In this document: piece by piece, positions 1-64,000 of the stretch
How positions within the stretch are numbered: position 1 is the stretch's first letter
Layout of the letters: each line of letters begins with the position of its first letter
Source: Patescibacteria group bacterium
GTDB taxonomy: Bacteria > Patescibacteriota > Minisyncoccia > Phycocordibacterales > DATDWN01
Reading direction: 5' to 3'
DNA length: 64,000 nt
Assembly: GCA_040384485.1 (NCBI GenBank)
Contig: JAZKJH010000002.1
Span: forward strand, 150,235 to 214,234
The notes under the pieces: model-generated
Databases searched by the model: none
What the model was told of the DNA's origin: nothing
What the model saw: only the letters and a program-made list of their open reading frames with translations
Position numbers and translations under genes: made by a program

Positions 1-158
1 AATGCTGTTAAAACCACAACTTCATCAGCAGCAATCTCAGACTGTGCTTGTGTGTCTAAAACTGGGTGGATCTCCGGCTCGGGTTGTTTAGTTGTTACAT
101 AAAAATATCCAGCTACCAATAAAATCAATATCAGGCCGATTATATATAATTTTTTCAT
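1..158 (-). CDS. hypothetical secreted/membrane protein, partial (start at 158, 3' end beyond window start)
   Basis: Minus-strand ORF starting MKKLYIIGLILILLVAGYFYVTTKQPEPE... (hydrophobic N-terminus), open to coordinate 1; below 60-aa track cutoff within window. Confidence 0.4.
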   Translation of the reverse strand, partial: MKKLYIIGLILILLVAGYFYVTTKQPEPEIHPVLDTQAQSEIAADEVVVLTA

Positions 159-171
159 AAATATATTATAT

Positions 172-212
172 CAAAAACAAAACCCCTTGTCGGGGCTTCG
201 TTTGTTATCTCT
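172..212 (-). terminator. intrinsic terminator-like hairpin (copy 1 of a duplicated element)
   Basis: ccccttgtcgggg stem with flanking aacaaaa/ttgtt extension; on the minus strand it is followed by a T-run; near-duplicate of the element at 375-447. Confidence 0.45.
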
Positions 213-374
213 TTGACCTAGCACGACACAGTCGTTTACTCCTATGTCTACTTGGAAACACCACAAGAGTACTTCCATTTTCTAAAAATGATTACATTTA
301 AGAAAATTTAGTCGCCCACGGTTTTCCCAATCCTTCCTCCACGGAAAAACACCCAGTTTTCCCGACCCCTTTCT

Positions 375-447
375 GCACCACAGTGGTCAAAAATAACAAA
401 ACCCCTTTTCGGGGTTCTGTTTGTTATCTTTTTGACCACTGTGGTGC
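375..447 (-). terminator. long palindromic intrinsic terminator overlapping the 3' end of rpsI
   Basis: gcaccacagtggtc...cccctttt cgggg...gaccactgtggtgc: ~30-bp-arm inverted repeat with GC core and U-run on the minus strand; right arm lies within the last rpsI codons. Confidence 0.6.
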
Positions 448-822
448 TTTTCTCGCTTTCTTCAATCCGAACTTTCTTCTTTCTTTAGCTCTTGGATCTC
501 GTTTCAAGTATCCTGCTTTCTTTAGTCCTTTTCTTAGTTCTGCTTCACCTTCTACTAGTGCTCTTGCGATACCGTGTCTCATAGCTTCTGCTTGTGAGTG
601 GATACCACTTCCTACTATTTTTGCTGTGATTTTAAATTTGTCAGAAACTTGAAGTAGAGGTTGCTTTACAATCATTTGCATTTCTTTGATTGGAAAATAT
701 CCGTCCAAATCTTTCTCGTTGATTGTGAAAGTAGTTTTTGCTGCAGGAGTAAGTCTAACTCTAGCTACCGCTGTTTTTCTTCGTCCTACTGCCTCTATGT
801 ATTTTTCTGCTTTTTCTGACAT
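424..822 (-). CDS. rpsI: 30S ribosomal protein S9
   Basis: 132 aa, C-terminal ...RKFGLKKARKAPQWSKR typical S9; follows rplM as in the conserved rplM-rpsI operon. Confidence 0.95.
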   Translation of the reverse strand: MSEKAEKYIEAVGRRKTAVARVRLTPAAKTTFTINEKDLDGYFPIKEMQMIVKQPLLQVSDKFKITAKIVGSGIHSQAEAMRHGIARALVEGEAELRKGLKKAGYLKRDPRAKERRKFGLKKARKAPQWSKR

Positions 823-826
823 ATAT

Positions 827-1171
827 TTATTCTGTAATAATTAAATTGTTCAACATTCTACTTCTAAGTTTGTTTTTTGGTAGCATACCGTAGATTGCCT
901 CTTTGAAAATCTCACTGTAACCTTTTTTAGCAATAACTTGCTTCATTGAAGGTTGTTTTAGTCCTCCTGGGTAACCAGAGTATCGGCTGTAAGTCTTTTG
1001 ATCCATTTTTGTGTCAGCAATAAGAGCTTTTGAAGTGTTGATGATCTCAACTGTAACGTTAGGAATAGTATTTCTTGCGTATTCAGGAGTGTTCTTGCCC
1101 ATAAGCAAAACTGTTGCTTCTGTAGCCACTCGTCCAACTCTTTTGTTTGCTGCGTCTAATGTGTATTTCAT
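827..1171 (-). CDS. rplM: 50S ribosomal protein L13
   Basis: 114 aa, L13-like sequence, directly upstream of rpsI. Confidence 0.93.
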   Translation of the reverse strand: MKYTLDAANKRVGRVATEATVLLMGKNTPEYARNTIPNVTVEIINTSKALIADTKMDQKTYSRYSGYPGGLKQPSMKQVIAKKGYSEIFKEAIYGMLPKNKLRSRMLNNLIITE

Positions 1172-1182
1172 ATAAATTGATA

Positions 1183-1533
1183 TTACTTAACGAACTCGAT
1201 AACTGCCATTGGACTACCATCAGAAAGTCTTTGTGGAAGCTTTGTGATTCTTGTGTATCCACCTTTTCTTGTAGTGTATCTTGGAGAAATAGTTTTTACA
1301 ACCTTCTCTGCTCCCTCAGCTCCTATTTTAGCAATAACAGCTCTTCTACCAGCGAGGGTTCCCTTTAGGCCTTGAGTAACTAGCTTCTCTACGTATGGTC
1401 GTAGAGATTTTGCCTTAGGTTCTGTAGTCTTGATTTTCTCTTCCATAACCAATGCCAAAGCCAAAGACTTCATAAGTCCTTTTCTGACCTTTGTTACTCT
1501 TCCGAATTTTCTGTTTGCTTTGTGATGATTCAT
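1183..1533 (-). CDS. rplQ: 50S ribosomal protein L17
   Basis: 116 aa MNHHKANRKFGR...; canonical position after rpoA. Confidence 0.93.
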   Translation of the reverse strand: MNHHKANRKFGRVTKVRKGLMKSLALALVMEEKIKTTEPKAKSLRPYVEKLVTQGLKGTLAGRRAVIAKIGAEGAEKVVKTISPRYTTRKGGYTRITKLPQRLSDGSPMAVIEFVK

Positions 1534-1557
1534 GTTTTTCTATTCTATAAATACTGA

Positions 1558-2517
1558 CTATTTTAGTGAGATTCCGAAACTACCTAGAACTTCTTTTATC
1601 TCAGAAAGTCCCTTGCCTCCCAATCCCTCTATTTCTAATATATCCTTCTCTTTTTTTCTAGCTAGACCACCTACTGTTCTTATGTTCGCGTTTGCTAGAG
1701 CATTTTGTGTTCTTGCTGACAAGTTTAGAGTTTCGATTCTAGTTTTCAATGCATCTTCGTCTGGAGCTGACTCGCCAGCACTGTGTGTTTTGTCTTCAAA
1801 TGAACCTGCTGTTACAACTTCCTCTTCTTTAAAGCCAATTATAGCTTTTAGCTGACCAATCATTATTTCGATAGATCTCTCTAGAGCTTCTTTTGGAGTA
1901 AGAGTTCCGTCTGTTTCAATAAAGATTTTTAGTCTATTGAAATCTGTTCTATCGCCAACTCGCATGTTCTCTACTTCATAACTAACTCTTCTAACTGGTG
2001 TGAAAATAGCATCTAGAGTGATGTGTCCGATATCTACTCTGTTTTTCTCAATAACTTCTTTTGAAATAAATCCAAGTCCTTTCTCTACAAAGATCTCCAT
2101 ATCAAGTTCTGCATTTTTGTCTGTCAAAGTTGCGATAACCAAGTCTTTGTTCATAACCTCTACTCCTCCAGTAACTTTTATGTCACCAGCAGTTACCTCT
2201 TTTGCCCCCTTAACTTTTAGAGTTAGTGTCTGAGTTTCATCTCCAACTATAGAAAATCTGATTTTCTTTAGGTTTAGAAGTATTGTAACTGCATCCTCTT
2301 TAACTCCAGGCATAACTGAAAACTCGTGAGAAACACCAGCTATCTTTACAGATGTTACTGCTGCTCCAGGTAGAGATGAAAGAATGATTCTTCTAAGCGA
2401 GTTACCTAGAGTATGACCGTAACCAGGATAAAGACCGTCAATCTCGTATGTTCCACTAAATTGAGCTTCTGATACAATTTTTGGTTTTGATGGCAATACG
2501 ATTGTATGGTCAGACAT
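1558..2517 (-). CDS. rpoA: DNA-directed RNA polymerase subunit alpha
   Basis: 319 aa; N-terminal domain motif GHTLGNSLRRILLSSLPG-like; rpsD-rpoA-rplQ synteny. Confidence 0.95.
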   Translation of the reverse strand: MSDHTIVLPSKPKIVSEAQFSGTYEIDGLYPGYGHTLGNSLRRIILSSLPGAAVTSVKIAGVSHEFSVMPGVKEDAVTILLNLKKIRFSIVGDETQTLTLKVKGAKEVTAGDIKVTGGVEVMNKDLVIATLTDKNAELDMEIFVEKGLGFISKEVIEKNRVDIGHITLDAIFTPVRRVSYEVENMRVGDRTDFNRLKIFIETDGTLTPKEALERSIEIMIGQLKAIIGFKEEEVVTAGSFEDKTHSAGESAPDEDALKTRIETLNLSARTQNALANANIRTVGGLARKKEKDILEIEGLGGKGLSEIKEVLGSFGISLK

Positions 2518-2591
2518 AGTTATTTTTGTTAGTTATTATATATAAAATAAGGCTTATAAATTCTACACTATTTTCATCCTTAAAGCAAGTT

Positions 2592-3200
2592 TTATCTACT
2601 GTAGAACTCGATAACTGCGTTAAGATCGAACATGTTCTCAGTTTTTACATGAACTGGCATTCCCTGAACCTCTGCTGTCTTGCTTGCTGCATCGATTTTC
2701 AGCCATGATGGCATTGCCGCATTTTTGATTTTTTCGTCAATAGTTGCAAACAAAGGTTTCTTTAGAGATCTTTCTGCAATAGTTAGTTTGTCCCCTATTT
2801 TAAGTCTTCTACTTGGAGTGTTTACTCTTCTGCCGTTTACAGAAATGTGACCATGAGACACCATTTGTCTTGCACCTGATCTAGTTGGAGAAAAACCTAG
2901 TCTGTAGATAGCGTTATCAAGTCTGAGTTCTAGGAATTGGAAAATAGTTTCTGGGGTGTTGATTGCCTTTTTAAGTAGCGCTTCTTTAACGTAGCCTGAA
3001 AACTGCTTCTCACTAATACCGTATGAAAATCTAGCTTTCTGCTTCTCATTCATCTGCAGACCGAACTCAGATTTTGGTTTAGAAAATTTCTTAGATTTAC
3101 CTCTTCTTTCTAGGTGAAGAGCATACTTTTGAGTTTGAGTTTTCTCAAATATTGGTGCCCCAAGGCGTCGTGCTATTTTGTATTTTGGTCCTATTATCAT
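2592..3200 (-). CDS. rpsD: 30S ribosomal protein S4
   Basis: 202 aa MIIGPKYKIARRLG...; S4 family; synteny. Confidence 0.95.
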   Translation of the reverse strand: MIIGPKYKIARRLGAPIFEKTQTQKYALHLERRGKSKKFSKPKSEFGLQMNEKQKARFSYGISEKQFSGYVKEALLKKAINTPETIFQFLELRLDNAIYRLGFSPTRSGARQMVSHGHISVNGRRVNTPSRRLKIGDKLTIAERSLKKPLFATIDEKIKNAAMPSWLKIDAASKTAEVQGMPVHVKTENMFDLNAVIEFYSR

Positions 3201-3221
3201 AAATATATTTAAAATTGAAAA

Positions 3222-3650
3222 TTATACTCTTCTTGGTTTCTTTGGTTTTGGTCCGTTGTGAGGAACTGGAGTAACATCCTTGATACTTGTGATACTAATA
3301 CCTTTACCAATAAAACCTCTGATTCCTGACTCTCGCCCAGATCCAACTCCTTTTACAACTACAGAAGCCTCTTTCATTCCCATAGCACTTGCCTTTGCTC
3401 CTATTATTTCACCAACTTTAGCAGCTGCGAAAGGAGTACCTTTTTTTGCACCCTTGAAGCCAGTAGCTCCTGAGGAAGAAGTAGCAAGTACGTTACCTTT
3501 TGCGTCTGTAAGAACTATCTTTGTGTTGTTGTATGTTGATTGGATATTCAAAATACCTACTTCAACTTTTCTTTTTGATACAGCAGAAACAGCAGAAGAC
3601 TTCTTGTCCCCATTCCCATCTTTTGTTGTTACGATTCTTTTTTTGCCCAT
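3222..3650 (-). CDS. rpsK: 30S ribosomal protein S11
   Basis: 142 aa; S11 core motifs (...SGRESGIRGF...); synteny. Confidence 0.95.
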   Translation of the reverse strand: MGKKRIVTTKDGNGDKKSSAVSAVSKRKVEVGILNIQSTYNNTKIVLTDAKGNVLATSSSGATGFKGAKKGTPFAAAKVGEIIGAKASAMGMKEASVVVKGVGSGRESGIRGFIGKGISITSIKDVTPVPHNGPKPKKPRRV

Positions 3651-3676
3651 GATAGTTTAAATGATGTTTACGCTAA

Positions 3677-4054
3677 TTATTTCTTGTCTGCTGATTTTCT
3701 TCCGGTACCCATAGTTTTCTTCGCTCCTCGTTTTGTTCTCGCGTTAGTTTTTGTTCTTTGTCCTCTAACTGGAAGGTTTCTTGAGTGTCTAGTTCCTCGG
3801 TAAGTTTTGATATCTTTAAGTCTCTTTATGTTACCGGCAATTTCTCTTTTCAAATCTCCTTCTATTTTGAACTCCTCAACAGCCTTTCTAATAGCGTTTT
3901 CTTGCTCAACAGTGATCTCTTTAGGTTTCAGACTTACCTGTACTTTCGCTTTATCAAGAATACTGTGTGCTCTCGCACGGCCTATTCCATATAGGACTGT
4001 AAGTCCTATCTCTATTCTTTTCTCGTCTGGTATTGTGATTCCTAGTATTCTCAT
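3677..4054 (-). CDS. rpsM: 30S ribosomal protein S13
   Basis: 125 aa MRILGITIPDEKRIEIGLTVLYGIG... classic S13 N-terminus. Confidence 0.95.
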   Translation of the reverse strand: MRILGITIPDEKRIEIGLTVLYGIGRARAHSILDKAKVQVSLKPKEITVEQENAIRKAVEEFKIEGDLKREIAGNIKRLKDIKTYRGTRHSRNLPVRGQRTKTNARTKRGAKKTMGTGRKSADKK

Positions 4055-4088
4055 TTTTGTATAGTTTATTAAAAGTGCGAACTAATTC

Positions 4089-4205
4089 TTATCCTTGTCT
4101 TTGTTTGTGTCGAACATTTGCCTTACAAGTAACATAAACATAGCCCTTTCTTCGGACTACTTGGCACTGTGAACACATTTTTTTTACTGATGATTTTACT
4201 TTCAT
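4089..4205 (-). CDS. rpmJ: 50S ribosomal protein L36 (38 aa; not in ORF track)
   Basis: Translating the minus strand by hand gives [38 protein letters not shown], matching the L36 zinc-ribbon consensus; sits between infA and rpsM as expected. Confidence 0.85.
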
Positions 4206-4212
4206 TTTAGAT

Positions 4213-4434
4213 TTAAACTCTCTTGGTTATTCGGCCTTTGCCTCCGTATGGGTCAATTTCAACAACAACTTTATCCCCGACCAGAACTCGTATTCTGTGC
4301 AGTCTCATTTTTCCAGAGAGATACGTTAGCATCTCTTCACCATTATCCTCTCTTCTTACTCTAAAAAAAGTGTTTGGCAAAGCCTCTGTAACTTGACCTA
4401 CTATTGCGGTATCTTTTTTGTTTTGATCTTGCAT
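4213..4434 (-). CDS. infA: translation initiation factor IF-1
   Basis: 73 aa, S1-like OB fold ...[29 protein letters not shown]... Confidence 0.92.
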
Positions 4435-4526
4435 TATTTCACACGATAGACGCGCGAATCACCCAAATTTTTAATACAGATAGTATCCTAACAGAATTAG
4501 GGGTGTTTAGTCAACCCTACATCTAC

Positions 4527-5885
4527 CTAGTTTTCCAGTGTATTGACAATCTCGACTTTGTCTGGGTTATTCGGTATAGACCTGCTCCAGAAAGGTTGGG
4601 TTTTTATCCAGGCTTCTTTCATATTTACATATGTTCGCAAAACCTCCTCCGCACTCTGTTTTGAAAGTCCCAAGAGGTCAGTTTTTATCTTGCCTTCGTC
4701 AAATACCCAGACCACATTGGCGTCCCCCTTGATATTAAAAGATATATTATCGGTAGTGTTTGGATCAAAGTTAACTGTGTTAAGAGTAAAGTCCAAAACA
4801 TCAAGGTTAGAGATTTTTACTGAACCCTGTTCTGTATCAGGCAGTATTTTTTGCAAGATAACACCACTAATAGCTGTTCTGTCGAAAATAATAGCACTTA
4901 TGACTCCTCGCTTCTTTAAGACAGCTGATGACGTGCTTCCGCCTCCTGTTTGTGTGACCGGTTCAAATTTGTAGCTAACACTGCTTTGGTATAATACAAA
5001 GTTGTTCGGAATCTGTGACGCAATCTCAGTTGCTAATGCAGCCTGCAACTCTTGCTCCATCTCGGCTCCAGCCTTATCTAGCACTTCTTTTGAAACAGTT
5101 TTCTGTACACCAGAGAAACCTCCCGTCATTGCAGTTTTTGATCGAGCGTATATTTCGGTATATTTAGGTGTGCCTTTAAAGCCGACAATGGTTAAATCTG
5201 AAAGAGGAATGTTGTATTTTTCACCTACTGCATCAGCCTCTACCACCACTTCGGCAGAACCCGAAACAGTTTTTCCGTCTTTTACCTGTCTTGCTGGCAC
5301 AGTAACGGCAGTTTTGGCTCTGTATATCAAACCTCCTGCTGCCTCAAAGCGTGTAGTTGCCACTAGTCTTTGGGCTTCAGCGGTTTTATTGTAAATAACT
5401 ATGGTTCCAGAAGCCTTTGTATCTACTCTTTCTTCTCCAGTTGCTGTAACTGTTCTTTCTATATCTTTGGCTGTACTAACTATCTGGAATCCTAATCCAC
5501 CACTTGCCAGGTTTTTCTCAGCAGAAAGAACCTCATTTAATACTCTAGTTTCCTGTTTCGGAGAAAAGGTTATCTCCGCACTCTTAAAAAATGAGGAAAC
5601 AAAGAAAACAAGTCCGAACAAAAGCGCTCCTAAAAGGATATACCGAGTAAATCTGCTTTTACTTTTTCTGACCGGCTCGTTGTATTCAAAGTTGTTTTTT
5701 GGAACTTCTTTTTTTTCTTCTTTTACAATAGTTATTTTTGGGACAGACTTTCTTACTATATCTTGAGTTTTTGGTTTTGGTTCAGGAGCAGGGGCAGGAG
5801 CCGATTTTTTCGACACCCTAGGTATCTCTACATTTCTTATCGATTTTTTTGGAGGGAGTACATCTTGTACAATATTTTTTTTCAT
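4527..5885 (-). CDS. hypothetical single-pass membrane protein with Pro/Lys-rich cytoplasmic N-terminus and large extracytoplasmic domain
   Basis: 452 aa; PAPAPEPKPK low-complexity segment, one TM (ILLGALLFGLVFFVSSFF), no recognised domain; occupies the place of map/adk/secY upstream of infA. Confidence 0.5.
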   Translation of the reverse strand: MKKNIVQDVLPPKKSIRNVEIPRVSKKSAPAPAPEPKPKTQDIVRKSVPKITIVKEEKKEVPKNNFEYNEPVRKSKSRFTRYILLGALLFGLVFFVSSFFKSAEITFSPKQETRVLNEVLSAEKNLASGGLGFQIVSTAKDIERTVTATGEERVDTKASGTIVIYNKTAEAQRLVATTRFEAAGGLIYRAKTAVTVPARQVKDGKTVSGSAEVVVEADAVGEKYNIPLSDLTIVGFKGTPKYTEIYARSKTAMTGGFSGVQKTVSKEVLDKAGAEMEQELQAALATEIASQIPNNFVLYQSSVSYKFEPVTQTGGGSTSSAVLKKRGVISAIIFDRTAISGVILQKILPDTEQGSVKISNLDVLDFTLNTVNFDPNTTDNISFNIKGDANVVWVFDEGKIKTDLLGLSKQSAEEVLRTYVNMKEAWIKTQPFWSRSIPNNPDKVEIVNTLEN

Positions 5886-5941
5886 AGAGTTTGTTTGTTG
5901 TTATTTTAGCTCAAAACAATAGGTTTGCAAAGAAATAGTGT

Positions 5942-7153
5942 TTATAACTCTTTTAGTTTTATTTTTTTATCATAAAAAACAGTTTCGATTCCCACAAAAA
6001 TATCTTTTTCTTTGGGATAAGCATCGATGTAAAGATGTTCCAGTGCCTGAGTATCAACCTCTACCAATTTAAGGCCATTTCTCCAGTTCTGCGTTTTATC
6101 TTTTTTCTCCATCGCCAAGAAATTTAAAAATATTTTATTAATGTCTTTTTCTCCGGTGATAAAAATAGTTTTTGGAACTGCACCTTTTGGTGAAAAAGTA
6201 AGAAGTGCATCCTCTAGATATATCGCCCATTCTTTCTCTATGTCCCCAACCACTAAGTCGATAAGCTCTGTAGTAACAGTATCTAGCTTGTAGTCGGTAT
6301 AGAGACGCAGATAAGACTCGGCAATTTCCATACCCACTTCGGCGCGTTTAGCTATCTGACGGACGATATAGCTTCTTCCAATAGGCATTGTTGCAACATC
6401 CTTTATAATGTCTCCACACACAAAAGATATGTGCGTGGTTTCCGAAGTAATATCCATGGTTACAAAGCTTTCTTGAACCAAAAAGGAATCGCGAATAACC
6501 GAAAACAGTACGAGTGGAAAGGAGTGAGCAAGTACGTGCTCTTTTGATATGTGAGTGTGTTTTTGAATAAGTCCTAAAACCTTCTTCTCCACACTCTCCG
6601 GTATTAAGGATAACCAGATATCAGCTTCGAGTGATTTGGTTTTTTTGCCGAGTACGTTGTTTACAGGATAACCGTTCATTCTGGTATTTACCACAGAGCT
6701 TTCAAGAATAATGAGGGAATCTTTGGCATTTTCTGGCAGAGTTTTAAGGGTGTCAGATTTGAACTGGGCAGCTTCAGTATCAGCCAAGTTTTTCAAGGAC
6801 TTACTTGTTACATAAAAAGGTTCTTTTTCCTCTACTTTTAGACTTTTAGACAAAGTGTAAAACCAAGGAGACGAAAAAGTTGCTAGTACTTTGTGGATTT
6901 TTTTATTTTTGGAATTCTGTATTCCCTCTTTTAGGGTGTTCTTTAAAACGATATTGAGTCCTGTCTCCATGCTTTTCAGTAAATTGTTTGGGCCATCCTC
7001 GGATATAGGAAATACGCTTTTTGTGATAAACAAAATTTTTGGCAACTGATTTTTTGAAAACAATACTAGCGAGCTACTAACTAGCCCGCTGCCGATATCG
7101 ATTAAAAGAGCTAACTCCTCTTTATCTTTTTTTATGAAAGACAAAATAGACAT
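5942..7153 (-). CDS. actin-like ATPase, FtsA/PilM family (tentative)
   Basis: 403 aa; N-terminal LALLIDIGSGLVSSS resembles the phosphate-1 motif of FtsA/PilM/MreB-fold ATPases. Confidence 0.4.
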   Translation of the reverse strand: MSILSFIKKDKEELALLIDIGSGLVSSSLVLFSKNQLPKILFITKSVFPISEDGPNNLLKSMETGLNIVLKNTLKEGIQNSKNKKIHKVLATFSSPWFYTLSKSLKVEEKEPFYVTSKSLKNLADTEAAQFKSDTLKTLPENAKDSLIILESSVVNTRMNGYPVNNVLGKKTKSLEADIWLSLIPESVEKKVLGLIQKHTHISKEHVLAHSFPLVLFSVIRDSFLVQESFVTMDITSETTHISFVCGDIIKDVATMPIGRSYIVRQIAKRAEVGMEIAESYLRLYTDYKLDTVTTELIDLVVGDIEKEWAIYLEDALLTFSPKGAVPKTIFITGEKDINKIFLNFLAMEKKDKTQNWRNGLKLVEVDTQALEHLYIDAYPKEKDIFVGIETVFYDKKIKLKEL

Positions 7154-7204
7154 GCATATATTATATAGTAGCCGATACTCAGTAGCTAGGGAAAATTTGC
7201 AGCT

Positions 7205-8959
7205 TTATTCCAGTATTGCTTTTATTCTTCGAACTCCAGATGAAACTGCCTCCTCTTTTGAAATTTTAAAGTGACCAAGTGTTCCGATGTTCTCTACGTG
7301 AGGACCACCACAGAATTCCTTTGAGTATGCGGACTCCAAACTATCTCCAATAAAGTATACAGAAACTTCGTCACCATATTTATCACCGAAAAAGTGTAGT
7401 GCTCCTGTATTTACAGCCTCATCTTTTTTCATAACAACTTTTTGCATAGGTAAACCGAGCTGTATTTTCTCGTTCACTATATCCTCTACCTGTTTCTTCT
7501 CTTCATCAGTCATTTTTCTCTCAAAAGCAAAGTCAAAACGTAGTCTTTCTGCTGTTATATTACTACCCTTTTGAGCTACGCTGGTACCTAGCACATCGCG
7601 CAAGGCCTGATGTAACAAGTGTGTAGCAGAATGGTATTTTGTCTCCATTTCCCCAGTACCAGAAAGTCCTCCCTTAAATTTCTGTTCAGCACCAGCTCTG
7701 GAAAGCTCTTGATGCTTTTTGAACTCCTCCTTAAACAATTCTTCATTCAGTACGATACCTTTTTCAGCAGCGAGTTCCTTGGTTAGCTCGAAAGGGAAAC
7801 CGTAAGTTGTGAAGAGCACAAAAGGGTCTTCTCCTTTTTCGAATTGTCGAAAGCCTTCATCTATAGTTTTCTTAAATTTTTCTATTTCCAGATTAATGAC
7901 ATCTAGTATTTGTTTCTCATTGAATGAGTAGGTATCTCTGTATGCTGTGTGCCCAACCACAACTGAAGCCACAGAAATCAAAAGTGCAGTGTCTTTTTGC
8001 ATTTTTCTCATAGAAACAACTGCTCTTCGGATAAGCCTCCTTAAGATATAACCCTTTTCTGTATTGGATGGTAAAACCCCATCAGAAATCATAAACACAG
8101 CAGTTCTTATATGATCACAAACTATTCTTGCCAACCTATCTTCTTTGTTTGAAACTGGTTGAAGTGGTAAAAACAGCGGCAGAAATAAATCTGTTTCAAA
8201 AACATTACTTTTTCCTTGAAGAGTCATCACCACTCTTTCAAAACCAGAACCAGTATCAACATTTTTATTTGCTAGTCTGTCGATTACTCTCCCCTCCTTA
8301 GAAAGGTATTCCATGAAAACATTGTTCCATATTTCAACAACTCTTTGTTCATCATCCGCTTTCAGGTACTCGTCCAAACTCATACCGCTCCGCAGATCTC
8401 CAGTGAGGTCGTAAAACATCTCAGTGTCAGGCCCGCAAGGTCCGTTTGGCCCAGCACTCCACCAATTTTTTTCCTTTGGTCGGAAGTAGATTCTCTCTCC
8501 TGTTACTCCATTCTTCTCGAAAATTTCCTTCCAAATAGAAAACGACTCTTCATCGCGAGGAGCATTTTCATCACCTTCAAAACATGTCACATACAGTCTT
8601 TGAGGATCTAGTCCAAAACCCTCTTCCTTGGAAGTGAGTAGTTGGTAACTCCAGTTTATCGAGTCTTTTTTAAAATAGTCTCCTAGAGACCAATTCCCCA
8701 TCATTTCGAAAAAAGTTAAGTGGGTATTGTCTCCAACCTCTTCCAAATCCCCTGTTCTTACACATTTTTGTATATTAGCCAGTCTCTTGCCCTTTGGATG
8801 CTCCTCACCAAGTAGATAAGGTACTAGTGGTTGCATACCGGCAGTATTAAACAAAACGGAAGGATCATTTTCAGGCACTAAAGAAGCCGAGGGTATGATA
8901 GCGTGCCCTCTGTTTTCGAAAAACGAAAGAAACCTTCTTCTAACTTCTTTTGATTCCAT
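7205..8959 (-). CDS. alaS: alanine--tRNA ligase, short form lacking the C-terminal C-Ala domain
   Basis: 584 aa; class II catalytic N-terminus (FNTAGMQPLVPYLLG, ...TFFEMMGNWSLGDYFK) plus editing-domain HxxxH (HSATHLL) and CGGPHV motif; roughly 290 aa shorter than typical bacterial AlaRS. Confidence 0.9.
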   Translation of the reverse strand: MESKEVRRRFLSFFENRGHAIIPSASLVPENDPSVLFNTAGMQPLVPYLLGEEHPKGKRLANIQKCVRTGDLEEVGDNTHLTFFEMMGNWSLGDYFKKDSINWSYQLLTSKEEGFGLDPQRLYVTCFEGDENAPRDEESFSIWKEIFEKNGVTGERIYFRPKEKNWWSAGPNGPCGPDTEMFYDLTGDLRSGMSLDEYLKADDEQRVVEIWNNVFMEYLSKEGRVIDRLANKNVDTGSGFERVVMTLQGKSNVFETDLFLPLFLPLQPVSNKEDRLARIVCDHIRTAVFMISDGVLPSNTEKGYILRRLIRRAVVSMRKMQKDTALLISVASVVVGHTAYRDTYSFNEKQILDVINLEIEKFKKTIDEGFRQFEKGEDPFVLFTTYGFPFELTKELAAEKGIVLNEELFKEEFKKHQELSRAGAEQKFKGGLSGTGEMETKYHSATHLLHQALRDVLGTSVAQKGSNITAERLRFDFAFERKMTDEEKKQVEDIVNEKIQLGLPMQKVVMKKDEAVNTGALHFFGDKYGDEVSVYFIGDSLESAYSKEFCGGPHVENIGTLGHFKISKEEAVSSGVRRIKAILE

Positions 8960-9030
8960 AGTAGGTTTATATTAGCTTAAAAATCTTAAAAATAAAAATT
9001 TGTTTTACGTTAAGCTTTTGAGTAAACTCT

Positions 9031-9639
9031 CTACAAGTATTTTTTCAGCACTTGAAAATCTTGAGCCAAAATATCCTTGTTCCCACCGTTATACAAAGCG
9101 ACAGCTGGATGATACAAAGGAATTATAGTTATAGGCCCATACTCTGCTTCTGCGATAAATTTTTTACCGTGCAGGCTGCCAATCTTATCTATTTTATCTT
9201 CTAAACCGAACTTTTTCATAATATACTCCATGGAAAACCGACCAAGAGTCGCGATAATCTCAGGCTGGACTATATTTATTTGTCTATCTAGAAAGTGTGC
9301 GTATGTTTTAACTTCTTTTGGACTAGGATCTCTGTTCTCTGGGGGCCTGTCATTTACAATGTTTGTTATATAAACATCACTTCTATTGAGTTGAATGGAT
9401 TCGAGCATTTCATCCAACACTTTTCCAGATTTGCCACAAAAAGGGCGTGCTGTTTCAGCCTCGTTTTTTCCTGGAGCTTCTCCAACAAACATAATTTTGG
9501 CGGAATGACTACCTTCTCCTACCACTGGAAAATACTTGTTCTCAATACGGTACTTATACAAAGGAGATTCTTTGAAATTCAATAACTCGTTTCTTATCTC
9601 CACCATTTTTTCAAATTTTTCTTCAAGACTGATCGACAT
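9031..9639 (-). CDS. uracil-DNA glycosylase, family 4
   Basis: 202 aa; GEGSHSAKIMFVGEAPG motif and the overall layout are typical of family 4 UDG. Confidence 0.85.
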   Translation of the reverse strand: MSISLEEKFEKMVEIRNELLNFKESPLYKYRIENKYFPVVGEGSHSAKIMFVGEAPGKNEAETARPFCGKSGKVLDEMLESIQLNRSDVYITNIVNDRPPENRDPSPKEVKTYAHFLDRQINIVQPEIIATLGRFSMEYIMKKFGLEDKIDKIGSLHGKKFIAEAEYGPITIIPLYHPAVALYNGGNKDILAQDFQVLKKYL

Positions 9640-9643
9640 AGTT

Positions 9644-10252
9644 TTATTTCTTGTTTCTATTTACCCACCAATCACTATCTTTATCAAACCACCAATCGTT
9701 GGAATCGGTATTTACCATCTCCTCAGCTATAGCAAGGGCCTGTGGCGTTTTAAGTCGTTCAATAGCCTTAGTCATCCACTCCAAAGCCCGTATGTTTCCC
9801 GCATCTACCTGCTCCTTCAAAGAAAAGGCCCATTCTAGGTTGTCTGCATCTTTTACTAAGATAGATTCCGGAGATTGTCGCGCCTCATACTCTTCTATGG
9901 TTTGAAACATATCTTGTCCAAACGGAAGCGAATCCGAAATATCCTTTACTGCCTCATGCTCCTTTCTGTCCACATACTTCTGATGCACATAGTTTAAATC
10001 AGATACTCGAGACTCACCTATGTCGTGGAACAAACACATCTTCATTACTTTTGAAACGTCTACAGTGCCATCCATCATAGCTAGACAGTACCCAATAAAA
10101 GAAACTCTGTTTATGTGCTCAGCGACTGATTGGTTTCCAGTTCCTAGAAAATGAAAACCGCTTCTTGGAGTTTTAGTTAATATTCCAACTTCAAAAATAA
10201 AGTTGGTTACTTTTTGGTTTGTTGAAATTTCGTTTGGTTTGTTTTCTTCCAT
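9644..10252 (-). CDS. HD-domain phosphohydrolase (YfbR-like 5'-nucleotidase family)
   Basis: 202 aa; HD motif LFHDIGE, conserved His upstream. Confidence 0.75.
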   Translation of the reverse strand: MEENKPNEISTNQKVTNFIFEVGILTKTPRSGFHFLGTGNQSVAEHINRVSFIGYCLAMMDGTVDVSKVMKMCLFHDIGESRVSDLNYVHQKYVDRKEHEAVKDISDSLPFGQDMFQTIEEYEARQSPESILVKDADNLEWAFSLKEQVDAGNIRALEWMTKAIERLKTPQALAIAEEMVNTDSNDWWFDKDSDWWVNRNKK

Positions 10253-10253
10253 A

Positions 10254-11087
10254 TTATAATGAATTAATTTCGTTAATTACTTTTTGTATTTCTGAATCCT
10301 TCAAACCTATACCTTTTAAAAGCTCAGGTTTTTCTGTAAGTTTTTTTGCTAGTACTATTCCTTGGTTTAGTAACTCTTTTTTCTCCCGTCCATTGAGTGT
10401 CACGAGACATGTTAGTGGGTGCAGTTTGGCCTCGACTATCATGTCATGTAAGTTACCTATTGGTGGATAGTTCCATCCAATCATCTTTATCCCACCTTGG
10501 CAACTACCGTACTCGATTGCGGTTGAAGTGAATTTTGTATTAGTAATAAGCCAGCCTTCGTCGAGTTGTCTTTCTCTGCCATACTTAAACGTCATTTTTC
10601 GCAAGTCGTCGAAGCGTGCCTTTATATACAAAATAACTTTTAGGTCAGATTTAGTTCCACCCTCGTTGTGGAACTTAGCCTCAGCCATGATTAGTTTCTC
10701 AGCATTCCAAGCCACCACGTCAACTTCGTGCTCCACACAAAAGCCTTTTACTATTTTACCTGACTCTGCCTCAAAACCTTGGGTTCTGAAAATCTCGGCA
10801 ATAAAATCCTCAAAAGGAAAGCCTGATGGCCCCAAATCCATAATAGCCTTTTTAAGTGAGTACTTAACAGCAACTGGCATTTCCTCTGCATGCAGTTGGT
10901 GAAAGGCGTGTCGATATATCTCATGAGTAGTTATTTCGTTCTTAAGATGTTCTTTTGTGTGCTTTATGATATCTACAACAGTTTTGCTAGAGGCACCTGC
11001 TTTTTTTAGTGAGTGTTCAAGTTTAGCGACATCAAATAGTTCTTTCGTTCCATCAGCCTTCACCACGTATATTTTTTCGTCCGTCAT
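10254..11087 (-). CDS. ATP-cone domain protein fused to a restriction-endonuclease-like (Mrr-type) domain
   Basis: 277 aa; N-terminal ATP-cone-like VVKADGTKELFDVAKLEHSLKKAG; C-terminal PD-(D/E)xK-like segment VEHEVDVVAW...AEAKFHNE. Confidence 0.5.
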   Translation of the reverse strand: MTDEKIYVVKADGTKELFDVAKLEHSLKKAGASSKTVVDIIKHTKEHLKNEITTHEIYRHAFHQLHAEEMPVAVKYSLKKAIMDLGPSGFPFEDFIAEIFRTQGFEAESGKIVKGFCVEHEVDVVAWNAEKLIMAEAKFHNEGGTKSDLKVILYIKARFDDLRKMTFKYGRERQLDEGWLITNTKFTSTAIEYGSCQGGIKMIGWNYPPIGNLHDMIVEAKLHPLTCLVTLNGREKKELLNQGIVLAKKLTEKPELLKGIGLKDSEIQKVINEINSL

Positions 11088-11134
11088 ATTACTTTATTAT
11101 CTCATAGAACTTATTTTGGACAAAATAATTTATA

Positions 11135-12214
11135 TTATGTTGCGTTCTCTATAACTCCCCCTCCTAGGCAAGTTTCGTTTTCATAAAAAACTACAGACTG
11201 ACCGATAGAAACTCCAACCTGTGACATGTCGAATGTTGCCTTAAAACCTTGAGCTGTTTTTTCGAGTATGCAACTTTGTTTTTCTTGCCTGTAACGTATC
11301 CTAGCTTCTAGTTTATATGGAAGCTTTAATGACTCACCACTTATAAAATGAATTTCTTTAAACAATATCTCAGTCTTTGCCTCTTTTTGCTTATCTATTT
11401 CGTCCCCAACAGTAATAGTGTTATTCTGGATGCTTTTTGCAACCACAAAAAACTTCGGATCATTCGGACCTTTTTTTGTAATACTGAATCCATGACCCTG
11501 GCCTATGGTGTAGAACATAGCACCGTCGTGAGTTCCAACGACTTCTCCTTTGATGTTGTGGACATTCCCTGACTTCTTTTCAATATAGTGCGCTAGAAAA
11601 TCCTTCATATCTACTTTTCCAATAAAGCAAAGCCCTTGGCTATCTTTTTTTTCTGCTGTTGGCAGATTAAATTCCTTTGCAAGTTTTCTAACTTCTGGCT
11701 TAGTAAGGTGTCCTATTGGAAACAATACATGTTTCAATTGCTCTTGATTTAAAGTGTGAACGAAATAACTTTGATCTTTTTCCTTATCTACTGACTCCTT
11801 GAGTTCGTACCTATCATTAGATTCGCATCGCTGGGCGTAGTGACCAGTCGCGACAAAGTCCGCGCCCATTTCGAGAGCCTTCTTCAGAAAAACCCCGAAC
11901 TTAACATATTTATTACAAAAAACATCTGGGTTTGGAACTCTTCCGCTTGAGTATTCTCGTATCATATAATCCACCACCTCATTTTTATACTCCTTTTCAC
12001 AGTCCATTGTAATAAAAGGAACATGAAGAGTAGCGCAAACTCTCATTGCACTTCGTCTCTCTTCTTTCCAGTCACATGGTAGCCACTCTGGATGCCACAC
12101 TTTCAAAAATACTCCGGTAACATCGTATCCATCTTTTATAAGTAGCGCCAAAGCAACAGAAGAGTCTACTCCTCCAGATACACCAACAAAAACTTTGGGC
12201 TTTTTATTCATCAT
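11135..12214 (-). CDS. mnmA: tRNA-specific 2-thiouridylase
   Basis: 359 aa; PP-loop VGVSGGVDSSVA and MnmA core. Confidence 0.9.
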   Translation of the reverse strand: MMNKKPKVFVGVSGGVDSSVALALLIKDGYDVTGVFLKVWHPEWLPCDWKEERRSAMRVCATLHVPFITMDCEKEYKNEVVDYMIREYSSGRVPNPDVFCNKYVKFGVFLKKALEMGADFVATGHYAQRCESNDRYELKESVDKEKDQSYFVHTLNQEQLKHVLFPIGHLTKPEVRKLAKEFNLPTAEKKDSQGLCFIGKVDMKDFLAHYIEKKSGNVHNIKGEVVGTHDGAMFYTIGQGHGFSITKKGPNDPKFFVVAKSIQNNTITVGDEIDKQKEAKTEILFKEIHFISGESLKLPYKLEARIRYRQEKQSCILEKTAQGFKATFDMSQVGVSIGQSVVFYENETCLGGGVIENAT

Positions 12215-12292
12215 AATCTTTATATCACAAAACTAGGGTATTCTCATAAAACAAAAGGAAGATTTGAAGATCTTCCTTTTATACATTGGGTC

Positions 12293-12475
12293 CTAGGACA
12301 CATTACTATGTTGCCGGTTATAAATATGTGTGGCAATCATTGCCGCAACCAAATATACCAATCCAAATTCCCAAAACTTGGACTCATTTCCAAAAATAAT
12401 TCCGTACACAGCAGTGACTGAAATACCGCAAAGAAACGCGAATCTGAAACGGTCTGAATTGAATGGAACTTTCAT
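12293..12475 (-). CDS. hypothetical small membrane protein
   Basis: 60 aa, two hydrophobic segments; weak support. Confidence 0.3.
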   Translation of the reverse strand: MKVPFNSDRFRFAFLCGISVTAVYGIIFGNESKFWEFGLVYLVAAMIATHIYNRQHSNVS

Positions 12476-12534
12476 TAGATTCCTCCTATTGGTTATCCTA
12501 CAATAAAATATATCACTCGTCTAGCTTTAGATGA

Positions 12535-12571
12535 ACAAAAAAATCAGGGTTGCCTGTTGGACAACCCTGAT
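12535..12571 (-). terminator. intrinsic terminator downstream of the 12575-12994 gene
   Basis: 10-bp stem atcagggttg/caaccctgat; on the minus strand it is followed by an 8-nt U-run. Confidence 0.6.
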
Positions 12572-12574
12572 AAG

Positions 12575-12994
12575 TCACGAGAAGAAATTCTTAACTTTCT
12601 GCCAGAAACCAGGTTCGGTCTCTGACATGTCGAATGTCTCCCTTACAGGAGATGCTGGATAGTTGGGCGTTCGTTCTCGCTCTGGAAGGGCCTGATCTCC
12701 AAACCTCATAGGATGCCCCATGAGTGCCTTTCCGAAACTGAAAACGTATGCCATAACGCAACCCCCACCGGCATCGGAGTAACAAAATGCCAAGTCCTCG
12801 GCACCACTCGCAACGCTGATAACTTCGCCAGATCGAAATGTCCGACCACAGTTGTCGCACTTTGTTTTAGACCCCTTATACTTCGCTAGCTCGTAATAAG
12901 GGTCGTCGTCGGGAACGTACCCATCACTCACCTCAATTCCACCCATCCTCGCACCTCCAAGAATCGCGACACCTTCTATCTCTCCTGCTGCCAT
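12575..12994 (-). CDS. hypothetical Cys4 (zinc-ribbon-like) protein, in a high-GC islet
   Basis: Likely start MAAGEIEG... (GGAGG 6 nt upstream); CDNC...CYSDAGGGC cysteine pairs; GC visibly higher than flanks. Confidence 0.5.
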   Translation of the reverse strand: MAAGEIEGVAILGGARMGGIEVSDGYVPDDDPYYELAKYKGSKTKCDNCGRTFRSGEVISVASGAEDLAFCYSDAGGGCVMAYVFSFGKALMGHPMRFGDQALPERERTPNYPASPVRETFDMSETEPGFWQKVKNFFS

Positions 12995-13050
12995 AAGCAA
13001 CCTCCGATTACCAAACTATCACCTTTGAATTAATTGTCAAAATTTTGTAT

Positions 13051-13094
13051 AAAAAAAACGAGAGTTACGGACGATGTATTGTCCATAACTCTCG
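13051..13094 (-). terminator. intrinsic terminator between the two genes of the high-GC islet
   Basis: cgagagttacgga...tccataactctcg hairpin with 8-nt U-run on the minus strand. Confidence 0.55.
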
Positions 13095-13099
13095 ATGTG

Positions 13100-13624
13100 T
13101 CACTGAAGATCGAAGTTACGCTTCAGTGTGTCGGCCGGAATGTAGATTTCGTACTTCTCCCTGTGTGGAGCGAGCGCGATCCAGTCATGCCATGCCGTTT
13201 CCAGTTTCCTTGTATACTTTTTGATTGAAGGCTTGTTTTCATTTCCTTCAAACAAGGTCACGTTGTCGCGAACTGGAATTTTTCCTGGACGAATCCCGCC
13301 GTTTCCTACTTCGGTGTAGTAGAAGTAGTATTCATTAGACTGAATTACGCCGGTGCCAAGAAAGAAACTTCCGTCACCACGACTGACACCGCGGAGGTGA
13401 ATCAAGTTAGTCACTTCCGGTTTTGACCAGCCATGACTCACAAAATCACCGACGATATAGGCGACAACTGCTCCTAACCCTAGACCAAACATACCAACAA
13501 AGATCGCCATCATCATGATCGGCATGTAGTCGAACAGGTCTTTTGGTGGCATCCAGGCGGCTTCAAAACCCAAAAAGGTCCCAAATACCAAACCAATAAG
13601 GCCAAAAACTAACACAACAAGCAT
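13100..13624 (-). CDS. hypothetical 2-TM membrane protein with C-terminal soluble domain, in a high-GC islet
   Basis: Probable start MLVVLVFGL (AAAGGAG 6 nt upstream); two TM helices; no recognised domain. Confidence 0.5.
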   Translation of the reverse strand: MLVVLVFGLIGLVFGTFLGFEAAWMPPKDLFDYMPIMMMAIFVGMFGLGLGAVVAYIVGDFVSHGWSKPEVTNLIHLRGVSRGDGSFFLGTGVIQSNEYYFYYTEVGNGGIRPGKIPVRDNVTLFEGNENKPSIKKYTRKLETAWHDWIALAPHREKYEIYIPADTLKRNFDLQ

Positions 13625-13719
13625 CCTCTGCTCCTTTTGACTCTGATATAGTGTGCACGATTGCACAAATTTCCTAGTAGGAATTATACACTATAATATA
13701 AATATTGTCAATATTTATA

Positions 13720-14721
13720 TTATCTCAGATACCTATCTCTGTTTACCTGGTGGCCCTCGAAGTTTGTAGCGTAATACATTTTTCCATCCTTACTAGAAAG
13801 GAAGTACAGGTAGTTTGTTTTGGTTGGATTCATTGCGGCCAAAATTGAATCTAGTCCCGGGTTGTTTATGGGTGTTGGAGGAAGTCCTCTGTATTTATAG
13901 GTGTTGTAAGGTGAATCAATCTGTAGATCATCCAATGATAGCTCGTAAGTGTTTTTGCCGTTTATGTATTTAAAAGTTGCATCGACTTGCAGAGGCATAT
14001 CTATACTTATTCTCTTCCACAAAATTCCGGCCACTATTTTTCTACTCTCAGTAGTCTTTGCTTCTCCTTCTAGGATAGAGGCCATAATAATTATATCCTC
14101 TATGTTTCGGCTATTGCTTTTAATCCCAGGAATTGCCAGAATCTTTTCTTCAAAATTTGTCTCCATCTTTTCTATAACAGCATCGGGTTTAGAGGATGGA
14201 TGAAAAAAGTACGTATCAGGAAACAAATACCCTTCTTTTGTTTTTGCGAGTTCGTAAAAAAGATTTTTATCAAAACCTACAAGATTTTGTTCCAGATAAT
14301 TCCCTATCTCAATAACGCCCCAGCCTTCAGGTATAGTCAGTTTCTTGTCTTCGAGTTTGGATTCTCCTGTAGTTAGTCTTTTTGCAATAGTTAACACTCC
14401 AAGTTTTTTCTCTAGCAAATAATCTCCTGCAATAATATTTTTCTCGGCTTCCATAAGGATGACTGCTATCCTAAAAATAAAAGGTGAGCGAATTACGTTT
14501 AGACGCTCTAGCTCCAAAGAAACTGCCTGAAGGTTAGTACCGTTCTCTATATGCACTATTGTATTTACCGGAAAACTTTTAGGAGGAAAAAATGAAGAAA
14601 GAACAGCAAGTAGAACAACAAGTGCAGAAAAAACTATTACCTGTGCCTTTTTATTATCTTGCTTTATTTCAACTATACTTTCCGAAACTACAGACTGTTG
14701 TATGTTTTGATTTTCATCCAT
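13720..14721 (-). CDS. mltG: endolytic murein transglycosylase MltG (YceG family)
   Basis: 333 aa; N-terminal TM, signature SPYNTYKYRGLPPTPINNPG. Confidence 0.85.
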   Translation of the reverse strand: MDENQNIQQSVVSESIVEIKQDNKKAQVIVFSALVVLLAVLSSFFPPKSFPVNTIVHIENGTNLQAVSLELERLNVIRSPFIFRIAVILMEAEKNIIAGDYLLEKKLGVLTIAKRLTTGESKLEDKKLTIPEGWGVIEIGNYLEQNLVGFDKNLFYELAKTKEGYLFPDTYFFHPSSKPDAVIEKMETNFEEKILAIPGIKSNSRNIEDIIIMASILEGEAKTTESRKIVAGILWKRISIDMPLQVDATFKYINGKNTYELSLDDLQIDSPYNTYKYRGLPPTPINNPGLDSILAAMNPTKTNYLYFLSSKDGKMYYATNFEGHQVNRDRYLR

Positions 14722-14724
14722 AGG

Positions 14725-15951
14725 TTATATCGGTAGGTTAGATGGCGGCTCAGCTTTTCTAGATTCAGTTCTAGAGAACGTAGGAGTGCCTGCAACGGAA
14801 CCAGGAAAGTGAAAGATAGTCGCAAGTTCCTCAGTATTCAATACAAAATATGGACTTGGAGGTATTTTGTAGAAATAAGATCTTTTTTTATATGCATCAA
14901 GCATCGCTTTTTTTTCAAACTGCAGATCCTTTGGTTTCTTAGAAGAAAATCCTCGACTTGGTTTAAATCCGTTTAATGAGGAATTGAAATGCATAACCCC
15001 TCCCACAAGTCCTCCGATATTAGCCATATTGAACACATCCTTATTTGCGATATACATCATTCGCATACCCACATCAAAACCTGACTTAGAAACACTTCTT
15101 TCGAGTGCTGCGATAATATCGCTTTCACCGGAAGTAAGACTTCTGTTTGTACCAGGAACTGGTTTTCCTTCCGCATCCTTATCACCTTTTGTTTTAGCAA
15201 TTATTTTGTTTATCTCTTCCTCTGCACCTTTCTGCCATTTTAGATCAACTAGTTTCCCTGTTACAGGATCAACATTCTCAGCCTTGTGTCCACGTATAAT
15301 AATCTGAAACCATGCCTGATGTCCTGGTGGTATGGCCCCCATAGCTTCAATAAGTGGTGTAATCGGGTCGAGTTTGTATTCTTCTTTTGGATCCTTTTCC
15401 AAACCATAATCAATATATGTTTTTATAGGATATGCATCAGGTTTTGTAAGATCAAACTCCGTTGCCCAGATATCGTTTACCTCTGGGGTATAAGTTACCT
15501 CCAGTGAGTAGTCGTCTTGTTCGTATATCTCTATCCCAGGGTACTGAGAGTAAAGGTTTGCTTCTATCTTGTTTTTGTCTCCTTTTTTCACCCAAGCAAG
15601 AAACTTTACGACCCCACCTAGCGAAACTATTTCGAGGGACTGCCACATACGTAACTTGCCTTTCCAATGCTTTTCTAAAAACGTCCCCTCACTACCTGGA
15701 TCCCACATCCCGTTTATAAAAAACTCAGTTGCTCGAGGAGATTTAAAAACATCTTTTGGAGGCTTTATTTCCAAAACTATATACTCCTGCTTGTTAAAAA
15801 AAAGACCCCTTCTGTACCGCATCCATAAATCAAAATTTATTTTGATTAGAAAAACAGGTATAGCAAAAAAGATGGCATAGAAGAAAAACTGAAGCGCTAC
15901 TTTTATAAACGCGGTTATGTCTCCCGAACCTAACTGACTGAGAAAATCCAT
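14725..15951 (-). CDS. hypothetical membrane-anchored protein
   Basis: 408 aa; N-terminal TM (FFYAIFFAIPVFLI), no recognised domain. Confidence 0.5.
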   Translation of the reverse strand: MDFLSQLGSGDITAFIKVALQFFFYAIFFAIPVFLIKINFDLWMRYRRGLFFNKQEYIVLEIKPPKDVFKSPRATEFFINGMWDPGSEGTFLEKHWKGKLRMWQSLEIVSLGGVVKFLAWVKKGDKNKIEANLYSQYPGIEIYEQDDYSLEVTYTPEVNDIWATEFDLTKPDAYPIKTYIDYGLEKDPKEEYKLDPITPLIEAMGAIPPGHQAWFQIIIRGHKAENVDPVTGKLVDLKWQKGAEEEINKIIAKTKGDKDAEGKPVPGTNRSLTSGESDIIAALERSVSKSGFDVGMRMMYIANKDVFNMANIGGLVGGVMHFNSSLNGFKPSRGFSSKKPKDLQFEKKAMLDAYKKRSYFYKIPPSPYFVLNTEELATIFHFPGSVAGTPTFSRTESRKAEPPSNLPI

Positions 15952-16039
15952 ACAATAATTATACCCGAGTTTTAAAAAAAGTATATTTATCTGTAGGGAA
16001 AACTCAAAACAAAAACCACCATAGTGGTGGTCTTTTGTT

Positions 16040-17077
16040 TTATGCTAGTGCGTATTTTCCGTCTTTTTGCTTTTTGAAAAACTTTGAGTTCTGTAGGTTT
16101 ACTAGGATTGTGTTTTCTTTCACATATCTTTCCTTCATTACCTTTTTCACGATATCTTCTTTTGTCATAGGACCGTTCTTTTCGATAATGCCTCGTATAA
16201 CGTCTCTTACAACTCCGCTCATATAACCCCATTCAGAAAGAGCGTACAATCCACGTCCTACTAGTACGAACCTTGGGTCTTTTATAAGCTCGTTGTGTGT
16301 AGTCGCTACGTGAGCCTTCTTTTTGAACAACTCTGTGATTAGTTTTGCCACTTCTCTGAAGTGAATAGGAGAACCGTGTCTTCTGATAACCAGGAAGGCG
16401 TAGTCTCTCATACCTTTTGCATTGATGTTTGATGAGCCAGATTTACCCCATTCTCCTAGTGGGTTTTTGTCGATAAGTTTAGACAGGTGCAACCATCGTT
16501 TTGCTATTTCTTCGTTTTTGTATTTGTCTGAAACATCTTTTACATGCTCTAGGAACTTTTCAACCATGTCAGACTCTAGCAGTATCTCGTCGTCAGAAAG
16601 AGTTGCGTACAGGTTTCGTAGTGACTCATGAATCTTCTTTGTTAGTTCTTTGTCTACTGTCCATCGGTGCTTGAACTCGTTGTCTTCTTTTTCCTTGTGG
16701 AAATCGTCGCCCACTGTCAGTAGGAAGTGGATTTGGTTTTGAGTAGATTTGTCTTTAGATATGTGTTTCAAAAATGCATCCTCTCCGATAGTACCACCCA
16801 TCTCATGCATTATCTTTTTTAGCTCATCAAAAACAGCCTTTTCTTTTGCATACTCCTTTGATTTTCGGATATTGATAATAGAGTAGTTTTCTATTTGTCT
16901 TACTCTTTCTCGTGTAATCTTGTACTTCTTTCCGATAGCCTCAAGAGTCATGCGTTTTGTATCGTTACCTAGTCCAAAACGAGATGTAATCACGTCTTGT
17001 GCTCGGTCACCTAAAACAGACACAAGTCTCTTTATAACTTGTTTTGGTTTAAATGTTATTGGTACTTTTTCAGCCAT
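16040..17077 (-). CDS. sigma-70 region-4-like HTH domain protein
   Basis: 345 aa; N-terminus ITSRFGL...TLEAIGKKYKITRERVRQIE closely resembles sigma70 region 4.2; remainder unassigned. Confidence 0.55.
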   Translation of the reverse strand: MAEKVPITFKPKQVIKRLVSVLGDRAQDVITSRFGLGNDTKRMTLEAIGKKYKITRERVRQIENYSIINIRKSKEYAKEKAVFDELKKIMHEMGGTIGEDAFLKHISKDKSTQNQIHFLLTVGDDFHKEKEDNEFKHRWTVDKELTKKIHESLRNLYATLSDDEILLESDMVEKFLEHVKDVSDKYKNEEIAKRWLHLSKLIDKNPLGEWGKSGSSNINAKGMRDYAFLVIRRHGSPIHFREVAKLITELFKKKAHVATTHNELIKDPRFVLVGRGLYALSEWGYMSGVVRDVIRGIIEKNGPMTKEDIVKKVMKERYVKENTILVNLQNSKFFKKQKDGKYALA

Positions 17078-17198
17078 AAATTAATTGATGAGTTAATTAT
17101 TTAATAAATTGAAACACTAAAGCTTGTCTATTTGTATCATTATTAACAAACTAAGTCAACCCTTGACGATAGCTCTCTTAAAAACGCTTAAAACAGGC

Positions 17199-19817
17199 TT
17201 AAACCACAAAGTTTATGATCTTGTTCGGCACAAAAACAACCTTCTGTACGTCCTTCCCCACTATCCATTTTTCTACTTCAGCCAACCCTCTTGCTAATCC
17301 GCTAACGTATTCTTCTTTAGAACCATACGGCACAACACAAGTAGCTCTAACCTTACTATTTATCTGGATAACAATTTTAACCTCGTCTGAGACAAGTTTC
17401 TTAGGGTCGTATTTTGGCCATTTTTCTAAAACTAAGGGTTTCTTGTTACCGAACTGTTGCCAGATTTCTTCTGTAATATGTGGAGCAAATGGGCAAAGAA
17501 TTTTCAAAAAAGCTTCAAAATCCTTCTCTGAAACTATCTTACCGTTGGACAATGTTTCCTCTATTTTATTCAAAAGCACCATCATTGCAGAAACAGCAGT
17601 GTTGAAACTAAAACTTTCTATATCCTCACCCACTTTTTTTATCGTTTTGTGGAGAATAATTTCAAAATCAGGGTCAGATTTCTTATTTTTTTCAATTATC
17701 TGGGGTGATACTCTCCAAGTTCTTTCTAAAAATCTTCGAGAACCAATAATACTGTCAGTATTCCATGGTAGAGACGCTTCAAAGGGCCCCATAAACATCT
17801 CATATACCCTTAATGTATCTGCACCATATGTAGAAACAATGTCGTTTGGGTTTATTACATTTCCCCAACGCTTACTCATCTTTCGATTATCTGGACCAAG
17901 AATCATTCCTTGATTTTTCAAAGTTTTAAATGGCTCAGATGAAAATACGAGTCCATGATCTTTCAGGAACTTGTGCCAAAACCTTGCATACAACAAATGC
18001 CCAGTAGCATGTTCAGCTCCGCCAACATACATATCAACACTGTCCCAATATTTCAAAGCTTTTTTATCCGCAAAAGCTTTCTTGTTTTTTGGATCCATAT
18101 AGCGCAAAAAGTACCAAGACGAACCAGCCCAACCTGGCATAGTGTTTGTTTCTAAACCTTTTTTCACCCATGAAGAAACGCCAGCGAGTGGAGATTCTCC
18201 TGTACCTGTTGGCATATATGATTTAACCTCGGGAAGCCTTAGTGGCAACTCTTTATCTTTTAGAGGATTAATTGTTCCGTCCTTACTGTGCACAAGTGGT
18301 ATAGGCTCACCCCAGTACCTTTGTCGTGCAAAAACAGCATCACGAATCTTATAAGTCGCGTGAACTCGAGCCCAACCCTTAGAAACTAGATACTTAACCA
18401 TATCCTTTCTAGCGTCTTTTCCATTCCTTCCCATAAACTCCTTCGGTTCAGTTAGTATTCCAGACTCCATATCATTGAAACAAACCTCTAAGTCTTTAAC
18501 TTTTTCTCCAAGTGCTTTATCTAGCGGCATTAAGACAGTCTTAAGTGGAATATTGAACTTTTTTGCAAAAGCAAAATCTCTTTCATCATGAGCTGAGCAC
18601 TTAACTATTCCTGTACCATATTCTTTTAGAGCGAAACTAGCTATCCAAATAGGCAAATTCCCATTTCCTAATGGATCCAATGCATAGCATCCGGTAAAAA
18701 TACCGTCTATCTCTTTGTATTCTCCTTCAGCAAAAGATTCACGTCTTTTTACTATATCATTTGCCTTTTTGAGTATTTCCTCCTGGTTTGATCTGTCAGC
18801 TAAAAGTTTTGGCAGTAGTGGATGATCTGGGGCAATGGCAAAAAAAGTATCGGCATAACATGCTTCAAAATGCGCAGAAAAAGTTTCCAACACAATATCA
18901 CTATCCTTTACGGGAGCTTGAAAGATAAGACCTTCACTTTTTCCGATCCAATTCTTTTGAATCTCTTTTATGCTGTCGTTCCAGTCTAGTTTTTCTAAAC
19001 CAGCCAAAAGTTTGTCAGCATAGGCAGTGATTCGCAAAAACCACTGTCTCATTTCTTTTTTTTCAACAGGATAACCTCCTCTTTCAGATACTGGACCGTT
19101 GGGTCCATCTAATATTTCATCGTTAGCCAGTACTGTGCCCAAAACAGGACACCAGTTAACTGAACTCCAGCCTTCATAAGCCAGTCTATAGTTCATCAAG
19201 ATATCCTGTTTTTCCTTTGGAGTCTTACTGTTCCAATCAATTTTTGAAAAGGTTGTACGCTCTGTAGTGTGAGCTTTTATTTTTTCATTTCCCTCCTTTT
19301 CAAATATGCGAACCAAAGTTTCAATTGGTTCCGCCTTATCCTTTTCTTTGTTATACCATGAGCCAAAAAGTTTTAGGAAAATAGACTGAGTCCATTTATA
19401 GAATTCTGGGTCGGTTGTGTTTACTTTTCTACTCCAGTCATAGGAAAGGCCTATTATCTGAAGTTGCTTCTCAAACATCTTAATATTATCCATGACTGCT
19501 TTTCTAGGAGCTATTTTGTGCTCTAGAGCATACTGCTCAGCAGGAAGACCGAATGCATCATATCCCATAGGGTGAAGCACGTTATAGCCCTGCATGCGCT
19601 TCAGTCGAGCATAGACATCAGAACCTATGTATCCCTTTGGGTGACCTACATGCAAACCTGTCCCGGATGGGTACGGAAACATATCCAAAACATAATGTTT
19701 TTTGCCTTTTTCCTTAGTTTTATAAACCTTTTTCTTCTCCCAAAGAGATTGCCATTTCTTTTCAACCTTTAGGTGCTCGTATTCTGGATTTTTTTTAACT
19801 GAGTTTGATTTTTTCAT
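17199..19817 (-). CDS. leuS: leucine--tRNA ligase
   Basis: 872 aa; HIGH-region PYPSGTGLHVGHP, KMSKS (RKMSKRWGNV), class Ia architecture. Confidence 0.95.
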   Translation of the reverse strand: MKKSNSVKKNPEYEHLKVEKKWQSLWEKKKVYKTKEKGKKHYVLDMFPYPSGTGLHVGHPKGYIGSDVYARLKRMQGYNVLHPMGYDAFGLPAEQYALEHKIAPRKAVMDNIKMFEKQLQIIGLSYDWSRKVNTTDPEFYKWTQSIFLKLFGSWYNKEKDKAEPIETLVRIFEKEGNEKIKAHTTERTTFSKIDWNSKTPKEKQDILMNYRLAYEGWSSVNWCPVLGTVLANDEILDGPNGPVSERGGYPVEKKEMRQWFLRITAYADKLLAGLEKLDWNDSIKEIQKNWIGKSEGLIFQAPVKDSDIVLETFSAHFEACYADTFFAIAPDHPLLPKLLADRSNQEEILKKANDIVKRRESFAEGEYKEIDGIFTGCYALDPLGNGNLPIWIASFALKEYGTGIVKCSAHDERDFAFAKKFNIPLKTVLMPLDKALGEKVKDLEVCFNDMESGILTEPKEFMGRNGKDARKDMVKYLVSKGWARVHATYKIRDAVFARQRYWGEPIPLVHSKDGTINPLKDKELPLRLPEVKSYMPTGTGESPLAGVSSWVKKGLETNTMPGWAGSSWYFLRYMDPKNKKAFADKKALKYWDSVDMYVGGAEHATGHLLYARFWHKFLKDHGLVFSSEPFKTLKNQGMILGPDNRKMSKRWGNVINPNDIVSTYGADTLRVYEMFMGPFEASLPWNTDSIIGSRRFLERTWRVSPQIIEKNKKSDPDFEIILHKTIKKVGEDIESFSFNTAVSAMMVLLNKIEETLSNGKIVSEKDFEAFLKILCPFAPHITEEIWQQFGNKKPLVLEKWPKYDPKKLVSDEVKIVIQINSKVRATCVVPYGSKEEYVSGLARGLAEVEKWIVGKDVQKVVFVPNKIINFVV

Positions 19818-19873
19818 AAATAATCTTTTGAAACGTATAATTCATAGTACCTAAAAAACAACTGTATTGCAAA

Positions 19874-19904
19874 AATCACCCCGACTTCGTGGGGTGATTT
19901 TTTT
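19874..19904. terminator. bidirectional intrinsic terminator
   Basis: aatcaccccgacttcgtggggtgatt hairpin flanked by A-run and T-run. Confidence 0.6.
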
Positions 19905-19908
19905 CAAA

Positions 19909-20835
19909 CTATCTCAGTGGCGCTTTTGAATATGTATTTGGGTTTATTGTTTGCTCGAAACAGTGTCGTCCAGCTGGATGTACTCCTGAAATACCTCCGT
20001 AATAGTACATATCGCGAGGAGCAGAAATACTTTCCATTTTGGGATCAGAAGGTAAGTTGAATTCTGCACACAAACTGTAAGTTAAATCTCCAGTCTTTAT
20101 GTACTCGTATGGTTTTTGAGTCTGTGAGTCTATTATAATTGGGTAATAACCAAGTCCCATGCTGTCATTCAATGTTTCCGGTAGCTTTTCATTCTCAGCG
20201 TAAAAACTAGTTATAAAGTTATTTATCTCCTGCAAGTTATTCATCTTATGGTTATCTTGTTTGTACTTTCGTTGTGTAGCAGGTGAACCTAGAACAGCAA
20301 AACCTAGAACAATAGAAATTAGAATAAGCGCGGCAGCAAAAATTCTCCACCCTTTCCTTGATTTTGAAGTAAGTGTTCCTCGAATATCTGATAAATAATA
20401 TGTAAACAAGCTAACTGAAACAACAAACAATGCAAGAACTTTTAGAAGAAAACCTGTTGTTATGTCTTGTCCATCCAAAAAGTAGTACAGAACAGTTACT
20501 AGGTTCCCTACCACAACCAACCCAGCAATAAACAAAGTTACATAGGTAAGTAGTTTGTGAATTCCAGTGTTTCTTGCTTCAAGACTGTGTCTGTATGTTT
20601 TTTCCAAAATCCACATAAGGTAAACAAAGATAGGAAAAACTACAATTAATGCTGCTACTGGCCATGAAATAGACTGACTAGCATTGTAGTAGCTGTATCC
20701 ACTAGTAACCTTTGGATATGCATAGTTAATAACTGTGAACAAAAGGTTCATTAAACTAATGACCACAGTATACAGTGCTACTGTAGCCCCTAAATTCAGA
20801 AAGAAATCTTTTGAATCGAATTTTTTTATATCCAT
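19909..20835 (-). CDS. hypothetical polytopic membrane protein
   Basis: 308 aa; at least 6 predicted TM helices; C-terminal soluble domain. Confidence 0.5.
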   Translation of the reverse strand: MDIKKFDSKDFFLNLGATVALYTVVISLMNLLFTVINYAYPKVTSGYSYYNASQSISWPVAALIVVFPIFVYLMWILEKTYRHSLEARNTGIHKLLTYVTLFIAGLVVVGNLVTVLYYFLDGQDITTGFLLKVLALFVVSVSLFTYYLSDIRGTLTSKSRKGWRIFAAALILISIVLGFAVLGSPATQRKYKQDNHKMNNLQEINNFITSFYAENEKLPETLNDSMGLGYYPIIIDSQTQKPYEYIKTGDLTYSLCAEFNLPSDPKMESISAPRDMYYYGGISGVHPAGRHCFEQTINPNTYSKAPLR

Positions 20836-20858
20836 TTTAAACTAGTTAATTGATAAAA

Positions 20859-21617
20859 TTATTGTTTTGGGTGAGTAGTTTTATTTACAAAACCCTCAAA
20901 CGCCTTCAAAACCTCCATAGGTACCATATATACGACGGTGTTACTCTGATCTGATGACATATCGTTAATTGACTGCAGTGTTCGGAGGTGTAATGCACCA
21001 GGAGCAGAAGCGAGCATTGCGGCAGCTTTTGCCATGTTTTCAGAAGCTGCCAACTCTCCTTCGGATGTAATAATAACGGCTCGCTTCTCCCTTTCAGCTT
21101 CAGCTTGCTTGCCTATAGTTCTCTCTAGCTCTGGTGGCAAAGAAATATCTTTTAGCTCTACATTTTGAACTTTCAATCCCCAAGCATCTGTTTCTTTGTC
21201 CACGATATCGCGAATAGTATCCGCTATCTTATCTCTACTTGAAAGTAGTTCATCCAAAGTAACTCCGCCGACAATATTTCTCATAGTAGTTTGAGCATAT
21301 TGAGAGATAGCATGTTGAAAATCCTCCACTTCGATAATAGCCCTGGATGCATCAGAAACTTTGTAGTAAATAACTGCATTCACTCTTACTGAAACGTTGT
21401 CTTTTGTTATGGCGTTTTGGTCCGGCACATCTACAGCTTTTGTACGAACATCCACTTTTTGGTATGACTGAAAAATAGGAACGACAAGTCTCCATCCTGG
21501 CTCCATAACTCCTGTGAATTTTCCTAGTGTAAATCTAATTCCTCTTTCATATTGGTTTATTTGCTTAATACTACTTAGTAGTATTAAAAATATTATTCCA
21601 AAAAATATATATGACAT
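20859..21617 (-). CDS. SPFH/band-7 (stomatin/prohibitin-like) membrane protein
   Basis: 252 aa; N-terminal TM, then YERGIRFTLGKF...; the C-terminal coiled-coil EAEREKRA is typical of the family. Confidence 0.8.
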   Translation of the reverse strand: MSYIFFGIIFLILLSSIKQINQYERGIRFTLGKFTGVMEPGWRLVVPIFQSYQKVDVRTKAVDVPDQNAITKDNVSVRVNAVIYYKVSDASRAIIEVEDFQHAISQYAQTTMRNIVGGVTLDELLSSRDKIADTIRDIVDKETDAWGLKVQNVELKDISLPPELERTIGKQAEAEREKRAVIITSEGELAASENMAKAAAMLASAPGALHLRTLQSINDMSSDQSNTVVYMVPMEVLKAFEGFVNKTTHPKQ

Positions 21618-21643
21618 TTCTTTTTTGTTAGTCTAGTAAGGTA

Positions 21644-22042
21644 TTATTCTGTTGTAACTCCATCAAACTCTTCTTCGTTTGCCATTGCATCTGCTTTCGT
21701 AACTCTCTCTATGCCGTCCTTGTGATGAGCTGGCATATATATAGTATAAAACTTTAGTGACACCTCGCCGGTATTGATTATGTTGTGAGTGGCTCCTTTT
21801 GGCACAACTACTGCATCTCCGTCACTTATTTCGTATTCTGTTTCATTTATAACAGCCTTACCTGTCCCTTCATCAATTCTAAAAAACTGATCATTCTCTG
21901 GATGAATTTCGCTCCCAATATCTTCTCCTGGAAGAAGTGACATCAGCACAAGCTGACTCTGCTCACCCGTATAAACAACTTTTCTAAAACTCTTGTTCTC
22001 TTTTGTTAATTCCTCAATATTTGCTTTGTATCCTTTTTTCAT
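21644..22042 (-). CDS. cupin-domain protein
   Basis: About 133 aa from MKKGYKAN...; cupin motifs G(X)5HxH-like (IGSEIHPENDQFF...PKGATHNIINTG). Confidence 0.7.
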   Translation of the reverse strand: MKKGYKANIEELTKENKSFRKVVYTGEQSQLVLMSLLPGEDIGSEIHPENDQFFRIDEGTGKAVINETEYEISDGDAVVVPKGATHNIINTGEVSLKFYTIYMPAHHKDGIERVTKADAMANEEEFDGVTTE

Positions 22043-22068
22043 ATGCAATAAGTATAACATACGAAAAA

Positions 22069-22101
22069 AGCTACTTACCACAGAGAGTGTGGTAAGTAGC
22101 T
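22069..22101. terminator. perfect 14-bp hairpin, bidirectional terminator-like
   Basis: agctacttaccaca gagag tgtggtaagtagct. Confidence 0.55.
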
Positions 22102-22114
22102 TAGAACCGAATGA

Positions 22115-22327
22115 TCAGGAACGAGCGTGGGCCTTTTTGGGCTTGCGCTTCTGGCGGTCTTGGAAATACGCGACCGGAAAGCGAAGCAGGAACATCACAA
22201 CAAATGCGATGACGACCCGCTTGAGGGAAAACTCGAACGAATTCCCCTCGGGCACCATGAGGTGCGCGACAACCATCCCAACAAACATTCGTGAAAGAAC
22301 CCAGTTGCCAAAAATCGGAAATTTCAT
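22115..22327 (-). CDS. small 2-TM membrane peptide with basic C-terminal tail (about 70 aa), in a high-GC islet
   Basis: Internal start MKFPIFGNWV... is preceded by AAAGAGG; two hydrophobic helices, ends ...QDRQKRKPKKAHARS; the ORF-track N-terminal extension overlaps the upstream gene's frame region and is probably not translated; coordinates +-2 nt. Confidence 0.45.
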   Translation of the reverse strand: MKFPIFGNWVLSRMFVGMVVAHLMVPEGNSFEFSLKRVVIAFVVMFLLRFPVAYFQDRQKRKPKKAHARS

Positions 22328-22355
22328 TTTTACCTCTTTCAATTGTGATGTGTAC

Positions 22356-22511
22356 TTAATTGTATTCCACTTCAATCCTGAATGTATCTCCGTGCGCACT
22401 AACGAGACTGCCAATTGCCTCATACGGGGTATTGCCACAACCCCAGATTTCGGGGTGACCATCCAGACAGGCATGGTAATCATCGCTACGCTTCGTGATC
22501 ACAATCTTCAT
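22356..22511 (-). CDS. HicB/UPF0150-like antitoxin-fold mini-protein (51 aa; not in ORF track)
   Basis: Hand translation: MKIVITKRSDDYHACLDGHPEIWGCGNTPYEAIGSLVSAHGDTFRIEVEYN; AAAGGAG 7 nt upstream; pattern xDDYxAxxPExxGCGxTxxEAIxxL matches the UPF0150/HicB N-domain consensus; coordinates +-2 nt. Confidence 0.5.
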   Translation of the reverse strand: MKIVITKRSDDYHACLDGHPEIWGCGNTPYEAIGSLVSAHGDTFRIEVEYN

Positions 22512-22542
22512 CAAGGTGCTCCTTTGTCTAAGGTTTAAATAA

Positions 22543-22571
22543 ATTATATATGGATATCAAACTTTTGTCAA
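22543..22571 (-). promoter_or_regulatory. consensus sigma70 promoter for the HicB-like gene (TTGACA-17-TATAAT)
   Basis: Minus strand reads cTTGACAaaagtttgatatccatatATAATt, about 35 nt upstream of the start codon. Confidence 0.5.
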
Positions 22572-22576
22572 GTATT

Positions 22577-23674
22577 TTATATTCTGAATTCTATAATATC
22601 GCCATCTTTGACAATATACTCTTTGCCCTCAGTCCTCACCTGCCCTTTTTCTCTCGCAACTGCATAAGAACCAGAAGAAATTAGATCTGAATAAGCTACA
22701 ATTTCCGCTCGAATAAACTTATCTTTGAAATCCGTGTGAATAGCCTGTCCGGCCACAGGTGCTGTGGAATCTTTCTTCACTGTCCAAGCTCTAGTCTCAT
22801 CCTCTCCAGTCGTAAAATATGTAATAAGGTTTAGTAGCTTGTATCCAGATTTGATTAGCGTATCTATGCCGTCGTCTTTTCCACCAAGTTCTGTTCTGAA
22901 CATTTCTTTTTCATCTCCCTCCAGGTCCTTCAGTTCGTGTTCTATACCAGCGTCTATTAATACCCACTCGTTATTGTTTTGTTTGAAAAATTCTATCAGT
23001 TTTGTATATCTTTCGTCATTCATCTCATCCAAGTTTTTTCCGCCGCCTTTTTTATTCAAAGCATACATAATAGGTTTAGAAGAAAGCAGGTTCATTTGCT
23101 TTACTACAGGCCACTGCTTCTCGTCAAAAGTCATTGTGTTGACCAACTTTCCTTGTTTCAGGTTTTCTAAAACGTTTCCCAAAACCTCGCCTTCGAAAAT
23201 AGCTTCTTTCTTACCAGCTTTTATATCCTTTTGTAAGTTTCCAATACGTTTCGCGACAGTTTCTTCGTCAGCAAGAATAAGTTCCAGGTTTATAACCTCA
23301 ATATCTGAGAGTGGATTGATCTTGCCATCCACGTGAATAACCTTGTCGTCTTCGAAAATTCTCACGACTTCTAGTATCGCGTCAGTCTCTCTGATGTTAG
23401 TTAAGAATTTGTTTCCAAGACCTTCTCCAGTTGATGCACCTTTTACCAGCCCAGCAATATCCACGAACTCAACAACCGCTGGAATAGTTTTTGCTGATTT
23501 CGAAAGTTCAGTTAGTTTCCATAGTCTCTCGTCTGGAACTGGGACGATTCCCACAGATGGATCGATAGTACAAAACGGATAGTTCTCCGCTGGAACTGAC
23601 TTTTTCGTAAGCGCATTAAAAAGCGTGGACTTCCCCACGTTCGGCAGACCTACAATTCCTATAGATAGTGACAT
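22577..23674 (-). CDS. ychF: ribosome-binding ATPase YchF (Obg-family)
   Basis: 365 aa; IGIVGLPNVGKSTLFNALT G1 motif and C-terminal TGS domain. Confidence 0.9.
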   Translation of the reverse strand: MSLSIGIVGLPNVGKSTLFNALTKKSVPAENYPFCTIDPSVGIVPVPDERLWKLTELSKSAKTIPAVVEFVDIAGLVKGASTGEGLGNKFLTNIRETDAILEVVRIFEDDKVIHVDGKINPLSDIEVINLELILADEETVAKRIGNLQKDIKAGKKEAIFEGEVLGNVLENLKQGKLVNTMTFDEKQWPVVKQMNLLSSKPIMYALNKKGGGKNLDEMNDERYTKLIEFFKQNNNEWVLIDAGIEHELKDLEGDEKEMFRTELGGKDDGIDTLIKSGYKLLNLITYFTTGEDETRAWTVKKDSTAPVAGQAIHTDFKDKFIRAEIVAYSDLISSGSYAVAREKGQVRTEGKEYIVKDGDIIEFRI

Positions 23675-23822
23675 AGACTAAAGATAACTAAAAAATGTAA
23701 ATATGTAAAATCACTTGTTAAACTTCCTAATCTATATATCTTGCAAGGTTCAGGCTTACCGTGATATAGTCTGGCTAGTAATAAGAAAAATTCACAACTG
23801 AATGTACCTTGAAGGAGAAGTT

Positions 23823-24518
23823 ATGCAGAGAGTTAGAATCCCAAGAGGCGGTTTGTATAGCAGATTCAATCCACCGTCCTCCCTTGAAGTTGCCTCAACT
23901 AGAATTGATGAGCTTAACAGGGAAATCGAGTACATTGAAAATTCAATTGAATTTTCGGGGCCCAAACAAGGTCAATCCGAACAGGAGTACCAAACTTGGG
24001 TTCAGAAAGCAGTCAGTGCTCTGAGCTACTTCAAAACAGAAAGAGTCTACTTAGTCACATGGACAACCCAGAACCAACCTGGTTCCGCACGTACAGACGG
24101 AACATATGCTAGTTCACTCGCGTACATTGACACTGAAGTAAGAAACTTTCTGGCCTCAGAGGAAGCAAAGTATGTTGAGTTATACTCATACTCACGTCCT
24201 GAGCCAACCAAAGAGCAAGCGATCTCTAGACGTCTTGAGCTAAACAAGCTTATGGACTATTTGGAGAAAAAAGAATTACATCTTAAAAATCTTTCCGACT
24301 CCAAGAAAATTGATATGCAGGATTGGAGATCAATCAGGAAAGGTATTTGGGATCTAAAGTCCAAAATCAAGGTTGAACAACGATATCTCAAACCCCTTGC
24401 AAGACTCGCTAATCGTTCTGGGCCAGCAGTATTTCTACTGGGACTCCTTGAACGTGCGGTATCGGAGGGCTTTAAAATGACCCCTGAAGAGGAATCCCAA
24501 TTCAAGGCTTTGCAATAA
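23823..24518 (+). CDS. hypothetical protein
   Basis: Probable start MQRVRIPRGG (AAGGAG 6 nt upstream); 231 aa, helical, no recognised domain; intermediate GC. Confidence 0.45.
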   Translation: MQRVRIPRGGLYSRFNPPSSLEVASTRIDELNREIEYIENSIEFSGPKQGQSEQEYQTWVQKAVSALSYFKTERVYLVTWTTQNQPGSARTDGTYASSLAYIDTEVRNFLASEEAKYVELYSYSRPEPTKEQAISRRLELNKLMDYLEKKELHLKNLSDSKKIDMQDWRSIRKGIWDLKSKIKVEQRYLKPLARLANRSGPAVFLLGLLERAVSEGFKMTPEEESQFKALQ

Positions 24519-24533
24519 TTTATCTAACACAAT

Positions 24534-24565
24534 CACCTTCCAGTATGCTGGAAGGTGATTTTTTT
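24534..24565 (+). terminator. intrinsic terminator (first of two in tandem)
   Basis: caccttccagtatgctggaaggtg followed by tttttttt. Confidence 0.65.
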
Positions 24566-24586
24566 GAAGTTATTGTATCTGTTGGT

Positions 24587-24614
24587 GCCCCGCAAAACAT
24601 CGCGGGGCTTTTTT
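24587..24614 (+). terminator. intrinsic terminator (second, tandem)
   Basis: gccccgcaaaacatcgcggggc followed by tttttt. Confidence 0.6.
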
Positions 24615-24619
24615 AATAT

Positions 24620-24652
24620 AAAAAAATACCACCCGGGTTTAACGCCGGGTGG
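24620..24652 (-). terminator. intrinsic terminator ending the minus-strand ABC operon
   Basis: ccacccgggtttaacgccgggtgg hairpin with U-run on the minus strand. Confidence 0.6.
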
Positions 24653-24690
24653 CTTGTATCGCACAATGCGATACTCAAACAAAGAACAAA

Positions 24691-25503
24691 TTACAAACTG
24701 GCAAACTGACCTTCGATTGCCTTGACGAAATCCGCGAATTTCTGGGTTTCAGTTACTCCCGGAATCCAGCAAAGATCAAGTGCTTTGAGATCGTAGTCCC
24801 CTACAACCCTCGCACCCGATGTCACATTCCCAGCTTCATCGTGGTCACGACCAAGCAGGATCACTCTGTCTGCCGTTGCACAGGCCATGCGAATGTCATG
24901 GGTTGTGACAATAATCGTGTTCAACTCGTGAGCATTTGCCATTTCAGTGATCAGGATTCTGGCTCTCTCCTTACCGAGGATGTCCAGGTTGGCAAATGGC
25001 TCATCCATCAGAAGAAAATGCTTTGAACACATCATCTGCTGGATAATAGCGACCCTCTGTCGTTGACCACCGGACAACTGAGACGGATAGTTTTTGACCA
25101 CACGGGTCAAGCCAAACCGTTCCAGATACTCCATGGCAATTTTTTCGCCAGTTTTTCCGCCCACAACATCCTTTTTCGAAACCTCGAAGGCTCGAACAAG
25201 GTTACCCAAAACTGTCCGTGACTCGATGAGTGGATAGTCCTGAGCAACAACACCCACTTCTCCCTGTCTTACTGGTTCAGTGTGGTTGTTAATGTAGATA
25301 CCACCTTCGGTGGGTACCTGCAGACCAGCGATGCACCGAAAGAGTTGTGTCTTACCGATGCCCGAGGGTCCGAGTAGAGCCACAATCTGTCCATAGCCAA
25401 GGGTGTTGTAAATCTCAAACTCGAGATCTTCCAAAACCTGGGTCGTTTTGAATGACAACGAAACCACTGCCCTCAATAGCCGTTCACCGACTTGGTATTC
25501 CAT
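24691..25503 (-). CDS. ABC transporter ATP-binding protein (SsuB/TauB-like)
   Basis: 270 aa; Walker A GPSGIGKT, signature LSGGQRQRV, Walker B LLMDEPFANLD; high GC. Confidence 0.85.
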   Translation of the reverse strand: MEYQVGERLLRAVVSLSFKTTQVLEDLEFEIYNTLGYGQIVALLGPSGIGKTQLFRCIAGLQVPTEGGIYINNHTEPVRQGEVGVVAQDYPLIESRTVLGNLVRAFEVSKKDVVGGKTGEKIAMEYLERFGLTRVVKNYPSQLSGGQRQRVAIIQQMMCSKHFLLMDEPFANLDILGKERARILITEMANAHELNTIIVTTHDIRMACATADRVILLGRDHDEAGNVTSGARVVGDYDLKALDLCWIPGVTETQKFADFVKAIEGQFASL

Positions 25504-26375
25504 TATTTTTTTCCTCCCTCACGAAGACCAGCCCATGGAAAAATCTTTCGAGCCTTCACAAAACCGAAGTCAATGAGAAGACCGACAATCCAAAGAAGAA
25601 TCTGGATGGCGTAAACTTCATCCAAATTCCAGGTTCTCTGGGAATTCAAAAGTAGTGTACCAACACCACCTTCGGACCTGGCGATACCTTCCACAGCGGT
25701 CAGCATCATCCAGCCCATTGCCTGGTTCTGACGAAGAATTTCAAGCATTTCAGAGGCACGACCCCGAAGGTCTGTCTCGTACATTGCCTGCCATTCTGAC
25801 ATCCCCATCGTTCGCATGTAATCTCGCTCGGCTTGGGGAACGGCATCAACCATTCTTGCCCAGCCAGCGATACAAAATGCACCCACAAACACAACCAAGA
25901 TAGACAGCTTTAAGCTGTGTGCCCCGGAGGTGTAGTAAGTCAAAATGAGAGTAATACCGGCAGTGCTCAAAAACCTGAAGTTTCCAAACACAGTCACGAT
26001 ACCCTTTGTCACCGACAAACTTCTTGCAATGACTGTCAAAATCCCGATTGGGATAAGGATCAGAATCATTTGAAAGTTGAGTGTCAGACTGACAATAAGT
26101 TCTCTTCCGAGAGCGTTCTCGGTCCAGAGCTTTCCAATTGCATCAACAATTGAAACAGGTCCTGGGAATGTCGACTCAGGAATCATCATCCAAAATCCAA
26201 TTGCAATTGCAATGTGGACAAGAGTGATGACTCGCATCGCCGAACTTGGCAAAGGGACATGCGGCAAGAAAGCTGCAATAGCTTTCCTTCCCCATGTGTT
26301 TGCATTAGCAACACGAAGATTCAAACTCGGTTCTACCGACATTGCAACATCGCGTTTTTTCGACTCTTCTGACAT
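25503..26375 (-). CDS. ABC transporter permease (SsuC/TauC-like)
   Basis: 290 aa; 6 TM; start overlaps the ATPase stop by 1 nt. Confidence 0.8.
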   Translation of the reverse strand: MSEESKKRDVAMSVEPSLNLRVANANTWGRKAIAAFLPHVPLPSSAMRVITLVHIAIAIGFWMMIPESTFPGPVSIVDAIGKLWTENALGRELIVSLTLNFQMILILIPIGILTVIARSLSVTKGIVTVFGNFRFLSTAGITLILTYYTSGAHSLKLSILVVFVGAFCIAGWARMVDAVPQAERDYMRTMGMSEWQAMYETDLRGRASEMLEILRQNQAMGWMMLTAVEGIARSEGGVGTLLLNSQRTWNLDEVYAIQILLWIVGLLIDFGFVKARKIFPWAGLREGGKK

Positions 26376-26571
26376 TTTGCCCTTCCTTTGTAAAAAACTG
26401 TAACTGTCAAAGATCTAATCGTGGACTGATTTTTAAACCCTTCCACCAAACCACTTTCCTGTACTCATTTCTGAATACTTGAAAGGGACTTGGAAAAGGG
26501 TCCGATAGCTGAGCAAGCCCAACTATCGGACCGTAGATTAACCTTATCTTCTACAAGGTGTTAAAGAACAA

Positions 26572-28449
26572 TTATCGACCGATGGTGATTTCCACCCGTC
26601 GATTCCGTGCTCGTTCCGAAGCCAAGTTCTGATTGGCTTCCGGACTGAGAGGCCGGTCGGGACCCATGCCTGACGCGTTCAAGCGTCGGGTATCAATGGC
26701 CCCTCGGGCAATCGCGAGAATCTCCCTTTTCACGCTTTCGGCGCGACGGAAAGACAAACTGCGATTCAAGTCAGCAGACCCCGTGTTGTCCGTATGACCG
26801 ACGATGTCGGCCTTCAGGTTACCGGTTGCAAGCTGACGGTAAATCATTTCGATGGTTGAGAACGAACTGGGGAGTACCCGGTCCGAGCCAACTTCGAAAT
26901 TGATTGCGTAGCTGGTGTTACCAACAACTTCCGATACTGCACCTTCAGAAACGGCTGCAACATCGGCTTTGCCAGCATTCACACCAAGTACTTCGTTCGC
27001 CTTGGCAAGAGCACCCAACTCGAGGATTTCATCCACGGGCTGAAGCTTCTTGATAACAGTCGGCGCAAGATCATGGATCATGGCGCCATACTGTTCATAG
27101 ACGGCAGCGTAAATGTTTGCGCCACCATCCAGACCGTAGTACTGCATCGCATCAGCGTTGTTCCAGACTCGGCTTCCACCGAACTGAACGTCGTATCCCG
27201 CCTTGTTACGATGCCGAACACTCTTGTAAACCTGGACCCATCCGGGCTTTTCAGAAGTACCCTGGGCTGCGAGACCACCCTGGCCCTTGTAAACCAATAC
27301 AGCCATCTCAGCTGCACGCGTAAGCGCAGCGTCTGACGACTTGATCATGTCACTGGCTTCCGAGGTGCCTGCGAAAATCGCCGAAAGTGAATCAACGTTC
27401 TGCTTGCTCCAACCACGAATGGTCAGAACAGTTGACGCCATCTGGTTCAGGTTCTCTCGAGTTGAGATAGCTGAGACCAGTGTATCGCGACTTCCCTTTG
27501 CCATATTGAAATCGGCGGGGCTCCACGATGCAAATGCTTCAACGCAGACGTTCTTCTTTTCGCCGGTGGGTTTTCCGTTGCGGATTACCACTCGTTCTTC
27601 GCAATAAGCGGTGTTGTACTTCTCGACTGCGTCGAGGAAGTCACTGGAATTGAGAAAGTTCACAGCATCAGGATCCCAGGTTTTTTCATCCGGGTTGACC
27701 TTGAGGCCATTCACTTGCGCCCAAAACAGTGCCAGAAGATGGTCACCGTCCCAGAAGTAGTTGGCGATGAGCCCGCCGTTCTCGGTGTTTTTACCGAGAG
27801 CCATTTCGGGCTGGTCCTTCCACTTCACAGGAACGAAAACCTGATCTTCACCGTAGGAAGAACCCACAGCTCCTGCAACAACAACTTCGCAATCCCGTTC
27901 GGGAAGCTTGTTGTCCTTGCAAATCTGACGCATGACTTCGTTCCACTGAGCAATGTAGGCCGGGCCTCCATCACCCATCACGATGACAGCCTGAACTCCA
28001 GCTTCGGGATTTCCCCCTCCACCATTTTCCGCCCATGCTTTCGCAAAGGCAGTGAGTTCATTCTTCATCTGGTTGGTGTCATCTTCGTTGATGAGCTTCA
28101 GATAGGCTCCCCGCTTACCGATGGTTGAATCCGTCAAAGTGACGGGACCGCCATTGGCAAGAAAAAGACCGAACTGTGCGCTCCACTTCATAACATGAAG
28201 TCGAATCTCCTTATTGGCGTTCCGCGTTGCGGGACGACCAGTGGGAAGAACAACCTTCACGTTTGTTGCGACATTGGTACCGACTTCACTGGAGCCAAGC
28301 TCCACTGCCTTCGGCACAGCTGCCTCCCGAATCTTGCGATACGGAAGAAGACTGTCCTGGAAATACCAGCCAAGAGCAACGAGGATGAGAACAAAAGCGA
28401 CTTTGGGAACAATTCCCAGTTTCTGCAGAAAACTCATAACACGCTCCAC
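26572..28449 (-). CDS. periplasmic substrate-binding-protein-like domain fused to a C-terminal OmpA/MotB peptidoglycan-binding domain
   Basis: 625 aa; N-terminal anchor; C-terminal motif GHTDNTGSADLNRSLSFRRAESVKREI...NRRVEI is classic OmpA_C; the central ~450 aa resemble the NMT1/SsuA-type binding fold (tentative). Confidence 0.6.
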   Translation of the reverse strand: MERVMSFLQKLGIVPKVAFVLILVALGWYFQDSLLPYRKIREAAVPKAVELGSSEVGTNVATNVKVVLPTGRPATRNANKEIRLHVMKWSAQFGLFLANGGPVTLTDSTIGKRGAYLKLINEDDTNQMKNELTAFAKAWAENGGGGNPEAGVQAVIVMGDGGPAYIAQWNEVMRQICKDNKLPERDCEVVVAGAVGSSYGEDQVFVPVKWKDQPEMALGKNTENGGLIANYFWDGDHLLALFWAQVNGLKVNPDEKTWDPDAVNFLNSSDFLDAVEKYNTAYCEERVVIRNGKPTGEKKNVCVEAFASWSPADFNMAKGSRDTLVSAISTRENLNQMASTVLTIRGWSKQNVDSLSAIFAGTSEASDMIKSSDAALTRAAEMAVLVYKGQGGLAAQGTSEKPGWVQVYKSVRHRNKAGYDVQFGGSRVWNNADAMQYYGLDGGANIYAAVYEQYGAMIHDLAPTVIKKLQPVDEILELGALAKANEVLGVNAGKADVAAVSEGAVSEVVGNTSYAINFEVGSDRVLPSSFSTIEMIYRQLATGNLKADIVGHTDNTGSADLNRSLSFRRAESVKREILAIARGAIDTRRLNASGMGPDRPLSPEANQNLASERARNRRVEITIGR

Positions 28450-28541
28450 TGTTAAACTGTTTACGAAATTAGGTTTGTATCACCACCAGTTCACTTTGAA
28501 CTAGTGGTGATACGTTAGAGAAAAAATTCTTCTTCCTCTTC

Positions 28542-29651
28542 TTAACGAGGGGGGAGAAGACTGCCAAAACGATCTGTCGGTTCAGAAGTCTGGCTGACCT
28601 TTCGGGCAACCGGAACTTCTTCCCCAACTCTCGATCTGGCTTCGATGAGAAGTACTGGATCGCGATTCTCCGCCAACTGTCGCTGACCTTCAGCAAACGT
28701 TGACATGGAATCAACACGGCCTGTCAGTTCACGAATCAAATCTTCTTCGCCAATGGCGTCGTCAATCTGACCCGCAACCAGTTGCCCCCTAACCGTGTTC
28801 ATAACGCCTTCAGCTTCGGCAATCCACTGATCGGTCTGCTGCATCATGCTCTGTGCAGTCATCTCGAACAGCTTGGTCTTTTCGTCCTTACCAAGGATTC
28901 CCTTCAGATCATCGGCACCTTGTGCCAAGTCCTCAGCTGATTCGTAATCCTGGACCATCATCTCAACATTGAATCGAGTAACCTCGATAATTGAAGTGAT
29001 GACCCCCTGCAACTGCGTCAGAAGAGCAACATAGCCCTTCTGAACCAGCAACCGTTTTTCGAGCTTGGCAACTGCGCCTGTCAGAGAACGAATCTTCTGA
29101 CTGAGAACTCGAAATTCGGTCTGCAGTTTACTGTCCGTCCACTTACGGCCCCCATCGGAGCTTCCGTGTTCGACGCAATATTCTGCACGCCGCTTTGCTT
29201 CTGCGAGACTCGTCTGGGTCTCTTCCAACCTACGTTGTGCCGATTTTTCACGGCCAACCGCACGATCAAGAACTTCCTGGTTTTTTGCACCCTTCGGTTC
29301 GAGATAGTGAGTAACGTATGACCTGGAGCGAGTGACGGGGTCAACCTGTGCGATTTTCAAAGCAAAGGCATCAACCCATCCCATGAACAAGTACCACGCT
29401 GCTGCCTGAACCTTGGGGTTCATGACAAAAGCGCCGATTGTTCCGATGATGGCGAGCATGCCGCCCAGAACTAGCAGTTTGTATCCTGCTTCGATTCCGA
29501 GCGTTGCAAAGTTGATAATGTAAGGCAGAACGAACGTTCCAATCCCCACGATACCAGCTGCATAAGCCCCGCCAACAATCCAACGCCAAACCTTCTCTTT
29601 TCCAAGAAGGAATTTCGGCTTTGATCCAACCAACTCAGGCAAATTCGACAT
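28542..29651 (-). CDS. hypothetical membrane protein, 2-3 N-terminal TM plus long coiled-coil cytoplasmic domain
   Basis: 369 aa; start codon abuts the stop of the upstream gene (coupled); AAGGAG RBS; no confident family (TelA/XpaC- or PspA-like is only a guess). Confidence 0.5.
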   Translation of the reverse strand: MSNLPELVGSKPKFLLGKEKVWRWIVGGAYAAGIVGIGTFVLPYIINFATLGIEAGYKLLVLGGMLAIIGTIGAFVMNPKVQAAAWYLFMGWVDAFALKIAQVDPVTRSRSYVTHYLEPKGAKNQEVLDRAVGREKSAQRRLEETQTSLAEAKRRAEYCVEHGSSDGGRKWTDSKLQTEFRVLSQKIRSLTGAVAKLEKRLLVQKGYVALLTQLQGVITSIIEVTRFNVEMMVQDYESAEDLAQGADDLKGILGKDEKTKLFEMTAQSMMQQTDQWIAEAEGVMNTVRGQLVAGQIDDAIGEEDLIRELTGRVDSMSTFAEGQRQLAENRDPVLLIEARSRVGEEVPVARKVSQTSEPTDRFGSLLPPR

Positions 29652-30383
29652 CTACTGCTCCTTTGATGAAACAAAACTCAACAAACGCTTGTACTCTTCC
29701 GTACGAGCGGACACGGTAGCGCTAAAGCGACTACGGGGTCCATCGTATTTTGCTGTCACAGTTGAAAGCTCAACTTGGAGCTGTGCAACCTGTGATTGAA
29801 GTTGAGTGCGTTCGGCCACAAGACGGGCCATATCCGCATCAACTTCCTTGGTGCGATTTTCCAAGTCGGAAATAGTCGCACTTTTGTCTCGAGTTTCCTC
29901 ACTCTCACGTTTCCTCGCTTCATCCATATAGGACGCCTCGAAGGTTGAGAGTAAACGCATACGCTCACCAACACTCTTTGCGATTTGTTGTGCATTGAGT
30001 CTTGGATTTGAGGCTGACACTGCTGCCAGCGCCGCACGTGTGCACTGAACTCGATCGGTTATTACGCCAGACAAGGCATTGAACTGTGCCATGAACTCTT
30101 TGAGACCAGGTTCTTTCGATTCCTGATCCAAAGCGTTACTGATCACAGCGTCAAACTCCTTATCCACTGTTGGTTGCGAAGCCGAGCCAATGCTCGAAAT
30201 CACACCGGTCGTCCGCTGAAAAATTGACGCGGACGGACCCAAAGGAACTCCTGCCATTACGGCTGGAACTCTCTGAACAGGGCGTGATGAAACAGAAGTA
30301 TTTTGTCCTCGCGGTACGTCTGCTTCATCCGGTTCCGGAGTTTCTTCTCCATCACCTTTCCAGAACAATCCTTTCAAACCCAT
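29652..30383 (-). CDS. hypothetical coiled-coil protein with Pro/Ser-rich N-terminal linker
   Basis: Start MGLKGLFWKG (AGGAGAAAAGAGGA upstream), 243 aa; the ORF-track N-terminal extension lacks an RBS. Confidence 0.5.
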   Translation of the reverse strand: MGLKGLFWKGDGEETPEPDEADVPRGQNTSVSSRPVQRVPAVMAGVPLGPSASIFQRTTGVISSIGSASQPTVDKEFDAVISNALDQESKEPGLKEFMAQFNALSGVITDRVQCTRAALAAVSASNPRLNAQQIAKSVGERMRLLSTFEASYMDEARKRESEETRDKSATISDLENRTKEVDADMARLVAERTQLQSQVAQLQVELSTVTAKYDGPRSRFSATVSARTEEYKRLLSFVSSKEQ

Positions 30384-30473
30384 CTTTATCCTCTTTTCTC
30401 CTAAAACAAAAACATTGACAACGAACTTACACAAAAAAAGAGACTTTTGTCTCCAAAATGTACCTAATTAAAA

Positions 30474-30502
30474 TAATAGCAGTTATATGTACAACTGTCA
30501 AG
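30474..30502 (-). promoter_or_regulatory. near-consensus sigma70 promoter for the coiled-coil/ABC operon (TTGACA-17-TATTAT)
   Basis: Minus strand: TTGACAgttgtacatataactgcTATTAT. Confidence 0.45.
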
Positions 30503-30543
30503 GCTTACCAAGTTGCCAAAAACGTGTTATTTATGGCCGTAGT

Positions 30544-30571
30544 TTGACACAATCAATATATGTATTATCAT
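30544..30571 (+). promoter_or_regulatory. sigma70-like promoter for the divergent small gene (TTGACA-16-TATCAT)
   Basis: agtTTGACAcaatcaatatatgtatTATCATtc about 20 nt before the ATG at 30591. Confidence 0.4.
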
Positions 30572-30590
30572 TCATGATAGAGGGCAACAA

Positions 30591-30905
30591 ATGAGTAAAT
30601 TGACAGATGAAGTCGAACGAGCTGCGGAGTACGTCGAGACTAAGATCGAGAACCTGGCTGAAGCGATTCAGTCAATTGTAGCCAAGGGAATGTCCTACGA
30701 CCTGGAAATTCGCAAAAACGGAGTGAAGGTCCACAACATGCCTACGACAGTGGCTGGCATCCTTGCTGGACTCAGCTTCCTCCCGCCATTCCGACTAGCG
30801 GGTCTTGCTGGCCTTGCAGGCGCAACTCTTCAAGGGTATACCTTCCATCTTCGGCAGGTTACTCCACCCAAAGGAACCGGCGCTTCCTGGCTGAAGGAAA
30901 CCTAG
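30591..30905 (+). CDS. hypothetical small protein with C-terminal hydrophobic/Gly-Leu-Ala repeat segment
   Basis: 104 aa; LAGLAGLAGATL repeat; high GC; divergent from the ABC operon. Confidence 0.45.
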   Translation: MSKLTDEVERAAEYVETKIENLAEAIQSIVAKGMSYDLEIRKNGVKVHNMPTTVAGILAGLSFLPPFRLAGLAGLAGATLQGYTFHLRQVTPPKGTGASWLKET

Positions 30906-30942
30906 TACAAAATCAGACCCGTAACATTGTTTTTATGAAAAA

Positions 30943-30967
30943 GTCCGTCGCATGACGGACTTTTTTT
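30943..30967. terminator. bidirectional intrinsic terminator
   Basis: aaaaa gtccgtcgcatgacggac ttttttt. Confidence 0.6.
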
Positions 30968-30978
30968 ATTTAAATACT

Positions 30979-31557
30979 CTAGTAGACCTTTCTTCCCCAA
31001 CTCACAAACTTGTTTTGCCATTTAACTATAGACTCAGGAGATATTTTTTTCATCGGTCCAACTTTTTTCATCTTGGTGTGAATGCCAGAAAACCAGAGAA
31101 TACCGTCTTGGATTTCGTTAGTATTGTCCCCAAACAACATCCTGGCTACAAGTGGCGGAGAATCAGAAGTCACAAACACCGTTGCTGTTCTTCCCTTCAA
31201 AAGTCTTTTCCACCCCATTCCATTTTTATTAAAATTGTATGCAAAGCCAGGTAACCACATCCGGTCAAACATTCCTTTGAGTAGTGCTGGCATAGTTGAC
31301 CACCATGACGGATATACAATAACCAAATGTTCACACCATTTTATGTCCTCTTGGAGTTGTTTTAAGTCCGGCTCAAGCTGTTGAATAACTTTGTAGCCCT
31401 TATGGAGTATCGGATCAAATTTCAAATCGCCCAAGTTAACTCTTTTTACCTCATGCCCAGCCGATACAGCACCTTCTGCATATTTATCACAAAAAGATCT
31501 TCCTAAACTTTCACTATCGGGGTGTCCCAGCAATACTAAGACTTTTTTATTGACCAT
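30979..31557 (-). CDS. flavodoxin-fold NAD(P)H dehydrogenase (quinone)-like protein (NQO1/KefF/MdaB family)
   Basis: 192 aa; VLVLLGHPDSESLGRSF...; family-typical layout. Confidence 0.7.
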   Translation of the reverse strand: MVNKKVLVLLGHPDSESLGRSFCDKYAEGAVSAGHEVKRVNLGDLKFDPILHKGYKVIQQLEPDLKQLQEDIKWCEHLVIVYPSWWSTMPALLKGMFDRMWLPGFAYNFNKNGMGWKRLLKGRTATVFVTSDSPPLVARMLFGDNTNEIQDGILWFSGIHTKMKKVGPMKKISPESIVKWQNKFVSWGRKVY

Positions 31558-31798
31558 CTTTAATTTTTTTTAGTTCCAACTCGTGGCGTTTTACTACTTC
31601 CATCGTTGCTGCCATCTGGTCTTTTCCTTTTTTCATTTCTTCTTGAACTTCTAAACCAATTTTTTGAAAGAAATCTGGATTTTTTTCAATCATTTCAAAA
31701 AGTTTGTCCTGCTCAGCTTGCGGAACTCCTTTTAGTTTTGAGGCGAGCATTTTCCTCATTAAAAATGTTTTCATTGACATATATAAGTATTTTACCAA
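31547..31798 (-). CDS. hypothetical small helical protein
   Basis: 77-83 aa depending on start; no RBS evident; weak. Confidence 0.3.
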   Translation of the reverse strand: MVKYLYMSMKTFLMRKMLASKLKGVPQAEQDKLFEMIEKNPDFFQKIGLEVQEEMKKGKDQMAATMEVVKRHELELKKIKDGQ

Positions 31799-31828
31799 TT
31801 ATACCGCTCCAGGTCTACTTACTTCTAG

Positions 31829-32689
31829 ATGCAAAAATATGTTAAAATTGTTTCAATGAATGTCCGAAAGTTTTTAAAAAGTAAAAAAAGTTTTTGGAAA
31901 AAATCTAGCACCAAAACTCTTGTCCTAGTCAGTCTACCTATTGCCCTTCTTTTTTCAGTTATTTTTTATTACGGTTTCTCAGTTGGAGTACTCCTTGACT
32001 GGTCTTTCTATCAAAGCCTTGCAAATCCTAGTATAAAAACAGTAAATATACGTGAGGGTCTCCGAAAAGAAGAAGTTGCCGAGGTTCTTACAAGAAGTCT
32101 TGGTTGGTCAGAAACAGAAAAACAAAAGTTTCTTACTGCTCACCTCGCTTACAATGATGAATCGTACGAAGGAAAGTATTTTCCAAAAACATATCTCATT
32201 CACAAGGATGCACCACCAGAGGATGTGAGTAAAACTCTTACTAACGAGTATGACAAAAAGGTTAGTAAAATTAAAAAAGCTGAAAGAAGTAAGATAATCA
32301 ACGAAGATACTGCTCTTATTGTCGCATCTCTTATCCAAAGGGAGGCTGGAGGAAAAAGTGACATGCGACTTATCTCAGGGATTATTTGGAACAGAGTCTT
32401 TGCTGGAATGAAACTCCAGATAGATGCCACTTTGCAATACGCCAAGGGTGAAGAAGAGCTTTGGTGGCCACAGGTAGACCCACGAGACAAATACATCGAA
32501 TCTCCTTTCAATACTTACAAATACAACATTCCACCGTCCCCTATCGCTAGTCCTGGGTTAGCAGCCATTGAAGCAGCTTACAACCCTCAGAAAACCTCAT
32601 GCATGTTCTATCTGCACGATAAATACAGGAAAATCCATTGCTCAAAAACATACGAGGAGCATAAAAGAAAAATAGAGAAACATTTATAA
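31829..32689 (+). CDS. MltG/YceG-family endolytic transglycosylase (second paralog)
   Basis: 286 aa; N-terminal TM; signature SPFNTYKYNIPPSPIASPG. Confidence 0.8.
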   Translation: MQKYVKIVSMNVRKFLKSKKSFWKKSSTKTLVLVSLPIALLFSVIFYYGFSVGVLLDWSFYQSLANPSIKTVNIREGLRKEEVAEVLTRSLGWSETEKQKFLTAHLAYNDESYEGKYFPKTYLIHKDAPPEDVSKTLTNEYDKKVSKIKKAERSKIINEDTALIVASLIQREAGGKSDMRLISGIIWNRVFAGMKLQIDATLQYAKGEEELWWPQVDPRDKYIESPFNTYKYNIPPSPIASPGLAAIEAAYNPQKTSCMFYLHDKYRKIHCSKTYEEHKRKIEKHL

Positions 32690-32780
32690 CCGACAAGAGC
32701 GAGCGAAATGAAAATGTACTCATTTTTATTTCCGAGCCGAGAAAAGTCAAATAAGATTAAAACTTCTATAAACCAAAACT

Positions 32781-33140
32781 ATGTCCGAGAAAATAACAAC
32801 AGCAGACACACTTTTAGAAACTGAGGCGGGTAGATTTCTTTTGGAGCTTGAGGCTGGACACCACAATATACAACTCCTTGTAGAAGCATCTGATGTGCCC
32901 GAGGAGATAAAGGTCATATATAAAAACATCGTCGAAGAACTGATCAATGACTTACATAATTGTCCTAACCTAGACAGAGAAACAACTTTTGCTTTTTCTA
33001 GGGGCGCAGTAGCTCACCTACTGGACACAGTAGACAGAAAAGATAAGGAGCAGCATCACCTATTTGAAACTGTCCGAAATGCCATCTACCGAGCTGAAAA
33101 CTCCGCAGTAGGTTTTCGTTCTGACTACCTCCAAGCATAA
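32781..33140 (+). CDS. hypothetical protein
   Basis: 119 aa; intermediate GC; no domain recognised. Confidence 0.45.
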   Translation: MSEKITTADTLLETEAGRFLLELEAGHHNIQLLVEASDVPEEIKVIYKNIVEELINDLHNCPNLDRETTFAFSRGAVAHLLDTVDRKDKEQHHLFETVRNAIYRAENSAVGFRSDYLQA

Positions 33141-33167
33141 TCAAAAACATAATCCAAGTTTCAAAAA

Positions 33168-33192
33168 ACCGACACAAATTACGTGTCGGTTT
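33168..33192. terminator. bidirectional intrinsic terminator
   Basis: aaaaaa ccgacacaaattacgtgtcgg tttcgtt. Confidence 0.55.
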
Positions 33193-33198
33193 CGTTAT

Positions 33199-33456
33199 CT
33201 ACCGGACTATTCCGGCAGTCATGGACGATTTGCTACTCGCAAGTATCGTCTGAATGGTCTCAAAGAACGCTAGGAGGGTGTTCTCGAAACCAGAAAAAAT
33301 TCTTGGTACTAGGAACTTTAGCATGATAATAGCCAGTGCCCAGCCCACAACTCTTAAGATTTTCATATCTTTATTGGTTGAGGAAGGATGAAGTATTGCT
33401 CGGACAAGAGACAACACTCTGGCTAAAACCAGACTACCCCCCTCCTCTTTTGTCAC
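33199..33456 (-). CDS. hypothetical small membrane protein (weak)
   Basis: 85 aa ORF with one hydrophobic segment; support is only ORF length. Confidence 0.3.
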   Translation of the reverse strand: MTKEEGGSLVLARVLSLVRAILHPSSTNKDMKILRVVGWALAIIMLKFLVPRIFSGFENTLLAFFETIQTILASSKSSMTAGIVR

Positions 33457-33567
33457 TTTGTTAAGTGAAAAAAGAACAAGAGAGGTTCCAATCTGTCTTT
33501 TATGTAAATGTACCTACTTATATTATACAACTACCTAAAAATAATGCAAGTACCTCTAATTTCTGTG

Positions 33568-34152
33568 CTACAGAGCATTGGCGATCAGTCCAATTAACAA
33601 AATTCCGATAAAGTTGAATACAAAAGAGATTGGTATGAACCACTTCGTTTTCACGTGCAGAAAACCAAAAATACTAACCGCTATTTCGTCTGGAAAAGGT
33701 GATGCCAAAATAAAACCACCAAGCAAAAAAGTGAGCCATCTAAATATTTTTAACTTAAAAAGCATTTTTATTCTTTTTCCAGGCTTCTGATGTTTCAAAA
33801 CTTCCTCTAGGTGGTTTGACAGTCGGTCGCGTATAAAACGAAAAATAATAAGGTCTCCTACTACTGAGCCCGCGGCTCCTACCACTGCCGTAAGTATCAC
33901 TGACTGCTGTTGTGCAATTTCACCCAAGGTAACTATGGCTGGTGCTGTGGTAAAAACTGAAGTAAAAAACATTCCAGCAAAAAAACTTCCGAACAATTGC
34001 ATGTCCTTTGTAAATGTAAGTACTTGCGCAATAACTCCACTTTTCACAAGAACAATAGAGACCACTACACTTAAGCCTATAAGCAAAATATCGTGAATAA
34101 AAAAATTATTGCTTTTTCTAGAGTGAATATGGTGTCTTTCGTGCAAAATCAT
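33568..34152 (-). CDS. DedA/TVP38-like membrane protein (tentative)
   Basis: 194 aa; multiple TM; VVGAAGSVVGDLIIFRFIR reminiscent of DedA-family motifs. Confidence 0.45.
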   Translation of the reverse strand: MILHERHHIHSRKSNNFFIHDILLIGLSVVVSIVLVKSGVIAQVLTFTKDMQLFGSFFAGMFFTSVFTTAPAIVTLGEIAQQQSVILTAVVGAAGSVVGDLIIFRFIRDRLSNHLEEVLKHQKPGKRIKMLFKLKIFRWLTFLLGGFILASPFPDEIAVSIFGFLHVKTKWFIPISFVFNFIGILLIGLIANAL

Positions 34153-34180
34153 TTAATAATTATATATGATGCTAGGGTAT

Positions 34181-34215
34181 AAAAAAAGTCGGACAAGTAT
34201 CTTCACTTGTCCGAC
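34181..34215 (-). terminator. intrinsic terminator of the 34228-34620 gene
   Basis: gtcggacaagtatcttcacttgtccgac with U-run on the minus strand. Confidence 0.6.
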
Positions 34216-34227
34216 AACCTAACAGTT

Positions 34228-34620
34228 TTATCCATTTGGATGATTTGCAGAGAGTAGCACTATTTTTCTCGTACCACTCAAAGATTGGATTGACTTGTGA
34301 GCACCAGCAGAGTCCACAGATAGAGTTCCGGACCCATCATTAAAACTGAATACCAGCCAATTTACTTCCCTCCAAGAGGAGCACTTTCTTTTCTTTAGTC
34401 CTGCTTCGCCCTGAAGAAAAGGCGGACCCTCTCTTTCTAACATGTTGGCAGAGAGAGTTATGTGAACAAATGGCTCGTTAGACCGAAGAGTCGGCACGGA
34501 CATCACTTCCACCTTGGACACCTTACCGAGCCACTCAGTGCCGGTCATAAAGTAATACACTCGAAGTGTACCTCCAACGAACGCTGCTAGTACATCTTTT
34601 TTGATGTCAGTTACCTTCAT
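34228..34620 (-). CDS. hypothetical protein (elevated GC)
   Basis: 130 aa; GGAGGGTGAAGG then ATG; no domain recognised. Confidence 0.45.
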   Translation of the reverse strand: MKVTDIKKDVLAAFVGGTLRVYYFMTGTEWLGKVSKVEVMSVPTLRSNEPFVHITLSANMLEREGPPFLQGEAGLKKRKCSSWREVNWLVFSFNDGSGTLSVDSAGAHKSIQSLSGTRKIVLLSANHPNG

Positions 34621-34681
34621 CCTTCACCCTCCGCCGTAATAATAAAGCTCTGAGTAAGATACTCTCATATATTTACAATAA

Positions 34682-34709
34682 GTCAAAAACCCCTTACGGG
34701 GCTTTTGAC
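34682..34709. terminator. bidirectional intrinsic terminator
   Basis: gtcaaaaaccccttacggggcttttgac. Confidence 0.6.
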
Positions 34710-34730
34710 TTAAAACTCTAATGGAGAAAA

Positions 34731-35405
34731 CTATTCTAGAGTTACAACTACTGTAGCTTTCGCTCTTAGCTGTGCAACAAACGCCGCTATAAGAGCTTGT
34801 TGTTTGTTCACTGTAAGCTGTTGAACTATTTGCTCTCTAACATCTGCTAATGCAGGTGCACCTTCAGTTTTTCCACCATTTTCATCATAGAAGGTTTTTA
34901 TTTCTGCATCAGTTACTGTTATAGCACTTGTATTGATGTTCTGTGCTAGGTATTTCTGAATAGTAATTTGTCGAGCAATGTTGGTTCTAAACTGATCTTC
35001 TGTAATTTTTGCTTTTACCAACTCTGCTGCCAAAGCTTCTTTTCCACCAGCTTGTGTTTCAACAGTTGTAAATTGAGCATTTACCTCTTCGGTAGAAGCA
35101 GTGATACCTGCCTTTGCAATTTCTTGCATCACAAGTTCGTTGCTAATAAGGTCATTCAATACTTGATCCTTGATCAATTTTGCGTTCTCCGCAGTTGTCA
35201 CATCCACTCCTTGTTGTTTGAAAGACTCAGTTGCAGCAGTTAGTTGTGTGTCGAAAGTATCTTTACTTATTTCAACACCATTTACTGTCGCTACACTCGC
35301 GCCAGCTCCTTTAAAAACAGAATTATCCATACCAAATATTCCGTATGCAACTGCACCCAACACTACCAGCACCACTATGATTGAAACTATTTTGTCTTTA
35401 TTCAT
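34731..35405 (-). CDS. membrane-anchored SurA-N-like chaperone domain protein (tentative)
   Basis: 224 aa; N-terminal TM; helical SurA_N/PpiD-like region; no PPIase domain seen. Confidence 0.45.
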   Translation of the reverse strand: MNKDKIVSIIVVLVVLGAVAYGIFGMDNSVFKGAGASVATVNGVEISKDTFDTQLTAATESFKQQGVDVTTAENAKLIKDQVLNDLISNELVMQEIAKAGITASTEEVNAQFTTVETQAGGKEALAAELVKAKITEDQFRTNIARQITIQKYLAQNINTSAITVTDAEIKTFYDENGGKTEGAPALADVREQIVQQLTVNKQQALIAAFVAQLRAKATVVVTLE

Positions 35406-35476
35406 TTTGATTTTGCTTAACTATAAATTAATTTGATTCCAATATTATATCACAAGACTTTTCCTTCGCTACTAAG

Positions 35477-36337
35477 TTATCCCATAACCGGCTTCACAGC
35501 CTCGGACAGAACCACCTGAGCCAAGTCGTCTATCAACTCCTTGAACTGCTCATCGTTGGCAAACATAGCATTTCTTCCAATAATAAGCCGGAGCAACTCT
35601 ATCGCCTCTTCCTTTGTCCTTCCGCTTCTTCTCCAAAAAGCATCGTATTTATCCAAAATGATAATAAGCTTTTCGGCTCTATCAAACTCAGCATTCTCTC
35701 CAAAATACCTAGTAAATCTCCTGTCCTCACCTATAATATTCATTGGATTCACCCCGTCCACGATATGATGCGAGGCAGCCCCGGCAACTGCTTCAGCAGG
35801 AATACCGTCACCACTTATTATCTCTAGAGTCCACTGACTATGCATATTCCAAAAATTTCGCATACTCATTTCAGAGTTCAACTCCATTTCCTCAAATTTT
35901 TCTATTCTTACTTCTGCGTCAGCAGGAAAGTACATCTGGAAAAAGTCAGCGACTGTCATTTGTGGATCCTGCACATTCTCTACTGCAAACATATCCACCA
36001 CCAATCTTTGTTCATCTCGAGTTGCCTCCCGTGGACCAGTTTTCCCTACATCAGAAAAAAGTGATCCGATAATAACCACTTTCTGTTCTAGTTCCGTAAA
36101 AACTTTTTCAGGTTTGTTTTGAACATAATATTCAAAAATAGATTTTGCAATCTGAACAGCATTTTCTCCATCTTCGACAGTTTTTGTTACTTCATTCAAA
36201 AGTTCTAGTCTTTCGACTATTCGGGGCGCTACATGCTCAGCATCTAGTCCGACTTCTTTTAATACATCAGATATTTTAATTTTTGGATGTGTATCTAAAA
36301 CTTCCAGCACTGGCATTTCTGTTGTTAACATACTCAT
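35477..36337 (-). CDS. hypothetical protein
   Basis: 286 aa; acidic, helical; no domain recognised. Confidence 0.5.
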   Translation of the reverse strand: MSMLTTEMPVLEVLDTHPKIKISDVLKEVGLDAEHVAPRIVERLELLNEVTKTVEDGENAVQIAKSIFEYYVQNKPEKVFTELEQKVVIIGSLFSDVGKTGPREATRDEQRLVVDMFAVENVQDPQMTVADFFQMYFPADAEVRIEKFEEMELNSEMSMRNFWNMHSQWTLEIISGDGIPAEAVAGAASHHIVDGVNPMNIIGEDRRFTRYFGENAEFDRAEKLIIILDKYDAFWRRSGRTKEEAIELLRLIIGRNAMFANDEQFKELIDDLAQVVLSEAVKPVMG

Positions 36338-36383
36338 AATTATATCTAATAAACGGATTCTTGGAAATTAGAAATAAAAAAAA

Positions 36384-36414
36384 CAAGCAACGGGGGCTCC
36401 AGCCCCGTTGCTTG
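36384..36414. terminator. strong bidirectional intrinsic terminator
   Basis: aaaaaaaa caagcaacgggggctccagccccgttgcttg ttgttatttt. Confidence 0.65.
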
Positions 36415-36421
36415 TTGTTAT

Positions 36422-36646
36422 TTACTGCGTGCTAATGCTCTCAAAGATGTGACAGGAGCTCCTGTCACAAGAATCATTGAAAGGACAACGTCCATTCAAA
36501 CAGCCGACCTCTTTGGCCACTGTGTTTGAAACCGAAGGACGGTCAGGAGCTTCAGTGATCAAGCTCCCAAACATTAGTGCAATTTCGACATGGTTGACCA
36601 ACTGTGTGGATGGTGCCAGTCGCTGTCTCAAAGTACCAGTCTTCAT
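36422..36646 (-). CDS. small Cys-rich protein (74 aa), in a high-GC islet
   Basis: MKTGTLRQRL... ending GCLNGRCPFNDSCDRSSCH (C-x4-C-x5-C-x5-C); GGAGG 6 nt upstream. Confidence 0.45.
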   Translation of the reverse strand: MKTGTLRQRLAPSTQLVNHVEIALMFGSLITEAPDRPSVSNTVAKEVGCLNGRCPFNDSCDRSSCHIFESISTQ

Positions 36647-36735
36647 CAAACGCCTCCAAATATAAGCTTATTCCTATAAAAAAATCTTGTCAAATAAGGT
36701 TCAGTATGATGTGGATAAAAAGTGGAAAAATTACG

Positions 36736-36764
36736 TTGACATTTCAATATAAATGGTATATAAT
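36736..36764 (+). promoter_or_regulatory. perfect consensus sigma70 promoter (TTGACA-17-TATAAT), orphan on the plus strand
   Basis: TTGACAtttcaatataaatggtaTATAAT; the nearest annotated plus-strand gene is 1.1 kb away; the only downstream ORF is a 33-aa peptide. Confidence 0.5.
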
Positions 36765-36794
36765 CCGTTACGGTGGATCGTTAGGAATCTTGAA

Positions 36795-36896
36795 ATGTGT
36801 GAAGGCTCGCAACTAGAGGCGCCGGCGCGTACGTCTTGTACGGGCAGTCCTATTTTGAGAGATGAGATTGTTCTAACTGGTTTATGTATACTCTAG
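36795..36896 (+). CDS. candidate 33-aa Cys-containing peptide (speculative)
   Basis: MCEGSQLEAPARTSCTGSPILRDEIVLTGLCIL, AGGAA 7 nt upstream, about 30 nt downstream of the consensus promoter; GC-rich. Confidence 0.2.
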   Translation: MCEGSQLEAPARTSCTGSPILRDEIVLTGLCIL

Positions 36897-37033
36897 CACG
36901 ACTCCGGGGAGTATAACTTCGTACAGTTCCTAGCAGTACGATGTAGAGCATAAGCCAGGGAGACAAGCCGGGAAGTCCTAACTTCCACCACCAACCACTA
37001 GCCTCAACTATTTTAAAACAGGGGCTAGTTTTT

Positions 37034-37792
37034 TTATATTTGAAAATCCAAGTGTAGAGCTGCGTGATCAGAAACCTCATCTGGCAACACTTCAAACGCA
37101 CCGACTGTAACTGCAGGTGTGACTAATATGTAGTCGGCAAATTTTTCATTTTTTTTATACAAACTAGTTCTTGTTGACTCTATATTATGTGTCTTAACCA
37201 AGTTAACCAATCCCGATTCAATCATTTTCATACTTTCAGTTTCAGGTCTCAAATTAAAATCTCCACAAACAACTACAGGCAAACTTATCGAGTTAAGAAA
37301 TTGCTTTATTATTTCAGACTGTCGTAGCCTGTCTGTTGTATCGGTTTTGCCCATGCCATTCCATAAACAGTGTACATTAACTAGCACGAACTCACTCCCC
37401 TCACTCTCGAGCCTAAGCCATTGCAACTTTCTGTCATGATACCCGCTATATTTATGGTGGGTATCTTTTTTCATATAGTCCTCGTGTTTGTGTATAACAA
37501 CCTCACCATTATCCAAAACTCGAATACCTTTTTTTATGAATACACCTATACCAAACATGTCCTCTATAACTGGACTAAAAAATAAACTGTGCTCAATAAG
37601 AATATCTTGAATCTCATCAGTGCAGTTGTAGTTCTTTCCACTGTAATATTTCTCAAGCTCCGTGCTGTGTGAGTTCGCTTTATTGTAAAGCTCTTGTAAA
37701 CAAAAAATATCGATATGTTTATTACTTTCAAAAAACTCTCTCAAAGGTTTTTCGATCTGCATTCCCCATATATTGAGAGATATAACTTTCAT
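37034..37792 (-). CDS. endonuclease/exonuclease/phosphatase (EEP) family protein
   Basis: 252 aa; motifs CLQE, VNVH, CGDFN, SDH typical of the EEP fold. Confidence 0.75.
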   Translation of the reverse strand: MKVISLNIWGMQIEKPLREFFESNKHIDIFCLQELYNKANSHSTELEKYYSGKNYNCTDEIQDILIEHSLFFSPVIEDMFGIGVFIKKGIRVLDNGEVVIHKHEDYMKKDTHHKYSGYHDRKLQWLRLESEGSEFVLVNVHCLWNGMGKTDTTDRLRQSEIIKQFLNSISLPVVVCGDFNLRPETESMKMIESGLVNLVKTHNIESTRTSLYKKNEKFADYILVTPAVTVGAFEVLPDEVSDHAALHLDFQI

Positions 37793-37894
37793 AGCAAGAG
37801 TTTAGTATAAAAAATTATCCCAGTCCATCTGACCTGCATTATCTAAAACTAGATGGTAAAATTTGTAGTATAAGAGTACTATCATAGACACAAC

Positions 37895-38923
37895 ATGAAA
37901 AACTACTTTTCTTTACTAGACGGAGTTAGGTTTTTTGCTGCTTTTTGGGTAATGAACTTTCATTATCTATTTGCCCAAACTGGTGACCTTGAGTGGTATA
38001 GATATGGAAACCTAGGAGTACAGCTATTTTTCATCATAAGCGGTTTTGTGATTGTTTTATCACTCAACACAAAAAACCTAAGAGATTTCGCGACAAACAG
38101 GTTTCTGAGACTCTTCCCTATTTTCTGGATACTATGTACTGCTACATATATTCTTACTCTTATTGTCCCACACACTAGTACAGTGAGTTTTACCGAATAC
38201 TTAAGAAGTATGACTATGCTAGGAGACCTATTCAATGGAATTGTTGGCTACACTAGACTTATTGACCCTTCTTACTGGACACTCACTGTTGAGCTACTTT
38301 TCTACATGAGTATCGCTGTATTCGCCTACTTTTTCACTAGTAAAAACATCAGGTACTTTCTTTCAACCTGGGTGTTGTTCAGCATGATTGCATTTGCAGT
38401 CAAAATCGATCACAACTTTTTTATTAAAATTTTACTAGTTCGCCATGCGGCATACTTTGCATTCGGTGGAGCACTAGCGCTCATAGCAACAAAATCAGCT
38501 GAAACAAATTTCCAAAAATACTTCGACGGGATACTGCTTTTTGGAAGTGGTATTTTTGCTACCTATATCCATCCTCGATCCCTTGAACCGTACTACACAG
38601 TTAACCCTCTTGATACAAAAATAATAACTATCCTACACATATGTTTCTTTATACTAGTTCCGCTTCTAGTATACTTCTCTCCTCGTGTTAAAAATCTAAA
38701 AGTATTGAGTTTGCTTACAATACTTGGCGGGATTACCTATCCTTTGTATTTACTCCATCAGAAAATCGGCAATACCTTAATAAATTATATAAGCTCAAAC
38801 TTCGACCTATCTTGGACACAAATCTCAATCGGTTTTGAGGTTGTTGTAATATGCGTTGCATACTTTGTTTACCTACAGGATAAAAAAATGAGAGTCTGGT
38901 TGAAATACAAGTTTTTTAACTAA
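37895..38923 (+). CDS. acyltransferase family 3 membrane protein
   Basis: 342 aa; 10 TM; N-terminal LDGVRFFAAFWVMNFH motif. Confidence 0.8.
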   Translation: MKNYFSLLDGVRFFAAFWVMNFHYLFAQTGDLEWYRYGNLGVQLFFIISGFVIVLSLNTKNLRDFATNRFLRLFPIFWILCTATYILTLIVPHTSTVSFTEYLRSMTMLGDLFNGIVGYTRLIDPSYWTLTVELLFYMSIAVFAYFFTSKNIRYFLSTWVLFSMIAFAVKIDHNFFIKILLVRHAAYFAFGGALALIATKSAETNFQKYFDGILLFGSGIFATYIHPRSLEPYYTVNPLDTKIITILHICFFILVPLLVYFSPRVKNLKVLSLLTILGGITYPLYLLHQKIGNTLINYISSNFDLSWTQISIGFEVVVICVAYFVYLQDKKMRVWLKYKFFN

Positions 38924-38945
38924 AACAATTAAATTTTATTACAAA

Positions 38946-38971
38946 AACCACAGGAGTTACCTCCTGTGGTT
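38946..38971. terminator. bidirectional intrinsic terminator
   Basis: aaaaaccacaggagttacctcctgtggtt. Confidence 0.6.
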
Positions 38972-39016
38972 GATTCTTACATGTTCTAAATGAGAACTGT
39001 TTTTTTACTAGTACAG

Positions 39017-39682
39017 TTACCTGTCACTTCTGGTCGGGTTTTCGAAGAAGTCATCCTTGGTGCTCTTGAACACGTTCAAGCTGATTTTTTCGAGCAGTGT
39101 GCTGATTCTCCGATAAATCCAACGAACAAGCTTCTTCAGAGGTTCGTCAAGGAAATACCCGACCACACTCCACGGCCAGAACAAAATCCAAAGATAAATC
39201 TCGGATTTGTGCTCATTTGGACTCGGATGCACGACCCCATTGTTACCGATCTTGAGCTTGACCTCCCGACCATAGTCGGTTTCCCTACGGATGTGATCAA
39301 GCCACTCTTTCTTAAAAGCGTCCGGAACCTTGTTACCTTCGACACCTCTTAACTTAAGAAACTCTCTACGGATGTCGTCGTATCTCTCAAAGATGCGAGT
39401 GACAAATCGCCACCATTTACCTACCGCCCATACCGCACCAATGACAAAGTATGAGAGGAAGTAAAATGACGCCTGAAGTGGGTTTTGAATGATCCAAGAA
39501 AACTGCAGAACACCGGCGTAGTAAAGAACCAAGGTTATCACCACAAACGAGATTGTAGTGTACCCGGGCCAGTCGTTTTCGACAAAGACCCCCATTAGGA
39601 TCCATGCGGCTGCAAACAATATCCAAAACGCTACCGTTCCGAATGCGAAAAAAGCAAGTAACCCTGCGAACAACTCACCCAT
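39017..39682 (-). CDS. hypothetical Trp-rich polytopic membrane protein (high GC)
   Basis: 221 aa; 4-5 TM, many W/Y; no domain recognised. Confidence 0.5.
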   Translation of the reverse strand: MGELFAGLLAFFAFGTVAFWILFAAAWILMGVFVENDWPGYTTISFVVITLVLYYAGVLQFSWIIQNPLQASFYFLSYFVIGAVWAVGKWWRFVTRIFERYDDIRREFLKLRGVEGNKVPDAFKKEWLDHIRRETDYGREVKLKIGNNGVVHPSPNEHKSEIYLWILFWPWSVVGYFLDEPLKKLVRWIYRRISTLLEKISLNVFKSTKDDFFENPTRSDR

Positions 39683-39800
39683 ACTCCACCTCTTCTTTTA
39701 CGAGTTTGTAAATAACTTCCATTCATGAGAATACCTTAATTTATTAGAATGTCAAGAATCAAAAGTTAATTTCTTATGAACTCCTCTAAGCTGGAATAAC

Positions 39801-40550
39801 TTACACTTTATAAATAGAGTTTAGTAAACCAATTTTATTTAAAATTTCTGCGTAATTTTCGACTGTCATTTTTTCATATCCCAAACTATCTAATAAATTA
39901 ATAAATTCAGAGATTGCATAATCATAATAACGCAAGGTCATTGAAAGTCTGAGCTCGTTCTGGTTTTCTTCTGTTAGTTTCAGCATTGCCTCCCCGACTA
40001 AATTTTTCCAATACTGATCAATTAGATTAGCATATTTTCTACACATTGCAGTATTTTCCGAACCCGGATAGTTAAGTGATAACAAAATACCACCAGGCAA
40101 GGAAATCAAATCCTCGCTTCTTTCATTTCCTAATATATTAATTATATCCATCAACGAGATTTTATTTGAAGAAACTTGCTCTACTTGAGTATACTTATCA
40201 ACAATGCTTCTTGCCATTGTTCTTACCTCATCTGAAACTCCCGGAGGCAGGTCTTCCTCCTTAAAGATAACTTCTGAAATATTGCTATCCGGGTGACTAT
40301 GCCAACTATTCTCAATATTAGGTGGAAACTCTGTCGATATTTCACTATCGCCAACTTGATAATAGAAACCAATTTTTGAAGATTTTCTTGCAACAAAACC
40401 ATGCGCCTCGTTACTATTTGCTTTCCTTATTTCCTCCATGCGACTATACATTTCCTCCGGTGATTCGAATACTTCAAGAGTGTACCCTTCTATTTTATCA
40501 AAACCCTCACTCTCATTGGATTCGTAAACTTCAAAATTTTTCATGTACAA
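39801..40550 (-). CDS. hypothetical protein
   Basis: 249 aa; acidic; low GC like the backbone; no domain recognised. Confidence 0.5.
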   Translation of the reverse strand: MYMKNFEVYESNESEGFDKIEGYTLEVFESPEEMYSRMEEIRKANSNEAHGFVARKSSKIGFYYQVGDSEISTEFPPNIENSWHSHPDSNISEVIFKEEDLPPGVSDEVRTMARSIVDKYTQVEQVSSNKISLMDIINILGNERSEDLISLPGGILLSLNYPGSENTAMCRKYANLIDQYWKNLVGEAMLKLTEENQNELRLSMTLRYYDYAISEFINLLDSLGYEKMTVENYAEILNKIGLLNSIYKV

Positions 40551-40695
40551 ATTTTAACGCATTGGCTGGATAATTACTAATTCAACTTACGTTATCTCTG
40601 GACTTCCGTATTAACTGTTTTGGTTGGTATCAAAGCATTGTTTCGTCTTCCATAAAATCAAAAAGTCTGGAATTAACCAGACTTTTTACATTTTG

Positions 40696-40768
40696 TGGAC
40701 CCGACAGGACTCGAACCTGCCACCCCATCATTGCAAATGATGTGCTCTACCAGATGAGCTACGGGCCC
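40696..40768 (-). tRNA. tRNA-Ala (anticodon TGC)
   Basis: Minus-strand gggcccgtagctcatctggtagagcacatcatttgcaatgatggggtggcaggttcgagtcctgtcgggtcca folds as a cloverleaf with G3:U70, anticodon loop tTGCa, T-loop TTCGAGT; CCA not encoded. Confidence 0.85.
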
Positions 40769-40860
40769 GTATTAAACTTTGAAACACCTACATATCTATC
40801 CTACAATTCACAATCATTTGTGCAAATGATGGTCGCAAATATTTTTCTGGTGAAAAATTT

Positions 40861-40945
40861 GGCGACCCCACCACGGCTCGTCAGCCTCCGGCCTTGCGGT
40901 CTGGATCCTAACCAGACCTCACTCCACCAGATGAGCTACGGGCCC
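40861..40945 (-). other. tRNA-Ala 5'-half pseudo-copy with a GC-rich structured insert (not a complete tRNA)
   Basis: Minus strand begins gggcccgtagctcatctggtGgag, identical to the first 20 nt of the tRNA-Ala 130 nt downstream; it then continues into a perfect 6-bp hairpin gtctgg-ttaggat-ccagac and gccggaggCTGACGAgccgtggtggggtcgcc; no matching acceptor 3' strand. Confidence 0.35.
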
Positions 40946-41027
40946 AACATACTCAGTAACAATTTAATATTTTACACTATTTTGTATTGAAAGCAAGGTC
41001 ACTATTTTGTATTATAAAGTCTATTAA

Positions 41028-41098
41028 GGGCTTGTAGTATAGTAGTAACACGCGTCCATGGCATGGACGAGTCCGGAGTGCGATTCTCCGCAGGTCCA
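41028..41098 (+). tRNA. tRNA-Ala (anticodon GGC), atypical T-loop
   Basis: gggcttgta...cgtcc atGGCat ggacg ...cggag tgcgatt ctccg caggtcca: acceptor with G3:U70, anticodon GGC; T-loop reads TGCGA (G at position 55) and the D-stem has a mismatch. Confidence 0.55.
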
Positions 41099-41100
41099 CA

Positions 41101-41139
41101 AAAAGCAAAAGACTTTCCTAAACGGAAAGTCTTTTGCTT
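41101..41139. terminator. perfect 17-bp hairpin (terminator-like)
   Basis: aaagcaaaagactttcc taaac ggaaagtcttttgcttt. Confidence 0.55.
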
Positions 41140-41306
41140 TGATGGAAGACGGAGCAGGCATCTACTCAGCAGAGTGGGTCGCGAGTCAGGGTCGTGGAAA
41201 CTTTGTTTTGACGATAACAAAATTATCCCTGACCACAAATAAATTGACAAAATCTAAATATTATGTATAGTTCTAAATAGATTTATTGGTTCCGAAGGAG
41301 TAACGG

Positions 41307-41948
41307 ATGGCAGATGTGGTAACTAAGTTAGTGACTGATGAGGGGTCGCTCTATACCCTTTTCGACACTGTATGCGACCAATTTACGAGTCCCGCCCTCC
41401 CAATCCGGGATTTGGCGATCAAACTTCGTGAGAATGCTTCCATGAGCGAATGGATGCAGTGGGCACAAAACACTGAACACGTCTTCGACTTGAGACGTGT
41501 TACGATTCGGAAGAGGTTAAGTTACCTGACTGAGCTTAAGTCTGGTAGATCGCTCACTGACCCACAAGCTATCGAATTATACGAGTTATACCGATTTCTT
41601 CACGGCACGGTGGCGCCTCATCAGTACGAGTACCCAGAAATTGGGCGACAAGTGATCGAGAGATGGTTGACCGAGATGGACATGAGATCCAGATATCCCG
41701 AAGGATGGGATTGCTTGGATATCCTAAACGACAGAGTCGTCTATTGCACACTCCACAACCCTTGGGCTCGGAAACAATATCCAAATACCACAGAATTTTC
41801 GTTCACGCCGACCCCGGAGGAAAACAAACTCACTGGTCTATATGTGAGCCGGTTGGCAACGCTTGGACAGATTGCAGGAGTCAAGAGACTGAAACCTGCA
41901 GAAATCATTCAGAAGTTTCTTGGGAAGCAGCGAGTTACAAACTTGTGA
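41307..41948 (+). CDS. hypothetical protein (high GC) immediately downstream of the tRNA cluster
   Basis: 213 aa; GGAG RBS; near-consensus promoter TTGACAaaatctaaatattatgTATAGT about 40 nt upstream; no domain recognised. Confidence 0.5.
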   Translation: MADVVTKLVTDEGSLYTLFDTVCDQFTSPALPIRDLAIKLRENASMSEWMQWAQNTEHVFDLRRVTIRKRLSYLTELKSGRSLTDPQAIELYELYRFLHGTVAPHQYEYPEIGRQVIERWLTEMDMRSRYPEGWDCLDILNDRVVYCTLHNPWARKQYPNTTEFSFTPTPEENKLTGLYVSRLATLGQIAGVKRLKPAEIIQKFLGKQRVTNL

Positions 41949-42008
41949 GTTCCCGAAACTACCTACCCACTCACTACCAGAAATGGCTAGTGAGTGTTTT
42001 TTTTATTC

Positions 42009-43103
42009 CTACAAAAACCCCCTAACTGGTCTTATGAAAAATTCTTGGAATTTTCGCAGAAACGGACGACGCTTCCATTCTGTATAAGTTATTTCGCGAG
42101 AATGAGTGAGATCAGTATAAAAATGCTCCATTAACTCGGCCACTGCATTGGTATCCACTGTCACTACATTTGCTTCGTAGTTATAAACAAAGCTTAGACT
42201 GTCTAAATTGAAGCTTCCATAAGTTCCCCACTGATTGTCTACTATTGCAGTCTTTGCATGAAGAATACTCGGTCTATATTTAAAAATTTTAACTCCATTT
42301 CTTAGTAATTCACTGTATGAAGAATGTGAAGCAGTTGCTACAAGTAGAACGTCTATAGTTTCTGGAACAATTATTTTTACATCCACACCTCGGACGGCAG
42401 CTAGTCGTAGTATTCTAATAAGTCTCCTGTCGGGAATAAGATAGGGAGTGGTGAGATAAATACTTTTCTTTGCTCCTCGCAAAGCTTCCATCAAAGTGTA
42501 GTACAAAAATCTTTTTTTAAAGTATGGTGAGTTGGTAATAAAATCCCTTTTAATTTTATTTAGCCTGAATTCTTTGATACGAATAACAATATCCTTTTCT
42601 TCTGCCAAGTTCCACATCTCCTGAAAAGCTTGGCTCATTTCCTCAACAACAGGTCCTTCTAGTCTGGCAGCCGTATCTCGCCATGTTTTCATGTGATCCC
42701 CCACACCCACACCTCCAGTAAAACCTATCTTCTTATCTACCACCAATACTTTCTTATGATTGCGAAAAAACCAAGAAAATATTGTGTGAATCCTCCACGG
42801 GCTGATCGGATTAAAAAACCTAACTTGTATTCCACTATCAGCTAACTCCTTTAGTATTACTGAACTATTCAAAGAGTAACTGCCTACTGCATCAGCTAGA
42901 ATTCTAACCCTAACTCCACTTCTAGCTTTCTCTTTAAAAATATCAAGAAACTCTTCCCCTATTTTATCTTTCAAGAAAATATACTGCTCTATATCTATAG
43001 ACTCCTTGGCCTCTCTGCACGCACTAAGCATACCAGTCCAACTATTTACCGTATCGGTATAAAATTCAAAATTATTCGGAAACATATAGCTATTAAACCG
43101 CAC
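42009..43103 (-). CDS. cls: cardiolipin synthase / phospholipase-D family
   Basis: 364 aa; HKD motif HAKTAIVDNQWGTYGSFNLD and a second degenerate HKD. Confidence 0.85.
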   Translation of the reverse strand: MRFNSYMFPNNFEFYTDTVNSWTGMLSACREAKESIDIEQYIFLKDKIGEEFLDIFKEKARSGVRVRILADAVGSYSLNSSVILKELADSGIQVRFFNPISPWRIHTIFSWFFRNHKKVLVVDKKIGFTGGVGVGDHMKTWRDTAARLEGPVVEEMSQAFQEMWNLAEEKDIVIRIKEFRLNKIKRDFITNSPYFKKRFLYYTLMEALRGAKKSIYLTTPYLIPDRRLIRILRLAAVRGVDVKIIVPETIDVLLVATASHSSYSELLRNGVKIFKYRPSILHAKTAIVDNQWGTYGSFNLDSLSFVYNYEANVVTVDTNAVAELMEHFYTDLTHSREITYTEWKRRPFLRKFQEFFIRPVRGFL

Positions 43104-44082
43104 GGCGGTGTAATGTCAAGTTAAGTACGTGATGTAAGAACTCTTTAATGTTTGAACCGACAGCAGTCAAAGATTTTGACAATAAAGAGTCCCTTGATAA
43201 ACCAGGCAAGGAGTTAACTTCAAGAAAATATATTCCTCTTTTTGGATGCACAATAAAATCCGAACGAGAGTAGTGCCGTAGCCCCAGCGCCTTGTGTGTT
43301 AGCTCGGCCAGACGTTCTATCTCCATTTTTTCTTCCTTGGTAAAGTTACCTGGGCATATTTCCCTACTCTTTCCGCTATATTTTGCATCATAATCAAAAA
43401 CTGAGTTAGCAGAAACTATTTCTATAGGTGGCAATGTGTAAAAATCCTTGTTTCGAAAATTATCTATTACCGCACAAGTAGCTTCTTTACCTTTTATATA
43501 TTCCTCAACCAAAACAGAACCATGTTCCGCTAAAGTAGTCTCGAGTGCAGAGAGAAGTTCTTGAAATGAGTGTGCCACCACAATCCCCAAAGACGATCCC
43601 CCACAGGTAGGTTTTACTATCATCGGATGCGGTATTTCCCCCCAAATTTGTTTTGCTTTCTGCAACAGATGGTCAGACTGCTTAACCAAGATTCCTATAG
43701 GAGTTTTTATGTTGTGTTTTTTTAAAATTTCTTTGGTGTGCCATTTATTCATAGCTGTCATAGAGGGAAACCTGGTTGACCCCGTATACGGCACGCCATG
43801 AGTTTCAAGTAATTCTTGAACTTGCCCGTCTTCTCCATATTTTCCATGCATAGCATTAAACACAACATCCACACTACTCAAAACCCTCCCAGGATTTCTT
43901 TCAATTCCATTCAAGTGCCATTTTCCATCCTTAGAAACAAAAATATCAACTGGAGCATGAGTATCCTGCAATACATTCAATATACTTGCACCAGTTTGGA
44001 GTGACACGTCATACTCACTTGAAGGTCCACCTCGCAAAACACCGATTCGAAGTGATGTTGGAAGAGTAAAGTTGCTAGACAT
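43093..44082 (-). CDS. ddl: D-alanine--D-alanine ligase
   Basis: 329 aa; ATP-grasp; N-terminal IGVLRGGPSSEYDVSL typical of Ddl. Confidence 0.9.
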   Translation of the reverse strand: MSSNFTLPTSLRIGVLRGGPSSEYDVSLQTGASILNVLQDTHAPVDIFVSKDGKWHLNGIERNPGRVLSSVDVVFNAMHGKYGEDGQVQELLETHGVPYTGSTRFPSMTAMNKWHTKEILKKHNIKTPIGILVKQSDHLLQKAKQIWGEIPHPMIVKPTCGGSSLGIVVAHSFQELLSALETTLAEHGSVLVEEYIKGKEATCAVIDNFRNKDFYTLPPIEIVSANSVFDYDAKYSGKSREICPGNFTKEEKMEIERLAELTHKALGLRHYSRSDFIVHPKRGIYFLEVNSLPGLSRDSLLSKSLTAVGSNIKEFLHHVLNLTLHRRAV

Positions 44083-44354
44083 ATTTTTTATTATAACATG
44101 TTATGTTTTCGAACCAACATTATTTTTGAACCAAAACACTCACGGGTGTTAATCGTGAGTGTTTTCTCAAATATTATGGACCCATGAGGGTCCCAAGTTT
44201 GACTCTGGCTAGGAGCCAGGAAATTTATTTTCTCGGCCGGAGAAAAGTAGATTTCCGGAAAGAACAAATGTGAATATATTATTAAATTATATTCACGAGT
44301 AATTAGTATACAAAAATTAAATATTGAGAGCAATGTGGAAAACTTTTTACATAT

Positions 44355-44381
44355 AAAAAGCAGGCCGACGAATCGGCCTGC
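44355..44381 (-). terminator. intrinsic terminator of the Adk-like gene
   Basis: gcaggccgacgaatcggcctgc with U-run on the minus strand. Confidence 0.6.
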
Positions 44382-44392
44382 ATGTGTTGGGT

Positions 44393-45043
44393 CTACGCGA
44401 AGCAGGTAACCTTCTTCGCGCCTGAAGACAAGTGATCATGAATGCGCGAATCGATCGCATCCAAAATATCTTTGTGAATGACATCGGGCTTTCTGGTTCC
44501 TGAAAGTGGCAAACAGAATTCCGGACATTCTGAGTACAAAACCCGGTTGAGCTCAATCAAGCTCTTGCGATACTTGGACAAACGAGCTACTAGCACTGCG
44601 CGCTTGTCATCGTCTCGAACATGCCCATGTTCATCCGTTCTTGGACCACGACTATCGTAGCGATCCAAACACATGACATCCGGTACATCAAGGAAAATAA
44701 AAAATGGCAACCTGCCATGATTCTTAAATTCGTTGATTGCGAAGTACGCTTGTGTTGCTGTTCGTGGGAAACCCACAATAGCCACATTCCGTACTGCGTG
44801 CAGCACCTTCAATTCCTCACCCACTAGAGTGCAGGCTCGTTCGTCAGTGAAGTAGTTACCCACTGACATAAGCGCCTGTTCCGCCGGATTTGAATTCCTG
44901 TTGGCAAGCTCTGAAGTACTGATTTTCTTGTAATCCAGCGCCTCCAACATATCCGCCTGTGTATCCTTGCCCCCATATGGCGGCGCGATAATAACCACCG
45001 CTCTCGACTCTGTAAACACAATAACCTCCAATGAACTGTCCAA
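44393..45043 (-). CDS. adenylate-kinase-family P-loop kinase with degenerate P-loop (high GC)
   Basis: 216 aa; VVIIAPPYGGKDTQADML...ISTSEL aligns to Adk ILLGAPGAGKGTQA...ISTGDM; the Adk signature GFPRTATQA is present; the glycine-rich loop is partly replaced (PPYGGKD). Confidence 0.65.
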   Translation of the reverse strand: MDSSLEVIVFTESRAVVIIAPPYGGKDTQADMLEALDYKKISTSELANRNSNPAEQALMSVGNYFTDERACTLVGEELKVLHAVRNVAIVGFPRTATQAYFAINEFKNHGRLPFFIFLDVPDVMCLDRYDSRGPRTDEHGHVRDDDKRAVLVARLSKYRKSLIELNRVLYSECPEFCLPLSGTRKPDVIHKDILDAIDSRIHDHLSSGAKKVTCFA

Positions 45044-45078
45044 TGGAGAATATTAGTATAAAATGGCCTTACAGTCAA

Positions 45079-46308
45079 TTATTTTGGAAGTACTCCTCTA
45101 AGCTTCTTGTGAAAACTTATTGCGTATCTGTGCGCCTCAGCATTTGAAAGCAATATTTCCCTCTCACATTTCAACCACTTTTTGTCCCCCAATATTTCAC
45201 GTGCCCTATGTCTTTCATCCTTTACAACTGAGACCACCGGTATCTCTACCCCATTCTGTAAAAGTATCTTAGTCACAGTATTCTTTTGAGCAATCCCACC
45301 GTCGACTACTATCAGATTCGGATATAACCATTCTGTATGAGCCAGTCTCCTTTCCACAACCTCTTTTAGAGCGGCTGTATCATTTACCCCAGGATTGTTT
45401 CTTATTTTAAATTTTCTATAATCTGACTTCTTCACCTCACCATCCTCAACCACAGTCATTACACCAACGACATTCTGTCCCGACATATGAGCGATATCAT
45501 AACTTTCAATTCTAAACATATTACCAACTGATTTAGGCAGATCCTCTTTGATAAGTGATATGTCCTGAATATGATTCAATGTAAAAATTGTTCTTTTTAT
45601 TTTTTCGGCTTTTTCAAACTCCCGAGCTTTAGCAAAAGCTTTCATTTGCTTTTCCAAATTCTTTATCAGCTTTTTCTTGTTTCCTTCAAAAAAGGTTTTT
45701 ATATTTTCTATGGTTTCCGCGTATTCCTCTGCACTAACCACACCCGCACAAACCCCAGGACAAAGCCCTATTTGATAATTAAAACATCCTCGTTTCTGAC
45801 CAGGCGCGCACTTGTCTCTATATGGAAACATTTTACGGACTATCTTCATTGCTTCCTTGAGCTGACTTCCGTTAGGAAATGGTCCAAACGAATACTCAAC
45901 CTCAAATTTATTCTCCTTTAGAAAATGTGAGTTAAGTAGTTCTCGTCCACGAATAACCAAGACTCTTGGAAACTCTTCTTTGGTAATAACTACAAAGTTA
46001 AAACTTTTATTATCTTTTTCTTTGATGTTTGCCTCCGGTTGATGCTTTTTTATTAGGTGGGCTTCTAGAACGAGTGCCTCTAGTACTGAGTCAGTCGAAA
46101 TGTGTTCGATGTGATCAAAGCAAGTGAGCATTTTTAAAACGAGAGGACTTCTACTACTTACTACATCTGCATTAAAATAACTCCTTACTCGGTCCTTAAG
46201 ATTGGTAGCCTTACCAATATATAAAATATCTTTTTTGCACATAAACAAGTACACCCCAGGGGTACTTGGTAGTTTCGCTATTTCTTTTTTTATATCTTGA
46301 CTTAACAC
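45079..46308 (-). CDS. uvrC: UvrC-like GIY-YIG nuclease, short form (409 aa)
   Basis: N-terminal GIY-YIG (GVYLFMCKKDILYIGKATNLKDRVRSYF), UvrC Cys motif, RNase-H-like endonuclease region; lacks the C-terminal (HhH)2 tail of full-length UvrC. Confidence 0.65.
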   Translation of the reverse strand: MLSQDIKKEIAKLPSTPGVYLFMCKKDILYIGKATNLKDRVRSYFNADVVSSRSPLVLKMLTCFDHIEHISTDSVLEALVLEAHLIKKHQPEANIKEKDNKSFNFVVITKEEFPRVLVIRGRELLNSHFLKENKFEVEYSFGPFPNGSQLKEAMKIVRKMFPYRDKCAPGQKRGCFNYQIGLCPGVCAGVVSAEEYAETIENIKTFFEGNKKKLIKNLEKQMKAFAKAREFEKAEKIKRTIFTLNHIQDISLIKEDLPKSVGNMFRIESYDIAHMSGQNVVGVMTVVEDGEVKKSDYRKFKIRNNPGVNDTAALKEVVERRLAHTEWLYPNLIVVDGGIAQKNTVTKILLQNGVEIPVVSVVKDERHRAREILGDKKWLKCEREILLSNAEAHRYAISFHKKLRGVLPK

Positions 46309-46359
46309 ATATTTAAGTGTACTGTATTTTTTAGGAAAATCAACTTTTTGGAGGACTCA

Positions 46360-46659
46360 ATGCACATGATTTCGTTATCACAGCGCACAATCGAGATTCA
46401 TCATCTTGCCGTCGCTCTTCGGGAGGGATGGGACAGCCGTCAGGTTTTTATTGATCCAGACGTCTACGACGAATCACGACTTCATATTCCAGGTTGGAAT
46501 ACCTTGAATCCAGGTTGGCTTACTGCCTTAAAAAGGTTGTCTGAGTTGATGGATATCCCTCTATCCTTCGCCGATGAGATTGAAAAGTCCACAGCACGAC
46601 CCCGATATGTTCTACGACTTCTGCAAGAAGCAGAAGGATTTCTCAAAATTGCGCAGTAG
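46360..46659 (+). CDS. hypothetical protein (99 aa) - first gene of the high-GC small-gene cluster
   Basis: Start MHMISLSQ (GGAGG 5 nt upstream); no domain recognised. Confidence 0.45.
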   Translation: MHMISLSQRTIEIHHLAVALREGWDSRQVFIDPDVYDESRLHIPGWNTLNPGWLTALKRLSELMDIPLSFADEIEKSTARPRYVLRLLQEAEGFLKIAQ

Positions 46660-46676
46660 CTCCGAGCTACCAACAA

Positions 46677-46702
46677 ACACCCAGAACACCGGGTGTTTTT
46701 TA
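46677..46702 (+). terminator. intrinsic terminator
   Basis: acacccagaacaccgggtgt tttttt. Confidence 0.55.
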
Positions 46703-46704
46703 TT

Positions 46705-46735
46705 ACTTGACTTTTCAAAATTTTATTATAATCTG
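46705..46735 (+). promoter_or_regulatory. promoter-like element of module 1 (TTGACT ... TATAAT, short spacer)
   Basis: cTTGACTtttcaaaattttatTATAATctg; the -10 is perfect; -35 spacing is only 14 nt, so the true -35 may be the weaker TTACTT. Confidence 0.35.
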
Positions 46736-46752
46736 ATCTTGGGAGGCAGTTT

Positions 46753-46926
46753 ATGTCACAATTCGCTCGTCTGATGGTTATTGGGGGCGCAATACTCGGC
46801 TATCTAACAATCAAGCAGTTTCCTCAAGATGCGGTTCCAGCAATTTTTCTTTTTTCAGCAGTGATCCTGGAAATTATTGGTAACCAGATTTGCGAAGCAA
46901 TTCGTGCTAACAAAAAGGAAGCCTGA
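46753..46926 (+). CDS. 2-TM mini-protein, paralog A (57 aa; not in ORF track)
   Basis: MSQFARLMVIGGAILGYLTIKQFPQDAVPAIFLFSAVILEIIGNQICEAIRANKKEA; GGGAGG 6 nt upstream; C-terminal motif I-x-EAIRxxKK is shared with paralogs B and D. Confidence 0.45.
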   Translation: MSQFARLMVIGGAILGYLTIKQFPQDAVPAIFLFSAVILEIIGNQICEAIRANKKEA

Positions 46927-47090
46927 TGGACAGCAGGCGATGGAATGCTTTGTGGCTTCTTTGGTTGATTGTGACCTACATCATTTGGGGCTATAACTAC
47001 CAATGGCGAATGATGCTCGCGTCTGCCATCATCGGGTGGATCGTTCTCGATCTAGTGGACTGCGTCATCGAAGCAATCAAGAAAAAATAG
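46926..47090 (+). CDS. 2-TM mini-protein, paralog B (54 aa; not in ORF track)
   Basis: MDSRRWNALWLLWLIVTYIIWGYNYQWRMMLASAIIGWIVLDLVDCVIEAIKKK; ATGA start/stop overlap with paralog A (translational coupling); AAGGAAG RBS. Confidence 0.45.
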   Translation: MDSRRWNALWLLWLIVTYIIWGYNYQWRMMLASAIIGWIVLDLVDCVIEAIKKK

Positions 47091-47100
47091 TAGTTTGACA

Positions 47101-47129
47101 CCGCGCTCGGGGAAACCTGGGCGCTTTTT
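47101..47129 (+). terminator. intrinsic terminator carrying a conserved motif (caccgcgctcgggga...)
   Basis: ccgcgctcggggaaacctgggcgc ttttt; the same 17-nt motif recurs in the terminator at 47763. Confidence 0.5.
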
Positions 47130-47135
47130 ATTACC

Positions 47136-47170
47136 TTGACTTATTTATAATAATATGTTAATATTAGGAA
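47136..47170 (+). promoter_or_regulatory. promoter-like element of module 2
   Basis: cTTGACTtatttataataatatgtTAATATtagg (TTGACT-17-TAATAT). Confidence 0.35.
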
Positions 47171-47190
47171 AGGAAACAAAAGGAGCACCC

Positions 47191-47562
47191 ATGATTTTTG
47201 GTAACGGTAAGTCTGAGCGGGTCCAGCCCTCCGTGCGTGAGGAAATTCGACAGATGCATCAGGCAGACGACGAGGACCTGTTCGATCAGCTCCTCCTCGA
47301 CTACCGCGATGAACGCTACGCCATCCCCAATAGTGCCAGGTATTCTCACTACTTCGACCTTGAGGACGACTTCGATCCTTCGCCAACTACGCGACCGGAT
47401 GTCATCGACCTCGAAGATTCGGACTACGATTACCAGGACTACTCGGATCGCGGACCCTTTCATTTCATGAGGAACGGAGTTACTGACGAGCGGTCAGAGA
47501 GCGACCTCGAGGATGACTTCAAATTTGAGCTGATGCTGCGACGATCATCACCGCTAGACTAA
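47191..47562 (+). CDS. highly acidic protein (123 aa, about 33 Asp/Glu; DNA-mimic-like composition)
   Basis: Start at ATG 47191 with AAAAGGAG upstream (the ORF-track start at 47155 has no RBS); sequence rich in DLEDDFD / DSDYDYQDYSD runs. Confidence 0.5.
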   Translation: MIFGNGKSERVQPSVREEIRQMHQADDEDLFDQLLLDYRDERYAIPNSARYSHYFDLEDDFDPSPTTRPDVIDLEDSDYDYQDYSDRGPFHFMRNGVTDERSESDLEDDFKFELMLRRSSPLD

Positions 47563-47575
47563 CAAGGAGATATGC

Positions 47576-47749
47576 GTGTCAGGAGAACGATGGTACGTTA
47601 TGTGGGCTCTTTGGGTCATTGCATGCTACCTCATATGGGGTGGTAGGACAGGGACCGGACAGCCACAAATCATGTTTGCCGTGATCATATTCGGCGTGGT
47701 AGCCGGTATCGCGCTCGATGGCCTAATCAAGGCAATCAAGAGTAAATGA
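47576..47749 (+). CDS. 2-TM mini-protein, paralog D (57 aa, GTG start; not in ORF track)
   Basis: VSGERWYVMWALWVIACYLIWGGRTGTGQPQIMFAVIIFGVVAGIALDGLIKAIKSK; AAGGAG 6 nt before the GTG; aligns along its whole length with paralog B (RW..W.LW.I..Y.IWG...AIK.K). Confidence 0.4.
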   Translation: MSGERWYVMWALWVIACYLIWGGRTGTGQPQIMFAVIIFGVVAGIALDGLIKAIKSK

Positions 47750-47762
47750 CTTTTCAACACCG

Positions 47763-47795
47763 CGCTCGGGGAATTCCTCCCCGAGCGTTTTTTTT
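47763..47795 (+). terminator. intrinsic terminator carrying a conserved motif
   Basis: cgctcgggga attcct ccccgagcg tttttttt; perfect 10-bp stem. Confidence 0.65.
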
Positions 47796-47876
47796 AACTC
47801 TGTCGTAAAAATATATTTTATCATCTAAGTAGACTTTTAATACTGTTTGTGAGATTGTTTTACAGGGAGAACACTG

Positions 47877-48116
47877 ATGATAAAAGTGATCATAACGTAC
47901 CATTCAGATTCAGGAGAACTGATTAAGCCTCCAGACCACTATCCCGCTGTGATTGATTTTCAGTTGAATAATGCATGCGAAGTGACGGATGACAAAGTCA
48001 AGGACATGGTAGAATCTTTTCTAAGATCTGTACACGACGAAGTTCTACCAAATGGAATTGAAATCGGCTGGGGGTTTTCCGACTCTATAACACCTCTAGT
48101 GGATCACAAAAAATAA
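47877..48116 (+). CDS. hypothetical small protein (79 aa)
   Basis: MIKVIITYHSDSGELIKPPDHYP...; GGGAGA RBS; the N-terminus loosely resembles the HicB-like mini-protein at 22356-22511. Confidence 0.45.
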   Translation: MIKVIITYHSDSGELIKPPDHYPAVIDFQLNNACEVTDDKVKDMVESFLRSVHDEVLPNGIEIGWGFSDSITPLVDHKK

Positions 48117-48131
48117 TGACATACCAATAAT

Positions 48132-48175
48132 GCGTTCGTGGAGTTCCTCCCTCGAACGCATTTTTATTATCCATC
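48132..48175 (+). terminator. intrinsic terminator
   Basis: gcgttcgtggag ttcct ccctcgaacgc attttt. Confidence 0.55.
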
Positions 48176-48332
48176 TTCTTCGCTTAAAAGTAACTGCTTG
48201 TAATTGAAAAAGGCCTTTCGTCGGAGAGTCACTTCGGTCTGATGACCTCTAGTATTTCCTCGCCTTCTCTCGTCAATCGCAGCCGACCACGGCTAGATAG
48301 ATTGCCTTTTGAGATTATATGCTGTTATTTAT

Positions 48333-50966
48333 TTATCCCTTCCTATACGCTTTGTATTGTTTCAAAGCCTTCTTCAAATACTTCCCTGTATAACTTTTTT
48401 CGTTATTTGCTATCTCCTCTGGAGTTCCTTTGGCTACAAGCTGTCCACCACCTTCCCCACCTTCAGGACCAATATCTAGAACATAGTCACTAGATTTTAT
48501 AATATCCATATTGTGCTCAATAACTAAAACAGAGTTACCCTTGTTTACTAGTTGCTGGAGAATCTCAATAAGTTTTTTTACATCCTCGTAGTGTAATCCG
48601 ATAGTTGGTTCGTCTAGAATATACATAGTTTTTTGCAAATGCGCTCTGTATAGTTCAGAAGATATTTTTACACGCTGAGCTTCACCACCAGAAAGAGTTG
48701 TCGCAGACTGACCGAGCTCTAGATATCCAAGCCCCACGTCATTAAGGGTTTTTAGTCGGTCATAAATAGCTGGAATATCAATAAAGAAATCTAACGCCTC
48801 CTCAACCGTCATTTTCAAAACTTCGTATATATTTTTCTTTTTATAATTCACCTCCAGAGTCTCTTTCATAAACCTTTTCCCCTTACATACATCACAGGGT
48901 ACGTACACAGTAGGCAAAAAGTGCATTTCTACTTCTATCATTCCATTACCCTGACAAGTCTCACATCGTCCACCTTTTACGTTAAAAGAAAATCTGTTAG
49001 CTTTCCATCCTCGTGCACGAGCTTCAGATGTTTCTGCAAACAAGTCACGGATAAAACTCCAAGCCCCAGTATATGTAGCAGGGTTTGAACGCGGAGTTCT
49101 GCCGATAGGACTCTGGTCTATTAGTATTGCTCGGCCCAAATACTCTGAACCAGCAAAAGTCTTACAATTAAATATTTCTGCTGTTCGATATCTTTTTTCT
49201 AGTCTTGCTTGCAGGTTCTTATACAAAATCTCATAAACAAAAGATGATTTACCTGAACCAGATACTCCCGTCACCGAAACAAACCTACCGAGTGGAATAT
49301 CCACATTCATATTTTTTATATTGAAAACTTTTCCTCCGCGAATTTGAATATCACCTTTTGGATGGTCGCGTCTTTCCGCTGGAACTTCCAGAACTTTGTC
49401 CCCTCGCAAATAGTCTAGTGTGTTTGAACCGCTCACATTTTTCTTGGCAGTCAAAAGCTCGTTCAAATCCCCCGCCACAACAACATTACCACCGTGTATA
49501 CCCGCACCAGGGCCTATGTCTACTATATAGTCCGATGCATATATAGTGTCCTCGTCATGCTCTACCACGATAATAGTATTGCCGAGGTCACGTAAATCCA
49601 GGAGAGTTTGGATCAATCTGTCATTGTCTCTCGAGTGTAGTCCAATAGTAGGCTCATCAAGCACATACAAAGCTCCTACAAGCCCTGAACCAAGCTGTGA
49701 AGCAAGACGAATTCTCTGTGCCTCTCCACCAGAAAGAGTGTGAGCTCGTCTGTTTAGCGACAAATACTCGATACCCACGTTGAGCATGAACAAAAGTCTC
49801 GATTCTATTTCTCGCAAAACTACTTTAGAAATATTTTTCTCTCGCTCAGACATTTTCAATCCTTCAAAAAATGCATAAGCATCTTTGATAGACATGTCAG
49901 TCAGATCTACTATGTTTTTCTTGCCTATCATCACGTGCAAAGCCTCCTCTCGAAGCCTTGCTCCTTTACACTTTGGACAAACTTCTTTTCCAAAAAAATG
50001 TTTTGTTCCTAGTCCGTTACATTCTGGACAGGCACCGTATGGAGAGTTAAAAGAAAATAGTCTTGGCTCTACTTCTGGATATGAGTAACCGTCCTTTGGA
50101 CAAGAAAGTTTTGACGACATGAAAAACTCTTCTGGTTTGTAGTCTTTTACTTTTTCTTGCGCCATGTCTCGGAACATTATTTTTACCTGACCATCAGACT
50201 CGTTTAGAGCTTTTTCCAAATCCTCTGCTAGTCGCTCCTCAGCACTTTTTTTATCGTTTTTAAAATCAAGAAGCGAAATACTGTCTACCAGTACATCTAT
50301 AGTGTGTCTCTTTGTCTTGGAAAGTTCGATTCTATCTCGGAGTGATTTTCTTTCGCCATCTATCATTATTGTTGAGTAACCTTTGCCCAGGAGGTCGTAC
50401 AACATCTGGTAGTACTCTCCCTTTCTACCTTTTACCACTGGAGAAAATATTTCTACGTATACAGGTAGTGGAATTTTTACATCTACTTTTTTAGATTTGG
50501 TGTACTCACTAATTTTTTCAAGAATAAAGTTTTTTATTTCCTCGTTTGAAAGTTTTGTTATTTCGTCGCCACAAACAAGACAATGTGGGTGCCCAACTCG
50601 AGAATACAGTATACGCAAATAGTCGTATATCTCGGTGATAGTCGCCACAGTTGAACGAGGGTTGTTAGACCTAGATTTTTGGTCTATAGAAATAGCTGGT
50701 GAAAGTCCGACTATTTCATCCACATCAGGCTTTTGAAGTTGTCTTAGAAATTGTCTTGCGTACGAAGAAAGGGATTCTATGTATCGGCGTTGTCCTTCGG
50801 CAAAAATAGTATCAAAAGCCAGGGATGATTTCCCTGAACCAGAAAGTCCAGTAAAAACCACCATCTTGTTTCGTGGCATTTCTACTGTGATGTTTTTCAA
50901 GTTGTGGGTGCGGGCACCCTTCACAATAATTACATCATTATTTTTTTGTTCTTTTTTAGGTGACAT
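48333..50966 (-). CDS. uvrA: excinuclease ABC subunit A
   Basis: 877 aa; two ABC ATPase modules ([12 protein letters not shown] and [10 protein letters not shown]) with zinc-finger inserts. Confidence 0.95.
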
Positions 50967-51068
50967 GTACGCAAATAAACCCCTGAATCTCCCTATGGGT
51001 TAAGTATGAGCATATCATAAACTCCCTATAAAAAACAGACTCGTTACAAATGCAACGAGTCTGAGAAT

Positions 51069-51308
51069 TTACTTGTTCTTGCGAAAGAAAAACCACAGAA
51101 CAAAAGGGGTGCCGACCACCAAAACGATTAGAGCTTGTTTTGGTGTTTTAATGAACAACCCGGCTAAATCGCTCAAAATAGACACCGTACCTATTTCACC
51201 TTTGCAGAACTTGCGAGGTTGAGGCCCATAAGGACCGTTGCGATAGTCATAACTGAGAGTAGCCCAATGTACAAATGTGTTGGGTTCATTTGAGTCTCCG
51301 CTCAACAT
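51069..51308 (-). CDS. hypothetical small membrane protein (weak)
   Basis: 79 aa; C-terminal TM ALIVLVVGTPFVLWFFF. Confidence 0.3.
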   Translation of the reverse strand: MLSGDSNEPNTFVHWATLSYDYRNGPYGPQPRKFCKGEIGTVSILSDLAGLFIKTPKQALIVLVVGTPFVLWFFFRKNK

Positions 51309-51342
51309 ACTACTCTTTTTACAAGAAACCTCAAGTAGAAAG

Positions 51343-53442
51343 CTACCTTAGGGCATCCTTTGCACCTCTTTTGTTTTTTGGTTTTTCCTCAAGTTTTGCA
51401 GCGGCAGTTTTTTTAGCCTCTAGTCTTTTCTGCAACTCAACTATCTCATCTCGCAGTATCGCCGCTGTTTCAAAGTCTAAAATTTTCACCGCACCATCCA
51501 TTTGTTTTTCTTTTTGTCGTATCAGTTTCTCTGGGTTTTTCTCCAACATTTTTTGATCAAGTAACAACAAAGAATCCACAGTTTTCTTGTGCTCTGTTTT
51601 CATTTGGTCCGTGATGTCCTGGATTTTCTTTATGATGGTCTTCGGAGTGATACCATGTTTCTTGTTGTATTCCATCTGCAAGTTTCTTCTCCTTTCTGTC
51701 TCGCCTATAGCATTTTTCATGGAGTCAGTCATATGGTCCGCATACAAAATAACTCGTCCATCAGAGTTTCTAGCTGCACGACCTATTATCTGTATAAGAC
51801 TCCTTTCACTACGTAGAAATCCCTCTTTGTCTGCATCAAGTATCCCGATAAGTGTCACTTCTGGCAGGTCTAGCCCTTCTCTTAGCAAGTTTACTCCTAC
51901 TATCACATCAAACTCACCTCGACGAAGAGCCGTTAAGATTTCTATTCTTTGTATTGTTTTTATATCACTATGCAAATACTCAGCACGAATACCTTTTTCT
52001 TTTAGATACTCAGACAAGTCCTCTGCCATTTTCTTGGTCAAGGTCGTTGCGATAACACGCCCACCTTTTTTAATAGCTGCCTGTGCCTCTTTTATAAAAT
52101 CAAAAATCTGACCTTTGTAATTTCCCTTTTCTACTATTGGGCGCACTTCAACCACTGGGTCAAGCAATCCTGTAGGTCGTATCACCTGCTCTACTATTTG
52201 CTCCGAGTTCTCTCCTTCATAGTTTCCAGGAGTCGCCGATGTATATATCACTTGCCCGACTCGTTCTTCAAATTCTTTAAAATTCAAAGGTCTGTTGTCA
52301 CGTGCACTTGGTAGTCGAAAACCGAAATCCACCAAACTATTTTTTCGAGACGCATCACCACCCTGCATCGCGCCTATCTGAGGAACCGAAACGTGAGACT
52401 CGTCTATGATAGTCAGAAAGTCTGGAGTACCATCGGCCTTATGAGGAAAATACGAAAGCAAAGTGTCAGGAGCCTCTCCAGGTTTCTTGCCAGAAAAATG
52501 TCTTGAATAGTTTTCTATTCCGTTACAGTAACCCATCTCTCGGATAAGAGCCAAGTCGTATGTAGTTCTTCTTTTCAATCTTTCTGCCTCCAAGTTTTTG
52601 CCCTCTTTCTCTAGCTCCTTCAATCTTTGGGTTAATTCCTTTTTTATAGAGTCAAAAGCTTTTTTACTTTGTTCGTCTGTAGAAATAAAGTGCTTTGCAG
52701 GAAACAAGAAGAAAAATTCAACCTCATTCTCGATAGCCCGAGTAATACTATCTATTTTCAAAATTTCTTTTATTTTGTTATCGACTATTTCTAACCTATA
52801 AATAACCTTTTCTGACACCGGCATAATTTCAATCATGTTTCCTATCGCACGAAACATACCGGGCACCAGGTCCGCTGTGGTTCGTTCAAAATGAATATCT
52901 ACAAGTTTTCGTATGAAATCCGCTCGAGAGATTTGCTCCCCTTTCATTATCTTCAAATTCACCTTTTCATATTCCACCGGAGAACCCAGACCGTAGATAC
53001 AAGAAACAGACGCGACAATAATCACGTCTTTACGGGTTAGTAGGGCTTGGGTAGAAGCATGTCGCAAACGGTCTATCTCTTCGTTAATCATTGCTTCCTT
53101 CTCTATATATGTATCTGAAACCGGCATATATGCCTCTGGCTGATAGTAGTCATAGTAGGAAACAAAGTAATGCACGGCATTGTTGGGGAAAAATTCTTTG
53201 TACTCTTGAGCTAGCTGGGCAGCTAGAGTTTTATTGTGAGCTATAACTAGAGTCGGTTTCTGAATCTCTTGAATAACATTGGCGATAGTGTAGGTTTTAC
53301 CAGATCCAGTCACACCCAAAAGAGTCTGATGTCTCAGACCGTTTTTAACACCGTCAACGAGACCTTGGATAGCTTTGGGTTGATCCCCAGCCGGCTCAAA
53401 GTCTCTATGTATTTTGAATAATTCTTTTGCCATTACTGACAC
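51343..53442 (-). CDS. uvrB: excinuclease ABC subunit B
   Basis: 699 aa; helicase motifs (GVTGSGKT, DESH), C-terminal UVR domain. Confidence 0.95.
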   Translation of the reverse strand: MSVMAKELFKIHRDFEPAGDQPKAIQGLVDGVKNGLRHQTLLGVTGSGKTYTIANVIQEIQKPTLVIAHNKTLAAQLAQEYKEFFPNNAVHYFVSYYDYYQPEAYMPVSDTYIEKEAMINEEIDRLRHASTQALLTRKDVIIVASVSCIYGLGSPVEYEKVNLKIMKGEQISRADFIRKLVDIHFERTTADLVPGMFRAIGNMIEIMPVSEKVIYRLEIVDNKIKEILKIDSITRAIENEVEFFFLFPAKHFISTDEQSKKAFDSIKKELTQRLKELEKEGKNLEAERLKRRTTYDLALIREMGYCNGIENYSRHFSGKKPGEAPDTLLSYFPHKADGTPDFLTIIDESHVSVPQIGAMQGGDASRKNSLVDFGFRLPSARDNRPLNFKEFEERVGQVIYTSATPGNYEGENSEQIVEQVIRPTGLLDPVVEVRPIVEKGNYKGQIFDFIKEAQAAIKKGGRVIATTLTKKMAEDLSEYLKEKGIRAEYLHSDIKTIQRIEILTALRRGEFDVIVGVNLLREGLDLPEVTLIGILDADKEGFLRSERSLIQIIGRAARNSDGRVILYADHMTDSMKNAIGETERRRNLQMEYNKKHGITPKTIIKKIQDITDQMKTEHKKTVDSLLLLDQKMLEKNPEKLIRQKEKQMDGAVKILDFETAAILRDEIVELQKRLEAKKTAAAKLEEKPKNKRGAKDALR

Positions 53443-53477
53443 TATACAACAGAAATGAATAAAATAGAAAAAACCGC

Positions 53478-53687
53478 CTAAGCGGTTTTGGACTTTCCTT
53501 TTCTCCTTGGCACAAAGAATGTTGCTTTGGATGTGATGGGTTTGCGCTCATTCTCGATTAGACTGAGCATGCTCGCCCTGTGTTCGGGCGAAAGAGGTTC
53601 CAATTTCAATTTCCTTTTTGGAAGATTACTTGGGGTATTACCCGAGACATCAACATGCTTACTTGGAAAACTGATTCTTCTGGTCAT
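53478..53687 (-). CDS. hypothetical small basic protein (elevated GC)
   Basis: 69 aa; AGGAGA 5 nt upstream. Confidence 0.35.
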   Translation of the reverse strand: MTRRISFPSKHVDVSGNTPSNLPKRKLKLEPLSPEHRASMLSLIENERKPITSKATFFVPRRKGKSKTA

Positions 53688-53696
53688 TTCTCTCTC

Positions 53697-53832
53697 CTAA
53701 AAAACATATGCTGGCCAAAAAATAACAGTCGAAAGTTGTGAATACCAAGGCTCGTTCTTCGTAGAAGTGATGCCGTTCACACCTGCTCCCAACAAAAGCC
53801 ACCCAAGAAGAATCAAAGACCATGTAGGCATA
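53697..53832 (-). CDS. candidate 44-aa membrane peptide (not in ORF track; coordinates +-1)
   Basis: MPTWSLILLGWLLLGAGVNGITSTKNEPWYSQLSTVIFWPAYVF; GGAGGG 5 nt upstream; ends 10 nt before the next gene. Confidence 0.3.
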
Positions 53833-53867
53833 ATGCCCTCCACTTAGAATCCTACTGGTTTCTAGTC

Positions 53868-55082
53868 TTAAGTCAATTTATTTTTATAGTATCTCTCCAC
53901 AAATTCCTTTTTATATTTCAAAAAGTCCCCGCTGTTTATCTCTTCTCTCATTCTATCTACCATACTAACTATAAAATGTGTGTTGTGTATTGATGCCAGA
54001 ACTCCTGCCAACATTTCTTTCTGATGAAAGAGGTGGGCCATATATCCACGAGAAAAGTTTTTGCATGCATAACACTCACAGCCTTCATCTATTGGACCTG
54101 GGTCTTCTCTGTATTCTTGGTTATAAATATTTACTTTACCGTCCTTTGTATACACACCTCCGTTTCTTCCAAGTCTGGTTGGTGCAACACAGTCAAACAA
54201 GTCACAACCTTTCTCAACTGCCATGAACAAGTCGAGCGGTTCGCCAATCCCTAGTAAATGTCTTGGTTTTTCTTTTGGCAAAATATTGTTGCACCACTCA
54301 ACCGCTTTTTCCATATCTTCTTTTTCAAAAGACCCGCCGATACCGTAGCCGTCAAAGTCGAGTCCTGCCATAAACTCTGCACTTTCTTTTCGTAAAGTCT
54401 CATCACGTCCTCCTTGAATAATACCGAACAACGCTTGAATTTTTGAATGCTCTGTTCCTTTGTGATATTCCAAACATCTTTTTGCCCACCTGTGTGTTCT
54501 TTCAAGTGCTTCCTTCTGATAGTGAAGTGACTCGTACGGAGAAGTACATTCGTCAAATGCAAAAATAATATCTGCCCCTAAATTATGTTGAATCTCGATG
54601 GATTTTTCTGGAGTAAAATAATGAGCCGAACCATCAGAGTGTGAACGGAACATAACTCCGTTGGGGTCTATGCGAGCTATTTTCGGCAGTCCATCCTCTG
54701 GTGCAGTTACTGGCAAAGCTATTTCATCTTCGTGTTTTCGGTGACCTATTTTACTCACACCTTTTTGTCCGTATGCCGCACCGAGTGAAAAAACTTGGAA
54801 ACCCCCAGAGTCAGTCATGAGAGGTTTGTTCCAATTCATAAACTTATGCAATCCTCCCAGTTTTTTTATTTTCTCATCCCCTGCTAGATACAAATGGTAC
54901 GTATTAGCGATTATTACTTGTGTTCCTGCCTCGGAAATATCTTTCGGTGACAAACCTTTTACTGTACCTTTGGTTCCCACAGACACAAAAGCCGGTGTCT
55001 GTATGTCACCGTGGGGAGTAGATATGGTTCCGGTTCTAGCAAGAGTTCCTTGAAGTTCTTTGTTAATTACGAATTTAAACAT
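53868..55082 (-). CDS. tgt: queuine tRNA-ribosyltransferase
   Basis: 404 aa; zinc site CxCxxC...H (CECYACKNFSRGYMAHLF) and the catalytic Asp region. Confidence 0.9.
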   Translation of the reverse strand: MFKFVINKELQGTLARTGTISTPHGDIQTPAFVSVGTKGTVKGLSPKDISEAGTQVIIANTYHLYLAGDEKIKKLGGLHKFMNWNKPLMTDSGGFQVFSLGAAYGQKGVSKIGHRKHEDEIALPVTAPEDGLPKIARIDPNGVMFRSHSDGSAHYFTPEKSIEIQHNLGADIIFAFDECTSPYESLHYQKEALERTHRWAKRCLEYHKGTEHSKIQALFGIIQGGRDETLRKESAEFMAGLDFDGYGIGGSFEKEDMEKAVEWCNNILPKEKPRHLLGIGEPLDLFMAVEKGCDLFDCVAPTRLGRNGGVYTKDGKVNIYNQEYREDPGPIDEGCECYACKNFSRGYMAHLFHQKEMLAGVLASIHNTHFIVSMVDRMREEINSGDFLKYKKEFVERYYKNKLT

Positions 55083-55122
55083 ACGAATAAATACAGGTTA
55101 ACATTTATATCAGAAATATAAA

Positions 55123-55155
55123 AATAAAAAAACCGCGTTCCAGAAACTGGAAGCG
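55123..55155 (-). terminator. intrinsic terminator (minus strand) immediately upstream of the tgt start
   Basis: ccgcttccagtttctggaacgcgg followed by tttttttatttttat on the minus strand. Confidence 0.5.
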
Positions 55156-55159
55156 GAGT

Positions 55160-55560
55160 GCTTTGAAACAAGAACTGAAGGTTTCCCCTGGCCCCCTAAC
55201 ACAGAATTGTATTAGGGGAACCAGGTTTCGTTGACCTAGATCACTATCAGACAGGCTACTGTTTGACTATATGACGCCGAGCTCGAACGGAGCTGGGCAT
55301 AGTCGGATCCACATTACCAAGCAGATCACAGTAAACCGGGTCAAGGTCGAAGAGTGTCCAGCTCCTCAACTTTCAAGTCTGACGAGATGTGGACACCACC
55401 GAGCGAGGCTCGATAGCATCTCTGAGAAGAGCCTTGGCATAACAACACCCTAAGCAGCACACCGTCACCCGTTTTTTTTCTTTTGGTAGGCGGGGCGGCC
55501 ACTCAGTACCCATTAAGGCCATTGGGATTCCTTTAGCTTCTCGTTAGCAATCTTTTACTA
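55160..55560 (-). ncRNA. candidate structured non-coding RNA / leader (GC-rich, about 400 nt, no ORF above 30 aa)
   Basis: GC much higher than the flanking intergenic DNA; multiple stable hairpins (ggtttcccctgg/ccaggggaaacc, cgagctcg, cgagcctcgctcg); ends in the intrinsic terminator above; class not identified. Confidence 0.3.
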
Positions 55561-55660
55561 CTTTAGCATACTATATAATATTTGTCAAATATTCAGAGCT
55601 TTAATATAAAAATAACCCTTAAATAAGGGTTATTTTTATATAGTTCGAAAATTTAGAATT

Positions 55661-56116
55661 TTACTCTACCTTGAGAAGTTCTACTTCAAAAATTAGTGTC
55701 GATCCCCCTGGTATAGGTCCATAGTCATTCATCCCATATCCCAACTCTGGTGGCACTGAAAGCAGTCTTCTGCCTCCAACTCGCATACCCTCTATACCCT
55801 TATCCCAACCTTCTATCACCTGCCCTACTCCTAACACAAACTGAAATGGTTCTTTTCTGTTAACTGAACTATCAAAAACAGTTCCATCTACAAAACGTCC
55901 TGTGTAATGAACAACAACTCTTTTACCTGCTACTGCTAGATCACCTGTTCCAGGTGCTGTCTCTTCTATTAAAACTTCTGGTGTATTATCTGACACTTGA
56001 TTTGTATTATCGTTATTAATTAAAGAAAGAAAATATTGACCGAATAGAAAGAAAAATCCAACAACAAAGACCGCGACAACAACTGCTATCCATTCTTTTG
56101 TATCTAATGTTTTCAT
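55661..56116 (-). CDS. FKBP-type peptidyl-prolyl cis-trans isomerase, membrane-anchored
   Basis: Start MKTLDTKEW; TM; FKBP_C motifs VVVHYTGRFVDGTVFDSS...FVLGVGQVIEGWDKG. Confidence 0.8.
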   Translation of the reverse strand: MKTLDTKEWIAVVVAVFVVGFFFLFGQYFLSLINNDNTNQVSDNTPEVLIEETAPGTGDLAVAGKRVVVHYTGRFVDGTVFDSSVNRKEPFQFVLGVGQVIEGWDKGIEGMRVGGRRLLSVPPELGYGMNDYGPIPGGSTLIFEVELLKVE

Positions 56117-56152
56117 GAACAATATTATATCCCAGTGTGCTATAATTTCAAA

Positions 56153-57178
56153 ATGAACAACAAACAATCTCGAGGATCAGGAAAAAAATCATACGGACAT
56201 CAGTCACTTCGTGCTAATGCGCGACGTATCCCGCAAATTACAAAAGCGAATGCAACGAGCATGGAGAGAAACAACCGAACTAAGCCGAGCAGTAGCCGTG
56301 ATGGCTATAACCGAACAAAGTCGAGCAGTGGCCCTCGTGGCTACAACCGCGCTAGCCCCGAGAGTAGACCTGGTATTTTTAATCCCGCTAAGCCTGAGGG
56401 TGGAATAGGTAGTGCACGAAGCAAACCTAAATCTAACAGAAAAAGAAAAGCTGCTTTGCCAGTAGTGAACAATGACACCTACCCTATGCGAGTAAACAAA
56501 TACCTGGCACATAGAGGTATCGCTACTCGAACTGGAGCAGATGAGCTGATAAAAAGCAGTAAAGTTCTAATAAACGGAATTCTTGCAAAACTAGGTGACA
56601 AAGTCACAGAAAAGGACAAAGTAGAAGTCCGCGGGGTTCACCAAAAGAAAAATTATATCTATCTAGCTTACAACAAGCCGAGAGGTATCGTGAGTACTAA
56701 CCCTCAAAGAGACGAAAAAGGAATTCTGGAAAACATCAAGACTAAGACAAAAGTATTCCCTGTTGGTAGACTCGACAAAGATTCCCATGGTTTAATTATC
56801 CTAACCAACGACGGAAGAATAACTGATAGGCTCCTGAACCCCGCCAACGAGCACGAAAAGGAATACATAGTAGAGGTAGACCGAAAGTTCACTCCTGCGT
56901 TTCAAAAACACATGGAAGAGGGAGTTGATATTGGCGACCCAGAACCAACTAAACCTGCTCAGTTTAAAAAACTAAAAGAAGACAGATTTAAAATAATTTT
57001 AAAAGAGGGGCGCAACAGACAAATCCGTAGAATGACTGAGAAGCTCGGATATACAGTCAGAGATCTACAGAGAGTCCGTGTCCAAAACATTGAACTAGGT
57101 AAGATTCCCCAGAACTCTTATGTGGAAATAACTGGTGAAGACAGAACACAATTTCTTAAAAGCCTCAACTTGGAGTAA
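56153..57178 (+). CDS. pseudouridine synthase, RluB/RsuA family, with S4 domain and R/S/G-rich N-terminal extension
   Basis: Start MNNKQSRG; S4 domain MRVNKYLAHRGIATR; catalytic PVGRLDKDSHGLIILTNDG. Confidence 0.85.
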   Translation: MNNKQSRGSGKKSYGHQSLRANARRIPQITKANATSMERNNRTKPSSSRDGYNRTKSSSGPRGYNRASPESRPGIFNPAKPEGGIGSARSKPKSNRKRKAALPVVNNDTYPMRVNKYLAHRGIATRTGADELIKSSKVLINGILAKLGDKVTEKDKVEVRGVHQKKNYIYLAYNKPRGIVSTNPQRDEKGILENIKTKTKVFPVGRLDKDSHGLIILTNDGRITDRLLNPANEHEKEYIVEVDRKFTPAFQKHMEEGVDIGDPEPTKPAQFKKLKEDRFKIILKEGRNRQIRRMTEKLGYTVRDLQRVRVQNIELGKIPQNSYVEITGEDRTQFLKSLNLE

Positions 57179-57205
57179 ACCTCGAAACCTAATATAATAG
57201 AAAGC

Positions 57206-57973
57206 ATGACAGACCAAAATAAAGATTTTATCGAGGGAGATAAACCAACAGAAGAAAAACAGATAATCAATGTAGCACTCAAGGATGCCCCAGTGCGAAC
57301 CATAACCAAAAAGGAGCTCCATGAGACAGCTGTAGAAAGAACTCATCACATAACCCGAGAATTTACTGACAGCTTCAACTTTCTAAAAAAATTCCCCAAA
57401 TCAGTTAGTTTTTTTGGAGGAGAAAGAATAAATGAAGATGATCCTTACTATGAAAAGACGCGTTCACTCGCAAACCTCATCGTAAAAAGACTTAATTACG
57501 CTGTAGTTACTGGAGGAGGAAGAGGAATAATGGAAGCTGCCAACATGGGAGCGGCTCAAGCTGGAGGAAAATCTATTGGACTAACAATCGAGCTTCCAAA
57601 CCATTTGATTCAAAATGCGTTCATAAACGCCAACCTAAACTTCCATTACTTTTTTAGTAGAAAAGTGGCACTAGCTTTTGCAGCCGAAGCTTACATCTTT
57701 CTACCAGGAGGATTTGGAACCTTCGATGAATTCTTTGAAATCCTAACCCTAGTTCAAACCAAAAAGATAGAAGCTGTTCCTATTATCCTAGTTGGAGGAG
57801 AGTTCTGGAGAAGTTTTGATGAGGTGATAAAAAAAGAAATGCTTACTCGAGGGACAATAGATGAGCATGAGACAAGTTTGTATACAATAACAGATGACGA
57901 GGAAGAAATAATACAAATAATACAGAACGCTCCCGTTCGAAACGGCATCGACCTATCCACTCATACAGACTAG
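57206..57973 (+). CDS. LOG-family protein (cytokinin riboside 5'-monophosphate phosphoribohydrolase-like)
   Basis: 255 aa; motifs VTGGGRGIMEAANMGA and PGGFGTFDE. Confidence 0.8.
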   Translation: MTDQNKDFIEGDKPTEEKQIINVALKDAPVRTITKKELHETAVERTHHITREFTDSFNFLKKFPKSVSFFGGERINEDDPYYEKTRSLANLIVKRLNYAVVTGGGRGIMEAANMGAAQAGGKSIGLTIELPNHLIQNAFINANLNFHYFFSRKVALAFAAEAYIFLPGGFGTFDEFFEILTLVQTKKIEAVPIILVGGEFWRSFDEVIKKEMLTRGTIDEHETSLYTITDDEEEIIQIIQNAPVRNGIDLSTHTD

Positions 57974-58009
57974 ATATAAAACAAAACCGGGAATATTCCC
58001 GGTTTTGTT

Positions 58010-58213
58010 TTATATCTTCTTTTTAATCTCTACGAATTCGTTCTCGATCTCTTTAAGTCGTTCTTTTGAATTTTTTATTATCTCTGCCCCTTCCTTTACC
58101 AACTCCAAACCCTTTTCCACATCAAGTTCACTCTCATTCTCAAACCACGAAACTATCTGGTTTAGTCTTTTCAATCCCTCATTCAAGCTACCTTTTTGTG
58201 TTGTCTTTTTCAT
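58010..58213 (-). CDS. xseB: exodeoxyribonuclease VII small subunit
   Basis: 67 aa helical hairpin protein directly after xseA. Confidence 0.75.
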   Translation of the reverse strand: MKKTTQKGSLNEGLKRLNQIVSWFENESELDVEKGLELVKEGAEIIKNSKERLKEIENEFVEIKKKI

Positions 58214-58223
58214 AATGTATATT

Positions 58224-59498
58224 TTATTTTACTGTTCCTTTGATTATACCGTCAGAAACTGTTACTTCCAAACTATCCCCTTTGTCGACATCCTTCACAC
58301 TCCTTAGAACCTTATTGCCGACCTTAACAATACTATATCCTCTTTTTAGTTGTCTCTCGGGGCTCAATTGAGTTATTGATCTACTGTGTTGACTGAGCTT
58401 CTCTTCAGCACGCGAGACTAACCCAGCAAATCCTTTTTCCAAATCACGCTTACTTCTCTCAACTCCTTTTAAAACTTCGGCCAATACAAAATCTATTTTG
58501 GAAATTCCCCTCGCCATAGCTTCGTCACTTTTACGGAATGTTTCAAAAATGGAATTAAAACTTTCTTGAATCTCAACTTTTGCATTCTCAACTAAAAACT
58601 GTTTGTCACGCAAAACTCTACTGAACTCAGAAAAAATTCTTTCTTCCGCAAAATTAACCGTCCCCAAAGCCTCTGCCCAGCTTTTGTTTAATATATTTGC
58701 AACAGCAGTAGGAGTCGAAACATTTTTGTCAGACACCATGGAAACAAGTGGAGCATCCTTGTCGTGCCCTATTCCGGTAATAACTGGCACGGGGAAATCC
58801 GCGACTGCTCTCACCAACATCTCATTATTAAAAGCCTGAAAGGACTCGAGTGAACCCCCTCCGCGCATAATAACGAGAACATCTATATCTACTTTTTTCA
58901 AAGTATTTACTGCTAATAGCAAGTCCTTTATTGCATCTAAGCCTTCTACCTTAGAATCGACAAACTGAACTTCATAACCAAACTTCCCAATGTTTGAAAG
59001 AAAGTCATGAATCACCGCGCCACTTTTAGAGGTTATCACTCCTATTTTGTTCGGATATTCTGGAAGTTTCCTTTTTCTATCTATACTAAACAATCCTTCG
59101 TCACTAAGTTTCTTTTTAAGTTTCTCATATGCCATTTGTAAGGCTCCTTCTCCAACCATCTCTATATGCTCTACCTGGAGAGACAAACTACCGTTAGGTT
59201 TATATATCGCAGGATAGGCAGTCAGTATAACTTCTACTCCTTCTAGTAAGGTTACTCCGGAAATTTTGTAGTCATTCTTCCACATAAAGCACTTTATGGT
59301 ACTACCATCTTCCTTATCTTTCACCGAGTAATACATATATGAACGACCTGGATATTCTTGTATACCTGAAATCTCTCCTAGAATACGAGTTCTGGCGGCT
59401 TTTAGTCCGGCATTTACTGTATCAAGATATTTACTGACTGTTAGTATCTCCTGTGACAACATTTTTTCTTTGTTTATATTTTCTATACAAGTACTCAC
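58224..59498 (-). CDS. xseA: exodeoxyribonuclease VII large subunit
   Basis: 424 aa; N-terminal OB fold and ExoVII_L catalytic region. Confidence 0.85.
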   Translation of the reverse strand: MSTCIENINKEKMLSQEILTVSKYLDTVNAGLKAARTRILGEISGIQEYPGRSYMYYSVKDKEDGSTIKCFMWKNDYKISGVTLLEGVEVILTAYPAIYKPNGSLSLQVEHIEMVGEGALQMAYEKLKKKLSDEGLFSIDRKRKLPEYPNKIGVITSKSGAVIHDFLSNIGKFGYEVQFVDSKVEGLDAIKDLLLAVNTLKKVDIDVLVIMRGGGSLESFQAFNNEMLVRAVADFPVPVITGIGHDKDAPLVSMVSDKNVSTPTAVANILNKSWAEALGTVNFAEERIFSEFSRVLRDKQFLVENAKVEIQESFNSIFETFRKSDEAMARGISKIDFVLAEVLKGVERSKRDLEKGFAGLVSRAEEKLSQHSRSITQLSPERQLKRGYSIVKVGNKVLRSVKDVDKGDSLEVTVSDGIIKGTVK

Positions 59499-60063
59499 CT
59501 ACCGCAGGAATAATAGAAACCAAAACGACTCCGATCATAATAGGCATAAGTAGACTGTCAGGGTTTGGAATAACACCTCCAAGATAATATCCTAGAAGTG
59601 GCAAGCTCAATGCCCATACCAAACCTCCCCAAACTGTATAATGCAAAAACTTTCTGTAGTTCATCTCAGCAGCTCCTGCAAAAGTTGGACCAAAAGAACG
59701 AACAACTGTCACAAACCTTCCAAACAAAATCATTTTCCCTCCGTATTTATTATAAAAATTTTCTGTGTAATCTATGTGTCGCTTTTTGAACCAATACTTG
59801 TCGTTGCTCGCAATAATAAAATCTCTCATTCGTTTCCCGAAAATATAACTAACGATATAACTACCTACTCCAGCCAAAAAGAAAGTGAGTATTAGTAAAG
59901 GTATACTAAAGTATCCTTGAGATGCCAAAACTCCAGAAAGAAACAACATACTGTCACCTGGCAATATAAAAGTAGGAGGCAAAGATTCCAAGAAAACTAT
60001 CACAAATAGGGCTATGTAAGCAAAGTACCCAAAATAATCAATTATCTGTACCAAATATTCCAT
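59431..60063 (-). CDS. DedA-family membrane protein
   Basis: Start MEYLVQIIDYFGY (210 aa); the ORF-track version is extended upstream; DedA motifs FGRFVTVVRSFGPTFAG. Confidence 0.7.
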   Translation of the reverse strand: MEYLVQIIDYFGYFAYIALFVIVFLESLPPTFILPGDSMLFLSGVLASQGYFSIPLLILTFFLAGVGSYIVSYIFGKRMRDFIIASNDKYWFKKRHIDYTENFYNKYGGKMILFGRFVTVVRSFGPTFAGAAEMNYRKFLHYTVWGGLVWALSLPLLGYYLGGVIPNPDSLLMPIMIGVVLVSIIPAVGEYLYRKYKQRKNVVTGDTNSQ

Positions 60064-60114
60064 CCAGATATTGTAGCACAGGGTTTTTGGATATGAAAAA
60101 GAATTGAAAATTAT

Positions 60115-60142
60115 TTGACATAAAGATAAATTAATGTATAGT
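60115..60142 (+). promoter_or_regulatory. near-consensus sigma70 promoter (TTGACA-16-TATAGT)
   Basis: TTGACAtaaagataaattaatgTATAGT about 60 nt upstream of the ATG at 60206. Confidence 0.4.
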
Positions 60143-60205
60143 TTTCCCAGGACACCATACAGGTGTACAGGTGCTAGCGTACCTACTTCCAATGGAGAAA
60201 ACGCG

Positions 60206-60646
60206 ATGGCAAAGAAAGTAACGCTCTTTATCGACATTTCACTCAAGGCCCAGCTGAAAAGGAGGGAGGAGGAAATGGAGCCCTCTCCCGGTTTTTCCTC
60301 AGCAATGTCCATGTACTCCGCATTCATCAACCTCTCCATGAATCCATTCTGTGTGGGTTCCCTGGCTGAGATTGATGACAGTTTGCTTGGAAAGTTCTTG
60401 GACAAGAAGGGTAACACTTCGGATGAAGTGTTCAAGGTCTCTTCAAGAGTAGAAGCGAGCATGCGATACTTGCGGGCCAACGACCTTCCGATCGTGAGAT
60501 TGGAAGTGCAGTGCTTTGCAAAGTTCAGCAAGAAATCGCTTGCCGTCTACGCCTTTGATTTCGATGAAGACAACGGAAGAAACGTCGACATCAGAGGATT
60601 CGTCGATGAAGAAGAGTTTAAGGAACTCTTCATGGCTTCACTGTAG
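60206..60646 (+). CDS. hypothetical protein (146 aa, high GC)
   Basis: Start MAKKVTLFIDISLKAQLKRREEE (GGAGA RBS); the ORF-track start at 60134 lies inside the 5' UTR; no domain recognised. Confidence 0.5.
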   Translation: MAKKVTLFIDISLKAQLKRREEEMEPSPGFSSAMSMYSAFINLSMNPFCVGSLAEIDDSLLGKFLDKKGNTSDEVFKVSSRVEASMRYLRANDLPIVRLEVQCFAKFSKKSLAVYAFDFDEDNGRNVDIRGFVDEEEFKELFMASL

Positions 60647-60653
60647 GCGACCC

Positions 60654-60692
60654 GGGCTACCACACATTGATTTGTGCGGTAGCCCTTTTTTT
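60654..60692 (+). terminator. intrinsic terminator
   Basis: gggctaccacacattgatttgtgcggtagccc ttttttt. Confidence 0.6.
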
Positions 60693-60733
60693 ATACATAA
60701 ATAAAAACCCCGTCGAAACGGAGTTTTTATTTA

Positions 60734-62020
60734 TTAGTCTAAGAATGTCAGAGCCTTTCCTTTTCTTCCTGCTCTTCCTGTTCGTCCTATTCGGTGAACA
60801 TAGTCTTCGTATGTAGCTGGCAAGTCAAAGTTGATAACGTGAGAAACTCCACTGATATCCAAGCCTCTAGCCGCAACGTCTGTTGCTACTAGTATTTGAG
60901 CTCTATCCTCTTTAAAGTTCTTAAGAGATCTTTGTCTTGCAGACTGATTTTTGTCGCCGTGAATAGACTCAGCCTTAAATCCCCTGTCTCTCAAAACTGT
61001 TGTTAATTTCTCAACACCATGTTTTGTTCTACCGAAAATAAGGACTTTCCCAAAGTCTGGTTGAATAAGCATGCTGTGTAGTACATCAAGTTTATTTTCA
61101 CCTCTAGCAACTCGCACCACGTCTTGGTCAACGTTTTTAGAAGTATCTTGAGTCTTTACAGAAATCATAACAGGTTCGTTTAGGAACTCTTTTATTAGTC
61201 CGTTTACTTCTGGAGACGTGGTCGCTGAGAAAAACAGAGTGTGTCTGTTTTTCGGCATTTCCTTCATCATAAAGCGCATATCGTTTACAAACCCCATGTC
61301 TAGCATTCGGTCTGCTTCGTCCAATACAATAGTTTTAAAGTGTTTGAGTTCAAGAACTTTTTTCTCCATAAGATCTTTTAGTCTTCCAGGTGTTCCGATA
61401 ACGAATTCATTTCTATATCGTAGTGCTCTTATCTGCGGACCTATTGGAGCTCCTCCCACGCACACAACTGAATATATTTTCATTTTATCTAAAAAGCCTT
61501 TCAACTCTTCTTCGATTTGTATCGCAAGTTCTCGAGTTGGAACAACAACCAAAATATTTTCATTTGGTTGAGTAATAACTTTGTTTATAAGAGGTATTAG
61601 AAAGGCCGCAGTTTTACCTGTTCCTGTGTTTGCAATACCAACTAGATCCATTCCTTTTAGAATATGTGGAATAGCCTTGTCTTGAATAGGTGTTGGAGTT
61701 GTATAACCTTTCTTCAGAATGTTTGCTTTCAAACTTTCGTCTATCAAAAAATCTGTAAAGTTATGATCTGGAACAAAGTGCACTACTTCTTCAGTAATAA
61801 CAGCTTTGCTTACAAACAAACTTGGGTTGATGTGTTTACTGTGGCCACCTCCACCTCGTCCTCCTCCACGAGAAAATCTACCTCCACCTCCGCTGGATGG
61901 CCTAACACTTGGTCTTCTTCTGTCAGCGTAACCTCCTCTAGCAGGAGTGCTTGATTTGCCTGCAAATGCAGGTCTTTTGAAAGTTCTGGTTCCAGAACTT
62001 CTTGGTGTATTTCTTTCCAT
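60734..62020 (-). CDS. DEAD-box ATP-dependent RNA helicase with RGG-rich N-terminal tail
   Basis: 428 aa; Q-motif, GTGKTAAF, VLDEADRMLDMGF (DEAD), SAT, HRIGRTGRAG. Confidence 0.9.
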   Translation of the reverse strand: MERNTPRSSGTRTFKRPAFAGKSSTPARGGYADRRRPSVRPSSGGGGRFSRGGGRGGGGHSKHINPSLFVSKAVITEEVVHFVPDHNFTDFLIDESLKANILKKGYTTPTPIQDKAIPHILKGMDLVGIANTGTGKTAAFLIPLINKVITQPNENILVVVPTRELAIQIEEELKGFLDKMKIYSVVCVGGAPIGPQIRALRYRNEFVIGTPGRLKDLMEKKVLELKHFKTIVLDEADRMLDMGFVNDMRFMMKEMPKNRHTLFFSATTSPEVNGLIKEFLNEPVMISVKTQDTSKNVDQDVVRVARGENKLDVLHSMLIQPDFGKVLIFGRTKHGVEKLTTVLRDRGFKAESIHGDKNQSARQRSLKNFKEDRAQILVATDVAARGLDISGVSHVINFDLPATYEDYVHRIGRTGRAGRKGKALTFLD

Positions 62021-62308
62021 TTGAATTTAAAATTGAGGTGTTTAAGGAACTTGTACTAATTTACAAAATTCAGATCTCGTAAGTTCAAAATGGTGCAATG
62101 CATCCAACAATTAGAGAATTTATCTCTTAAAGAAACTAGTGAGAATTACTCAATGCAATAACTATATATTATCAGCCATTTTTTGTCAACGTAAAACTTG
62201 ACATATGTCGTATAAAATGCTATCATTATACCCAGATTTTGTGTGCGCGGCTGGTCCAAGAGGACTAGGTGTATACAAACAGAACGTTTGACAGAAAGGC
62301 AACAAAGC

Positions 62309-63532
62309 ATGAAAAAATGGTTTGTTCTCGTCGCTTTGCTTTTGTTTGTGGGGTTCGCTCCTCAGATGGAAGCGCAGTCATTGCAAGAAACGCACCCGCG
62401 TCCTCTTGAGCAGTACACCGTTCAGCAAGGAGACACTCTGTGGAGTCTTGCTGGTGAACACTTGAACTCACCCTTGGGGTGGGAACAGTTGTATCAGTCG
62501 AATCCATTCCTCCGGGAACCAGGGCGACGGTGGATCACAGAAGACGGCAAGGTTGTCGTACTTTTGAAACCGGGCGAAGTCCTCAATGGGCTCAATGTGC
62601 TCGGATTCAGAGAAACACCTCGTCCAGACCTTCTTTCAACACTGAAAGGTGAAACAAAGATAGTCGAGATGCTTCCAGAGTGGGCCTGGATTCTATTTGT
62701 AGCGCTGGTTCTGCTAATCATCTTATTAGTGATGCTGGCAAACTGGCAGTACAATCGATACCATAAAACTCGGGATCGCCTTCGTGACGACATCAGCTCA
62801 TTGGAAGCAATGACTGCTGACAGAGACGAGGCACTGCGCTTATATGCAGATCCTGTGAACTCTGGACCGCCGATGGTTCCTGGAGGAGTAAACCTCGAGA
62901 CTGCTCCGCAACACTTCCAAAACATGGGAGTTCGCGAATGGGCATCTGCAACAGGAGGACGGATTGTTGAGCCGGATCGTATCCAGATTCTCAGCATCAT
63001 TCCTGGTCACGCATGGGGCCGACTCTCAGTCCGATACCGCAATGGTACGCTGCCTGAGGAACGGGTATTGACTGGTCAGCGGGTCTTCCGTGGTCAGGTA
63101 CGCATGCCTGATGGTACGGAGGAAACTCTGTACATGTTGCAGGGTTGCGGAAACGACGTTCGCTTTTCGGGAAACAGAAATGTTCCTGGAGCCGACTTCC
63201 GTTTCGTTCCCGACAGCGAGCAGGTTCCGGCACCCCGTGTTGAAACCCCGGCTCCGCCGACACCTGTTGCAACCGCAACGGTGGCGACAAGCAACCGAAA
63301 TGAGACTGGAACAGTTCCAGTCACACCTCTGGTTGATCGAGTTGAACAGCTTGGACACGAGGTCAAGCAGATGCTCGAGACCGAAATCAACACGGACCTC
63401 AGGTTTGTGTTCAAGCGTCGAAGGACTGACGGACGTCCGATGCTGATCGAGGTGAATGGCATCGACACGAACGAAACTGAATTCACGGTCAACGTGACCG
63501 AATCTTCAGTCTCTCTTCGATACATGAACTAA
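62309..63532 (+). CDS. LysM-domain membrane protein with signal peptide (high GC)
   Basis: Start MKKWFVLVALLLFVGFAPQMEA (signal peptide); LysM YTVQQGDTLWSLAGEHL; central TM; about 250-aa C-terminal domain of unknown function. Confidence 0.6.
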   Translation: MKKWFVLVALLLFVGFAPQMEAQSLQETHPRPLEQYTVQQGDTLWSLAGEHLNSPLGWEQLYQSNPFLREPGRRWITEDGKVVVLLKPGEVLNGLNVLGFRETPRPDLLSTLKGETKIVEMLPEWAWILFVALVLLIILLVMLANWQYNRYHKTRDRLRDDISSLEAMTADRDEALRLYADPVNSGPPMVPGGVNLETAPQHFQNMGVREWASATGGRIVEPDRIQILSIIPGHAWGRLSVRYRNGTLPEERVLTGQRVFRGQVRMPDGTEETLYMLQGCGNDVRFSGNRNVPGADFRFVPDSEQVPAPRVETPAPPTPVATATVATSNRNETGTVPVTPLVDRVEQLGHEVKQMLETEINTDLRFVFKRRRTDGRPMLIEVNGIDTNETEFTVNVTESSVSLRYMN

Positions 63533-63552
63533 CACTCCCTCGGGAGTACACA

Positions 63553-63587
63553 CTGGTTAGGGCTCACGCGCTCTAACCAGTTTTTTT
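63553..63587 (+). terminator. intrinsic terminator
   Basis: ctggttagggctcacgcgctctaaccag ttttttt. Confidence 0.6.
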
Positions 63588-63600
63588 AATACAAAAATAT

Positions 63601-64000
63601 TTAGAATTTTTTCCGCCAAGATCTATCCAAACTCAAAGTTGTAGCTTGCGTATTTGCTACCATAAGTAATATCGCCATAAGTAACATAATAGGATTTGCG
63701 CTCACTGTTCCAGCAAAAAGGAAATTGTAATTCATAAAAGCACCGAAGAAGGATGCAAGGTAGGTAAACAAACCGAAAATAAGTCCTAGTCCTACAAATA
63801 TTTCTCCGAACGTTATCAGGTATGACCAAATTTCAATATAAGGAACGACTGCATTCTCAAGAAACCAGGCGTACCACATAGAAACATCAGGGTGCTCACC
63901 TCCAGTTTTCGCCAGAGCTCCTTTAACAAAACCTGTCATAGCAGCTCCAGCGTTATCTCCTACCCAAGCAGTGTTTGTAACTTTTTCATATCCAGCATGC
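63601..64000 (-). CDS. DoxX-family membrane protein, partial (N-terminus beyond window end)
   Basis: The reading frame stays open upstream of the M at 63939 to the window edge; TM pattern typical of DoxX. Confidence 0.55.
   Translation of the reverse strand, partial: HAGYEKVTNTAWVGDNAGAAMTGFVKGALAKTGGEHPDVSMWYAWFLENAVVPYIEIWSYLITFGEIFVGLGLIFGLFTYLASFFGAFMNYNFLFAGTVSANPIMLLMAILLMVANTQATTLSLDRSWRKKF

Follow-up and report, generated by a model that had tools for sequence, protein, structure and literature searches.

Why should a chromosome whose housekeeping genes are rich in A and T carry short GC-rich blocks between them, and what keeps these blocks GC-rich? We addressed this in a window of 64,000 nt (the whole stretch of DNA analysed, from a Patescibacteria group bacterium), in which a sequence-only reading had marked 13 GC-rich blocks in a CPR-like backbone and had proposed either many independent acquisitions of small cassettes or a chimeric assembly.

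Composition and architecture of the GC-rich blocks

The whole window has a GC content of 40.6%. The 13 blocks comprise 14,713 bp (23% of the window) with a mean GC of 48.3% vs 38.3% outside; measured block by block the values are 43–52%, slightly lower than the 48–55% first estimated. For 10 of the 13, the GC content lies above that of all outside windows of equal size (z 3.4 to 37); the other three are marginal, i.e. 34228–34620 (45.3% GC, top 1% of same-size windows), 36422–36900 (42.8%, top 4.4%) and 53478–53832 (43.4%, top 4.5%). A two-state HMM called 8 segments (10,431 bp, 16% of the window, GC 0.48–0.55), but only 0–468 bases in five full shuffles, and the SD of GC in 400-bp windows is twice the binomial expectation. 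GC3 of ORFs of at least 100 aa is bimodal (means 0.335 and 0.532; BIC −115.7 vs −103.1), and pooled GC at codon positions 1/2/3 is 0.486/0.346/0.333 in the backbone and 0.560/0.404/0.521 in the islets. At islet edges the GC step falls at most 50 bp from CDS ends and coincides with promoters, start codons, stop codons and terminators. The compositional mosaic is thus confirmed as genuine. Its backbone, with the ribosomal-protein genes as the most AT-rich genes of the window, belongs to the CPR as first read, its relatives being Zambryskibacteria/Paceibacteria MAGs. The claim that all unassigned genes are confined to islets proved wrong: outside them lie AT-rich ORFs that match nothing in Pfam or NCBIfam, including 14725–15951, 23802–24518, 32781–33140, 33568–34152, 35477–36337 and 39801–40550. 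Two divergent tRNA-Ala genes (40695–40768, TGC, minus strand; 41028–41099, GGC, plus strand), the only Rfam matches across the window, are GC-rich for an ordinary reason and are not islets.

About 15 short GC-rich units lie between housekeeping genes, most of them with their own promoter and terminator. A typical islet opens with a consensus sigma-70 promoter and a ribosome-binding site, carries between one and five small genes or else a structured RNA, and closes with an intrinsic terminator; as promoter–gene(s)–terminator cassettes the units, here read from sequence, resemble phage morons. Searching for TTGACA-N16-18-TATAAT with a match of at least 11/12, we found 10 promoters in the window, 8 of them directly 5' of islet units (13711, 22571, 30501, 30544, 36736, 41244, 60115, 62198) and none in the ribosomal-protein stretch 1–12000; the five promoters cited earlier (22543, 30474, 36736, 41238, 60115) were all recovered. 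Counted by ORF, near-perfect promoters belong to 5 of 12 GC-rich ORFs vs 1 of 63 others (p = 2.5e-4). Most units end in strong hairpin-plus-T-run terminators, in line with the bracketing first described, and in relatives terminators accompany 22/96 GC-rich vs 22/247 other ORFs (p = 0.001). The reported lack of mobility genes and repeat scars also held: no integrase or transposase domain was matched in any ORF scanned, and a search for flanking direct repeats found none. In the majority of window units we see Shine-Dalgarno sites together with the GC1>GC3>GC2 pattern typical of coding DNA, and the Pfam domains among islet proteins are ABC_tran, BPD_transp_1, OmpA, DUF4342, ADK and LysM.

The individual units

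On the minus strand, the cassette 12543..12994 holds an ORF (12575–12994, 139 aa, GGAGG ribosome-binding site, GC 0.51; terminator 12571–12543) whose product has no match in Pfam, PHROG or PADLOC. The neighbouring membrane-protein cassette 13059..13711 (minus) has a 12/12 sigma-70 promoter (13711–13683), an ORF at 13100–13624/13666 (GC 0.47, GC3 0.52) and a terminator at 13094–13059; its protein is alone among those of the islets in having a clear PHROG match (phrog_8077, E 4e-13), and it gives weak 30% tblastn matches to two phages. A two-ORF cassette, 22068..22571 (minus; 12/12 promoter 22571–22543, terminator 22102–22068), encodes 51 aa (22356–22511) and 70 hydrophobic aa (22115–22327), and its block 22115–22511 (GC 0.489) is higher in GC than any outside window. 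The five-gene GC-rich operon 24628..30501 (minus) runs from a promoter at 30501–30473 (11/12 plus TG) through genes for a coiled-coil protein (29652–30383), a membrane/coiled-coil protein (28542–29651), a 621-aa protein with a C-terminal OmpA domain (26572–28437), a permease (25503–26375) and an ABC ATPase (24691–25503), all on the minus strand, to a terminator at 24653–24628. Divergent from it stands the DUF4342 cassette 30544..30905 (plus; promoter 30544–30571, 11/12; protein 30591–30905, GC 0.53), and a DUF4342 gene adjoins the five-gene module also in the contig bearing P0005.

The weak islet 34188..34668 (minus) contains a 130-aa ORF (34228–34620, GGAGG ribosome-binding site, GC 0.453) and a terminator at 34215–34188, and the cassette 36382..36700 (minus) contains a Cys-rich 74-aa ORF (36422–36646, GGAGG ribosome-binding site; terminator 36416–36382). 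The ORF-less cassette 36736..37037 (plus) is a candidate non-coding RNA: behind a 12/12 promoter (36736–36764) lies a 267-nt transcript-like stretch (36771–37037) that ends in a hairpin plus T-run and has a fold z-score of −3.8. A second candidate structured RNA, 55135..55588 (minus) in the tgt|FKBP gap, lacks a credible ORF; its promoter (55588–55560, 10/12 plus TG) is followed by a 419-nt GC-rich stretch (55553–55135) with a terminator at its end, for which the MFE z-score is −6.8 and 0/100 shuffles were equally stable. Neither candidate has an Rfam match or a homologue among the fetched relative loci.

A membrane-protein cassette, 38946..39755 (minus; promoter 39755–39728, 10/12; ORF 39017–39682, GC 0.468, GC3 0.57; terminator 38971–38946), has the same flanks on an independent contig. 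Adjoining the two tRNA-Ala genes is the cassette 41244..41948 (plus; promoter 41244–41271, 11/12), whose 213-aa ORF (41307–41948, GC 0.48) belongs to a genuine family (52 representatives in 1.84 billion proteins); its AlphaFold model (pLDDT 95.8) has no fold match in PDB or BFVD. The uvrC|ddl gap holds an adenylate-kinase-like (Adk-like) cassette, 44360..45078 (minus; promoter 45078–45050, 9/12; divergent ORF 44393–45019, GC 0.48, GC3 0.52; terminator 44381–44360), and the uvrC|uvrA gap an array of four mini-cassettes, 46302..48165 (plus): 46348–46659; 46753–46926 with 46926–47090; 47191–47562 (acidic) with 47576–47749; and 47877–48116. Terminators were called for the first three (46675, 47103, 47762) and promoters at 46302 and 47136, with another seen by eye at 46707; two membrane proteins of the array (54 and 57 aa) are paralogues, and the 3' end with its terminator is duplicated. 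A weak islet in the uvrB|tgt gap, 53470..53876 (minus; small ORFs 53697–53843 and 53478–53687, terminator 53489–53470, GC 0.434), lies inside a stretch covered by the independent contig L075. Between a VTT-domain gene and a DEAD-box helicase we find the orphan cassette 60115..60700 (plus; promoter 60115–60142, 11/12; ORF 60206–60646, GC3 0.62), with its own terminator ahead of the helicase's terminator; among 5.8 billion proteins, the sole match of this ORF is itself. The last unit, 62198..63581 (plus), has a promoter at 62198–62226 (11/12 plus TG), a gene for a secreted LysM/membrane protein (62309–63532, GC 0.52) and a terminator at 63552–63581. Most islet proteins have relatives limited to CPR-like contexts, or none.

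Shared signature, inheritance and turnover in related genomes

About 15 Zambryskibacteria-like MAGs of relatives, from other studies and sampled as stretches of ~20 kb rather than as complete genomes, show the same fine-scale mosaic. The backbone order tgt-uvrB-uvrA-uvrC-ddl is conserved there, and the gaps FKBP|tgt, tgt|uvrB, uvrB|uvrA, uvrA|uvrC and uvrC|ddl hold other, mostly orphan GC-rich ORFs with GC3 0.5–0.78. In the clade, 60/317 ORFs exceed the median GC3 of their locus by 0.15 or more, vs 5/257 in other relatives; more distant relatives are gapless, with uvrA and uvrC overlapping in L024, L028 and L030. As a sign of turnover, only 17% of GC-rich ORFs vs 53% of the remaining ORFs have a homologue in another locus. 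The GC-rich islet pattern is therefore a trait of the whole clade, not of a single genome, although many short GC-rich ORFs of the relatives may not be genes, since GC-rich DNA readily yields long ORFs.

All islets carry one signature. The delta* between islets and backbone is 0.121, compared with 0.047 when the big module is set against the remaining islets (control 0.034 ± 0.012); in samples of 1.5–4 kb, which make these values noisy, islets of relatives are 0.03–0.06 from the window's islets in most loci (two outliers 0.11–0.13) and mostly 0.10–0.16 from its backbone. For some other Paceibacteria backbones the distance to the islet signature is no greater than that among islets (L049 0.052, L066 0.054). 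Islet genes avoid ATA, AGA, CTA, TTA, GTA and CAA, likewise AAA and NTA codons in general, and are depleted in TA (rho 0.48 vs 0.77); CGA, TTG, GGT, GTT, GCA, TCA and GAA are preferred in both compartments. Across codon positions the islets have the GC content that the standard regression gives for a genome of 49.5% GC (GC3 52.1 vs 51.4 expected), i.e. we see no amelioration signal.

Some cassettes are vertically inherited positional orthologues. The LysM gene has syntenic orthologues in L078 (GC 0.51 in a backbone of 0.33–0.39) and L079, a tree congruent with the backbone, and ~51% GC both in the AT-rich genomes (window, L078) and in the 47.5% GC relative L079. In 12 of 15 loci, and as far out as relatives with 47–50% UvrC identity, members of the Adk-like family exceed their background in GC. 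At 4-fold sites (49–100 per islet gene and near saturation) islet genes are as identical as their neighbours, with GC4 0.38–0.54 vs 0.14–0.36 (mostly 0.14–0.24). Equal synonymous divergence and the backbone-like LysM and Adk-like trees thus point to a residence time exceeding one substitution per silent site.

These data, together with the TA depletion and codon avoidance, speak for an explanation without any special pool, in which resident fast-evolving genes would be kept GC-rich by a gene-specific force (mRNA or codon selection, e.g. against UA or A-rich codons, or local biased gene conversion) and turnover would be rapid divergence. We consider it unlikely, as several observations conflict with it. 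L002 and L003 have flanks of 88–94% DNA and 96–99% protein identity, but Adk-like alleles of only 28% identity between a conserved promoter and terminator, the break points lying just 3' of the −10 box and at the stop codon; positional counterparts of 210–221 aa exist in L002, L003, L008, L009 and L012. Because the flanks are 96–98% identical and the L003 allele is 74% identical to that of L008, the L002 allele is a replacement and not the result of divergence. The orphan unit 60115–60700, whose site is a gap of 63 bp in L078 and 7 bp in L079, is a clean promoter-to-terminator insertion, and the five-gene ABC/OmpA module occupies three different backbone contexts (window, L072, L073), being GC-rich in L072 and L073 too. 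Poorly conserved backbone genes (ddl, a PLD-like gene, the unassigned AT-rich ORFs) are not GC-rich, so that fast evolution alone does not predict GC, and expression level is not the driver, since ribosomal-protein genes are the most AT-rich.

The insertion, the allele replacement and the module with its several contexts and its homologues in GC-rich genomes bear out part of the horizontal acquisition first proposed, the vertically inherited islets running against the rest. Taken further, many independent recent transfers from assorted GC-rich donors, with too little time for amelioration, would agree with this insertion and with the module's shifting contexts, with the 30–34% homologues of its OmpA-domain protein in Hymenobacter and other GC-rich genomes (50% in a 58% GC genome), and with the fit of the islets to the codon-position regression at 49.5% GC, without a GC3 deficit. 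Turnover is also fast enough to outpace amelioration, as L002 and L003 have different islets in most cases. Assorted donors, however, would leave assorted signatures, and we find a single dinucleotide and codon signature, also across genomes, codon preferences common to both compartments, LysM and Adk-like genes that track the backbone, a pattern that is clade-wide, and proteins mostly without relatives beyond CPR-like contexts. On the L073 branch, silent sites of the module even gained GC (28 W-to-S vs 10 S-to-W, by parsimony on saturated sites). This makes independent transfers quite unlikely as the general explanation.

It is very improbable that the islets chiefly represent non-coding GC-rich elements (structured RNAs of the kind found in other AT-rich genomes), with ORFs arising by chance: two units without a credible ORF do fold far better than shuffles, GC-rich DNA gives spurious long ORFs on both strands, and most short GC-rich ORFs in relatives lack a homologue, but most window units show the coding features described above, their products have Pfam domains or form protein-level families, one with a high-confidence AlphaFold model, and Rfam matches only the two tRNAs. 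Foreign fragments stitched into a CPR contig by assembly or binning, conceivable in MAGs and given the implausible taxon names of several related records ('Flavobacteriaceae', 'Nitrospira', 'Pacearchaeota'), are for practical purposes excluded, as Logan contigs from a different assembler (L001, L075) are 100% identical to window 36017–40724 and 53311–56038 and cover four islets with both junctions of each, GC steps coincide with gene signals, in close genome pairs the flanks can be aligned as far as the cassette edge, and the same architecture recurs in MAGs of other projects.

A proposed two-compartment chromosome

On balance we favour, as moderately probable, a two-compartment CPR chromosome with moron-like cassettes from a clade-wide GC-rich gene pool. 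In this view the window is a single uninterrupted part of a Zambryskibacteria-like (Paceibacteria, CPR) chromosome, with a syntenic AT-rich housekeeping backbone (38% GC, GC3 0.33) as one compartment and, as the other, ~15 units in backbone gaps (47–53% GC, GC3 0.52; two apparently structured RNA) that would be drawn from a gene pool common to the related genomes. Exchange probably proceeds by homologous recombination through conserved flanks after DNA uptake among clade members. The GC content may be maintained in situ by a GC-ward fixation bias (recombination-linked biased gene conversion, or selection against A-rich or TA-containing codons), an idea that we hold tentatively and whose conversion variant is weakened because swapped non-homologous cassettes form no internal heteroduplex. 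Only slightly less likely is that a GC-richer reservoir (another lineage or replicon) supplies the units again and again, an idea weakened in its turn because no second copy or episome bearing any cassette was seen; the remaining probability belongs to something else. Units are gained as whole promoter-to-terminator blocks, a highly dissimilar allele can take the place of their coding part with breaks just 3' of the −10 box and at its stop codon, and between such events the units pass vertically with the chromosome. Their GC-richness is a stable, shared property of the pool and not the fading imprint of many foreign donors.

Composition and predicted anatomy of the GC-rich units

The window has a GC content of 40.6%, and the compositional mosaic claimed in the sequence-only reading is borne out: its 13 GC-rich blocks (14,713 bp) have a mean GC content of 48.3% compared with 38.3% outside, and ten of them exceed every same-size window outside the blocks, the other three (34228-34620, 36422-36900 and 53478-53832) being only marginal. 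A two-state HMM delimits 8 segments that cover 16% of the window at GC contents of 0.48-0.55 (full shuffles give 0-468 bases), and the GC spread over 400 bp is twice the binomial expectation. The short GC-rich blocks (islets) and the AT-rich housekeeping genes around them (backbone) differ most at silent positions, with GC1/GC2/GC3 of 0.560/0.404/0.521 for 23 pooled islet genes and 0.486/0.346/0.333 for 43 pooled backbone genes, and GC3 of the genes is bimodal (means 0.335 and 0.532). GC climbs from ~0.35 to ~0.49 inside 50 bp of the coding ends; the DNA of the promoters and terminators flanking each unit is AT-rich. Altogether, the islets make up 16-23% of the window, with ~15 units in 51 kb, unit sizes of 0.3-6 kb and a GC excess over the core of 10-14 points. 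The same reading had placed every unassigned gene in the islets, which is not the case, as at least six AT-rich ORFs also have no family match. Two AT-rich ORFs, 4527-5885 (452 aa) and 5942-7153 (403 aa), adjoin the ribosomal-protein/rpoA cluster, where secY might be expected; neither has a convincing family match, and the 452-aa ORF matches only a GlxA beta-barrel, weakly.

A chimeric assembly, which had been considered as an explanation, can be discarded, since an independent assembly of SRR26324625 contains two contigs that match window positions 36017-40724 and 53311-56038 at 100% identity and span both junctions of four islets. RNA genes as the source of the GC-richness were likewise rejected, as ARAGORN and Rfam yield only two tRNA-Ala genes; Rfam 15 gives only two tRNAs in the window, at the gathering threshold and at E ≤ 1 alike. 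Nor is expression level the cause, because the ribosomal-protein genes are the most AT-rich ones, and fast evolution alone does not suffice, because poorly conserved backbone genes are AT-rich as well.

Strong promoters next to the blocks had been noted by eye, and indeed 8 of the 10 sigma-70 matches of at least 11/12 sit directly upstream of islet units, with none in the ribosomal-protein region; near-perfect promoters are found for 5 of 12 GC-rich ORFs and 1 of 63 others (p=2.5e-4). Most units are followed by a hairpin and T-run. Both kinds of signal were called by pattern scans of the sequence, and they point to units with a promoter and a terminator of their own. According to refined gene models, each islet would comprise at least one compact unit of -35/-10 boxes, Shine-Dalgarno sequence, 1-5 ORFs, hairpin and T-run. 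The 6-kb islet holds a five-gene operon (24628..30501, minus strand; hereafter the module). Besides a permease and an ABC ATPase, its products are two coiled-coil/membrane proteins and one protein of 621 aa that carries an OmpA domain at its C-terminus; a divergent DUF4342 gene adjoins the operon. The remaining units encode a LysM/membrane protein, a short adenylate-kinase homologue, small membrane proteins and orphans. A membrane or secreted bias of the GC-rich ORFs was not seen (hydrophobic segment in 24% versus 31% of ORFs), and a HicB-like identity of the 51-aa ORF 22356-22511, suspected by eye, is unsupported by any Pfam match.

Several smaller features deserve mention. Two paralogous two-helix membrane proteins of 54 aa (46926-47090) and 57 aa (47576-47749) lie in neighbouring mini-cassettes, one behind a small membrane protein (46753-46926) and the other behind a very acidic 123-aa protein; the duplicated 3' end and terminator of both form a 53-nt repeat of 75% identity (47062-47114 and 47721-47773). 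A perfect palindrome of 23+23 nt (57972-58017), flanked by xseB and the LOG-family gene convergent with it, probably terminates transcription in both directions.

Two units are candidates for RNA genes. The unit at 55135-55588 (minus strand) in the tgt-FKBP gap consists of a putative 10/12+TG promoter, a GC-rich stretch and a terminator; its 419 nt at 55135-55553 contain no credible ORF (none >53 aa in sense) and fold with an MFE of -166.9 kcal/mol (z -6.8), which makes it a candidate for a new structured RNA. The same gap carries other GC-rich inserts of 200-550 bp in several relatives and none in two (L009 and L013; L numbers denote fetched comparison loci, mostly from MAGs). The unit at 36736-37037 (plus strand), convergent with an EEP-family gene (37034-37792), starts with a perfect 12/12 promoter match; the 267 nt at 36771-37037 have no credible ORF, their ends pair, a terminator closes the stretch and the fold reaches z -3.8, so that it may be a non-coding RNA. 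No homologues of either candidate were found in all fetched loci, and Rfam at E ≤ 10 returned nothing credible on both units.

Recurrence and turnover in related genomes

A search with UvrC led to 70 loci, the nearest at 65-76% identity and either labelled Zambryskibacteria, Paceibacteria or Patescibacteria or bearing doubtful names. The nearest relatives keep the AT-rich order pseudouridine synthase-FKBP-tgt-uvrB-uvrA-uvrC-ddl, and in the same gaps they have short GC-rich ORFs (GC 0.46-0.60, GC3 0.5-0.78) dissimilar to those of the window. Units thus fill gaps in a conserved backbone across the clade. The mosaic amounts to 8-17% of the DNA in the closest ~15 loci and is missing from many other Zambryskibacteria/Paceibacteria loci, where uvrB, uvrA and uvrC adjoin or overlap one another; in L024, L028 and L030, no gap separates uvrA from uvrC. 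ORFs whose GC3 exceeds the locus median by 0.15 or more number 60 of 317 in the clade compared with 5 of 257 in controls, a comparison based on MAG fragments of ~20 kb and on ORF calls that are uncertain in the relatives' GC-rich DNA. The family of the orphan 41307-41948 is also GC-richer than its AT-rich flanks in L080, L083 and L087.

Much bigger blocks of the islet kind occur in other genomes: in three JACCD* metagenome contigs (L080, L081 and L082), a GC-rich island measuring 7 kb or more (GC 0.45-0.63), with ORFs almost all lacking a Pfam match, abuts AT-rich backbone, and a GluRS/GlnRS-type synthetase domain is encoded by the first backbone gene. ORF 33199-33456 (minus strand; 85 aa, hydrophobic, GC 0.45, GC3 0.48, no Pfam match) is kept at 64-75% in L007, L009, L015 and L032, where it is GC-rich too, and seems to be a conserved part of the GC-rich compartment. 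Some records with a CPR-like backbone (L004 and L006 from CAYMIJ01, L073 from GCA_040079895.1, L061 and L067) are labelled Flavobacteriaceae, Nitrospira sp., Pacearchaeota archaeon or Gammaproteobacteria, and many others 'Saccharibacteria'. These labels look like binning or naming errors, to which contigs with many GC-rich islets may be prone.

The content of the slots changes rapidly. A homologue in another locus exists for 17% of the GC-rich ORFs compared with 53% overall (12 of 32 GC-rich ORFs of at least 200 aa versus 446 of 604). Between L002 and L003, the backbone DNA is 88-94% identical (UvrA 99%, UvrC 96%, Ddl 98%), nearly all islets are unalignable, and the Adk-like proteins in the uvrC-ddl gap (L002 11297-11962, L003 9983-10627) share 28% identity. 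Similarity in this slot ends a few bases past the -10 box and returns immediately behind the stop codon; the conserved flank includes both promoter and terminator hairpin. As the L003 protein is 74% identical to that of L008 (UvrC 88%, Ddl 64%), it was L002 that underwent replacement, and L003 and L008 kept the inherited allele. A whole unit has been added at 60115-60700, a clean promoter-to-terminator insertion where the gap measures only 63 bp in L078 and 7 bp in L079; the sole match of its ORF among 5.8 billion proteins is itself. In L072 and L073, the module has different backbone neighbours, and it is GC-rich in both (0.53-0.57 versus 0.34-0.40 in L073). The LysM gene has syntenic orthologues in L078 and L079 and its tree agrees with that of the backbone. 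Taken together, units are inserted as complete blocks or exchange their coding part, and some persist vertically. Exchange of cassettes among clade members would proceed by homologous recombination through the conserved flanks. An exact-protein look-up for strain-level variants showed the species in one sample only.

The Adk-like gene of the window (44393-45019) encodes a short and very divergent homologue of adenylate kinase, which matches Pfam ADK at E 4e-9 and PDB Adk at E 1e-7 and has an odd P-loop, APPYGGKDT; the gene lies in a hypervariable GC-rich cassette. It is the only such gene seen in the window; none was noticed in the ribosomal-protein stretch 424-4434, a region outside the ORF-by-ORF scans. 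If this were the adenylate kinase of the cell, an essential enzyme would be swapped for alleles that are only 28% identical.

Silent-site composition and origin of the cassettes

We applied codon-position regressions from the amelioration literature (Lawrence-Ochman type). The islets fit the equilibrium of a genome with 49.5% GC (GC1/GC2/GC3 of 56.0/40.4/52.1 versus 57.3/40.1/51.4 expected) and the backbone that of a genome with 38.8% GC; the islets have no GC3 deficit, i.e. no displacement toward the host relative to GC1/GC2 of the kind that marks ameliorating foreign DNA. Dinucleotide distances, from small samples, are 0.121 between islets and backbone and 0.047 between the module and the other islets (control: random 6-kb backbone subsets against the remainder, 0.034 +/- 0.012). 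TA is far more depleted in the islets (0.48 versus 0.77 in the backbone), and CG is not depleted (0.98 versus 0.72). The islets of relatives lie at 0.03-0.06 from those of the window in most loci (0.11-0.13 in L003, L021 and L025) and mostly at 0.10-0.16 from the window backbone. Islet genes avoid the codons ATA (0.05 versus 0.43), AGA (0.15 versus 0.53), CTA, TTA, GTA, CAA and AAA; preferences common to both compartments include CGA, TTG, GGT, GTT, GCA, TCA and GAA. At 4-fold sites, the islets use the bases nearly evenly, with both A and T depleted (0.24 and 0.31 versus 0.37 and 0.39 in the backbone).

In silent-site samples that are likewise small, 4-fold identity at conserved residues is 0.40-0.47 for islet genes (~0.25 expected at random) and, comparably, 0.27-0.53 for their AT-rich neighbours (0.29-0.38 expected), with a GC4 of 0.38-0.54 for islets versus 0.14-0.36 for neighbours (0.14-0.24 if XseA and Ddl are set aside). 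No decay toward the composition of the host is seen, not even in positional orthologues near-saturated at silent sites, and the islets have one common composition. Polarised with L072 as outgroup, the module shows 24 G/C-to-A/T versus 16 A/T-to-G/C silent changes on the window branch and 10 versus 28 on the L073 branch, counts that are rough because the sites are near saturation; the backbone equilibrium would predict a ratio of several to one. The same analysis of the LysM gene and its neighbours was dropped, informative sites being too few.

Searches for a source gave the following picture. The OmpA-domain protein has relatives of 50-77% in CPR-like contexts; the next ones, after a gap, reach 30-34% and belong to Hymenobacter and other GC-rich genomes, in which their composition is native. 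The LysM protein has 13 relatives in 5.8 billion proteins, both examined ones being syntenic. Among 1.84 billion proteins, the family of the 41307-41948 protein counts 52 representatives; the AlphaFold model of this protein (pLDDT 95.8, pTM 0.92) has no fold match in Foldseek searches of PDB and BFVD (best TM 0.27). Members of this family (~200 aa) share the motifs DQF, LKxG, TVAPHQY and NKLAGRYL (alignment A1), and the homologue in a GC-rich genome (L086, 6001-6609) adjoins a type III restriction-modification system and a MazF toxin. We saw no second contig carrying any islet protein. A phage or prophage origin was rejected: PHROGs gave one match of unknown function among 20 islet proteins plus generic LysM matches, IMG/VR scans of three islet proteins found no relatives, and tblastn against phage genomes found marginal 30% matches for one protein only. 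The 6-kb module has no blastn match in PLSDB, which speaks against a plasmid origin, and ten islet proteins examined as defence systems have no PADLOC match.

As to what keeps the units GC-rich, the results point in two directions. A GC-rich reservoir is favoured by the arrival of units that are already GC-rich, by their common signature and by a module that is mobile. In favour of a bias that acts in place are the neighbour-equal silent divergence, the congruent LysM tree, the GC gain on the L073 branch and the partly common codon preferences.

Relation to known flexible elements and significance

Phage morons are reportedly associated with Juhala and Hendrix. They are extra units with their own promoter and terminator and deviant GC, added between syntenic genes (PMC3594210). 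Like them, the units described here stand between genes of conserved order, are patchy between genomes and would be transcribed on their own (pattern scans; 8 of 10 promoters at islet starts); they deviate in composition (48.3% versus 38.3% GC, with a step at most 50 bp from CDS ends) and are additions with respect to syntenic relatives (60115-60700 versus L078 and L079; the uvrA/uvrC gap versus L024, L028 and L030). Unlike morons, they reside not in a phage or prophage but between uvrABC, tgt, ddl and a DEAD-box helicase gene in a reduced CPR chromosome, use the same slots across the clade and have one composition for all units; no prophage, integrase or phage structural gene lies near them.

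In streamlined free-living bacteria (Pelagibacter, Prochlorococcus, Salinibacter), hypervariable flexible or 'replacement' islands occupy fixed core positions; they usually span 10-100 kb and centre on surface glycosylation or transport. To our knowledge, they are not noted for a uniform GC excess. The islets resemble them in that divergent alleles of the same function are swapped, presumably via flank recombination, as in the Adk-like slot (compare PMC10734472), but differ in being units of 0.3-6 kb, each with predicted promoter and terminator and 10-14 points GC-richer. As in integrons, the cassettes are small, mostly orphan promoter-proximal genes from a shared pool with high turnover; unlike integron cassettes, they are scattered outside any single array and bring their own promoters, there is no IntI integrase domain, and the unit ends have only generic promoter/terminator features in common, without attC-like repeats. 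Atypical composition and patchy distribution are those of a classical genomic island, but mobility genes and direct repeats do not accompany the units: the scanned ORFs are free of integrase, transposase and relaxase domains, flanking repeats are absent, and only 41244-41948 adjoins tRNA genes. Common recombination sites or scars were also sought; no repeats are common to the unit ends, and promoter regions are alike only in -35/-10. Diversity-generating retroelements do not fit, with no template/variable repeat pair in the window, no RT domain in the ORFs scanned and islet 4-fold sites low in both A and T.

As a rule, the flexible genes of a bacterium have a higher AT content than the host genome, whose composition they gradually approach. 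Amelioration and AT-richer acquired genes are reportedly the subject of work by Lawrence & Ochman (1997), Daubin et al. (2003) and Rocha & Danchin (2002). In line with this literature, the non-core genes stand out by an atypical composition, but with the opposite polarity, the flexible genes being GC-richer. For Patescibacteria, a recent study that used standard predictors of islands and transfers describes both islands and transferred genes in the hundreds, at up to 13% of genome length and with mostly intra-Patescibacteria exchange (mSystems 2025, PMC12455944). Our islets (16-23% of the window) are similar in having mostly CPR relatives; a term search of the study's text found no mention of GC-rich composition, single-gene promoter-terminator units, conserved slots or absent amelioration.

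The mosaic is a real, clade-wide and unusual variant of flexible gene cassettes. Beyond this, we tentatively propose, as a possibility we consider rather doubtful at present, that a reduced CPR clade keeps two compositional equilibria per chromosome: a dedicated process would hold a moron-like pool at ~50% GC beyond silent-site saturation and the backbone at ~38%, through a hidden GC-rich replicon or partner lineage that re-seeds the slots or through cassette-specific GC-ward conversion or selection, and some cassettes would encode new structured RNAs and protein folds. Composition-based binning, island callers and taxonomy tools will read islets as foreign, and islet-rich contigs may be mis-assigned. 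The reversed polarity and the missing drift occur in genomes usually called minimal and static and offer a natural system for asking whether GC content is determined by mutation, biased conversion, selection or gene flow. If genome-wide, the mosaic would make the flexible genes of this CPR clade, the likeliest place for host-interaction, surface and conflict functions, easy to recognise by composition.

Follow-up and report, generated by a model that had tools for sequence, protein, structure and literature searches.

A Patescibacterial operon linking a predicted membrane-anchored PspA/Vipp1-like protein and a coiled-coil partner to a cell-wall-tethered ABC importer

We describe a chromosomal operon of Patescibacteria that encodes a predicted membrane-anchored PspA/Vipp1-like protein (B), a coiled-coil protein (A), and an ABC importer that appears to be of the NitT/TauT type and tethered to the cell wall. 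We lean toward the view that this operon couples membrane maintenance to the import of a solute. It lies in a 64,000-nucleotide stretch of DNA from a Patescibacteria group bacterium, here called the window, and all coordinates are positions in that stretch.

Results

The five genes lie on the minus strand of the window in the order A, B, solute-binding protein/OmpA (SBP/OmpA), permease, ATPase and form one operon with a near-consensus promoter in front. Gene A (29652 to 30383) encodes a soluble coiled-coil protein of 243 amino acids (MGLKGLFW...). Gene B (28542 to 29651) encodes a 369-amino-acid protein in which two N-terminal transmembrane (TM) helices precede a predicted cytoplasmic PspA/Vipp1-like domain (residues 105 to 345). 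The TAG stop codon of A abuts the ATG start codon of B; the 3′ end of A contains an AAGGAG ribosome-binding site. The promoter (30473 to 30501, minus strand) is composed of TTGACA, a 17-nt spacer, and the extended −10 element TG-n-TATTAT, matching the consensus at 11 of 12 positions. A preliminary description of this DNA had proposed a translationally coupled pair behind a TTGACA-17-TATTAT promoter, heading an ABC transporter operon with a fused binding-protein/OmpA gene. The ORFs, the junction, and the promoter are all present as described, and homologs of the fused protein match NMT1/Phosphonate-bd and OmpA. The operon is closed by an intrinsic terminator (24628 to 24653, minus strand) with a 9-bp stem, including seven GC pairs, that is followed by a T-run.

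The longest mechanical ORF of gene A runs to a TTG at 30434. We placed the start at the ATG instead, because homologs of A begin with MG.K and because a GGAG ribosome-binding site precedes this codon. The GGAG site belongs to a 5′ leader (30384 to 30472, minus strand) that also contains a small hairpin with a T-run (30454 to 30439) and a CTTGTCA box. Two other loci, L004 and L007, conserve the −35 element and the extended −10 element at the DNA level. The leader hairpin, which is terminator-like, keeps its position in the window and at these two loci with differing stem sequences, and the CTTGTCA box is invariant among the three. We infer that the leader has a function.

A second hairpin (28477 to 28513, minus strand) lies between B and the SBP gene. 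It has a 17-bp stem with one G·U pair, a 3-nt loop, and no T-run. The spacer that contains it measures 92 nt up to a GTG start of the SBP gene and 104 nt up to the likelier ATG at 28437, and its predicted RNA fold has a dG of −35 kcal/mol (z = −6.9 versus shuffles). The preliminary description had noted a 13-bp hairpin in a 90-nt spacer; both features exist, with a stem that is longer and stronger than was thought and a slightly different spacer length. A stem of 10 to 20 bp with unrelated sequence is found at the equivalent spot in L001, L004, L006, L007, L009, and L019 and is absent from L018, L020, L023, and L024. Thus, the structure of the hairpin is conserved, and its sequence is not. An Rfam scan of the operon, including the leader and this hairpin, returned nothing near any gathering score.

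The arrangement recurs well beyond the window. The B family comprises 107 representative clusters, and those with informative labels are all from Patescibacteria. Of 15 loci, 14 keep the five-gene order, even where the identity of B has fallen to about 20% and where B members were found at profile E values of about 1e-5 to 1e-4. At the exception, L005, the SBP/OmpA gene is missing and B is split. The gap between A and B is −1 to 26 nt at all loci. A profile scan for further loci added one from genome contigs and two from metagenomes. Because the pair and the operon recur at 14 other loci, the arrangement is not due to chance. Whether A and B accompany ABC and OmpA genes elsewhere had been left to be checked, along with the outcome that the two belong to ordinary families with no conserved linkage; we found instead that the linkage is strongly conserved across genomes.

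Hydrophobic TM helices are located at about residues 24 to 48 and 55 to 79 of B and are followed by a third, moderately hydrophobic helix (82 to 101) at a position like that of α0 in PspA. A "DP" junction at residues 104 and 105 comes next, and about 250 residues of long helices follow helix 82-101, so that the earlier characterization of B as a protein with two or three TM segments and a long coiled-coil cytoplasmic domain fits. The disordered tail ends in a [RK][FY]xxLL motif. Exactly two N-terminal hydrophobic segments are present in 52 of the 60 B-family members. The N terminus has a charge of +5/−2, and the segment behind the third helix is basic; B is accordingly predicted to have its N terminus inside, with the TM helices positioning the PspA-like helical hairpin at the cytoplasmic side of the membrane. 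In the AlphaFold2 (AF2) model of B (pLDDT of 67 overall and 85 to 95 for residues 120 to 240), helices span residues 105 to 163, 174 to 245, 255 to 293, and 299 to 328. The hydrophobic moment of helix 82-101 is 0.28, versus 1.35 for α0 of Escherichia coli, and this low amphipathicity makes an α0 role for the helix uncertain.

Neither A nor B could be placed in a named family in the preliminary description, and our searches agree: Pfam, NCBIfam, PADLOC, and PHROGs gave no assignment for either protein, only coiled-coil noise. The B protein of the window does not match the PspA family (PF04012) even at E ≤ 1, and both narrow and broad B profiles returned only coiled-coil noise against PDB sequences. 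Comparison of profiles gave a different picture. A profile of the B family (60 sequences) aligned with a 10-sequence PspA/Vipp1 profile at 92.3% in hhalign (P = 5.4e-7, 174 columns), pairing residues 91 to 282 of B with residues 9 to 184 of PspA, that is, α0 through α4. Reversed controls scored 1.4 to 1.6% and column-shuffled controls scored 0.1 to 0.2%; rotated-column controls were set aside, since contiguous true segments survive rotation. The score was 90.7% once members that match PspA directly were removed and 62.7 to 77.8%, in an unchanged register, with the closest 15 to 30 sequences alone. A single PspA sequence scored 26% against the B profile. Direct matches to PF04012 occur in 5 of the 60 members, all distant ones, with a best E value of 2.4e-5 and starts at profile positions 21 to 23, which correspond to the DP junction; distant members reach 16 to 24.5 bits, all under the 33.9-bit gathering cutoff. 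One distant member, P0065, is annotated by JGI as phage shock protein A. The four helices of the B model are 59, 72, 39, and 30 residues long, matching α1, α2+3, α4, and α5 of PspA. When the model was searched with Foldseek, the Vipp1 filaments 8qbw and 8qbs were matched with a probability of 1.00 and a target-normalized TM score of 0.58 to 0.62; with 8qhx included, the probabilities were 0.97 to 1.00 and the scores 0.55 to 0.62, at weak E values (0.04 to 0.2).

These results point to the cytoplasmic domain of B as a remote homolog, at the level of profiles, of PspA/Vipp1 (ESCRT-III superfamily). The assignment depends on the broad family profile and on the model, because the B protein of the window is unmatched in Pfam and a narrow family of nine sequences scores just 2% against the PspA profile in hhalign. 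The same two observations would suit another explanation, in which A and B serve the ABC transporter as generic coiled-coil accessories (acting as scaffold, gate, or regulator, like other coiled coils associated with transporters), the likeness to PspA is a convergent helical-hairpin architecture, and no membrane remodeling takes place. The weak Foldseek E values, the similar scores of BAR domains and other helical bundles in that search, and the coiled-coil noise in the PDB sequence searches would fit as well, and strict co-occurrence with the transporter would suit dedicated subunits. Against this, the alignment with PspA depends on the order of the columns, as the reversed and shuffled controls show, and extends over 174 columns, and more than 15 members share a constant register that starts at the DP junction. 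The helix-length pattern also matches that of PspA, and proteins of an equivalent operon were independently classed as PspA/Snf7 (PMC11237479). We therefore regard the accessory-subunit explanation as unlikely and treat B as a putative PspA relative in what follows.

Within the ESCRT-III superfamily, B appears to be closer to PspA than to Snf7. With matched two-sequence profiles, the B family scored 78.7% over 161 columns against PspA plus Vipp1 and 8% over 41 columns against Snf7 plus Shrub. No profile-level similarity of B to Snf7/ESCRT-III (PF03357) was seen with this two-sequence profile of yeast Snf7 and Drosophila Shrub. Of the two guesses made earlier about the pair, a PspA/LiaH-like module thus holds for B as a remote homology and fails for A, which scores only 1 to 7% against PspA in hhalign. 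The other, a relationship to TelA (PF05816) or XpaC, found no support, as neither family appears among the Pfam and NCBIfam matches of A and B at E ≤ 1.

The low score rejects A as a diverged PspA. Hhalign likewise rejected A as a relative of Snf7 (0.2%) and as a paralog of B (10 to 16%). Consistent with its earlier description as a Pro/Ser-linker coiled-coil protein, A begins with a hydrophobic peptide, [FIL]K.L[FL][WF]K, at the N terminus of a disordered, Pro/Ser-rich linker that extends to about residue 70. Then come a three-helix bundle (75 to 125) and a single helix of 110 residues (131 to 240). The AF2 model has a pLDDT of 77 overall and above 90 at residues 75 to 240. An A profile returned only coiled-coil noise against PDB sequences, and Foldseek found no analogue of the model in the PDB (best E = 2.7); no detectable relative with known function emerged from these searches. 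A has 11 close homologs. Each B gene has a distant homolog of A encoded upstream; these homologs score 40 to 94 bits against the profile, and proteins kept out of profile building score 49 to 87 bits. A is cytoplasmic and is encoded directly upstream of B in all cases. It constitutes a new coiled-coil family that is a dedicated partner of B and co-evolves with it.

The three remaining genes encode the transporter. The SBP (26572 to 28449, minus strand; 625 amino acids, with the ATG at 28437 as its likely true start) carries an N-terminal TM anchor, an NMT1-type domain, and a C-terminal OmpA-like domain (residues 518 to 623). The latter scores 41.3 bits against PF00691 (cutoff, 27.2) and matches PA0833-PD, YiaD, Pal, and MotB in the PDB with E values down to 4e-12, or 9e-29 with a family profile. 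A direct Pfam scan did not detect NMT1 in the SBP of the window. This protein aligns with the NMT1-positive ortholog of L023 over residues 303 to 623 (BLASTP, 2e-15), and 5 of the 12 SBP family members match NMT1, NMT1_2, and Phosphonate-bd. The binding domain is thus predicted to be a diverged and enlarged NMT1 type that is anchored to peptidoglycan through the OmpA-like domain. The permease (25503 to 26375, minus strand; 290 amino acids) is of the BPD_transp_1, NitT/TauT-like type; its PF00528 score of 23.3 bits is slightly below the cutoff of 26.4, which orthologs at other loci pass, and its nearest NCBIfam models are SaoP and TauC. The ATPase (24691 to 25503, minus strand; 270 amino acids; PF00005, 3e-26) has a start that overlaps the permease stop by 1 nt. 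Its NCBIfam matches are of the sulfate, phosphonate, taurine, and nitrate types (about 1e-31 to 1e-39). These scores fall far under the equivalog cutoffs and do not allow a substrate to be assigned. By its NMT1/Phosphonate-bd orthologs, its BPD_transp_1 permease, and its ATPase type, the transporter resembles the NitT/TauT importers TauABC, SsuABC, NrtABC, and ThiXYZ and is best classified as an ABC importer of that type. Unlike their binding proteins, the SBP is TM anchored and fused to OmpA; within the close family, it is also larger by about 100 residues and too diverged for the Pfam NMT1 model.

One related operon is listed in Table S3 of a survey of phage shock protein (PSP) systems (Ravi et al. 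2024, mSystems, PMC11237479), a mention that the preliminary description missed. It is the single, passing computational mention of this operon arrangement in the literature, where we found no experimental work on it. The published operon, from Handelsmanbacteria (OGG56892.1), has its first five genes in the same order as A-B-SBP/OmpA-permease-ATPase, by the gene order of Table S3; in both operons a PspA-like gene lies directly upstream of the SBP-plus-OmpA, permease, and ABC ATPase genes. The survey reads it as PspA/ESCRT-III-like membrane remodeling linked to solute transport, with OmpA binding peptidoglycan. The published operon adds a TM-Snf7 gene and a tandem (inactive plus active) AAA+ ATPase, whereas the cassette in the window (23.6 to 31.1 kb) lacks both a second TM-Snf7 gene and an AAA+ ATPase gene and bears its TM anchor on the PspA-like protein itself. 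The position of the published upstream "X" protein is held here by the conserved family A.

The scarcity of AAA+ genes bears on a bolder possibility, namely, that the five proteins form one trans-envelope machine in which the ABC ATPase, rather than an AAA+ protein of the Vps4 or PspF type, drives assembly, disassembly, or remodeling of a membrane-anchored, ESCRT-III-like A/B polymer. With OmpA gripping peptidoglycan and the SBP docked on the permease, such a machine would tie the polymer mechanically to the cell wall and act in division, membrane scission, or host attachment of these ultra-small episymbionts. Most loci have no AAA+ ATPase, though ESCRT-III/PspA systems normally use one. The invariant gene order and tight coupling (the short A-B gaps and the permease/ATPase overlap), the conserved short motifs that end the disordered linkers of A and B and are typical of docking peptides, and the enlargement of the close-family SBP and its divergence from NMT1 are also what such a machine would lead one to expect. 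However, the permease and the SBP are of an ordinary type I importer kind (BPD_transp_1 and NMT1), the default function of which is to import solutes. Further, L018, alone among the loci, has an AAA+ gene, broken into two ORFs, directly upstream of the cassette; together with the Handelsmanbacteria operon, this locus indicates that the ABC ATPase need not replace an AAA+ protein. We consider a single machine of this kind quite unlikely, more so than accessory subunits, and retain the reading of a membrane-maintenance module with an associated importer.

A divergent gene on the plus strand (30591 to 30905) encodes a DUF4342 protein of 104 amino acids (PF14242, 7e-7) with a hydrophobic segment at residues 54 to 76. 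Its promoter, TTGACA-16-TATCAT (30544 to 30571), matches the consensus at 11 of 12 positions, and its GC content of 0.53 is like that of the cassette. Orthologs with about 50% identity adjoin the cassette in L002/L003, L004, and L007; none was found at L001, L006, L009, or the distant loci. The DUF4342 protein is probably an accessory or regulatory partner, which would make the operon a six-gene system here. A literature search returned no papers on DUF4342. A convergent 238-amino-acid ORF (23802 to 24518) was excluded as a member of the system, having no homolog at any other locus.

The GC content of the cassette is 0.50, compared with 0.40 in its flanks, and the preliminary description had called the operon foreign looking and a candidate defense module. 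This GC excess does exist, but the cassette shows it in nearly every genome, including at loci with shared housekeeping synteny, which makes it poor evidence of recent transfer into this genome. The idea of a defense module found no support: A and B have no match in PADLOC-DB 2.0 at E ≤ 0.1, where similarities are limited to the transporter genes (generic OmpA [ZorB] and ABC ATPase), and relatives of the cassette were absent from IMG/VR (three scans), GenBank phages, and PLSDB plasmids. For the cassette to be a horizontally mobile island or a defense or phage-related module, one could also cite the flanks, which differ between most loci, the position of L024 among many small ORFs and an HTH gene, and a resemblance of the A model to one unnamed viral protein in BFVD (E = 2.7e-4). 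Nevertheless, no integrase or transposase adjoins the cassette in the window, and several distant loci share the housekeeping neighbors def-fmt, frr, holB, and rseP. Together with the missing database relatives and the GC excess at syntenic loci, this makes a mobile island very improbable.

Discussion

B resembles PspA, Vipp1 (IM30), and LiaH (PF04012) in its alignment, its succession of helix lengths, and, at weak Foldseek E values, its likeness to Vipp1 filament subunits, and the B-family motif DP-x5-A[YF]AxEYL sits where PspA has AEDPEKML. PspA, Vipp1, and LiaH are peripheral proteins, bound to the membrane through the amphipathic α0 helix alone. B, in contrast, is predicted to be integral to the membrane, with two TM helices preceding the PspA-like domain, and it differs further in its C-terminal motif and in a conserved insertion, GS-DGG-W, at the tip of the hairpin. 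In Bacillus (LiaI-LiaH) and E. coli (PspB/PspC-PspA), the PspA-type protein is kept at the cytoplasmic face of the membrane by small TM partners from its own operon. The operon in the window includes no PspF, PspBC, or LiaI partner; anchor and effector would be one polypeptide in B, and A, which is soluble, is unrelated to LiaI, PspB, and PspC, with no Pfam or NCBIfam matches to them. The archaeal CdvA-CdvB pair, in which a coiled-coil recruiter is encoded beside an ESCRT-III protein, offers an analogy only: in both cases a non-ESCRT coiled-coil gene lies directly upstream of a gene assigned to the ESCRT-III superfamily. A has no sequence or structural likeness to CdvA, the cassette has no Vps4/CdvC, and Cdv systems have no link to an ABC importer.

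A model for the operon can be proposed. B may form polymers along the inner side of the membrane, in the manner of PspA and Vipp1, and, being permanently anchored, would act locally to stabilize or reshape the bilayer. A might dock on the B polymer or regulate it through its long helix, and the hydrophobic peptide at its N terminus could reach B or the membrane by way of the flexible linker. The conserved hairpin that separates B from the SBP gene probably raises the ratio of A/B to transporter, in keeping with the demands of a pair that forms polymers. The shared transcript also encodes the transporter, which could import a small solute required when the same stress, envelope or osmotic, acts on the cell; alternatively, the import site itself may be what needs membrane protection.

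PspA, Vipp1, and ESCRT-III proteins make up an ancient and universal membrane-remodeling system, and Patescibacteria have minimal genomes and depend on hosts for lipids and metabolites. How the bacterial proteins of this system are positioned and regulated without an AAA+ ATPase is an explicit open question in the survey (PMC11237479). The cassette provides a natural case for the positioning of a PspA-like protein by a permanent anchor, a dedicated partner family (A) that had gone unrecognized, and a gene-order lock to a cell-wall-tethered importer. It does not establish a new principle, because the association had already been noted computationally (PMC11237479); new here is the definition of the A and B families with their motifs and of the RNA hairpin that is conserved between loci. 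That a five-gene module is kept in the minimal genomes of Patescibacteria suggests that it is likely important for their envelope biology.

A conserved five-gene cassette in Patescibacteria

Protein A, a coiled-coil protein, and protein B, a membrane protein, are encoded by adjacent genes on the minus strand. Gene A (29652-30383) encodes 243 aa from its ATG; the mechanically called ORF reaches a TTG at 30434, but the ATG start is favored by homologs that begin MG.K and by a GGAG ribosome-binding site 5' of it. The preliminary description, made from the sequence alone, had the two genes abutting at the head of an ABC operon, and we found this arrangement. The TAG of A is followed without a gap by the ATG of B (28542-29651, 369 aa), and genes for a solute-binding protein (SBP) joined to OmpA (26572-28449, 625 aa), a permease (25503-26375, 290 aa), and an ABC ATPase (24691-25503, 270 aa) lie downstream on the same strand, the ATPase start overlapping the permease stop by 1 base. 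The TTGACA-17-TATTAT promoter proposed earlier was also recovered, at 30501-30473 on the minus strand (score, 11/12), and its -10 element is extended by TG. Past the ATPase gene lies a good intrinsic terminator (24653-24628, minus strand). Facing it are two tandem terminator-like hairpins (24531-24560 and 24587-24608) after a convergent plus-strand ORF of 238 aa (23802-24518) that matches no family and lacks homologs in the other loci compared. B of the window is 100% identical to V4690_01310, a hypothetical protein of a Patescibacteria group bacterium MAG.

A word-indexed search returned only 9 close relatives of B (50 to 59% identity), and a profile search with A returned 11 close relatives. 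When a B profile was run by full HMM scan against 1.84 billion cluster representatives, 107 clusters scored at an E value of ≤1e-3, nearly all of them 330 to 380 aa long and matched from end to end. We scored every ORF with family HMMs in loci containing close relatives of B (L001 to L007 and L009) or distant ones (L018 to L024; ~20 to 25% identity to B, profile E values of 4e-29 to ~1e-4). The order A, B, SBP/OmpA, permease, ATPase was found in 14 of the 15 loci, as far as each contig reaches, and A and B lie -1 to 26 nt apart in all of the loci. The sole exception to the gene order is L005 (976-4819), in which the SBP/OmpA gene is missing and a frameshift splits B into ORFs of 84 and 281 aa; the permease and ATPase genes are kept. 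The variant may be a decaying cassette or an assembly error. The 210- to 260-aa proteins encoded 5' of the distant B genes scored 40 to 94 bits against the close-family A profile, and A-like proteins left out of profile building scored 49 to 87 bits against the A profile. These scores mark the upstream neighbors of distant B genes as true homologs of A.

All informative source labels are Patescibacteria, Parcubacteria, or Minisyncoccia, except for that of L009 (JBEBJM010000006.1), labeled "MAG: Nitrospira sp." Because the flanks of L009 have a GC content of 0.38 and share neighbors with a Minisyncoccia locus (frr, holB, def, and fmt are common to L009 and the Patescibacteria loci L023 and L018), the Nitrospira label of this contig is probably a binning error. 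In L024, ~20 small ORFs (1-9000), an HTH gene and a DUF4280 gene among them, precede the cassette in a layout like that of a phage or mobile element, and another three small ORFs, of 134, 65, and 89 aa, lie between the transporter genes of the cassette (11802-13497). A Band_7 (SPFH) gene adjoins the cassette in L004 (9215-10033), and Peptidase_M50 (RseP-like) genes lie downstream of it in L001 (15130-15933) and L023 (18047-19053); these neighbors are envelope related and too sparse to exclude chance association.

Protein B as a probable membrane-anchored relative of PspA and Vipp1

Scans of Pfam, NCBIfam, PADLOC, and PHROGs gave only sub-threshold coiled-coil matches for both A and B, in agreement with the earlier view that neither belongs to a family that can be named. 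Of the relationships guessed at in that description, TelA/XpaC was absent from these scans for both proteins even at an E value of ≤1, and the PspA-like one held for B. The AF2 model of B (pLDDT of 67 overall and 85 to 95 at residues 120 to 240) begins with a pair of hydrophobic helices, which are followed by a third helix (79-100), four long helices (105-163, 174-245, 255-293, and 299-328), and a disordered tail. The lengths of the long helices equal those of PspA/Vipp1 alpha1, alpha2+3, alpha4, and alpha5. A Foldseek search of the PDB matched subunits of Vipp1 filaments (8qbw, 8qbs, and 8qhx) with probabilities of 0.97 to 1.00 and target-normalized TM scores of 0.55 to 0.62, although the E values were weak (0.04 to 0.2), with BAR domains and further helical proteins at similar scores.

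Five of 60 distant B members matched Pfam PspA_IM30 directly (best E value, 2.4e-5; 16 to 24.5 bits, under the 33.9-bit cutoff), all beginning at profile positions 21 to 23. For profile-profile comparison, we assembled 10 PspA/Vipp1 sequences: E. coli PspA (NC_000913), Synechocystis Vipp1 (PDB alignments), and eight diverse PspA genes from IMG/VR. Against this profile, the 60-sequence B family gave an hhalign probability of 92.3% (P = 5.4e-7, 174 columns), pairing B residues 91 to 282 with PspA residues 9 to 184, that is, alpha0 through alpha4. Controls gave 1.4 to 1.6% when either the PspA profile or the B family was reversed and 0.1 to 0.2% when the PspA columns were shuffled. The probability was 90.7% with the direct PspA matchers removed, 77.8% with only the closest 30 B sequences, 62.7% with the closest 15, and 2% with the narrow 9-sequence family, for which the alignment is too shallow. 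A 2-sequence profile of PspA and Vipp1 gave 78.7%, and one of Snf7 and Shrub gave 8%. One register is common to all of the positive B-PspA comparisons, and the B signature DP-x5-A[YF]AxEYL coincides exactly in position with AEDPEKML at the alpha0/alpha1 junction of PspA.

B thus likely belongs, as a remote member with a transmembrane (TM) anchor, to the PspA/Vipp1 branch of the ESCRT-III superfamily; at the cutoff that Pfam sets for PF04012, it falls outside that family. Alternatively, A and B might be generic transporter-associated coiled coils with no homology to PspA. The nearby Foldseek scores of other helical folds would fit this alternative, but the probability of 92.3% against controls of 0.1 to 1.6% speaks against it, and we regard it as unlikely.

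Exactly two N-terminal hydrophobic segments were found in 52 of the 60 family members. With charges of +5/-2 at the N terminus of B, a neutral loop, and a strongly basic stretch beyond helix 3, the PspA-like domain is predicted to face the cytoplasm. At the C terminus (residues 360 to 369 in the window), a [RK][FY]xxLL motif is conserved across the broad family after a disordered linker; by analogy only, its placement is like that of the docking motifs at ESCRT-III C termini.

Protein A as a new family

The AF2 model of A (pLDDT of 77 overall and above 90 at residues 75 to 240) has a disordered stretch (1-70), three short helices (75-125), and one uninterrupted helix (131-240). A carries a short conserved segment, GPSASIF.RTTG. 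No relative was found in the PDB by sequence search or Foldseek, and the distant A proteins gave nothing but coiled-coil noise in Pfam. Kinship with PspA, Snf7, or B was rejected at hhalign probabilities of 1 to 7%, 0.2%, and 10 to 16%, respectively. We therefore consider A a new family, so far defined only by its obligatory place upstream of B. The sole significant structural match to the model was an unnamed viral protein of 211 aa in BFVD (A0A8D4KE56; E = 2.7e-4, probability of 1.00, 202 columns). A short hydrophobic-basic motif, [FIL]K.L[FL][WF]K, is present family-wide at the N terminus (residues 1 to 10 in the window) on a disordered linker; in L024 this terminus reads MAKGIFSKL and resembles the start of PspA alpha0. 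This motif and the tail motif of B are candidate docking or membrane-binding peptides.

The transporter genes

The 625-aa protein contains an OmpA-like peptidoglycan-binding domain (PF00691; 41 bits versus a cutoff of 27) that matches OmpA-C-type domains in the PDB with E values down to 4e-12. Its counterparts in the distant loci match NMT1, NMT1_2, and Phosphonate-bd, and residues 303 to 623 of the window protein align with one NMT1-type distant ortholog (E = 2e-15). The earlier description of a fused binding-protein/OmpA gene is therefore correct; the sequence comparisons indicate a NitT/TauT-type binding domain fused to OmpA. In the close family, this binding domain is larger and has diverged. 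The permease is BPD_transp_1-like (23.3 bits versus a cutoff of 26.4), and the ATPase is a standard ABC_tran protein whose nearest models are of the sulfate, phosphonate, taurine, and nitrate type. The five proteins might form one trans-envelope machine whose ESCRT-III-like polymer is driven by the ABC ATPase. The fixed gene order would suit such a machine, the ordinary importer type of the permease and SBP less so; we consider it improbable.

An intergenic hairpin, a conserved leader, and a DUF4342 neighbor

The spacer between B and the SBP/OmpA gene was described earlier as holding a 13-bp hairpin. The hairpin is present (28477-28513, minus strand), and its stem is longer and stronger, at 17 bp (spacer dG, -35 kcal/mol; z = -6.9). 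A smaller second hairpin lies at 28517-28539. Strong hairpins with 10- to 20-bp stems were found at this position in seven loci: the window, L001 (11114-11208), L004 (5157-5269), L006 (5046-5142), L007 (2829-2909), L009 (5979-6075), and L019 (10252-10328). The structure is kept and the stem sequences are unrelated between loci; in the four most distant loci, the spacers are 26 to 53 nt and the hairpin is absent. Because it has no T-run, we infer that the hairpin acts in RNA processing, stability, or partial termination and would thereby raise the ratio of A and B to the transporter.

The leader and divergent promoter region is conserved at the DNA level in the window (30384-30590), L004 (3104-3287), and L007 (815-978). 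The -35 box and the extended -10 element are kept, as is a small hairpin with a T-run just past the probable start of transcription (30454-30439). Also conserved are an invariant CTTGTCA box and, after it, the ribosome-binding site. No Rfam family matched the leader, which could be an attenuator or operator. Divergent from the cassette is a gene for a small DUF4342 protein with one hydrophobic segment (30591-30905, plus strand), with its own promoter (30544-30571, 11/12 consensus). Orthologs ~50% identical adjoin the cassette in L002/L003 (L002 12497-12769), L004 (2831-3103), and L007 (497-823). Their divergence equals that of A and B, and only close-family loci have one next to the cassette; none adjoins it in L001, L006, L009, or the distant loci.

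GC excess and mobility

The cassette had been called foreign looking, and its GC content does exceed that of its flanks (0.50 versus 0.40 in the window, 0.55 versus 0.38 in L009, and 0.55 versus 0.42 in L023). The excess, GC3 included, is ~0.10 to 0.17 in nearly every low-GC host (window 24691-30905, L001, L002, L004, L006, L009, and L023). It persists in loci with common housekeeping synteny, several distant loci having def-fmt, frr, holB, rseP, and an S1-domain gene as neighbors, and the window shows no mobility genes on either side of the cassette. We therefore read the excess as a trait of the family, which does not prove that the cassette entered this genome recently. Candidate causes are repeated transfer, expression-linked codon use, and amino acid composition. 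That the cassette is a mobile or defense island, as the GC excess might suggest, is very improbable given this synteny. The defense module proposed earlier likewise found no support: PADLOC gave A and B only the sub-threshold coiled-coil matches, and neither has relatives in IMG/VR, GenBank phages, or PLSDB.

Relation to known systems and proposed function

Literature searches on DUF4342, PspA with Patescibacteria, and related topics returned one relevant study, a 2024 comparative-genomics analysis of phage shock proteins (PMC11237479), and no paper on DUF4342. Table S3 of that study lists one "Ca. Handelsmanbacteria" operon of a related type, and its authors suggest a link between membrane remodeling and solute transport. 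By listed gene order, the first five genes of that operon match the window cassette, which is without the operon's extra TM-Snf7 gene and AAA+ ATPase. Unlike the window, L018 has an AAA+ ATPase gene, split into ORFs of 320 and 179 aa, immediately upstream of A (6502-8058), echoing the AAA+ association in that study.

The cassette thus places a membrane-fixed, cytoplasm-facing PspA-like domain (B) beside an obligatory cytoplasmic coiled-coil neighbor (A), both cotranscribed in fixed order with a cell-wall-tethered ABC importer. In the reading that we favor, by a modest degree, B would polymerize on the inner leaflet and stabilize or shape the membrane, and A would bind or regulate the B polymer. 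The importer might supply a solute needed in the same stress, whether envelope or osmotic; alternatively, its site of action might need membrane protection. The intergenic hairpin would tune stoichiometry.

The PspA/ABC/OmpA association had already been noted computationally (PMC11237479), and the cassette is a real, conserved system. New here are the A family, a TM-fused PspA-like architecture that is the rule within the B family, the spread of the cassette across Patescibacteria, the conserved RNA hairpin, and the link to DUF4342.
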